Shown here: positions 1 to 28,295 of the stretch, in pieces | Numbering within the stretch: position 1 is the first letter of the stretch | How the letters are laid out: each line of letters starts with the position of its first letter | From: a plasmid | Direction: 5' to 3' (one strand) | Sequence record: NZ_CP027233.1 | DNA length: 28,295 bases | Program-made: the position numbers and the translations under genes | The notes under the pieces: model-generated | Seen by the model: only the letters and a program-made list of their open reading frames with translations | Databases searched by the model: none | What the model was told of the DNA's origin: nothing

Positions 1-2693
1 TAATCAATTGGCATAAGAAAACAATTAAATTTTTGTTGATAGAATTTATAAGTTCCCCCTTTCTTTTTCTTGAAACTACAACTTACTCCACTCCTTTTGT
101 AATTTGAGAATCTCAGCCTACTATCTTGGTTTCCTCCAACACAAACTAAATTTTCCCCGTTTATTCCATATAAGAAAGTTATATGCCCACTTCCGTCTGG
201 TTTTTGAGTCTCTTTTTCATAGTTAGTCATAACAACAATACACCCAAGTATAGGTTCATCAACGATTTTAAAAAGTTTTTCTGTTTTTGATTTTGCTAAC
301 TCAATAAAGGCTTGGGATCTTAGTCTCTGCCCTCCCTTTTTTCCTACTTTCTGATTTGCAGCATTAAGACACCAACTAACAAAAGCCGCACACCATTGCC
401 CATTAACATTATCATCGGGGTTATGATTACTACCAGAAAATAACAAACACTCTTTGGCAAAAGGAAAAAGTTCTTTACTACTTTCGTGAGCTCCTTTTGC
501 CATTTTTAATTTTTCAATAGCAATTCTCAGCCAAGGAGGATAAACATCAAACACCTTCATCATCTGAGTTACCCACGCGAAGGGTTCAAAATACCAAAAA
601 ACGCCTTCTTTAAAGAAAGTTTTGTCTTGCCCGCTTAGTTTATCTTTCAGTTTTTCCCAAAAGGTATAAGTAGCATCGAATACCTTTTCAGTAAATTCTA
701 ATTTCTTCTCTATTTCAGCATCTTTGGCTTTTGGATAGTGATACTCAAAATAAGCTTTGGCATCTTCCTTTATACGCTCACAACTATACGACCATTCGCT
801 TTGGTGCTTGCAAACCATTTTGGAGAGGATATGATAGGTACCAGGGCTGTTGTACTTTGCTCTGAGTTCTTTGTTGTCGATGATTCTATCTCCATTTTCA
901 TCAAGTAAACTTATCATTTTATTGATAAACTCTGAAGTGCCACTGTAATGGTTTACTCCTTTTATAGGATATATTCTATGGTCTTCGGCATCTTGGCAAC
1001 TGAAACCAAATTTATTCCAACAATGGGCACTAAAAAGCTCTTCGTCTTTGGGGTGTTCTATCCAACCGTAATTGTATATGATTTTGTTTCCTTCGTAGTA
1101 ATAGCTTTTTACATAAAGCCATTTTTTACCTTCATAAGTTATTTCTTTACACTTACTTTTGTCTATCAAAACCATTCGGGATAGCGTATTTTTAAACTCA
1201 CAAATTCTTTTTTGTTGTTCGTTATCGCGATATTTTGTTTCCTCATCTGGATTGGTGAGGTAAAGACAAGGGGTATCGGCTTTTAGTTTATAGTCTACTT
1301 TATTCTTTTCCCATTTGCGAGGTACTTTTTCTATATAGTTATTCCTTACCCAAAACGCTTTTCGCTTATGAGTAACAATATCTCTATAATGAAAATTTTT
1401 ACCGTTGCGTTTGCCTATTGGTTTTTCATAACTATTTTCAGGAAGTTCTTTTATAATTTGTGTAGGTATTACTTGTGTGTAATTCTCGGTTTTCTTTTTA
1501 GCGTCTATCGTTATAATTACGCCTTTGTAATCTTCAGACGAAACTTTTAGATAGGGTTTTAAAACGGTTCCTTTTTTAAGTTCAAAATATCGCTTTTGTC
1601 CTGCTCCTTCTATATATTTATCATTTTTAATGTTGTGGATAAACTGATACATCCCCATTCTGTCTATGATATCTCCTTTTTCGTTTACTTTGTTGTAATT
1701 GCCAGGGGTAAAGACTTCGAGATGGGTGGCGTAGTAATCGGGCTGGTTGTAAATGCCTTGTTTGCCTACATAGCCTATAAGTTCTCCAGCCTTTACAGCT
1801 ATATCACAAGTTTGTACGCCTTCTATAAGTTTTTGGTTTTGTAGGAAAGGAGGAAAATTGTTGTTTTTATTAGGTTTAGATGGCGTTTTTGCGCTATCTG
1901 TTGTTACTTCTTGTAGTTTTCCGTCCTTTAATTCCCCCTTTTTGAGAAAACAAACTTCTCCTTCATAGAGAATCTCTATCCATTCCGTATCAGAGTCATT
2001 TTTTACAGTAACAGTACTTCCTACAGCAATTGCTTTTCGAGCGATTTTGCTTTCGCCTTCAGTGTAATATAACAAAATTCCTTTTTGGTCTTTATAGGCA
2101 ATACTTGTCCATCGTACTTTGCCTTTATTTACAGTTGGTTTCTTTTCATTGCCATAAGTCTTAGGTATACGTATCTCTTTTTGTGGAACATTATTGATAT
2201 CTTTCCCGTTTACCACATAATAATCTTCTTTTTCTTCTTTTATGTTTAAAGCGGTGTGAGTCGGGAAAAACAATGTTTTATCGACACTCCATATACCACT
2301 TAGTTTATATCCACCATTAGCTGCTGGTACAGCCTTGTATTTTTTCTCTTGTGGAGGTGCTGGTTTTTCTTCTCCAAAAAATAGATGGTAATACAAACTA
2401 TAAAGCGTGAGTGTGTGGCTACCACTTTTATAATCGTGGCGTATCAGTACAAAATTATTATAAAGGGAGATGGGTTTACCGTCTTTTGTACCTACTTCTA
2501 TTTCGTTCTTGCTGTAGCGAAAGGCTATAATCTTCCCGTCGGCTATTGCTTTTACTTTTTTGCCTTTACCTTCTATATGTACCCCGCCGTGCCAACAGTG
2601 GTAGAAGCCAATAGGGAAAAATCCGTTTTGTAGGCTGGTACCAAAAGGGTAGTCTTTACTTATTATATTATCTGTAGGATAAGATACGTTCAT
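1..2693 (-). CDS. T6SS cargo effector, 3'-partial (runs off the window edge), about 897 codons in the window. N-terminal M23/LytM-like peptidase domain, apparently split by a ~200-aa insertion. C-terminal TIGR02594/CHAP-like peptidoglycan hydrolase domain.
   Basis: ATG at 2693-2691 lies 12 nt downstream of the PAAR gene on the same strand. Hand translation from it (MNVSYPTDNIISKDYPFG...) stays open to position 1. The six-frame track lists no minus-strand ORF fragments in 1-2700, only short plus-strand ones, which fits a single long ORF truncated by the window. Motifs read from the translation: WHGGVHIEGKG...AIADGKIIAF, NNFVLIRHDYKSGSHTLTLYSLYYHL and, about 200 aa later, VKAGELIGYVGKQGIYNQPDYYATHLEVF. 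These match the M23 peptidase family. The C-terminal NVNGQWCAAFVSWCLNAANQ...CVGGNQDS matches the WCAAFV...GGNQ signature of the TIGR02594 phage-type cell-wall hydrolase family. The hand translation may contain individual residue errors. Confidence 0.6.
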   Translation of the reverse strand, partial: MNVSYPTDNIISKDYPFGTSLQNGFFPIGFYHCWHGGVHIEGKGKKVKAIADGKIIAFRYSKNEIEVGTKDGKPISLYNNFVLIRHDYKSGSHTLTLYSLYYHLFFGEEKPAPPQEKKYKAVPAANGGYKLSGIWSVDKTLFFPTHTALNIKEEKEDYYVVNGKDINNVPQKEIRIPKTYGNEKKPTVNKGKVRWTSIAYKDQKGILLYYTEGESKIARKAIAVGSTVTVKNDSDTEWIEILYEGEVCFLKKGELKDGKLQEVTTDSAKTPSKPNKNNNFPPFLQNQKLIEGVQTCDIAVKAGELIGYVGKQGIYNQPDYYATHLEVFTPGNYNKVNEKGDIIDRMGMYQFIHNIKNDKYIEGAGQKRYFELKKGTVLKPYLKVSSEDYKGVIITIDAKKKTENYTQVIPTQIIKELPENSYEKPIGKRNGKNFHYRDIVTHKRKAFWVRNNYIEKVPRKWEKNKVDYKLKADTPCLYLTNPDEETKYRDNEQQKRICEFKNTLSRMVLIDKSKCKEITYEGKKWLYVKSYYYEGNKIIYNYGWIEHPKDEELFSAHCWNKFGFSCQDAEDHRIYPIKGVNHYSGTSEFINKMISLLDENGDRIIDNKELRAKYNSPGTYHILSKMVCKHQSEWSYSCERIKEDAKAYFEYHYPKAKDAEIEKKLEFTEKVFDATYTFWEKLKDKLSGQDKTFFKEGVFWYFEPFAWVTQMMKVFDVYPPWLRIAIEKLKMAKGAHESSKELFPFAKECLLFSGSNHNPDDNVNGQWCAAFVSWCLNAANQKVGKKGGQRLRSQAFIELAKSKTEKLFKIVDEPILGCIVVMTNYEKETQKPDGSGHITFLYGINGENLVCVGGNQDSRLRFSNYKRSGVSCSFKKKKGGTYKFYQQKFNCFLMPID

Positions 2694-2705
2694 AAGGAAT
2701 AGTTT

Positions 2706-3080
2706 TTAGATGTTTAGGTCAAAAAAAGGTATATCAAGTGTTGTTTCAAGTTCTTCTATAGCTTCTATTTCGGTAACTTCTCCAGCGTTAGTGCCTATCA
2801 AAACGGTAGGCACTCCACTTATAATCACACCGCCGTGAGCGGTAGCATCTCCCACTGTTGCTGCGGGTTTACCGCTTATCAGTACGCTACTTACGCCCTG
2901 CACAATGGTATCAGCTCCTCCTGCCTCGCAGGTGCATATACAACTGGCGGTAGTAGCAGGTTGTCCTCCTATGAGCACACTGTTTTCCCCTTGAACCACT
3001 GGACCTCCTACGTGAGGCGTATTGCCGGTAGTCATAGGGCAGGTGTGCATACTATTAATGGTTGCTGCTTGTCCTGGCAT
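2706..3080 (-). CDS. PAAR-domain protein (T6SS spike tip)
   Basis: N-terminus MPGQAATINSMHTCPMTTGNTPHVGGPVV fits the PAAR-motif start (P-A-A-R-like, then H-x-C-P, then PHVGGPI). There are three internal Gly/Pro/Ala/Thr-rich repeats (GGQPATTAS, SGKPAATVGD, SGVPTVLIG). It is a GC-rich island in AT-rich DNA, immediately downstream of vgrG and upstream of the effector. Confidence 0.85.
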   Translation of the reverse strand: MPGQAATINSMHTCPMTTGNTPHVGGPVVQGENSVLIGGQPATTASCICTCEAGGADTIVQGVSSVLISGKPAATVGDATAHGGVIISGVPTVLIGTNAGEVTEIEAIEELETTLDIPFFDLNI

Positions 3081-3093
3081 TTTGTATGTGTTT

Positions 3094-4956
3094 TTAGTTA
3101 ATTTTCACTAATCGAGCCATTAGTTCGGCTAAGCTTTTACCTTTTAGTTTGATTCTCTCTCCACTGAGTTCGGTGAGAGAAGTACCTTGTAAAAGAGCGG
3201 TGTCAGCTCTAAGAGTTGCTTTGTTTTGAGCTTCTATTGCCAAAGTATTATCACTTCTGAGGGTCATTCTTTCTTCTGACTGCAAAGATATATTTTTTTG
3301 ACTTACCAAATCAATATCCACTTCAGAATTTATCACTGTTTCTGATTTAGAATGGGTGATAATATCTTTTTCAGCTGTGATTTCTACGTTTTCTTGGGCA
3401 TTTATCTTTACATTTTTAGCTGAAATATTAATAGTTTCGGGAGATTGTAAGGAAAGAGATTTGTCTTTGGAATCAAAAGTGATGATATTCCCTTTCTTAT
3501 CCTTGATAGTTATTTTTTCGGCGCTTTCAGTATCGTCAAACACAATAGTGCTCCCGCTTTTGGTAGTAATACTCCTTATGTTGTTGCTTACTTCTTTGGT
3601 GTTCTTGCCGTGGTACATACTGCCACTCACATAAGGTCGGTGGGGGTTACCTTGCTCAAAGCTTACCATCACCTGGTCGCCTACCTCAGGAATAAACTGA
3701 AACCCACGGTTGCTACTATTGTCAGTAAGCACGCCCGCATCGGGGGTTTGTACTCGCAACCAAGAGGTCTGCTCGCCTAAGTGTCTTTGCCAGAAGAAAC
3801 GCACTTGCACGCGCCCTTGTTTCTTAGGGTCGTCGTTGGCTACTACTTCTGCTATTTCAGGATAAGCAATCGTTTCCGGCTCGTACATAGCGTATTCCAT
3901 TCCCAATGGCACGGCTACAAAGCGGTTGTAATAATCATCGCGGTCTACACAGTGTTCTACCGAAATCACTCGGTATTCCCCCATATTTTCTTTTTCAAAT
4001 CCCGAAGGGAATTTTACGTAAATGAGGCTACCCAAGCGCACCAAGCTATTGTGGGTTTTACCCTCAACGCAGTGCATTTTGCCCAATGCCTGTTGGTATT
4101 TGCTCTGTTGCAGTCTTGCCGTATCACCTGCCAATGGGGTGGGTACTTCGGCAGAAAGCATTCCTCTTTGTGAATATAAATTTTCAGGGTCTTGAAAAAC
4201 GTTTTGGGTATAGGTATTGCGCGGTCTTACTTCCTCTTCGGTGTCCGAATGAATATATTCATCGTCCTCCGCATTGTAGTTGTAAAGGGTGTATTTAAAA
4301 GGAAGTGTTTTGGAAGAAACTTTAAATTCGGTAATATCTTCGTCTATGGTTAGGTCTTCGGATTGTTCACCAGCTACCTCTCCAAACACGAGCTTACTAC
4401 CGTCAAAATACAGAAGTTCGTTGTAAATAGCCGAAAGCCTATTCAAAAAATCCCAACGGCTTTCTTTATACTGCATCGCATACGGAATAATCCCTTTAAA
4501 CTTAGGATTACAAGTCAAGTCGAAATATTTATTTTTAAAAACGGTCTCTACAATATTTTTAAGGTCATTCTCTACAAACGAGTTCATCGAAGGAGCATCG
4601 TCCAATACCACGGGGCTTCCCTTACCTATAAAGCGTATTTTGTTTTCACTTCCTCCTTGGGTAGGGGTATCCGAGTCTATCACTACCTCAGTAATAAAGC
4701 CCGAAAATTGGAAAGTGTTTTCTCCTCTGGGGAAGGAAAGGCGTATAATCACATTTTTGCCCACTTGTTTTAAGAGTTCTTGTGACTGCTCTTGCCAAAG
4801 GGTTTTGCGGGTAGCAATGGTCTCTACCAGCTCAAAATCACAGCAAGAGTTTAATGATTGTTTTAACGATAGACTATTGAAGCGTGAAGTCTTGTCTTTG
4901 CCATCTATATGCACCGAATGGAAGATAGGACGGAGTTTAGAGAATGTACTTTGCAT
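3094..4956 (-). CDS. vgrG: VgrG / TssI spike protein (gp27-gp5-like)
   Basis: 620 aa. Contains LRVQTPDAGVLTDNSSNRGFQFIPEVGDQVMVSFEQGNPHRPYVSGSMYHG, which matches the conserved VgrG/gp5 OB-fold segment (RV-AG...G...P..G.EV.V.F..GDP.RP...G..Y). Followed 13 nt later by the PAAR gene. Confidence 0.8.
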   Translation of the reverse strand: MQSTFSKLRPIFHSVHIDGKDKTSRFNSLSLKQSLNSCCDFELVETIATRKTLWQEQSQELLKQVGKNVIIRLSFPRGENTFQFSGFITEVVIDSDTPTQGGSENKIRFIGKGSPVVLDDAPSMNSFVENDLKNIVETVFKNKYFDLTCNPKFKGIIPYAMQYKESRWDFLNRLSAIYNELLYFDGSKLVFGEVAGEQSEDLTIDEDITEFKVSSKTLPFKYTLYNYNAEDDEYIHSDTEEEVRPRNTYTQNVFQDPENLYSQRGMLSAEVPTPLAGDTARLQQSKYQQALGKMHCVEGKTHNSLVRLGSLIYVKFPSGFEKENMGEYRVISVEHCVDRDDYYNRFVAVPLGMEYAMYEPETIAYPEIAEVVANDDPKKQGRVQVRFFWQRHLGEQTSWLRVQTPDAGVLTDNSSNRGFQFIPEVGDQVMVSFEQGNPHRPYVSGSMYHGKNTKEVSNNIRSITTKSGSTIVFDDTESAEKITIKDKKGNIITFDSKDKSLSLQSPETINISAKNVKINAQENVEITAEKDIITHSKSETVINSEVDIDLVSQKNISLQSEERMTLRSDNTLAIEAQNKATLRADTALLQGTSLTELSGERIKLKGKSLAELMARLVKIN

Positions 4957-5030
4957 AATACAATTATTTTTTAAAAAAATTAATATGGGCGCAAGGTAAT
5001 AAAAAGAAATGAAATGACAAAGAGAATAAA

Positions 5031-5597
5031 TTACTTTTTTAAATTTTCTATTCGGTAGAAACTTGTTTTGCTTATTTTTGCTTGTTTGCAGGCTTTATCA
5101 ATAGAGATATTTTTATTTTTATAGAGATGTAATGCAAATTGGTATTTTTCTAAAATCTCTTGGCTTACTCCTGCAGGGCGACCTAAGTGTTTATTTCTTT
5201 TGCGAGCACCTTCCAATCCTGCTTTGGTGCGTTCGGCAATGAGGTTTCTTTCAAATTCGGCAACAGCCCCAAATATTTGGATAATAAAGCGACCATTGGC
5301 AGAAGAGGTATCAAAAGCAGGCTCAGTAAGACTTTTAAACAATACTTTTTTTTGGTTGAATATTTCAATCAATTCAATCATATTTTTTAGAGAGCGGAAA
5401 ATTCTATCGGTTTTGTATACGATAACAATATCGCCTTCGCGAAGGAAAGAAAGCATTTCGTTGAGTCCTTTTCGGTCTTCACGAACGCCACTGGCAATAT
5501 CAGTATATATTTTTTCACATCCGTTTTCTTTTAGAAGAGTTACTTGTGTGGAAATATTCTGGTCAGAGGTAGAGACACGAGCATATCCAAAAATCAT
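5031..5597 (-). CDS. Small serine site-specific recombinase (resolvase/invertase family, Hin/Gin/Tn3-resolvase-like)
   Basis: N-terminus MIFGYARVSTSDQN is the catalytic-serine motif of serine recombinases. 188 aa, with a C-terminal HTH-like segment (ISIDKACKQAKISKTSFYR). Confidence 0.9.
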   Translation of the reverse strand: MIFGYARVSTSDQNISTQVTLLKENGCEKIYTDIASGVREDRKGLNEMLSFLREGDIVIVYKTDRIFRSLKNMIELIEIFNQKKVLFKSLTEPAFDTSSANGRFIIQIFGAVAEFERNLIAERTKAGLEGARKRNKHLGRPAGVSQEILEKYQFALHLYKNKNISIDKACKQAKISKTSFYRIENLKK

Positions 5598-5728
5598 AGT
5601 TCTAAAAAATATTAATTTATGTTACTATTAAAAAAGACGATATTTGGAACTGTTTTAACAAGACATATCAGTGTTACAGTAAAGGGTTTAAAAAACGAAG
5701 GTTAAATGGAACTGTTACAGGCTGATAA
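5598..5728. promoter_or_regulatory. Candidate res-like recombination/regulatory site upstream of the serine recombinase gene
   Basis: 130-bp non-coding gap immediately upstream of the recombinase start. Contains the direct repeat TGGAACTGTT at about 5647 and about 5707, and the near-palindromic CTGTTACAG at about 5675 and about 5712. Size and position resemble Tn3-family res sites. Confidence 0.2.
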
Positions 5729-6280
5729 TTATAATTTGTTTATTCTGTATTTTTTGTATAAGTAAGAAGATTTTTCTTCTATAAAGTTAATAATATCAAT
5801 AAAGAAATAGCTAGTAGAATATTCACTCATACGTTGCATATTTTCTTTTTTAGCTAGTGAATAGCAAACATCGTCATACAATTGTAGAGTATCATCGTCA
5901 TAACCTCCAAAGATAATGAAAGAAAGTTCTTTTGAAGAAATAGTTCTTTCTCCCCACCTACGACCAGCACGCTTTATAAATTCTTTGAAGGAGGTATCTT
6001 TTGCAGGATAAAAACTATTAGTTTGATTAAATTCATTAATCATTTCAAGAAGGATCATACGTAAGAAATCTTTTCTTTGCATATAATGAATATTTCCTGT
6101 TTTAATGATGAACATATTCAACAGATATTTAAACTTTTCGCTTTTCTCTTTGCTAAGACTGATACGTATATTTTGTTTTTTATTTTTTATCGAAAAATCT
6201 TCATTCAACTTTGATGCAATAACATCAAAGTTTTCGGGGATGAACTCCCCTACTCTTTCTATTTTTTTAGTTTTTGCCAT
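5729..6280 (-). CDS. Hypothetical protein co-transcribed with parA (possible non-canonical ParB/centromere-binding partner)
   Basis: 183-aa ORF whose start overlaps the parA stop by 14 bp, suggesting translational coupling. No recognisable motif. The function is inferred only from position. Confidence 0.45.
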   Translation of the reverse strand: MAKTKKIERVGEFIPENFDVIASKLNEDFSIKNKKQNIRISLSKEKSEKFKYLLNMFIIKTGNIHYMQRKDFLRMILLEMINEFNQTNSFYPAKDTSFKEFIKRAGRRWGERTISSKELSFIIFGGYDDDTLQLYDDVCYSLAKKENMQRMSEYSTSYFFIDIINFIEEKSSYLYKKYRINKL

Positions 6281-7022
6281 TCTCTATTTTTGTTAAAATT
6301 TCGGTTACTAAATGTTTAAAGTCTTCAGCAGCTCTACATTTGTCATTATACTCAAAGATAGTCATACCTTCGAGGGCAGCTTCTACTACTTTCACGTCTT
6401 TACGAATATAGGTTGTGAATACATAATTGGGGTTTTCTTCTTTCAGTTTATTGAAACAATCGTTGAATACATTCGTATTATCGATAGCATTAGAAAAATA
6501 TATACCGAGTAGTTTGAGGCGATTATTGAACTTTTTCAAGTCTAACATTTTTTTTGAAAAAGGAAATACGTTTTTAATAGAATATAAATCGGCTTGTATG
6601 GGAATGATTACATAATCTACAGAACAGATAGCTAATTCAGCAGAAGTTACGAAGTGAGGATTAATACCCGTGGGGGGACAATCTATTAATATAAAGTCAT
6701 ATAAGTCATCAAAGTGGGAGTTTTCTAATGCTTTTTGTAGTTCTTGGCGATGGTATTTATCAGCATACAATTCGGGTGAACCAGCTAATAGATGGAAGTC
6801 TTTAGCTATACTTGAAAGACGTACATTTTTTCCCTTGTTGTCTAAAAAGTCTTTGATGGTATAGGTTGAGTTTTTAATTCCTACACCGCCTGTTAGGTCG
6901 CATTGATTATCGGCATCTATGAGGAGGACTTTGTATCCTCGATTATGGAGTTCAGCACCTATATGAATAGTATTGGTAGTTTTGCCAACCCCTCCTTTGT
7001 GATTGATATTTACGATTCTCAT
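6267..7022 (-). CDS. parA: ParA/Soj-family partition ATPase (small, type Ib-like)
   Basis: MRIVNINHKGGVGKTTNTIHIGAELHNRGYKVLLIDADNQCDLT carries the deviant Walker A KGGVGKT of ParA/MinD. The track ORF begins at a TTG at 7052. I prefer the ATG at 7022 (MRIVNI...), the typical ParA N-terminus. Confidence 0.85.
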   Translation of the reverse strand: MRIVNINHKGGVGKTTNTIHIGAELHNRGYKVLLIDADNQCDLTGGVGIKNSTYTIKDFLDNKGKNVRLSSIAKDFHLLAGSPELYADKYHRQELQKALENSHFDDLYDFILIDCPPTGINPHFVTSAELAICSVDYVIIPIQADLYSIKNVFPFSKKMLDLKKFNNRLKLLGIYFSNAIDNTNVFNDCFNKLKEENPNYVFTTYIRKDVKVVEAALEGMTIFEYNDKCRAAEDFKHLVTEILTKIENGKN

Positions 7023-7231
7023 ATTGTTATGGTAAATAAATATTTTGGGCAAAGATACAATAATTATTTATATAAACAAATAATATTGTATATTTGATTG
7101 TTTTTTTTGATTATAAACTAAATAAATATTATAAAAAGTTAGATTAAATATTCTTTTGAGAGAAAAGGATTCTTTGATGAATTTATAAAAGAGAAAAATA
7201 ACTTGATAGTCAATCTAATATTTTTTATTTT

Positions 7232-7264
7232 TTGTTTGTATTTGATAAATTTAATGTAAATTTG
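7232..7264 (+). promoter_or_regulatory. Candidate Bacteroidota sigma-A-type promoter for tssE (-33 TTG and -7 TAnnTTTG)
   Basis: TAAATTTG at 7257-7264 matches the Bacteroidetes -7 consensus TAnnTTTG. TTG triplets lie at 7232-7244, about 18-22 bp upstream. The tssE ATG is 33 nt downstream. Confidence 0.25.
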
Positions 7265-7296
7265 TAGCCTTTATGTAGGTAAGTGAATTTTAAAAA

Positions 7297-7752
7297 ATGA
7301 CAATAAACGAACCTAAAAATAATTATAAAATTCCGTTAGATTTTTCCTCCTTTTTTGATGAAAAAAAAGGAGGCTTAGGTAAATGTACAGAAGTAGAATC
7401 AATAGACACTCATATAGAGCTTCTTATCACTACTTACCAAGGAGAATGTAGTTTTGATAAACAATATGGTACTACTATTGGAGAATTAGATTTTGAACAA
7501 GTAAAAACCGTAGAAGGTTGGAAAGAAGAAGTTTCTGAAAGTTTAAAAAAATCTATCTCTTTATATGAACATAGGATTACGATATTAGATTTCCAAATGA
7601 ATATAGACGAACTTTTGCAAGAAGATTCTCTATACGGGAATGTAAACATACGAAAACGAGTGAATATTCTAATCAAAACAAAACTAAAAAGCAATGGAAA
7701 TTATTGTGTTTTTCAGTATCAATTATATTTAAGTCCTTTATCAAAAAATTAG
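7297..7752 (+). CDS. tssE: TssE (gp25-like baseplate protein)
   Basis: 151 aa. SIDTHIELLITTYQGECSFDKQYGTTIGELDFEQ matches the GPW/gp25 signature (I..LL.T..GER...P.fG..l..l.F). Directly followed by a TssF-sized gene. Confidence 0.75.
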   Translation: MTINEPKNNYKIPLDFSSFFDEKKGGLGKCTEVESIDTHIELLITTYQGECSFDKQYGTTIGELDFEQVKTVEGWKEEVSESLKKSISLYEHRITILDFQMNIDELLQEDSLYGNVNIRKRVNILIKTKLKSNGNYCVFQYQLYLSPLSKN

Positions 7753-7757
7753 TAGCT

Positions 7758-9581
7758 ATGACCCAAGGAAAAAAGGAAGAAATACAGGAGAGTATGATAC
7801 GGAGTGCTTTGCACTTCTGGAATATAAAGAATGTAGAAAATTTAGATCCTTTGGTACGTCTTCTCATAGAAGGACTATCTGAGCAACTATATGTACTTTC
7901 TGGGGAGATGTATGATATGGAAAATAGAGTCATACAGCGTCTTTGTGAAGTGCTTTTGCCTGAATCTGTATCCAAAGCCAAACCTTCTCACGCTATTGCT
8001 TACATTGCCCCTCAATGGAATGATACAAAAACTAACTTAGAAATGAGATTTTTAGTAAAAAATCCATTTCTAAACAATGATGCAAGGCAAGAGTATTCTT
8101 TCTTTCCCGTTGCTAATATTCCTCTATATCAAGCAAACATAAAGAAAATTATACACCCACAAGGTATTGTACAAATAGACGAACAGTTAAACAAAAAAGA
8201 ACTATACTCCTCTCCCTTATTCTCTGATAAAAAAATATGGATAGGGCTCTCTTTTGATGAAGATATTAAAGACTTAGAACATTTGTCTTTTTTCTTTAAC
8301 TTCCCTAATGTCATTAAAAAAGAAGATTATCTCAATCTTCTTCAATACACCCAATGGGAATGCAATGGTAAGTTATTAAAGGTAAGAAATCGTTTATATA
8401 CAGAAGAACATATACAAAAAAACAACTTAGTAGAATATTTTTTTGATAACCAAGAATTTAATCACCGTGTAAATAGAGAGATTTTAGAACACTACACACC
8501 TCATTATCTTACTATAGATGAATATTTTTCTGTACAAAACGAAAAAAAACAGACAGTACCTTTCTCTAATATAGAAGAGCCTATTTTCACCAATGAAGAA
8601 GCTGTCGCTGTTTGTGATGAAAAGTTACTGTGGATAGGTGTTAGCTTCCCAGAACAATTCTCCTACCAAATCTTATCGGAAATAGAGATTGCCATCAACG
8701 CGGTACCTGTTGCCAATAAAGAACTCAAAGAAATTACTCATAACAACGAAAGAGAACTAGGAATTATCCCTCTCAACTTAGATAAAAAAGAATCCTTTTT
8801 AGGAATAATATCAGTAACCGATGATAAGAATTATTCGTACACACGATCTCACGGTTTTAAAACTGATACTATACAAAGAACTTACGCCTTGAGGCAAGGA
8901 GGAAGTGAAAGTTTCGACAATAGAAGCACTAAAGATTTCTTAGCTAAATTAGAAAATATATTAGAAGATGAAGGGAATAGGGTTTTCCTGCAAAAAGAAT
9001 ACAAGGATATCAAAGAAATGGTGAAGGAAACTATAAAAAGAATCCAACTAATGGGGCGTACTTTACAAAATGAGGGTGATAATGAAGCTCTTCATTATAT
9101 ATTCTTAGACTCTTCCCCTGAAAATTTGTTCTTTATTAAGTATTGGACAACTTTAGGAGAACTCGCAAACGGAATACGCATTCACACTCCTTTATCACCT
9201 ACTTCAGTAGGTGCTCATTCTTATGTAAAACAAGCCTTTTTACTTACCTCTTCTTCTGGAGGTTTAGGCATCCCTACCGAAAGGGAAAGAATCGCTCAGT
9301 TCAAGTATCTACTCAATGGAAGAGGACGTATTGTAACTAATTACGACATCAAAACTTTCCTATTAGCCGAATATCCTAATACCATCAGTGATGTCTATAT
9401 AGAACACGGTATAAGCAAAGGAGAAACTTCCTTACAAGGACTCGTTCGCACCATTGATGTACATCTAAAGACTTTTTCAATAATAGACGAGAAAGAGGTA
9501 CTTATAGAAAATATTTACAAAAAATTAGTACATATATCACCTATGACTTTTCAGTATCGTATCTTTATAGATGAAAATTAA
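7758..9581 (+). CDS. tssF: TssF-like baseplate protein (gp6-like)
   Basis: About 607 aa. ATG at 7758 lies 5 nt after the tssE stop. The track ORF from 7704 overlaps tssE and probably starts too early. Assignment is by size and conserved tssE-tssF synteny. No diagnostic motif was checked. Confidence 0.55.
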   Translation: MTQGKKEEIQESMIRSALHFWNIKNVENLDPLVRLLIEGLSEQLYVLSGEMYDMENRVIQRLCEVLLPESVSKAKPSHAIAYIAPQWNDTKTNLEMRFLVKNPFLNNDARQEYSFFPVANIPLYQANIKKIIHPQGIVQIDEQLNKKELYSSPLFSDKKIWIGLSFDEDIKDLEHLSFFFNFPNVIKKEDYLNLLQYTQWECNGKLLKVRNRLYTEEHIQKNNLVEYFFDNQEFNHRVNREILEHYTPHYLTIDEYFSVQNEKKQTVPFSNIEEPIFTNEEAVAVCDEKLLWIGVSFPEQFSYQILSEIEIAINAVPVANKELKEITHNNERELGIIPLNLDKKESFLGIISVTDDKNYSYTRSHGFKTDTIQRTYALRQGGSESFDNRSTKDFLAKLENILEDEGNRVFLQKEYKDIKEMVKETIKRIQLMGRTLQNEGDNEALHYIFLDSSPENLFFIKYWTTLGELANGIRIHTPLSPTSVGAHSYVKQAFLLTSSSGGLGIPTERERIAQFKYLLNGRGRIVTNYDIKTFLLAEYPNTISDVYIEHGISKGETSLQGLVRTIDVHLKTFSIIDEKEVLIENIYKKLVHISPMTFQYRIFIDEN

Positions 9582-9596
9582 AACCTTTTAATAAAA

Positions 9597-10469
9597 ATGA
9601 ATTATTCTTTTATACAAACCCTACTCACAGCACAATTCATACTCCCTATTATTGCTATTCTAATGGGGGTTATAGCTATTTTTGTGGCAAAAAAACAACA
9701 ACTGCTCAGTGATAAAAAAGCAGTTCTTTATATTGTATTATCAAGCCTGATATTTTCTGTTTTCGGTTGGTTAGGCTTCTTGCAAGTTGATTTTATGCCT
9801 ATAGGATATGTGTTATTGCAATTGTTCTATCTCGTAATAGGTTATTTCAATTACATATACTTAAAAGAATTTTGTAAGTCCTTAAACGACAGCCCTTTTT
9901 GGAAGTTTTTTTTAGTGCTCCTAATACAATTATTTATGAGCATAGCCCTTTTCTCATTATTTTTCAATATAAGCAATGATTTTAAATATGGGTTCTGGGC
10001 AAGTACTTGTTTGTTATCTATTGTGGTAAGTCCCCTCTTTGTTCAAACATTCCAATCGTATTTAAAAATACCTATAGAAATATATAAAATACGTACTTAT
10101 GATGGCAACTCACTCAATAATTCATCGTCGCCAATCGAAAACGAAAACCTTTTAGTATTCGAAATAGAGTTTTATAAAAACTTAACCGACGAAAAACCTA
10201 TCCGACTAAAAGCTAAAGCTACAAAAGGAATGATTTTTGGTGATTGGTTTGAACTCATCGTATCTGATTACAATGCGAGAAAAACCTCTTCCCTCATAGA
10301 ATACTACGATAAAAAAGACGAATATGGTTGGGTTTTTTATACCAAACCTTCTCTACTTTCACCTAAAAAGTATATTGACCCAGATTTATCTTTTCAAGAA
10401 AATAAACTCCCTGAAAAAAATATGATTATTGGTACTCGCATTTTTAGAATAGTAGAAAATGAAAGATAA
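9597..10469 (+). CDS. Multi-pass inner-membrane protein with a soluble C-terminal domain. Candidate T6SSiii-specific membrane-complex component (TssN/O/P-like). Function not established.
   Basis: 290 aa. About five hydrophobic helices in the first 160 residues (FILPIIAILMGVIAIFVA, VLYIVLSSLIFSVFGWLGFL, GYVLLQLFYLVIGYF, FFLVLLIQLFMSIALFSLFF, ASTCLLSIVVSPLFV), then a charged C-terminal domain. Co-oriented with and 15 nt after tssF. Confidence 0.5.
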   Translation: MNYSFIQTLLTAQFILPIIAILMGVIAIFVAKKQQLLSDKKAVLYIVLSSLIFSVFGWLGFLQVDFMPIGYVLLQLFYLVIGYFNYIYLKEFCKSLNDSPFWKFFLVLLIQLFMSIALFSLFFNISNDFKYGFWASTCLLSIVVSPLFVQTFQSYLKIPIEIYKIRTYDGNSLNNSSSPIENENLLVFEIEFYKNLTDEKPIRLKAKATKGMIFGDWFELIVSDYNARKTSSLIEYYDKKDEYGWVFYTKPSLLSPKKYIDPDLSFQENKLPEKNMIIGTRIFRIVENER

Positions 10470-10470
10470 T

Positions 10471-10506
10471 AAAAAAAACCTCAGATAATTCTGAGGGTTC
10501 TTTTTA
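10471..10506. terminator. Bidirectional Rho-independent terminator between convergent operons
   Basis: AAAAAAAA then CCTCAGA-taat-TCTGAGG (7-bp stem) then GTTCTTTTT. There is a U-tract on both strands. It lies between the stop of the 9597-10469 gene and the stop of tssC. Confidence 0.6.
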
Positions 10507-10523
10507 TATATACTATATACATT

Positions 10524-11915
10524 CTATTGTTCATCGTATGCCGTATCCCAAGAGGTTCCATCATCTCCTTTGGTACCATCGAGTCTAATAATAAAACTCT
10601 TTGTATGGAAAAACGGAGTGATATGCATATCTAAATATACCCTATCTTTCTGATTAGGATCTTGCTCCAAACGAATTATTTTGTAATCTTGAATCAATCT
10701 TCCAGGTCCTTTTATACTATCAAAATAGCGTACCAATTGCCCTCTTAGATCCTGTGCAATCTTTGAATTCCAATTCTCAAAAGCACGACGGTTGAGAAAA
10801 TCGATATTTACTTTTGCTAAGTGGTCAAATACTCGTACTACCGAATAGGATTGCAGTCCCAAATCATCTCCGTTGAAAAGAGTTTTTCCTGAAAAAGCCA
10901 TTACTTTTCCATACTCATTCACCATAGGAACCAATCCCATTGCTTCTAATTGTGATATTTCACTTTTCTTTAAAGGAAAAGAAACGGCATCTACTTCATT
11001 AATACCTCCATATTTCTTACCTGCTACTACTTGTGCAATAGGCTGTGCATAAACTCTACCTGCAAGTGCTGTAGAAGGAGGAACTCGTAAATCTTCCTCC
11101 TCTCCTATCTCCTGATAAGCGCCTCTGCCTATATTCCAGTTGCAAGACATTACTACATTACTTCTGTAGATATCTCCACCTGTTAAATTTGATGATGAAA
11201 ATAAGTCTACTACATCATCAGGTCTTTCTAAATCGGCAAAATCAGTAAACAATAGTACTTTATTAGCATAAGCTATTTTAGCCCATTTTTCAAGAACTTT
11301 GTTAGAACCTAAATAACCAGGGAGAACTAATATAGAGTAATTCTCTCTCAAATCTAAACGATCGTAATTTTTATTGATTTCATCTGCTATATAATCAATA
11401 AAAACAGAATTGTCAAGATCTGTAATTTGTTCAGGAGAAGCATTTACAATAGTGATGTTAGTTATTTTATCACTTTCTGTATTTTTGTAAAATGCTTGAA
11501 CAGAACGGTATGATTTTTCTAATTCTCGAACCGTTTCAACCGCTCTAAGTTGATTCTTAGCTAATAAATCAGCAGTTTCATTGGCTTGTTGCTGACTTTT
11601 TTCTACCATATCAGCAATAGATGTATTATTAGAAATCAAATCTAACCATAAATCTATCTTCTTTGCTAAATCTTTTCTTTCTTGAGCACTTTGTTCTTCT
11701 ACTAAGAACATTTTTTTACGCGCTTTTCTCTCAGGATTCAAATTTTGAATTCCCTCTATAGCTGATTCTAAAAAACTAAACCCTCCAAGACGAGAAAGTC
11801 CTGTTAAGGCTTCGTTTAAAGCTGTTTGAGAAAAAGACTCTAAACTCTTCTTACGTTCTTGAAGTGCTGTCTCAGAATTTAATTGTTCATTAAGTTGTTG
11901 TTCTGACATATTCAA
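10524..11915 (-). CDS. tssC: TssC (contractile sheath large subunit, VipB-like)
   Basis: 463 aa. C-terminal DYKIIRLEQDPNQKDRVYLDMHITPFFHTKSFIIRLDG resembles the conserved TssC C-terminus (dyk.e....P.ry.vd..l.P.f.......l.L). Sits in an hcp-tssB-tssC operon. Confidence 0.65.
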   Translation of the reverse strand: MNMSEQQLNEQLNSETALQERKKSLESFSQTALNEALTGLSRLGGFSFLESAIEGIQNLNPERKARKKMFLVEEQSAQERKDLAKKIDLWLDLISNNTSIADMVEKSQQQANETADLLAKNQLRAVETVRELEKSYRSVQAFYKNTESDKITNITIVNASPEQITDLDNSVFIDYIADEINKNYDRLDLRENYSILVLPGYLGSNKVLEKWAKIAYANKVLLFTDFADLERPDDVVDLFSSSNLTGGDIYRSNVVMSCNWNIGRGAYQEIGEEEDLRVPPSTALAGRVYAQPIAQVVAGKKYGGINEVDAVSFPLKKSEISQLEAMGLVPMVNEYGKVMAFSGKTLFNGDDLGLQSYSVVRVFDHLAKVNIDFLNRRAFENWNSKIAQDLRGQLVRYFDSIKGPGRLIQDYKIIRLEQDPNQKDRVYLDMHITPFFHTKSFIIRLDGTKGDDGTSWDTAYDEQ

Positions 11916-11922
11916 TTACAAT

Positions 11923-12375
11923 TTAAACATTTTCATTAAGCTCATTCTTAAGCTGGGTAAGAGCACTAATAAAGGCTTGTTTTGTTTCTGGATTCTCCAA
12001 TGCTCGTTGAAGAATTTTATTAGAACGAAGCTGTTTCACTAATTTGGTATAGAAATCTCTTTGTATCTCTAAATTCTTCAAAAACGGACTTTGAGAAGTG
12101 AGATTCTTCACCTGGAAGTCTCCTGTATTTTTGAATACAAAATTCTCCTGAACAGGCTCTCCATCGTCTGTTTCAAAAGTTACATCTATATTAGGATTAA
12201 ATGCTTCAAAAACAGCTTCAATTGTTGTAAGCCCTTCTACTGTTTGTGGAACAACAGGTTCTTCAGCAGTAAGTTTTTCTACTAATAAGGTGCGATTGGA
12301 TGGAATATTAGCAAAAGCTTCTGAGGCTTCGTTTTCTACCATATTCCCCCCTACACCATAATCTACTATACTCAT
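11923..12375 (-). CDS. tssB: TssB-like (contractile sheath small subunit, VipA-like)
   Basis: 150-aa acidic protein between hcp and tssC, of the right size for TssB. Assignment rests on synteny and size only. Confidence 0.5.
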   Translation of the reverse strand: MSIVDYGVGGNMVENEASEAFANIPSNRTLLVEKLTAEEPVVPQTVEGLTTIEAVFEAFNPNIDVTFETDDGEPVQENFVFKNTGDFQVKNLTSQSPFLKNLEIQRDFYTKLVKQLRSNKILQRALENPETKQAFISALTQLKNELNENV

Positions 12376-12454
12376 TTTATGATGGGATTTTAGTTATTAT
12401 AAAACAAAAGTGCCTAACGATAAGGTCAGGCACTTACTCTTTTTAGTAATTAGC

Positions 12455-12847
12455 CTAACTTTTAGGCCAATTTTCGTGGTGTTCTGCATTACCTATTTTC
12501 AAAACTTGAGCTGAAATTGTAAATGAAAGAGACATAGGTTTTTCACCTTCTGCTCTTAGCCCTTCTTCAAATTCTACAATATATGCATTTTCAAAGGTAA
12601 GTTCTTTCATTTTAGCATCTTCATCAATTTTTTTGAAGACAATACTACCTGAAAAAGGTTTGTACAAATTTACCATTTGCTCAATAATTGTAGTATCCGA
12701 AGTGGACTCCACAGTTACAGTTATGCGACCTCCATAAATATTAGAAGAAGGTCTTCCTTTTGAATCTACGTCTCTTTTTAGAGAGTATTTGCAGTCAAGA
12801 ACATCAAATTCTTTACCACCTAAATTTAATGTAGAGCTAAATGCCAT
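12455..12847 (-). CDS. hcp: Hcp / TssD inner tube protein (Bacteroidota type)
   Basis: 130 aa. MAFSSTLNLGGKEFDVLDCKYSLKRDVDSKGRPSSNIYGGRITVTVEST...SGSIVFKKIDEDAKMKELTFENAYIVEFEEG follows the characteristic Bacteroidota Hcp pattern (two-residue substitution rule around GKEF.VL.C.YSL..D.D.KGRP). Confidence 0.85.
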   Translation of the reverse strand: MAFSSTLNLGGKEFDVLDCKYSLKRDVDSKGRPSSNIYGGRITVTVESTSDTTIIEQMVNLYKPFSGSIVFKKIDEDAKMKELTFENAYIVEFEEGLRAEGEKPMSLSFTISAQVLKIGNAEHHENWPKS

Positions 12848-13491
12848 AATACAACATTTTTAGTGTGAAACAATAAAATTATTTTTCTATTTTTAGAAAA
12901 CGGGTGCAAGTTAATACTTTTATACATAAAAACAAAATTTTAAGAATAATTTTTTTGTTTTTTTATTTTATTCCTCTTTGAGGAATGTTTACAAAATAAA
13001 AACATATACAAACAATCTTATACAATATATTATATTATAATTATGGTGATTTTTACATAATTATAAAAATTGGGGTTCAATATGTTATTATAATATATAT
13101 TTATGTTGAAATAAAAAAATACAGACAAATTATATACTAATTTATACCATTCTTATATTCTTATAATGCTATTAGTAAATCAAATCAATTTCTAATATGT
13201 GTACTATTTTATAATTTTTTCATAGAGATCAAAAATTGACAAAGAGTGATATTCTATAAAACTATTGTAACGTTTCTATAACCTTGTAAAGAAAAACTTA
13301 ATAAGAAATTATTTTTTGTTTAAATAAGATTAATCCCATAGATAAGACTCTGTATTTAATAATATATAATTATTATAAAATTATCTATATTTGATTATAG
13401 ACTTCTTATAACGAGCATATTAATTATTTTTTAAACAAAACAATTAAATACATATATGTGAGTTATATTTGATTAAAAACAATTCTATTTT
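12848..13491. promoter_or_regulatory. Extremely AT-rich 640-bp non-coding region upstream of the hcp-tssB-tssC operon. Presumed promoter/regulatory region.
   Basis: No ORF of 60 aa or more on either strand. Estimated GC about 15-20%. It lies between the lipoprotein gene stop and the hcp start on the same strand. Confidence 0.3.
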
Positions 13492-15903
13492 CTAAGGCAA
13501 ATATTCCCTACTTATTTTATAGAAGATTTCACCGTTAGATTTGAGTTGGTTTTCTTCGTTAATAGCTTTATCGAAGGTTTCTTTTTTGTGTAAGAAGTAG
13601 GTAATGAGTTTGTCTAATTGAGCATCTGAAACTGTTTTTCTATCTCCTACATCTATCACTGTGAACTTTTTGGTAATAGTATTGCTTGAGGGCATCCATA
13701 TGCATAGTTCTGTAGCTTTTGAGAGGGATATTTTTTTTATTTGCCGTTTTTTGAGAGGGTGTAGTTTGTTATTTCTTACCCATTTGTAATAACTTCTTTG
13801 CACTGATCTTCGTACTTTTCGGGTATTATCGTATTCTGGGGTTTCTTGAGTTTTTTCTTTAATGGTATCGCCATCGTCTTCTAAGAAAGATTTTTTGTGT
13901 TTTATATCTTTCTTAGCATTGTATTTGTAATCTACTTGTTTTTGTGTGATATCAGACAAGAAATTGTGTACTACTTCTATCTCATCTTCAGAAAGTAACA
14001 AAAAACGATTGCCTTTTTCCCAATCTGTCTCTTTAATTTCTACTAAAGCAGGGAAAAGAGTATGAGGTTCAGCTCCTGCAAAAGTCTTTGCAAAGTTTGC
14101 ATTAGTGGTATATTCGTTGGGCAAGTTTTGTAAAGAAGCCCATTGTGAACTGATTTTACTTCTTGGCATTCCAGAAGCAGCAAACGATTTCTGTAACTCA
14201 TCGGTTATGTTCTTGCTGTCAGATTGTACTTCTTGTACAAGAGAAGTGAGAGAGGATACTAGCAAATCTTGTGACATAAATTCTTTTTTCTTAGGGAAGA
14301 TCACCCACCCTTGCCACATACTTTGCCCAGGGAAGTCTAAACTATATTGGTTATCTCCTTTCTCTACAAAAAGGTTTTCAGCTCTTAGTTGATTAGAATT
14401 TACTAGAAAATCCTTTTTCTTTGTTGCAATTTCTTTAGCTGTTCTCAATATGATATCTTGTATCTGCAGAACAAAATTGTTGAAGGAATTCCCAGTATCA
14501 GCATATACTTGATAACCTAATACTCTCGCCTGTACATTTGTAATACTTTGTATAAGGGGGTCTTCTACTTTTTCGTTATTGTTGCCACTCTCTCCTATAC
14601 TTACTATGATGTTGTTTTCATCCTTATATTTTGTAAGTATTTGTGAGGCTTTTAATGTAGCTTTCCAAGAACCTTCTTTGGAATCAGAAATTTGGTTTTT
14701 AATATCGGCTAATTTATCCAATTCTTTTAAAGTAGTGTCTAAATCTTTAGATAAGGAAATTTCCAACAGAGTATTGTTATCCATTCCAAACCCTATAACA
14801 GCTCCTATTCGATAGATAACATTTCCTTTGCGAGGTAATTGGTTTTTAAATTGATTGATAGAAATAACTAATTGTTCAAAATTACTTTTTACATTCGGGT
14901 GGTTTTCAAAAGCAAAAACAATATTGATATGCTTTAAATTATCTTTTAATTTTTTGAACTGTTTGTAAGTAATAGGGTTTCCAGAGAGACCATATACATA
15001 GTTCTCATTGTTGTCAATTGCATTGATAGGAGCATACGTGTCTAAAGCTACTACATTCCCCTCTTGTTTAGTTGAAGTGATAGGATTTAGTTCCATAAAA
15101 TCGCCTTCCGATTGAAAAATAGAAGTAGGTTCTTGTGTAATAGCTTTCTTAGAAGCATCAATAATAGTCAGCTTTTGTAAAGGTATTTGCGAAAGCTGAC
15201 TATAAAACAGGTTGCCATAAGGAGCTATAAGAGACGAAGATGTCCACCCCGAAATAGCTTCTTTAGCGTTTTCAGGATTGATTTTTGTTTTTACAAAAAC
15301 TAAAGATTTTCTTCTGTCATCATTCTTTTTATATAAGTAGAACAATGAGTGAAGAGCTACTTTTTTAATAGGATTTAGCAATTCTGGTTCTTTGTAAAGA
15401 ATCAGAGAATCTTTAGAGAACAAGAGTTCAGAATCTGTTAAAGCTTTCTCATTTTTCATTGTAGCCATCATCTTGTAGCTTCTTCCAGAAGTTATATCAG
15501 TGATTGCGTGTGAGGAAAGTAGCAAGTTATCTCGATGTATCCATCCGTAATAAACTATTTGTTTTCTGTTTTTTAGTGAATTGTTTTCGATAATATCAGG
15601 TGCGTATTTTACTAAACGCAAGTAATTTCCCTTTTTCCCTATCACTAAAAAGGATTCCATATAAGAGGCTTTTTTTAGCACTACTTTCCCTCCCGCATTG
15701 TAATAAGTAGGATTTTCATCTCTATCAGAATACACAATCCAAGGAGTTCTTTTCTCTAAAGATTTCTTTACTTTTTCTTCGCAACAAAAGTTCTGGGTAT
15801 ATATTTTAGGCGTTTTTTTTGCCCGAGTAAGTGGAGTAATAGGAGAGCACCCTATTAAACTCAAAAAAATTATATTAATGATAATAAAGAAAATTTTTTT
15901 CAT
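13492..15903 (-). CDS. Large lipoprotein (803 aa). Candidate outer-membrane or periplasmic component of the Bacteroidota T6SS membrane complex (TssR/TssQ-like class). Function not established.
   Basis: MKKIFFIIINIIFLSLIGCSP has a signal peptide with lipobox LIGC. Co-directional with tssK and the small TM proteins upstream and hcp downstream. Confidence 0.55.
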   Translation of the reverse strand: MKKIFFIIINIIFLSLIGCSPITPLTRAKKTPKIYTQNFCCEEKVKKSLEKRTPWIVYSDRDENPTYYNAGGKVVLKKASYMESFLVIGKKGNYLRLVKYAPDIIENNSLKNRKQIVYYGWIHRDNLLLSSHAITDITSGRSYKMMATMKNEKALTDSELLFSKDSLILYKEPELLNPIKKVALHSLFYLYKKNDDRRKSLVFVKTKINPENAKEAISGWTSSSLIAPYGNLFYSQLSQIPLQKLTIIDASKKAITQEPTSIFQSEGDFMELNPITSTKQEGNVVALDTYAPINAIDNNENYVYGLSGNPITYKQFKKLKDNLKHINIVFAFENHPNVKSNFEQLVISINQFKNQLPRKGNVIYRIGAVIGFGMDNNTLLEISLSKDLDTTLKELDKLADIKNQISDSKEGSWKATLKASQILTKYKDENNIIVSIGESGNNNEKVEDPLIQSITNVQARVLGYQVYADTGNSFNNFVLQIQDIILRTAKEIATKKKDFLVNSNQLRAENLFVEKGDNQYSLDFPGQSMWQGWVIFPKKKEFMSQDLLVSSLTSLVQEVQSDSKNITDELQKSFAASGMPRSKISSQWASLQNLPNEYTTNANFAKTFAGAEPHTLFPALVEIKETDWEKGNRFLLLSEDEIEVVHNFLSDITQKQVDYKYNAKKDIKHKKSFLEDDGDTIKEKTQETPEYDNTRKVRRSVQRSYYKWVRNNKLHPLKKRQIKKISLSKATELCIWMPSSNTITKKFTVIDVGDRKTVSDAQLDKLITYFLHKKETFDKAINEENQLKSNGEIFYKISREYLP

Positions 15904-15909
15904 TGTTTC

Positions 15910-16803
15910 TTATTTTGTAGCAGTTGATGGACTTTGTTTTACTAAAATACGCTTTACACAATTTGACCCCTTATCGGTTTCTATTACTACGTCTTGAATG
16001 TTTGCAGTGGATTGGCTTCCTATAAATTTTAGATCGTAACAATATGAATAGAAATCGGTCTGTTTGGCACCATTGGTAATTACTAATTGATTAGGATTAT
16101 TACACAAATACTTGCTTAAGATATAATTGTAATTTTCATTAAAGGATTCTCCATCTATAATATTTTGTAAGTGTTCTTGTATATCTTTAGCAATAAGTGA
16201 AAAAACATCTGAATCGTCTGATTCGGTGTACTCAGGTAATATTTCGATGTAATGTACAATAGGGAAAGCTAAATCTTCCGACATCAATTTTATTTGATAA
16301 GATCCAGGTAGTTTATAAGCATAAGTAGGATTTTTCTCATAAGAATCCACTTCCCCTGTTTCACCAAATTCCCAACGCCATTCTTTAGAGTAACCATCGG
16401 CAAAGAAAGAAATATATTCATTTTGAATGGCTGTTTGTGGGGCAATGATTTTTATAGGTTGATACCCAGAAGGTCTATTACTCTCCTTTACGGTAACAAT
16501 AAAGTGCTTTTCAACGGAATTGTTTACTCTCAAACGCACTTGGTACTTTCCTGTTTGCGGGAATAAATATACGCCATTTCTTTCTTTAGAAGAGTCTCCA
16601 TTACCAAACTCCCATAATACATCAGTAGCATTAGAAGTACTGTCTATAAAACGAATAGGGTACCCCAATTCTACTTCTCTAGGAGATACCCAAGCTCTGA
16701 TTTCTGTCTTTACAATACTTCCTCTTAAAAACCACATAACAGTTAGAACAATTCCTATGAAAGCTATGATAATAAGAGTCCAACGGTTGAGAACTTTATC
16801 CAT
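15910..16803 (-). CDS. Membrane-anchored protein with two PKD-like domains
   Basis: N-terminal TM helix (WTLIIIAFIGIVLTVMWFL). Two WxFGDG-type PKD signatures: DVLWEFGNGDSSKERNGVYLFPQTGKYQVRLRV and WRWEFGETGEVDSYEKNPTYAYKLPGSYQIKL. Confidence 0.65.
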   Translation of the reverse strand: MDKVLNRWTLIIIAFIGIVLTVMWFLRGSIVKTEIRAWVSPREVELGYPIRFIDSTSNATDVLWEFGNGDSSKERNGVYLFPQTGKYQVRLRVNNSVEKHFIVTVKESNRPSGYQPIKIIAPQTAIQNEYISFFADGYSKEWRWEFGETGEVDSYEKNPTYAYKLPGSYQIKLMSEDLAFPIVHYIEILPEYTESDDSDVFSLIAKDIQEHLQNIIDGESFNENYNYILSKYLCNNPNQLVITNGAKQTDFYSYCYDLKFIGSQSTANIQDVVIETDKGSNCVKRILVKQSPSTATK

Positions 16804-16815
16804 AAATTAAACTTG

Positions 16816-17319
16816 TTATTGAAGATTATTACGTCTATTTTCTGTGTTTGCACGACAGCGCTCTAGATCCGATTTGAATTTTTCAATGTTTTGTTGTATA
16901 TTCCACAACCGGTCTTTATCTAAAAGTTGTAGTTCATAAAAGATTGCCATTTGTTCAAATATTTTATAACGATTGTCCCACTTGTGCTGTACGTAAACAT
17001 TACGAACTTCTCCTAAAAGAAGTGTTATCTCCTGTTTTTCATAGATGGCTTTTAGTGAAGGGTCAAACTGAGCTATTTTTGTATTGATAAGCTCAATCTT
17101 GTCCATCTGTTCTGCCTGTTCTTTTTCAAAAACTCTCACACGCTGTATTTGCTCTAAAATAGCCTTCTTCCCTTTTAGGGTTTGGTAATTATTGGTACTG
17201 AAAAATAGAATATACCCACAAAGTCCTGTGGATAGTAAGAAAATAGCAACTACATACACTAGTCCTATTATCTTTTCTTGTGAATGCGTAACCTTATGTC
17301 TTTCTTTTCTGTATTCCAT
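16816..17319 (-). CDS. Small single-pass membrane protein (167 aa). Candidate T6SSiii membrane-complex subunit.
   Basis: One TM segment (IIGLVYVVAIFLLSTGLCGYILFF) followed by a coiled-coil-like charged region. Sits in the T6SS gene string. Confidence 0.45.
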   Translation of the reverse strand: MEYRKERHKVTHSQEKIIGLVYVVAIFLLSTGLCGYILFFSTNNYQTLKGKKAILEQIQRVRVFEKEQAEQMDKIELINTKIAQFDPSLKAIYEKQEITLLLGEVRNVYVQHKWDNRYKIFEQMAIFYELQLLDKDRLWNIQQNIEKFKSDLERCRANTENRRNNLQ

Positions 17320-17324
17320 AGCTT

Positions 17325-17828
17325 TTATCTATCATATGAAAGATTTCCTACTCTCATTTGCCGAGTAATTACCCTGCTTTCTTCTGAACAACGTATAACG
17401 TCATTCTTATAAGTATTTTCCTTTATTTTTAGCGCATTGATAGAGTCTCTTGTGCGCAAAAAAGATTCTGATTTTTCAATAATATAATTATAAGTAAGCG
17501 CATCTTTCTTAGGTATTTTTTGCAAAGAACTCTTTATATTAATCTTTTTGGTTGCAATGTTATTCATTAAAAAAGGAACATTGTTTTCTTGTACCAAATC
17601 TATGCTTTGGTAAGTCTTAAAGAAATCCTCAAACTGGTTACTTAAGAGCATTTGTTCATCGAATATCTGTTGATTTTCATTCCCAACAGTTTGTATTTTA
17701 CTAATTTCTACAGAAGATGTTTTGAAGAAAGCAAACACACAAACAAGTGATGCTATCACCAAAAAAATCATATATTTAGTGAATGTAATATAAGAAATTA
17801 ATACTTCTTTTCTATTTAAAGCTTTCAT
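17325..17828 (-). CDS. Small single-pass membrane protein (167 aa). Candidate T6SSiii membrane-complex subunit.
   Basis: One TM segment (YMIFLVIASLVCVFAFF). Overlaps the T6SS operon with short gaps to its neighbours. Confidence 0.45.
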   Translation of the reverse strand: MKALNRKEVLISYITFTKYMIFLVIASLVCVFAFFKTSSVEISKIQTVGNENQQIFDEQMLLSNQFEDFFKTYQSIDLVQENNVPFLMNNIATKKINIKSSLQKIPKKDALTYNYIIEKSESFLRTRDSINALKIKENTYKNDVIRCSEESRVITRQMRVGNLSYDR

Positions 17829-17844
17829 TTAACATAAGTTTTTT

Positions 17845-18783
17845 TTAACTTAAAATTGTTGAATATCCTAATATTGCTGGCTTTTCAGTATCCGAAAGTA
17901 TAAAAACACCCCCTTTTGTATTTCCATTTATATGAAATTCTATTTCAGCATCTGCAGGAATAAGCATCTCTAATAGAGAGTTTACTTGTTTTCGTTCTTC
18001 ACTATTTGGGAAAATAAAGTTCTTGTATTTCCAAGGCAAATTATTAACTCGTATGATTATTACAGGTAACATTTCTACAAGTTCATTTCCTATAATTGAA
18101 CTTCTCCCTAATTTTTCTTTCCCCAATTTCCAATGATGAGAGGTTCTCAAACGGAAATGTTTAAAAGTATTCTCTACAGTTACTTCACATTCTAAAAAAA
18201 ATGACAATATAGAGGCAATTTGTTCACTATCAGTAATACGATATCCTTGTGATAAAAAATTTATAATAAAAAACGCCTTGTCTAACGGCATTCCCTTCAA
18301 GAAAGGCCAGTGAACAACAAATAAATTTACAAAGTCATCATATTCAAAAGGTTTTTCCAAACGCCTTTCATATAACTGAGTAAAAATAAATGCTTGGTCT
18401 ATAAATTGTTCAAAAGGTTTGAAAAAAAGTCGAGCATAAGCTTCCTCCTTTTCTCCTTGCTTGATGATTTTTAATAAAGTTGTTTTCTCTTTATTCTTTT
18501 GGGCTATAGAATTTGTATTGTGAAAAAGGCCTTTTGGGAGCGATTCATATAAATCTCTTCGGTGAATATGGATAGAATAAAAATCTCCCTTATACGTATG
18601 CTCTTCAATTATTTTATCTACTTCCTTACGAACCCCTCTATAAGATTTCCCTTTGCGAATGATCTTGATATTTTCTTTATCAACCCCTTTTTCAATAAGT
18701 GCACAAGCAAACACTTCGGCTTTGAAATTTGTAGCCAAAGTGTTCTTTAATAAATTGTGATTTATTGTAGACTTATTTTTCAT
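17845..18783 (-). CDS. Hypothetical soluble protein (312 aa). Possibly TssG-like baseplate component, by size and position after tssK.
   Basis: No TM segments. 16 nt downstream of tssK. The locus otherwise lacks a tssG candidate, but no motif was checked. Confidence 0.35.
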   Translation of the reverse strand: MKNKSTINHNLLKNTLATNFKAEVFACALIEKGVDKENIKIIRKGKSYRGVRKEVDKIIEEHTYKGDFYSIHIHRRDLYESLPKGLFHNTNSIAQKNKEKTTLLKIIKQGEKEEAYARLFFKPFEQFIDQAFIFTQLYERRLEKPFEYDDFVNLFVVHWPFLKGMPLDKAFFIINFLSQGYRITDSEQIASILSFFLECEVTVENTFKHFRLRTSHHWKLGKEKLGRSSIIGNELVEMLPVIIIRVNNLPWKYKNFIFPNSEERKQVNSLLEMLIPADAEIEFHINGNTKGGVFILSDTEKPAILGYSTILS

Positions 18784-18799
18784 AGTCAGAAGTATATTC

Positions 18800-19885
18800 T
18801 TATGCTCTACTTTCAGATATAACTATACTTTCTCTGTGCTGACCGACAAATTCTAATTGGGAGAGGTTACTAAACAATTCTTTCAGATTTTCCAAAGTAG
18901 AATTGATGTTATACATAGAAAGCTGAATGCGATTGTGATTATATATTGTAGCATAAGAATCTGAAAGCATTTGTTCAAAAGAAGAAGGCAAAACACCATT
19001 CCATTCTTGGAAGTACTTCAAAAGCTCCTCTTTGTCTTTCTTTGATAAAAAAACAAAAGAAGATAAAATGCTACCTATTAATCCATTTATTTTCTCACAA
19101 ACCGTGAAAGGAGATAATCGATAAGGATCATTTTTAAAACTATAGTTGTTAGAGGCAATATATCTAAGCGTTTCTTTACAAAGAACAGAAAGACTTTCGG
19201 TTATGGAATTGTGATTGGGTTGTGTCTGTATCTTTAATAAGATACTTTTCAATTTACTATCAATATCATTTATACTACCTAAAAAATCACTCATATTCTC
19301 CTTAAGAGATTCGTGAGCATCCATTGATAAAGAAGGAGGAATATAATTATAGTCTATAATGTATTCAGAATTATTACTCCTTTTAAGAACCCCAACAATC
19401 ACACTAGAAGAGTCGTAAGTACTATTTTCTTCTGTAGAGATTATTCCTAATTGAAATTGAGGTTGAATATTAGGATAACGCAAAGGCATTTCATTGGGGT
19501 CGGGAGTCCCTATAGGTTTTCTTTGATAAGGAAAAACGGTTAATATAATGTCCCAAGTTTGGTTGTCTTTCCCTTCCTGGATGTCAAAGGTAACACGTAT
19601 GTCAGCATTATCTTTTTCATCTATAAAAATAGGGAAACCATTAGGGCAAATACCATAATAAGTTTTCAAATGAATATCCAATTTATTGCCTATCTTCTCT
19701 ATCTCAATGTTTGAATGGGAAAGATTACTACCGGGCAAAATACCATATTGACCAGAAAAAGCAATAGAAGTGGCTTTAAGGATTCTCTCCAAAAGAAAGT
19801 TCTCTGTATTTATAAAATGAGAAGCATTAATGTGCATCCCATCTACCCAATTGATAGGGAAATATTCAAAATTACTCATAAACAA
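18800..19885 (-). CDS. tssK: TssK-like baseplate protein
   Basis: N-terminus FPINWVDGMHINASHFINTENFL resembles the TssK N-terminal hallmark (v.W.eGm.l.PqHFQq). 361 aa is shorter than proteobacterial TssK. Confidence 0.6.
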   Translation of the reverse strand: MFMSNFEYFPINWVDGMHINASHFINTENFLLERILKATSIAFSGQYGILPGSNLSHSNIEIEKIGNKLDIHLKTYYGICPNGFPIFIDEKDNADIRVTFDIQEGKDNQTWDIILTVFPYQRKPIGTPDPNEMPLRYPNIQPQFQLGIISTEENSTYDSSSVIVGVLKRSNNSEYIIDYNYIPPSLSMDAHESLKENMSDFLGSINDIDSKLKSILLKIQTQPNHNSITESLSVLCKETLRYIASNNYSFKNDPYRLSPFTVCEKINGLIGSILSSFVFLSKKDKEELLKYFQEWNGVLPSSFEQMLSDSYATIYNHNRIQLSMYNINSTLENLKELFSNLSQLEFVGQHRESIVISESRA

Positions 19886-20291
19886 AACAAATGCTGTAAT
19901 ACAAGCGACAAAAGTATGTGTTTTTTTCTAAATATAAAAATTTTTGGGGTTATTTTTCTCACCTGCTCATTTTGTAATTTCTCAATCTCCCTCACTACGG
20001 TGGACTATCTCGGTATAACTTTTCTCTTTCTTTTGTCTCGAAACTATTTCTTGACATTTTTGACATTATTGTATTACAATATGAGTCAAATGCTTATATA
20101 CCCTTTCTATATCAATCGTTCGTCATTCGTTCATCATTTCTATATCCTTTTTATAACTTATGTATATCTTCCTAAGAGCCTTTTCTCACCAAAATCCTCT
20201 CCAACTCTTTTTTGATATTTTTCGTTTTTCTCCGATAACTCCACAAGTCTTCCCAAATTTTCTAATTCTCTATTTTTTTCTCTCCCCACAT

Positions 20292-20367
20292 AGCCAGCTG
20301 TGAGCTCTCGCTGGCTTTAGCTCGTACCCTTTTTACCAATTACGTACCCGTGTGCTCACACGGGTAC
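20292..20367. repeat. Two adjacent GC-rich palindromes in the clpV-tssK intergenic region
   Basis: AGCCAGC-(11 nt)-GCTGGCT at 20292-20316. GTACCCGTGTG-ct-CACACGGGTAC at 20344-20367, an 11-bp perfect arm. On the minus strand neither is followed by a U-tract, so they are not classic terminators for clpV. Confidence 0.5.
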
Positions 20368-20475
20368 ACAACTAATTACATAAAACATAAATAGTATAAT
20401 ATAAATAATATTTTTTGTTTATATTTGATTATTAATAGGTGTTTACAAGTTGTTTATAAAACTTTTTTTCATTCT

Positions 20476-22962
20476 TTAAAAATCTTTTACTTCCCACACT
20501 ATTTCCTCTTGGTCATTTACATTGCCTACTAACAATTGTCCTTTTTTGAGCGTTCCTGAAAGTATCATTCGTGAGATAGGTCGGCGCAAGTAGTTGCGTA
20601 TAGTACCCGCTACTTGTCGGGCGCCGTACTTAGGAGTGAAACCTTTAAAGGCAAGAGTTTTCTTTGCCTCGTCGGTAAGCGTAATATCCATATTTTGGGC
20701 TTGTAAGAGTTTTCTAAATCCTTTAAACTGTATGTCGAATATTTTTAAAAGCATTTCTTCTTTAATAGGGGAAAAAGGTACTATTTCCGAAAGACGCGCC
20801 AAGAACTCAGGGCGGAAGTAACGCGCCATTATTTCCATCATCTGTATAGTGGTAGGGTGTCGCCCTTCGCTCATTTCTTGGGCTATCCAATCGCTCCCTA
20901 CATTCGAGGTAAAAATGATAATCGCATTCGAAAAATCGCCCTCTTTGCCCAAGCGGTCGTGCAGTTTTCCCTCGTCCATTATCTGCAAAAAGATATCGTA
21001 AACCGAGGCGTGTGCCTTCTCAATCTCATCAAAAAGTACTACCGAATAAGGTTGTTCTCGTATTTTGTTCACCAAAAGTCCGCCTTCTTCATAGCCCACA
21101 TATCCCGGAGGTGCTCCATAAAGCAAGGCTGCTGAGTGTTCTTCTTTAAACTCCGACATATCAAAGCGTATCATCGCCTTTTCATCGTTAAAAAGGGCTT
21201 CTGCCAATGATTTGGTAAGCTCTGTCTTCCCTGTTCCCGTAGGGCCTAAGAAAAAGAATGAACCAATCGGTTGCCCTTGTTTGTTCATTCCGCTACGCGA
21301 TTCCAAAATAGCATCAGTCAGCGATTTTATGGCGTGATCTTGCCCTACAACGCGCTGCTGTAAGACTTGCTCCATTTGCAGTAATTTTTCTTTTTCACCT
21401 TCTTGTATTTTTCCTACGGGTATATTAGTTTTTGCCGCCACTACACTTGCTAAGTGTTCTTCTTCTACTTTTTGTATGGGTTTCTTTGCAAACGCTTCTA
21501 TTTGTGAGGCTATGGTGTTAAGGGTTTCCCAAACGGTAGCACTATCAGTATTTTCGTCTATCTTTACGTCTTGGTTTAAAAAGCCTTTTACAATAGGGCT
21601 CAACCCTACCGAAAAATCTCTCCACACCTTTGATAGCTCTTTTAAGAAATCGTCATCTGTGAGGTCTATCCGTTTTTCCTCTAATTCTTTGAGTTGTTGC
21701 AATAGCGAAAGGTGGTCAGTAGTAGCAGCTTCATTAGTCATTTTTACAGCCGACATTGTGCGGTCGAGCAAATCAATAGCTGAGTCTGGCAAACGGCGGT
21801 CTTTTACGTATCTTTTAGCCATTGTTACGCATTTGCTTAGGGCTTCATCGCTTATGTCTAATTTGTGGAATGCTTTGTATTTTTCAAGAGAAAAATGCAA
21901 CATAGCGGTAGCGTTTTCGGCAGTAGGCTCTTCAATCGATAGGACTTCAAACCTACGGCTAAAAGCGTGGTCGGGTTCAATGAGTTTGCGGTACTCATCG
22001 GTAGTGGTTGCCCCTATAACGGTAAGATTTCCTTTAGAGAGTTCGGGTTTTAGGATATTGGCGGCTCCTGCATTGCCTTGTTTAGGGTCTAATAGCGTGT
22101 GTATTTCGTCTATAAAAAGGATTACCCTATCCATTTGGCGAAGCTCTTTGATAATGTTTTTCAAGCGGTCTTCTATTTCGCCTTTATAAGTAGCTCCTGC
22201 TATCAAGGCTCCGTTGTCTAATTCCCAAACAGTAGTTTCAGAAAGGAAAGAAGGTACTTTTTCATTGATAATATCGTAAACAAGTCCATCAACAATAGCT
22301 GTTTTTCCTACTCCCGAATCGCCTATAATCATCACGTTGGGCTTGCTATGTCTGCCTAATATTTCAAGCATTTGCCTTGTTTCCTTATTTCTCCCTACAA
22401 TAGGAGATAAGTTTTGCTCACGAGCTTGGGCAGTTTTATCAATACAGTATTTTAGTAAGTTTGTAAGCGGTTGAGAAGTAGTACCGCTGTTTTCTTGCCC
22501 CTCAGACTGCTGAAGTACCTGCAGAGGAATATGGTCTCCTTGTAAGAAGAAGTCTAATATTTCTTTTTCGCGTATGGGAAAAGATTTGAGCTGGTCGGCA
22601 GAGAAGCCTACTTCAGGCTTTGCTAAGGCGCAAAGAGTGCAAATAGGGTTGATTTGCAACAAGCCTAATTTGAGGCGTACATTATCCGCTTCTTCAAAAA
22701 CTTTAGGTATTTTTTCATCAGCATCTACTTCGGTAACGCCGGCCAGTCGCTCGCATTCTTCCATTCGTATTTCAGCCCATTCCTCCAAGAAAAGAGCATC
22801 TTTACCTAATGAAACTACAAAGCTACCTAAACCTACTTCTTTATGTAGTAATGCTTTGAGCAAATGTGCAGGGGTATAATATTTATTGCCGTATTCTCTA
22901 GCGATAGATTTAGCTATTCTAATAGCCGATTGTACTGATTCGTCTAAGTTTAAAAAATCCAT
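20476..22962 (-). CDS. clpV: ClpV / TssH AAA+ ATPase (ClpB-like, two AAA domains)
   Basis: 828 aa. D1 Walker A IGDSGVGKTAIVDGL and D2 Walker A GPTGTGKTELTKSLAEALF. Has a ClpB-like N-domain and lies in a T6SS context. Confidence 0.9.
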   Translation of the reverse strand: MDFLNLDESVQSAIRIAKSIAREYGNKYYTPAHLLKALLHKEVGLGSFVVSLGKDALFLEEWAEIRMEECERLAGVTEVDADEKIPKVFEEADNVRLKLGLLQINPICTLCALAKPEVGFSADQLKSFPIREKEILDFFLQGDHIPLQVLQQSEGQENSGTTSQPLTNLLKYCIDKTAQAREQNLSPIVGRNKETRQMLEILGRHSKPNVMIIGDSGVGKTAIVDGLVYDIINEKVPSFLSETTVWELDNGALIAGATYKGEIEDRLKNIIKELRQMDRVILFIDEIHTLLDPKQGNAGAANILKPELSKGNLTVIGATTTDEYRKLIEPDHAFSRRFEVLSIEEPTAENATAMLHFSLEKYKAFHKLDISDEALSKCVTMAKRYVKDRRLPDSAIDLLDRTMSAVKMTNEAATTDHLSLLQQLKELEEKRIDLTDDDFLKELSKVWRDFSVGLSPIVKGFLNQDVKIDENTDSATVWETLNTIASQIEAFAKKPIQKVEEEHLASVVAAKTNIPVGKIQEGEKEKLLQMEQVLQQRVVGQDHAIKSLTDAILESRSGMNKQGQPIGSFFFLGPTGTGKTELTKSLAEALFNDEKAMIRFDMSEFKEEHSAALLYGAPPGYVGYEEGGLLVNKIREQPYSVVLFDEIEKAHASVYDIFLQIMDEGKLHDRLGKEGDFSNAIIIFTSNVGSDWIAQEMSEGRHPTTIQMMEIMARYFRPEFLARLSEIVPFSPIKEEMLLKIFDIQFKGFRKLLQAQNMDITLTDEAKKTLAFKGFTPKYGARQVAGTIRNYLRRPISRMILSGTLKKGQLLVGNVNDQEEIVWEVKDF

Positions 22963-23008
22963 TGTTTTTCTATTTTATACAGAAGCAAATGTACAAAAAA
23001 AAATTAAA

Positions 23009-23066
23009 ATACATTATAAAACTCCTACTAAAAGAATTATAAATACATTATAAAACTCCTACTATA
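23009..23066. repeat. Iteron copies (2) downstream of rep, in the clpV upstream region
   Basis: ACATTATAAAACTCCTACTA at 23011-23030 and 23045-23064, spaced 34 bp apart. Confidence 0.7.
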
Positions 23067-23083
23067 AAATGTATTTTGTTGAT

Positions 23084-24103
23084 TTATATGTTTTTATTAG
23101 CTTCTGAAACTATTTTTCCTACCTTCTTTTTAAGGGCATTTATTAAATACCCTTTTCTGTTGCTAATAATTTTACCTCTTCTTTCATATTCATTCATTTT
23201 TGCTTTTATACTTGCACACTCATTCAATAAATCAGAAACAGCATTTATATTTTTGAAAGTTTCTATATTTTTTCGTAATTCTATTTCTGTAAAACCAAAA
23301 TTGTGGTTCAAGTAATTTACCTCTTCTTTTGATAGAGAGAATCTTGAAGATATCTTTTGGTTTAAACTACGGCGTTCCAAATCTGAATCTATATATTGAG
23401 GTTGGTATTTAGGAGTAAAAGTTATAGAAACAATCTTTCCCCCTCTTCCTTTTCTATTAAGCTCAAAATCAAACGTATAAGGGCTATATTTATCAAGCTC
23501 TTTTTTAGCAGCACTTATAACATCTCTTATAAAATCTTTTGTATACTTATACTTATCTGTAATATTGAACATTTCCTTAATTTGCTCAACTGTAAAAGTT
23601 ATAGGTTTTTTTTGATTACTAAATATCTCATAGAAACGCATTGCATAAACACTTTCAAAACTCATAGCTGTTTGAAGTTCATATTTTCTATATCCTTTTG
23701 AAAAGTCCATAAATACTGACGCTATGAAAGGAGATAACCTAAAACTAACCATTCCTGCCTTTTTATCTATAACAGGACGCTCAATAAGATTAAATGCTCT
23801 AAAAACATTATTGTCCTCTGTTTTTATTTGCTTTTGGTTAAGTGCTAACAAAGCTTTCTTAGCGATACTATGATTGTTATCTTTTTCGTCTTTTAAAAAA
23901 CTCTTTGTTGGCATTTGTATATCAACATCCCCAAAAAGATTGTTCTGAACGTTATAACGTTCATTTAATTTCTTCCCTTCAGTTAGTTCTTGCATAAGCT
24001 CTATAATACGGTATAAAATACGTTTTTCATATACGTTATAATCATACTTAGCCGTAGTAAGAATATATGATTGTACTAGCTCTTTATTATTATTTTCTTC
24101 CAT
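23084..24103 (-). CDS. rep: Rep_3-family plasmid replication initiator (iteron-binding RepA-like)
   Basis: 339 aa. N-terminal VQSYILTTAKYDYNVYEKRILYRIIELM fits the Rep_3 pattern (sn.l..a.y.Ls..ekrll...is.i). Flanked on both sides by directly repeated about 20-bp iterons. Confidence 0.7.
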   Translation of the reverse strand: MEENNNKELVQSYILTTAKYDYNVYEKRILYRIIELMQELTEGKKLNERYNVQNNLFGDVDIQMPTKSFLKDEKDNNHSIAKKALLALNQKQIKTEDNNVFRAFNLIERPVIDKKAGMVSFRLSPFIASVFMDFSKGYRKYELQTAMSFESVYAMRFYEIFSNQKKPITFTVEQIKEMFNITDKYKYTKDFIRDVISAAKKELDKYSPYTFDFELNRKGRGGKIVSITFTPKYQPQYIDSDLERRSLNQKISSRFSLSKEEVNYLNHNFGFTEIELRKNIETFKNINAVSDLLNECASIKAKMNEYERRGKIISNRKGYLINALKKKVGKIVSEANKNI

Positions 24104-24123
24104 ATTATTTATAGGTTATTTTG

Positions 24124-24291
24124 CATTATAAAACTCCTATTTTACTAATAGATGGGGCAAAGATATATAAAAAGTAGGAGTTATAAAAATAATTCTCCTA
24201 CTTTTTGAAAAATACATTATAAAACTCCTACTAAAAGAATATGTCTACATTATAAAACTCCTACTATTCATTATAAAACTCCTACTATTCA
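24124..24291. repeat. Iteron array upstream of rep (candidate oriV). At least four direct copies plus one inverted partial copy.
   Basis: Copies of (A)CATTATAAAACTCCTACTA at 24124 (variant), 24214-24233, 24247-24266 and 24269-24287. An inverted partial AGTAGGAGTTATAA at 24173-24186 forms an inverted repeat with CTCCTACT at 24195-24202. Copy spacings are 33 and 22 bp. Confidence 0.7.
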
Positions 24292-24988
24292 TTTTTTATT
24301 ACTCTCTAAATCCTTCCGTAGAAAAGGCTTAAAGGTGTTTTTGTTTTTCGTTGATAAACATCATAATAAGCTATGATATTTTTTAATACAATCAAGAGAG
24401 TTTTTAAGAAAGTAAGACGAATTTTTTCACTTTCATTTGAAAAAAATCATCTCATCAAGAGACAAAAGCAAACTGGCCGGGTGAATTTTAACATTTTCTT
24501 AATATTTATAGAATTAAATCCAACATTTTAGAAATTAATTCCTTTAAAAGTATCCAAAATATTTTTTTAATAGATTTTTTAAATGGTTCTAACCTGAACC
24601 AATTATATTTAAATTTTATTTTCATGATGAAAATTTTTATGCAAAATAATATAGAACGCTTTTTTTTCCAAAAAGATAAATTAGACAGACTTTAAGCTGT
24701 CTATTTATATTATAATAGCAAATATAAGATGCGCTTGCTGATTACAAATAGATAAATTTTGAATAGTACTTTGTTTTTTCTTTCACCCTTTAAGGAGATA
24801 TGGGGAGGTAATTGTTAGGGGAGAATATTGCGGTTTCAATATTATTTATTACTTTTGCCGATAGTATAGCACGTATCAAAATGGGGTATGGGTGCGGTTT
24901 TATTAGTGTTATAGGTCGAGATGTGTTTTTGTTAGCACAAAAACCTTCTCGCCCGCCCTCCCGTTGGTCGGTTGGGGTTTGCCCTCAC

Positions 24989-25018
24989 GGGTTCGGGGGG
25001 AGGTCACCCCCCGAACCC
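24989..25018. promoter_or_regulatory. Candidate oriT. GC-rich 12-bp perfect inverted repeat upstream of the mob genes.
   Basis: GGGTTCGGGGGG-aggtca-CCCCCCGAACCC lies inside an 80-bp GC-rich island in otherwise about 30% GC DNA, 25 bp upstream of the mobC ATG. oriT sites of MobC/relaxase modules typically lie immediately upstream and contain such an inverted repeat next to the nic site. Confidence 0.4.
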
Positions 25019-25043
25019 CCCGCAGGTAAAAAGCGACGCAAAT

Positions 25044-25448
25044 ATGGCAGAAGAAAAAGACATCAAACCAGGTTGGCAGAACGCCACCAAAGAGAAAGGC
25101 ACTAAAGGTGGGCGACCTCCCAAGCAGGTAAAAGCTGAAGAACGTATTACTATCAGAGTTACCAGCTTTGAGAAATTAGCCATTGGCAAGAAAGCCGAAG
25201 CGGTAGGGCTTAGTTCCTCCGAGTACTGCCGTAGGGCAGCTTTAGAAAGACACATCACCCCTGCACTCACAGCAGAGGAGACAGAAGCCTATTTGACTTT
25301 AAAGAAATTCGCTACTGACTTTGCCAGGTTACGAAATGCCTTCAAAGTTGGTGCGCCTACACTGGTCGAGGAAATACGCCAGGTTATTTATAAATTAAAC
25401 GCTGAATTAGATTATATACGCAATGGTAAGCAAAGCAAAGGCAGTTAA
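25044..25448 (+). CDS. MobC-like relaxosome accessory protein (ribbon-helix-helix mobilization protein)
   Basis: MAEEKDIKPGWQNATKEKGTKGGRPPKQVKAEERITIRVTSFEKLAIGKKAEAVGLSSSEYCRRAALE has a GGRP lysine-rich tail then an RHH-like RITIRVT...SEY.RR core. This is typical of Bacteroides-type MobA/MobC accessory proteins. The track ORF from 24972 starts at a TTG inside the GC-rich inverted repeat and is likely over-extended. Confidence 0.65.
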   Translation: MAEEKDIKPGWQNATKEKGTKGGRPPKQVKAEERITIRVTSFEKLAIGKKAEAVGLSSSEYCRRAALERHITPALTAEETEAYLTLKKFATDFARLRNAFKVGAPTLVEEIRQVIYKLNAELDYIRNGKQSKGS

Positions 25449-26238
25449 AGGCAGTGCGCAGGCTATTAATTATATTCTTGATGATAAAGGGCAAGCCCAA
25501 GAATTAGGGCGTAACCTGGTCAGTGGAGAGAATGGGGAGGAAATCCTTGCAGAGATGAGGGAAATACAAGAGATGAATGCCAGGTGCGAAAACAATACAT
25601 ACAGCATAGTTTTGAGCCCATCAAATGAACGTGAATTTACCAATAGGGAACTTTACGAAATAGGGTTGAAGCACTTGCAGAACTTGAATTTTGACCTAAA
25701 CAAAACCCAATTCCTTATGACAGTTCACAAGAGTACAGACCAGCCTCATATTCACATTATAGCCAATAGAATAGACATAGAAGGCAAAGCCCATAACGAT
25801 AACTTCATTGGGAAGAGAGCGCAAGAGAGTGCCGAGAGGATAGCCAAGAGTTTGGGATTAAAGACAGCGAGGGAAATCCAAGCTGAGAGAACTCCAGATA
25901 TAAAGACACAGATACGGCAGGCGTACGAGCAGAGTGCCAAGAGAGGTTATACTTTTGAGGAATTTAGTAAGGCGATGAATAGTAAAGACATAGAAGTAAA
26001 TCCTACCATTAACAGCAGGGGAGAAATGCAGGGAATGCGATTTGTACACAAGGCGAGCGGTACCGACTTAAAAGCCTCCGAGCTCGGCAAGGCTTTTGGA
26101 GCGCGAAATTTGATAGATAGAGGGGTGAACCTTACTAAAATGCCTTTGTCTGCAAATCTGACTGAAATTGCCAGAAAAGCAGGTAAAATTGTAGTACAAA
26201 CAATCGACAGAGGTCGTGGAATGAGTATGGGAATTTAA
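25423..26238 (+). CDS. Mobilization relaxase (MobA/VirD2 relaxase domain family)
   Basis: N-terminus MVSKAKAVKGSAQAINYILDD is the relaxase N-terminus with the putative catalytic Tyr region. HKSTDQPHIHIIANRIDIEG is the HxDxxxPHxHxxxNRI histidine-triad motif of Pfam Relaxase. Overlaps the mobC end by 26 nt. Confidence 0.8.
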   Translation: MVSKAKAVKGSAQAINYILDDKGQAQELGRNLVSGENGEEILAEMREIQEMNARCENNTYSIVLSPSNEREFTNRELYEIGLKHLQNLNFDLNKTQFLMTVHKSTDQPHIHIIANRIDIEGKAHNDNFIGKRAQESAERIAKSLGLKTAREIQAERTPDIKTQIRQAYEQSAKRGYTFEEFSKAMNSKDIEVNPTINSRGEMQGMRFVHKASGTDLKASELGKAFGARNLIDRGVNLTKMPLSANLTEIARKAGKIVVQTIDRGRGMSMGI

Positions 26239-26267
26239 TATTTTTCTTTCAACATTAAAAATTATAT

Positions 26268-26747
26268 ATGGCACAAAGACTTTCCAATGAAATCATAGCG
26301 CAGGTTCTTACTGATGTAGTAACCAAGTTAGATAAGAGTATTAACAGCTTTAGGGGTGAGATATCCCAGATAAAACAAGACCTTACAGCGCACAGAGAGG
26401 CAACGCAAAAGGTATTAAGCAGGGCAATATCCGTAGATGTAAAGCCTATCGAGGAGGAGAGGGCAAAGCTGTTGCAGGAAGTGCAGAAAGAAAAAGAGGC
26501 TATAAAGGGAACGTTTAAAAATATATCCTTTGTGAAGTACGTGATTTATATAGCTATTGGAACAATCCTGGTCAATTCTTTATTATTTGGTTTCTTTATT
26601 TATTCTGCATCAAATGCAGACGCGCAGGAGGTTAGTAGTTTTAAAGAATATAGGAAGAAATTTCCTACTATTGAAAATCACTACCGAGAGTGGAAAGCCA
26701 ACCCAAAAGAAGTAGAAGAACGTTTTAAAAAGAATACACAGATGTAG
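26268..26747 (+). CDS. Hypothetical protein with one C-terminal-half TM segment, downstream of the relaxase (third gene of the mob operon)
   Basis: 159 aa. Coiled-coil-like N-terminal half, then the TM segment YVIYIAIGTILVNSLLFGFFIY. Starts 30 nt after the relaxase stop. Confidence 0.45.
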   Translation: MAQRLSNEIIAQVLTDVVTKLDKSINSFRGEISQIKQDLTAHREATQKVLSRAISVDVKPIEEERAKLLQEVQKEKEAIKGTFKNISFVKYVIYIAIGTILVNSLLFGFFIYSASNADAQEVSSFKEYRKKFPTIENHYREWKANPKEVEERFKKNTQM

Positions 26748-26796
26748 GAGAGTTTAACAGGCCATCCATCTTCTTCAGTTTTGAAATCCCATTTAA

Positions 26797-26928
26797 ATAT
26801 TTTCATCATCTGAGTTACCCACGCGAAGGGTTCAAAATACCAAAAGGTATCGGTATGAAAAATGCCTTTGGCTTTCAGTTCTCCCCAAAAGGTATAGGTA
26901 GCATTGAATACCTTTTTAGTATTATCTA
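26797..26928 (-). pseudogene. Relic fragment of a paralogous T6SS effector gene. Homologous to nt 557-705 of the left-edge effector, with a 44-bp identical core.
   Basis: TTCATCATCTGAGTTACCCACGCGAAGGGTTCAAAATACCAAAA is identical at 556-599 and 26802-26845. The flanking approximately 75 bp on the higher-coordinate side is about 75% identical. There is no similarity on the other side. Minus-strand translation gives KVFNATYTFWGELKAKGIFHTDTFWYFEPFAWVTQMMKIF. The effector has KVFDATYTFWEKLKDKLSGQDKTFFKEGVFWYFEPFAWVTQMMKVF. The fragment is truncated at both ends. Confidence 0.55.
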
Positions 26929-26932
26929 AAGA

Positions 26933-27472
26933 CTATGCTGTAGGAATTTGAACAGCTACTATTTTATATTTCCCATTTTGTTTCTTCAGAACAAAATCAA
27001 AAGTCGTTTTCCACACATCCATATATATACTAAAACAATTTTTATTTTCTTCAAAAAAAGTGCAATTTCCTTTTGAAATACTGATGGCAGATTTTAGTCC
27101 TTCTTTTAAGAGCCCTTCATACAGCATAATGTTATCTTTTACTTCATTAAATGTATAAAACTTGTCTTCAAAAATTTTTAAATTCTCATCAAGACCTCTA
27201 ACTATTAATGGAAAATTTATGAGTTCTTCTAACTTTTCATCATTGTTAGATAATGAGATTTTTTTCATTCGTTGAAGAAATTCTTCTATTGTTTCATTTT
27301 TAGTAGCCTTCAATTCAACACTTTTTATTACCTGAGATGTAATAGTATCTAATTTGAGGCTATCTTGCGTTTCAACTTTATTTTCTTGAGAGTCATAAAC
27401 ATTTACTTTTGAAGTATTGTTTTGACAACTTATAAATATTAAAAATAGTATAGAACTAAAAAGCTTTTTCAT
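26933..27472 (-). CDS. Lipoprotein (179 aa). Candidate T6SS immunity protein.
   Basis: MKKLFSSILFLIFISCQNN has a signal peptide and lipobox FISC. Periplasmic lipoproteins are the usual immunity partners of cell-wall-degrading effectors. Lies directly upstream (same strand) of the effector-gene relic. Confidence 0.5.
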   Translation of the reverse strand: MKKLFSSILFLIFISCQNNTSKVNVYDSQENKVETQDSLKLDTITSQVIKSVELKATKNETIEEFLQRMKKISLSNNDEKLEELINFPLIVRGLDENLKIFEDKFYTFNEVKDNIMLYEGLLKEGLKSAISISKGNCTFFEENKNCFSIYMDVWKTTFDFVLKKQNGKYKIVAVQIPTA

Positions 27473-27483
27473 TTTGATATAAT

Positions 27484-28206
27484 TTAATTTTTTAGGGATT
27501 TTCTTATTTTTTCTATAGTTTCAGTATTAAACAAAGAATGACCATTTTCTTCCAATGATAAGATTATATTATATACTTTTTTCTTTAGTTTTGTGGGTAG
27601 GTAAAAAAATGTTTTGTCAATTTGGGTATGTCTTCCATCATCTATAGTTGAATTTTGATGACGAATGGCTATTTTTTTTCCTAAATAATAAACAAGTATT
27701 TTTACTCTTCCTTCTTCAAAATCTTCCCCATATAAAGATTTTGTTCCATAAACTATGATTGGGTCTATATACCCATCATTATCTATATCTGTTAGACTGA
27801 GATATCTTGTCCAAAAACTAATAGATTTTTCCGTTTCATCGATAAAATCTGTAATTGTCCAATTTGTTTTTATTTGTTTGTCTTTCAAAAAAGAAATATT
27901 AAAGGCTTTTATATTTTTTTTCAAACTATGCTCATCTTCTATATTTCCCTTAATTACATTCTCAGTAAAAATGATATATTGCTTACTTTCCTTATCAGAA
28001 AAGGAATAAATTCTAAATATGGGATATTGAATTCCTATTTCATTTAGAACATTATCAGTAAAAATTTTATTTATTTCTGATTTTGTTAAAATAGTATCCC
28101 TTATGCTATCAGTATATATTTCATTATTGAAATAACTCACTTTAGCTATTAAATTTGTACAGCAAAATAAGCCAAAAAAGAAAAGTATTTTAATGTGTAG
28201 ATTCAT
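27484..28206 (-). CDS. Secreted/periplasmic protein (240 aa). Candidate second immunity protein.
   Basis: MNLHIKILFFFGLFCCTNLIAKV is a hydrophobic signal sequence with a possible lipobox Cys. Co-oriented with the 179-aa lipoprotein, 11 nt apart. Confidence 0.45.
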   Translation of the reverse strand: MNLHIKILFFFGLFCCTNLIAKVSYFNNEIYTDSIRDTILTKSEINKIFTDNVLNEIGIQYPIFRIYSFSDKESKQYIIFTENVIKGNIEDEHSLKKNIKAFNISFLKDKQIKTNWTITDFIDETEKSISFWTRYLSLTDIDNDGYIDPIIVYGTKSLYGEDFEEGRVKILVYYLGKKIAIRHQNSTIDDGRHTQIDKTFFYLPTKLKKKVYNIILSLEENGHSLFNTETIEKIRKSLKN

Positions 28207-28295
28207 TTTTATTTGTTTTTAAGTTTAAACCATATTTTTTATTAGCCTCATTAGCCGTTATTATAGGAATATTTTTATTATATAGACTTTCAGGA

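What the first reader, a model, noticed from the sequence alone, without database searches (positions are those of the whole stretch)
1..28295. A T6SSiii locus embedded in a plasmid-type backbone (Rep_3 plus iterons, ParA, serine resolvase, oriT-MobC-relaxase)
T6SS genes and classical plasmid maintenance and transfer genes alternate along the whole window. Replication: rep with iterons at 22995-24295. Partition: parA plus a partner ORF at 5729-7022. Multimer resolution: a serine recombinase at 5031-5597. Mobilization: a candidate oriT, mobC and a relaxase at 24989-26238. The iterons sit in the promoter region of clpV. The parA module sits between vgrG and tssE. The T6SS genes are therefore not a passenger island in one spot. 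They are interleaved with the backbone. This points to a mobilizable plasmid, or a chromosomally integrated derivative, whose main cargo is a complete interbacterial-antagonism machine plus effector and immunity genes. In gut Bacteroidales two T6SS architectures are known to ride on ICEs. A Rep_3 iteron plasmid carrying T6SSiii would be a different vehicle.
Basis: partly seen in the sequence, partly recalled or inferred. Interest (0 to 1): 0.65.

Follow-up and report, generated by a model that had tools for sequence, protein, structure and literature searches.

The report
Small Capnocytophaga plasmid carrying complete T6SS

Summary
All named genes are present and intact:
- Backbone: a Rep_3 initiator with a 19-nt iteron (7 copies against 0.02 expected), ParA plus a partner ORF, a serine resolvase, and a NikA-like protein with a relaxase.
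- T6SSiii: TssB, C, D, E, F, G, H, I, K, N, O, P and R, a TssQ candidate, PAAR, an effector and two immunity candidates.

The window is a closed circle. Eight independent metagenome contigs bridge its two ends without a gap at 99.8% identity. The effector ORF reads through the junction. The window proteins are GenBank AVM56318-AVM56338 of Capnocytophaga sp. oral taxon 864, on an NCBI contig of exactly 28,295 bp.

The exact Rep protein is indexed in 177 blocks of public assemblies, never on a contig over 50 kb. A sister lineage reaches about 50 kb. The replicon is related to pCC7, whose origin drives Capnocytophaga shuttle vectors. The rep-mob module is syntenic with small Empedobacter plasmids.

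A 2026 survey lists only two T6SSiii plasmids in Bacteroidota. One of them, NZ_CP027233.1, is very probably this record. So the vehicle is real and unusual (small, mobilizable, no toxin-antitoxin module found), but already catalogued. The family's prevalence, mosaicism and swappable effector-immunity cassettes appear undescribed.

The parts
1..2693 (-). T6SS effector, main part. The gene encodes 932 aa, starts at 2693 and wraps across the window ends.
   Evidence: The ORF is open across the junction. It has weak Peptidase_M23 similarity (aa 35-91) and a TIGR02594/CHAP-like C-terminal domain (aa 764-870), both below curated cut-offs. The part encoding the N-terminal ~700 aa (window 550-2693) is 93% identical in relatives. 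The 3' part (window 1-550, C-terminal region) is variable.
28190..28295 (-). 3' end of the effector gene, after wrapping around the circle. It overlaps the start of the 240-aa gene by 17 nt.
   Evidence: Contigs L011-L018 span this junction at 99.8% identity.
2706..3080 (-). PAAR spike-tip protein
   Evidence: PF05488, E 2.9e-20
3094..4956 (-). VgrG (TssI)
   Evidence: Phage_base_V E 1.2e-19 and Phage_GPD E 1.5e-8. GenBank AVM56318.1, 'Vgr family protein'.
5031..5597 (-). Serine recombinase (resolvase). Probable multimer resolution.
   Evidence: Resolvase E 1.5e-41 and HTH_7. dN/dS 0.075.
5598..5728 (.). Candidate res region, with TGT..ACA dyads and a repeated TGGAACTGTT.
   Evidence: Read from the sequence only. 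Not tested.
5729..6280 (-). ParA partner (183 aa). Candidate centromere-binding protein.
   Evidence: Overlaps parA by 14 nt. No Pfam, NCBIfam or PDB sequence match. Only 7 clusters of relatives, all close (70-99% identical), no more distant homologues. The AF2 model (pLDDT 62) shows two beta-alpha-alpha units. No significant fold match.
6267..7022 (-). ParA partition ATPase (251 aa from the ATG at 7022)
   Evidence: AAA_31 E 1.7e-27 and CbiA E 5e-17. NCBI relatives are named 'ParA family protein', 251 aa.
7297..7752 (+). TssE (gp25-like baseplate wedge)
   Evidence: PF04965, E 1.8e-7
7758..9581 (+). TssF (607 aa from the ATG)
   Evidence: Weak T6SS_TssF hit, E 1.6e-3. Conserved position between tssE and tssN in all related loci.
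9597..10469 (+). TssN (membrane complex)
   Evidence: PF17555, E 2.3e-92
10524..11909 (-). TssC (sheath, large subunit)
   Evidence: PF17541, E 3e-217
11923..12375 (-). TssB candidate (sheath, small subunit)
   Evidence: Position between hcp and tssC in every related locus. Only a weak VipA hit, E 0.022.
12455..12847 (-). Hcp (TssD)
   Evidence: PF17642, E 1.8e-46
13492..15903 (-). TssR lipoprotein (membrane complex)
   Evidence: Four TssR Pfam domains, E 1e-91 to 6e-26
15910..16803 (-). TssP (N-terminal TM helix plus PKD domains)
   Evidence: PKD, E 1.7e-16. The architecture matches TssP as described in PMC10781749.
16816..17319 (-). TssO
   Evidence: PF17561, E 1.1e-41
17325..17828 (-). TssQ candidate (167 aa, single N-terminal TM helix)
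   Evidence: No family hit. Inferred from its position next to tssO and its topology. The C. cynodegmi counterpart has a weak TssO hit.
17845..18783 (-). TssG
   Evidence: PF06996, E 4.5e-7. TIGR03347, E 7e-7.
18800..19879 (-). TssK
   Evidence: TIGR03353, E 3.3e-15. PF05936, E 7.5e-5.
19886..20475 (.). Conserved non-coding spacer between tssK and clpV. It is a cargo insertion site in the sister lineage.
   Evidence: 98.8-99.3% identical in L001, L003 and L008. In L100-L104 the same site holds a VasX_N effector and 3-4 immunity paralogues.
20476..22962 (-). ClpV (TssH). A mosaic allele.
   Evidence: AAA_2 E 3.9e-57, AAA_lid_9, ClpB_D2-small, Clp_N. It is 87-91% identical to its own lineage but 92-96% identical to the sister lineage.
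23012..23064 (+). Two exact iterons in the 121-nt rep-clpV spacer
   Evidence: Also present in the sister lineage.
23084..24103 (-). Rep_3 replication initiator
   Evidence: Rep3_N and Rep3_C. 55% identical to pCC7 Rep. GenBank AVM56336.1 / WP_009417448.1.
24124..24287 (+). Iteron array upstream of rep. Three exact direct copies spaced 33 and 21 nt, one imperfect copy, and an inverted copy at 24173-24188.
   Evidence: Conserved in the sister lineage.
24288..24940 (.). AT-rich region, probably the site of origin unwinding
   Evidence: GC 0.28. 98.3% conserved. The function is inferred.
24989..25018 (+). Candidate oriT hairpin (12-bp perfect inverted repeat with a 6-nt loop)
   Evidence: Relatives keep only a 7-bp GC core, so the assignment is weak.
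25044..25448 (+). NikA-like (RHH) relaxosome accessory protein, 134 aa
   Evidence: PF21983, E 1.3e-15. 46% identical to its counterpart in Empedobacter p1681-tetX.
25423..26238 (+). Relaxase (MobA/VirD2-like nuclease domain), 271 aa
   Evidence: PF03432, E 2e-26. 51% identical to Empedobacter plasmid relaxases and ~30% to Bacteroides MbpB. dN/dS 0.067.
26268..26747 (+). Third mob-module gene (159 aa, coiled coil plus TM helix)
   Evidence: 28% identical to the gene that follows the relaxase in p1681-tetX. Function unknown.
26933..27472 (-). Immunity candidate 2 (179-aa lipoprotein-like)
   Evidence: N-terminal signal sequence with Cys, read from the sequence. It travels with the effector C-terminal cassette in L011-L018.
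27484..28206 (-). Immunity candidate 1 (240 aa, signal peptide)
   Evidence: Overlaps the effector stop codon. Always follows this toxin C-terminus in L011-L018.

Best explanation
The window is the complete sequence of a 28,295-bp circular plasmid of human oral Capnocytophaga. GenBank labels its proteins Capnocytophaga sp. oral taxon 864.

Backbone, about 5.8 kb:
- It is an iteron-controlled Rep_3 replicon of the pCC7 type. Rep binds the 19-nt iterons upstream of its own gene to start theta replication in the adjacent AT-rich region. The inverted copy and the two distal iterons probably serve autorepression and copy-number control.
- A small ParA with an RHH-like partner segregates the copies.
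- A serine resolvase resolves multimers.
- A three-gene mob module (NikA-like protein, relaxase, small membrane protein) with an upstream oriT lets a co-resident conjugative element mobilize the plasmid. The plasmid has no mating-pore genes of its own.

Cargo, about 22 kb (78%):
- One complete T6SSiii: TssB/C sheath, Hcp tube, VgrG-PAAR spike, TssE/F/G/K baseplate, TssN/O/P/Q/R membrane complex and ClpV.
- One 932-aa effector, probably a peptidoglycan hydrolase.
- Two exported immunity candidates.

What is shown and what is inferred:
- Shown here: gene content, intactness, purifying selection, circularity, plasmid-only context in hundreds of assemblies, and cassette-like variation of the effector C-terminus and immunity genes.
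- Inferred: replication and partition mechanics, mobilization, firing of the T6SS and the effector's target.
For: Circularity:
- The effector ORF continues across the window ends and stops at the start of the next gene.
- Eight contigs from other samples align without a gap at 99.8% over window 27165-28295 plus 1-599.
- The NCBI contig that carries AVM56338.1 and AVM56328.1 is 28,295 bp, the length of the window.

Extrachromosomal context:
- The exact Rep is indexed in 177 blocks, with longest contigs of 20-50 kb and none larger. The ten places shown come from contigs of 23.4-30.1 kb (seven of them 28.4-30.1 kb) that break at different points of the same gene circle.
- The sister Rep is in 132 blocks, with a maximum of 50.6 kb.

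Replicon:
- Rep3_N and Rep3_C. Iterons at 7 against 0.02 expected.
- Rep is 55% identical to pCC7 Rep, and pCC7 has the same 21/34-nt repeat spacing.
- 'ori pCC7' is the replicon of C. canimorsus shuttle vectors (PMC3128124).
- Rep, accessory protein, relaxase and the TM protein are syntenic with Empedobacter p1681-tetX at 48, 46, 51 and 28% identity.

T6SSiii:
- Family hits. Component list from PMC10781749.
- dN/dS 0.02-0.13 for the 18 T6SS and backbone genes that gave a ratio.

Host range: the identical Rep protein is recorded in oral taxon 864 and oral taxon 335. Close variants occur in oral taxon 324 and C. sputigena.
Against: - No experiment or read-depth data were available, so copy number and autonomous replication are inferred.
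- The oriT hairpin is perfect only in this plasmid. Relatives keep a 7-bp core with no compensatory change.
- The ParA partner has no recognisable family, and its fold match is not significant.
- TssB and TssQ rest on position and topology.
- Effector domain hits are below curated cut-offs.
- A block 90% identical to window 7223-12966 lies next to genes that are chromosomal in C. sputigena in other samples. Related T6SS DNA is therefore not confined to plasmids.
- The identity with accession NZ_CP027233.1 is inferred, not read from the record.
Confidence: 0.9

Rival explanations
1. The locus is a chromosomally integrated derivative (an island or ICE remnant) that only looks like a plasmid.
For: In other samples, a T6SS block 90% identical to window 7223-12966 is flanked by lipocalin, wall-associated-protein and PHO4 genes. 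Close relatives of those flanking genes lie on complete 2.9-3.1 Mb C. sputigena chromosomes.
Against: - The window closes on itself exactly.
- The NCBI contig is 28,295 bp.
- No contig above ~51 kb carries either Rep variant, in 309 index blocks.
- There is no integrase, att-like repeat or chromosomal gene in the window.
Confidence: 0.03
2. The element is a phage, phage-plasmid or extracellular contractile injection system rather than a T6SS plasmid. One family member is deposited as 'Bacteriophage sp.'.
For: A third-party annotation labels a 29,751-bp relative 'MAG TPA: Bacteriophage sp.' (DAR47792.1 and others). The sheath, tube, spike and gp25 proteins are phage-tail-like.
Against: - No capsid, portal, terminase, tape-measure or lysis genes are present.
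- The T6SSiii-specific membrane complex proteins TssN, TssO and TssR (E 1e-41 to 1e-92) and ClpV are present.
- No relative of the Rep protein was found in IMG/VR.
Confidence: 0.02
3. The plasmid is real, but its T6SS is a decaying or silent passenger that no longer fires.
For: - No expression or secretion data exist.
- The plasmid is far smaller than typical T6SS plasmids, 78% of which are megaplasmids.
- TssB, TssF and TssQ match family models poorly.
Against: - All 14 expected components are full length.
- dN/dS is 0.02-0.13 between lineages at dS up to 1.6.
- Effector and immunity cassettes are actively exchanged, which implies ongoing selection for antagonism.
Confidence: 0.06
4. The arrangement is an assembly chimera that joins a small plasmid to a chromosomal T6SS.
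For: Repeated effector and immunity modules do break and could misjoin assemblies.
Against: The same gene order recurs in at least 10 independent assemblies from different studies and assemblers (SPAdes, MEGAHIT-style and scaffolds), at 96-99% identity. It also recurs in isolate genomes of several taxa.
Confidence: 0.01

Closest known systems
pCC7 of Capnocytophaga canimorsus (NC_011336.1, 4.6 kb), the replicon of Capnocytophaga shuttle vectors
   Same: - Rep_3 initiator, 55% identical over the full length.
- Direct repeats upstream of rep with the same 21/34-nt spacing.
- Same genus.
- Its origin is used experimentally.
   Different: - pCC7 is a cryptic 4.6-kb plasmid with a RelE/ParE toxin and an IS5 element.
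- It has no par, res, mob or T6SS genes.
- The iteron sequence differs.
Empedobacter falsenii p1681-tetX (NZ_CP040909.1, 19.6 kb) and related Weeksellaceae plasmids
   Same: The backbone block is the same and in the same divergent arrangement: rep, then the origin region, then RHH accessory protein, relaxase and a small TM protein. Identities are 48, 46, 51 and 28%.
   Different: - The cargo is antibiotic and arsenic resistance plus a YafQ toxin-antitoxin module, not a secretion system.
- There is no ParA or resolvase.
GA1 and GA2 T6SSiii of gut Bacteroidales, carried on integrative conjugative elements (Coyne et al. 2016, cited in PMC10781749)
   Same: A complete T6SSiii with variable effector-immunity regions rides a mobile element that is shared between species of one human body site.
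   Different: - Those are large ICEs that integrate in the chromosome and encode their own conjugation machinery.
- This element is a 28-kb autonomous Rep_3 plasmid with only a relaxase module.
- It has no integrase or tra genes.
Plasmid-borne T6SS surveyed in PMC13098142 (405 systems on 375 plasmids), including the only other T6SSiii plasmid, Hymenobacter volaticus NZ_CP095063.1
   Same: It is a complete T6SS on a plasmid with a type I ParA partition system. It is very probably the survey's entry NZ_CP027233.1.
   Different: - 78% of T6SS plasmids are megaplasmids, only 6.4% are mobilizable, and 363 of 375 carry TA modules.
- The Hymenobacter plasmid is 316 kb and non-mobilizable.
- This plasmid is 28 kb and mobilizable, and no TA module was recognised.
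Chromosomal T6SSiii of Capnocytophaga cynodegmi (CP022378.1, 2.64 Mb)
   Same: - It is the closest TssC found on a Mb-scale, clearly chromosomal contig (72%; a 76% lineage lies on contigs of at most 38 kb of unknown replicon status).
- The gene modules are the same, including a VgrG-PAAR-M23 effector (913 aa) with immunity genes.
   Different: - The modules are ordered and oriented differently.
- There are no rep, par, res or mob genes in the +/-10 kb shown around tssC.
- It lies in a chromosome.

Membership tests
T6SSiii (Bacteroidota-type type VI secretion system) | Core tail and baseplate components TssB, C, D, E, F, G, H, I and K are present | tested here: met
   - Above Pfam cut-offs: TssC, Hcp, TssE, TssG (29.9 vs 24.6 bits), VgrG and ClpV.
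- Significant but below curated cut-offs: TssK (also below its Pfam cut-off).
- Weak hits plus conserved position: TssF (E 1.6e-3) and TssB (E 0.022).
T6SSiii (Bacteroidota-type type VI secretion system) | The TssN-Q-O-P-R membrane complex replaces TssJ/L/M | tested here: met
   - TssN E 2e-92, TssO E 1e-41, TssR four domains, and TssP as a TM helix plus PKD domains.
- TssQ is assigned only by position and topology.
- No ORF of 80 aa or more hit TssJ, TssL or TssM.
T6SSiii (Bacteroidota-type type VI secretion system) | Contact-dependent secretion of Hcp and effectors | not testable with these tools
   This needs Hcp secretion and competition assays.
Rep_3 iteron plasmids (pCC7-like replicon) | Initiator with Rep3 WH1 and WH2 domains | tested here: met
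   PF01051 E 4.9e-17 and PF21205 E 2.4e-12. 55% identity to pCC7 Rep.
Rep_3 iteron plasmids (pCC7-like replicon) | Tandem iterons next to rep and an AT-rich region | tested here: met
   The 19-mer gives 7 hits against 0.02 expected. Spacings are 33/21 nt upstream and 34 nt downstream. The flanking region has GC 0.28. The arrangement is conserved in the sister lineage.
Rep_3 iteron plasmids (pCC7-like replicon) | Circular, extrachromosomal molecule | tested here: met
   End-bridging contigs, a wrapping ORF, an NCBI contig length equal to the window, and no large contigs. Copy number was not tested.
Rep_3 iteron plasmids (pCC7-like replicon) | Rep-dependent autonomous replication | not testable with these tools
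   Only the homologous pCC7 origin has been shown to work, in shuttle vectors.
Mobilizable plasmid (relaxase plus oriT, no mating-pair formation genes) | An intact relaxase with its accessory protein | tested here: met
   PF03432 E 2e-26 over the whole nuclease domain. NikA-like protein E 1e-15. A His-rich motif PHIHII is visible in the sequence. dN/dS 0.067.
Mobilizable plasmid (relaxase plus oriT, no mating-pair formation genes) | No T4SS or coupling protein on the element | tested here: met
   None of the ORFs of 80 aa or more scanned against Pfam (every ORF not nested within a longer gene) hits T4SS or T4CP families.
Mobilizable plasmid (relaxase plus oriT, no mating-pair formation genes) | A functional oriT or nic site | tested here: inconclusive
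   A 12-bp perfect inverted repeat lies upstream of the mob genes. It is degraded to a 7-bp core in relatives, without compensatory changes. No nic consensus was identified.
Type Ib ParA/ParB partition system | A Walker-type ParA with an adjacent small DNA-binding partner and a centromere | tested here: inconclusive
   - ParA is met.
- The partner ORF overlaps parA, and its model shows two beta-alpha-alpha units. There is no significant fold or sequence match.
- No clear centromere repeats were found.
Bacteroidales GA1/GA2 T6SS ICEs | Integrase and conjugative transfer (tra) genes, with chromosomal integration | tested here: not met
   The window has no integrase or tra genes and is a closed circle.

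The most novel reading that the evidence does not exclude
The plasmid may couple its weapon to its own maintenance in two ways.
1. The two iterons conserved in the 121-nt rep-clpV spacer may let Rep occupancy, and so copy number or replication state, gate read-through or initiation of clpV and perhaps the downstream T6SS genes.
2. With no toxin-antitoxin module recognised, the effector-immunity pair may act as a 'social' addiction system. Cells that lose the plasmid lose immunity and are killed by plasmid-bearing siblings.

Together with the swappable effector C-terminus and immunity cassettes, and with mobilization, this would make the family a self-stabilising, portable weapon circulating among oral Capnocytophaga species.
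Probability: 0.2. Interest if true: 0.6.

Novelty: already known. Interest (0 to 1): 0.35.

Why it matters
T6SSiii is known mostly from chromosomes and, in gut Bacteroidales, from large ICEs. Plasmid-borne T6SSs are almost all proteobacterial megaplasmids.

This plasmid shows that a whole T6SSiii fits on a 28-kb mobilizable replicon with under 6 kb of backbone. Relatives of it are common in public assemblies, many of them from the human mouth, and occur in several Capnocytophaga species.

That gives oral-microbiome ecology a concrete vehicle for spreading interbacterial weapons and their immunity genes. It also gives geneticists a naturally compact T6SSiii, on a replicon whose relative already works in shuttle vectors.

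The record itself is already public and very probably catalogued. The value lies in characterising it, not in discovering it.

Tried and rejected
- Megablast of 25 kb against PLSDB found no close plasmid, only a 72% TssC hit in Bernardetia. NZ_CP027233.1 is not in that copy.
- A genome-contig scan with Rep found nothing.
- A genome-contig scan with TssC returned no Capnocytophaga among the best 80 hits, and Bacteroidales hits of up to 68% ranked first. I briefly read this as a cross-class origin. I rejected that when the protein search found a C. cynodegmi chromosomal TssC at 72% and another lineage at 76%. The pattern-based scan simply missed them.
- Rfam found no RNA family.
- An IMG/VR scan with Rep found nothing.
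- The sigma-70 promoter scan was not above chance (16 against 16.8) and does not suit Bacteroidota promoters.
- PDB sequence searches for TssB, the ParA partner and the relaxase gave nothing useful.
- The Foldseek search with the ParA-partner model was not significant.
- The tssK-clpV spacer is not a remnant of the VasX cassette seen in the sister lineage.
A flank gene of L110 led only to chromosomal orphan immunity-like genes between PULs.
- The survey's supplements held as text do not list the accession or the genus.

Full report
**What is in the window.**

T6SS genes:
- PAAR, 2706-3080 (-).
- VgrG, 3094-4956 (-).
- TssE, 7297-7752 (+); TssF, 7758-9581 (+); TssN, 9597-10469 (+).
- TssC, 10524-11909 (-); a 150-aa TssB candidate, 11923-12375 (-); Hcp, 12455-12847 (-).
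- TssR, 13492-15903 (-); a PKD protein with an N-terminal TM helix, which is TssP, 15910-16803 (-); TssO, 16816-17319 (-).
- A 167-aa single-TM protein in the TssQ position, 17325-17828 (-).
- TssG, 17845-18783 (-); TssK, 18800-19879 (-); ClpV, 20476-22962 (-).

The five-protein TssN-Q-O-P-R membrane complex and its topologies are those described for Bacteroides fragilis in PMC10781749. No ORF resembles TssJ, TssL or TssM.

Backbone genes:
- Serine resolvase, 5031-5597 (-).
- A 183-aa ORF, 5729-6280 (-), that overlaps ParA, 6267-7022 (-).
- Rep_3 initiator, 23084-24103 (-).
- A NikA-like RHH protein, 25044-25448 (+). It is not a MobC-family protein.
- A PF03432 relaxase, 25423-26238 (+).
- A 159-aa membrane protein, 26268-26747 (+).

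**Iterons.** The 19-mer CATTATAAAACTCCTACTA occurs 7 times with up to 3 mismatches, against 0.02 expected.
- Three exact direct copies and one imperfect copy lie upstream of rep, with an inverted copy among them (24124-24287).
- Two exact copies lie in the 121-nt spacer between the rep stop codon and the clpV start codon (23012-23064).
- Both sets are kept in a sister lineage whose rep differs at dS 0.39. The distal pair is therefore a conserved feature, not an accident.

**The window is a closed circle.** The first 2.7 kb looked empty in the ORF list only because a long minus-strand ORF runs off the left end.
- Joining the right end to the left end keeps that ORF open. It becomes a 932-aa protein whose stop codon overlaps the start of the 240-aa gene at 27484-28206 by 17 nt.
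- Eight short contigs from other samples, one of them labelled a human oral metagenome, align without a gap at 99.8% identity across window 27165-28295 plus 1-599.
- An exact-sequence look-up shows that the window's proteins are GenBank AVM56318.1 (VgrG), AVM56319.1, AVM56324.1, AVM56327.1, AVM56328.1, AVM56336.1 (Rep) and AVM56338.1 (relaxase). All are from Capnocytophaga sp. oral taxon 864.
- The NCBI contig that carries them is 28,295 bp, exactly the window length.

**It is extrachromosomal across many samples.**
- The exact Rep protein is indexed in 177 blocks of public assemblies. The longest contigs fall in the 20-50 kb class and none is larger.
- The ten places shown come from contigs of 23.4-30.1 kb, seven of them 28.4-30.1 kb. 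They break at different points of the same gene circle: VgrG, the effector, the immunity genes and the clpV-tssK gap. This is what linearised copies of one circle look like.
- A sister lineage with a 338-aa Rep is in 132 blocks, with a maximum of 50.6 kb.
- The same Rep protein is recorded in oral taxon 864 and oral taxon 335 str. F0486. Close variants occur in oral taxon 324 and C. sputigena. This indicates spread between species.

**Relationship of the backbone.**
- Rep DNA matches plasmids of Capnocytophaga, Empedobacter, Riemerella and Bacteroides.
- Rep is 55% identical to the Rep of C. canimorsus pCC7, which has direct repeats with the same 21/34-nt spacing upstream of rep.
- 'ori pCC7' is the replicon of E. 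coli-C. canimorsus shuttle vectors (PMC3128124).
- The block of rep, origin, RHH accessory protein, relaxase and small TM protein is syntenic with the 19.6-kb Empedobacter falsenii plasmid p1681-tetX. Identities are 48, 46, 51 and 28%.
- The relaxase is about 30% identical to Bacteroides MbpB.
- The mob module has 43% GC against 34% overall. It is 88-91% identical within a lineage that is otherwise 97-99.8% identical. It is absent from the sister lineage. It is therefore an accessory, exchangeable module.
- The candidate oriT hairpin at 24989-25018 is perfect only here. Relatives keep a 7-bp GC core with no compensatory change. That assignment is weak.
- The ParA partner has only close relatives (7 clusters, 70-99% identical). 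An AlphaFold model (pLDDT 62) shows two beta-alpha-alpha units, compatible with an RHH DNA binder, but no fold match is significant.

**Origin and state of the T6SS.**
- The closest TssC on a Mb-scale, clearly chromosomal contig is in the C. cynodegmi chromosome (72%). A further lineage is at 76%, on contigs of at most 38 kb whose replicon status is unknown. Porphyromonas spp. follow at about 69%.
- The C. cynodegmi locus has the same modules, including a 913-aa M23 effector after VgrG-PAAR. They are in a different order, and no plasmid genes lie in the +/-10 kb shown.
- An earlier pattern-based scan that showed only Bacteroidales hits was misleading.
- Between plasmid lineages, the 18 T6SS and backbone genes that gave a ratio have dN/dS of 0.02-0.13. 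Nothing looks decayed.

**Effector and immunity.**
- The effector has weak M23 and TIGR02594/CHAP-like similarity.
- It is followed by two exported proteins. This fits a periplasm-acting cell-wall hydrolase with immunity proteins, which is an inference.
- Its C-terminal region and the immunity genes (window about 26916-28295 plus 1-550) form the one region that differs among otherwise near-identical plasmids.
- In other plasmids the same toxin-end plus immunity cassette sits downstream as an orphan module, next to extra copies of internal effector segments. This is the usual signature of polymorphic-toxin cassette swapping.
- The sister lineage also carries a VasX_N effector with 3-4 tandem immunity paralogues. 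They sit at the site that is a conserved 590-bp spacer in this plasmid.

**Comparison with what is known.**
- A 2026 survey of 43,213 RefSeq plasmids found 405 complete plasmid-borne T6SSs. Only two were T6SSiii, both in Bacteroidota: NZ_CP027233.1 and NZ_CP095063.1 (PMC13098142).
- The second is a 316-kb non-mobilizable Hymenobacter plasmid.
- The first is absent from the PLSDB copy. It is very probably this window. This is an inference from the AVM563xx protein accessions, the organism and the contig length; the record title was not seen.
- In that survey 78% of T6SS plasmids are megaplasmids, 6.4% are mobilizable and 363 of 375 carry TA modules. This 28-kb, mobilizable plasmid with no recognised TA module is an outlier in form.
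- Literature searches found no paper that describes the Capnocytophaga plasmid family itself.

**Verdict.**
- T6SS-related DNA makes up 77.5% of the circle and the backbone 20.5%.
- The thing is real and tidy, and it is an unusual vehicle compared with the gut Bacteroidales ICEs. It is also a public, annotated record that has already been counted as a T6SSiii plasmid.
- What seems undescribed is the family: its prevalence in public assemblies, many of them human oral metagenomes, its mosaic backbone, the optional mob module and the exchangeable effector-immunity cargo.
- Whether Rep binding at the clpV-proximal iterons links plasmid state to T6SS expression is an open question. So is whether effector-immunity pairs substitute for a TA module.

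Noticed in passing
window 20476-22962 (clpV); window 5729-7022 (parA and its partner): The plasmid is a mosaic. clpV is only 87-91% identical to the window's own lineage (otherwise 97-99.8%) but 92-96% identical to the sister lineage. ParA and its partner are 100% and 99.5% identical at protein level to sister-lineage contig L109, whose neighbouring T6SS genes are only 75-98% identical. This points to frequent recombination between co-circulating plasmid lineages.
   Followed up: partly
window 19886-20475; L100 13640-19860: The 590-bp non-coding spacer between tssK and clpV is 98.8-99.3% conserved within the lineage. In the sister lineage the same site holds a 6.2-kb insert: a VasX_N pore-forming effector and 3-4 tandem 248-aa immunity paralogues. 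The spacer is not a remnant of that insert. Its function (promoter or cargo landing site) is unknown.
   Followed up: partly
L107, L108, L110 (block matching window 7223-12966): There is a third arrangement. Only tssE-F-N and tssC-B-hcp are shared with the window, at 90%. This block is flanked by VasX/PAAR effector-immunity arrays and by lipocalin, wall-associated-protein and PHO4 genes. Close relatives of those genes lie on complete 2.9-3.1 Mb C. sputigena chromosomes. The Hcp variant is in 815 index blocks, on contigs up to 91.8 kb. It may be a chromosomal copy that exchanges with the plasmids. Its completeness and replicon are unresolved.
   Followed up: partly
L115-L117, around 8937-11929: Small immunity-like genes (159, 191, 180 and 175 aa) related to a gene that lies next to the L110 T6SS block sit between two SusC/SusD polysaccharide-utilisation loci. 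The contigs are chromosomal, 56-219 kb, with no T6SS nearby. They may be orphan immunity islands in Capnocytophaga.
   Followed up: no
Relatives of window proteins: DAR47789.1, DAR47792.1, DAR47794.1, DAR47817.1, DAR47820.1 (29,751-bp contig): A member of this plasmid family is deposited in GenBank as 'MAG TPA: Bacteriophage sp.'. This appears to be a misclassification, probably prompted by the phage-tail-like T6SS proteins. No capsid or terminase genes occur in the family.
   Followed up: partly
window 556-853 and 644-1524; L002 7238-7535; L005; L006; L011 2239-3119: Internal segments of the effector gene recur at 82-88% identity downstream of the immunity genes in related plasmids. They sit at the head of orphan toxin-end plus immunity modules. 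They are likely homology handles for swapping the effector C-terminus.
   Followed up: partly
window 25044-25448 (NikA-like gene) against L001: All differences between the two alleles are non-synonymous (dN 0.036, dS 0; about 11 substitutions). Every other gene tested shows strong purifying selection. The sample is small and the cause is unexplained.
   Followed up: no
window 6712-6730 (-), inside parA: One iteron-like 19-mer with 3 mismatches (CATTAGAAAACTCCCACTT) lies inside the parA coding region. It could be chance or a weak Rep site.
   Followed up: no
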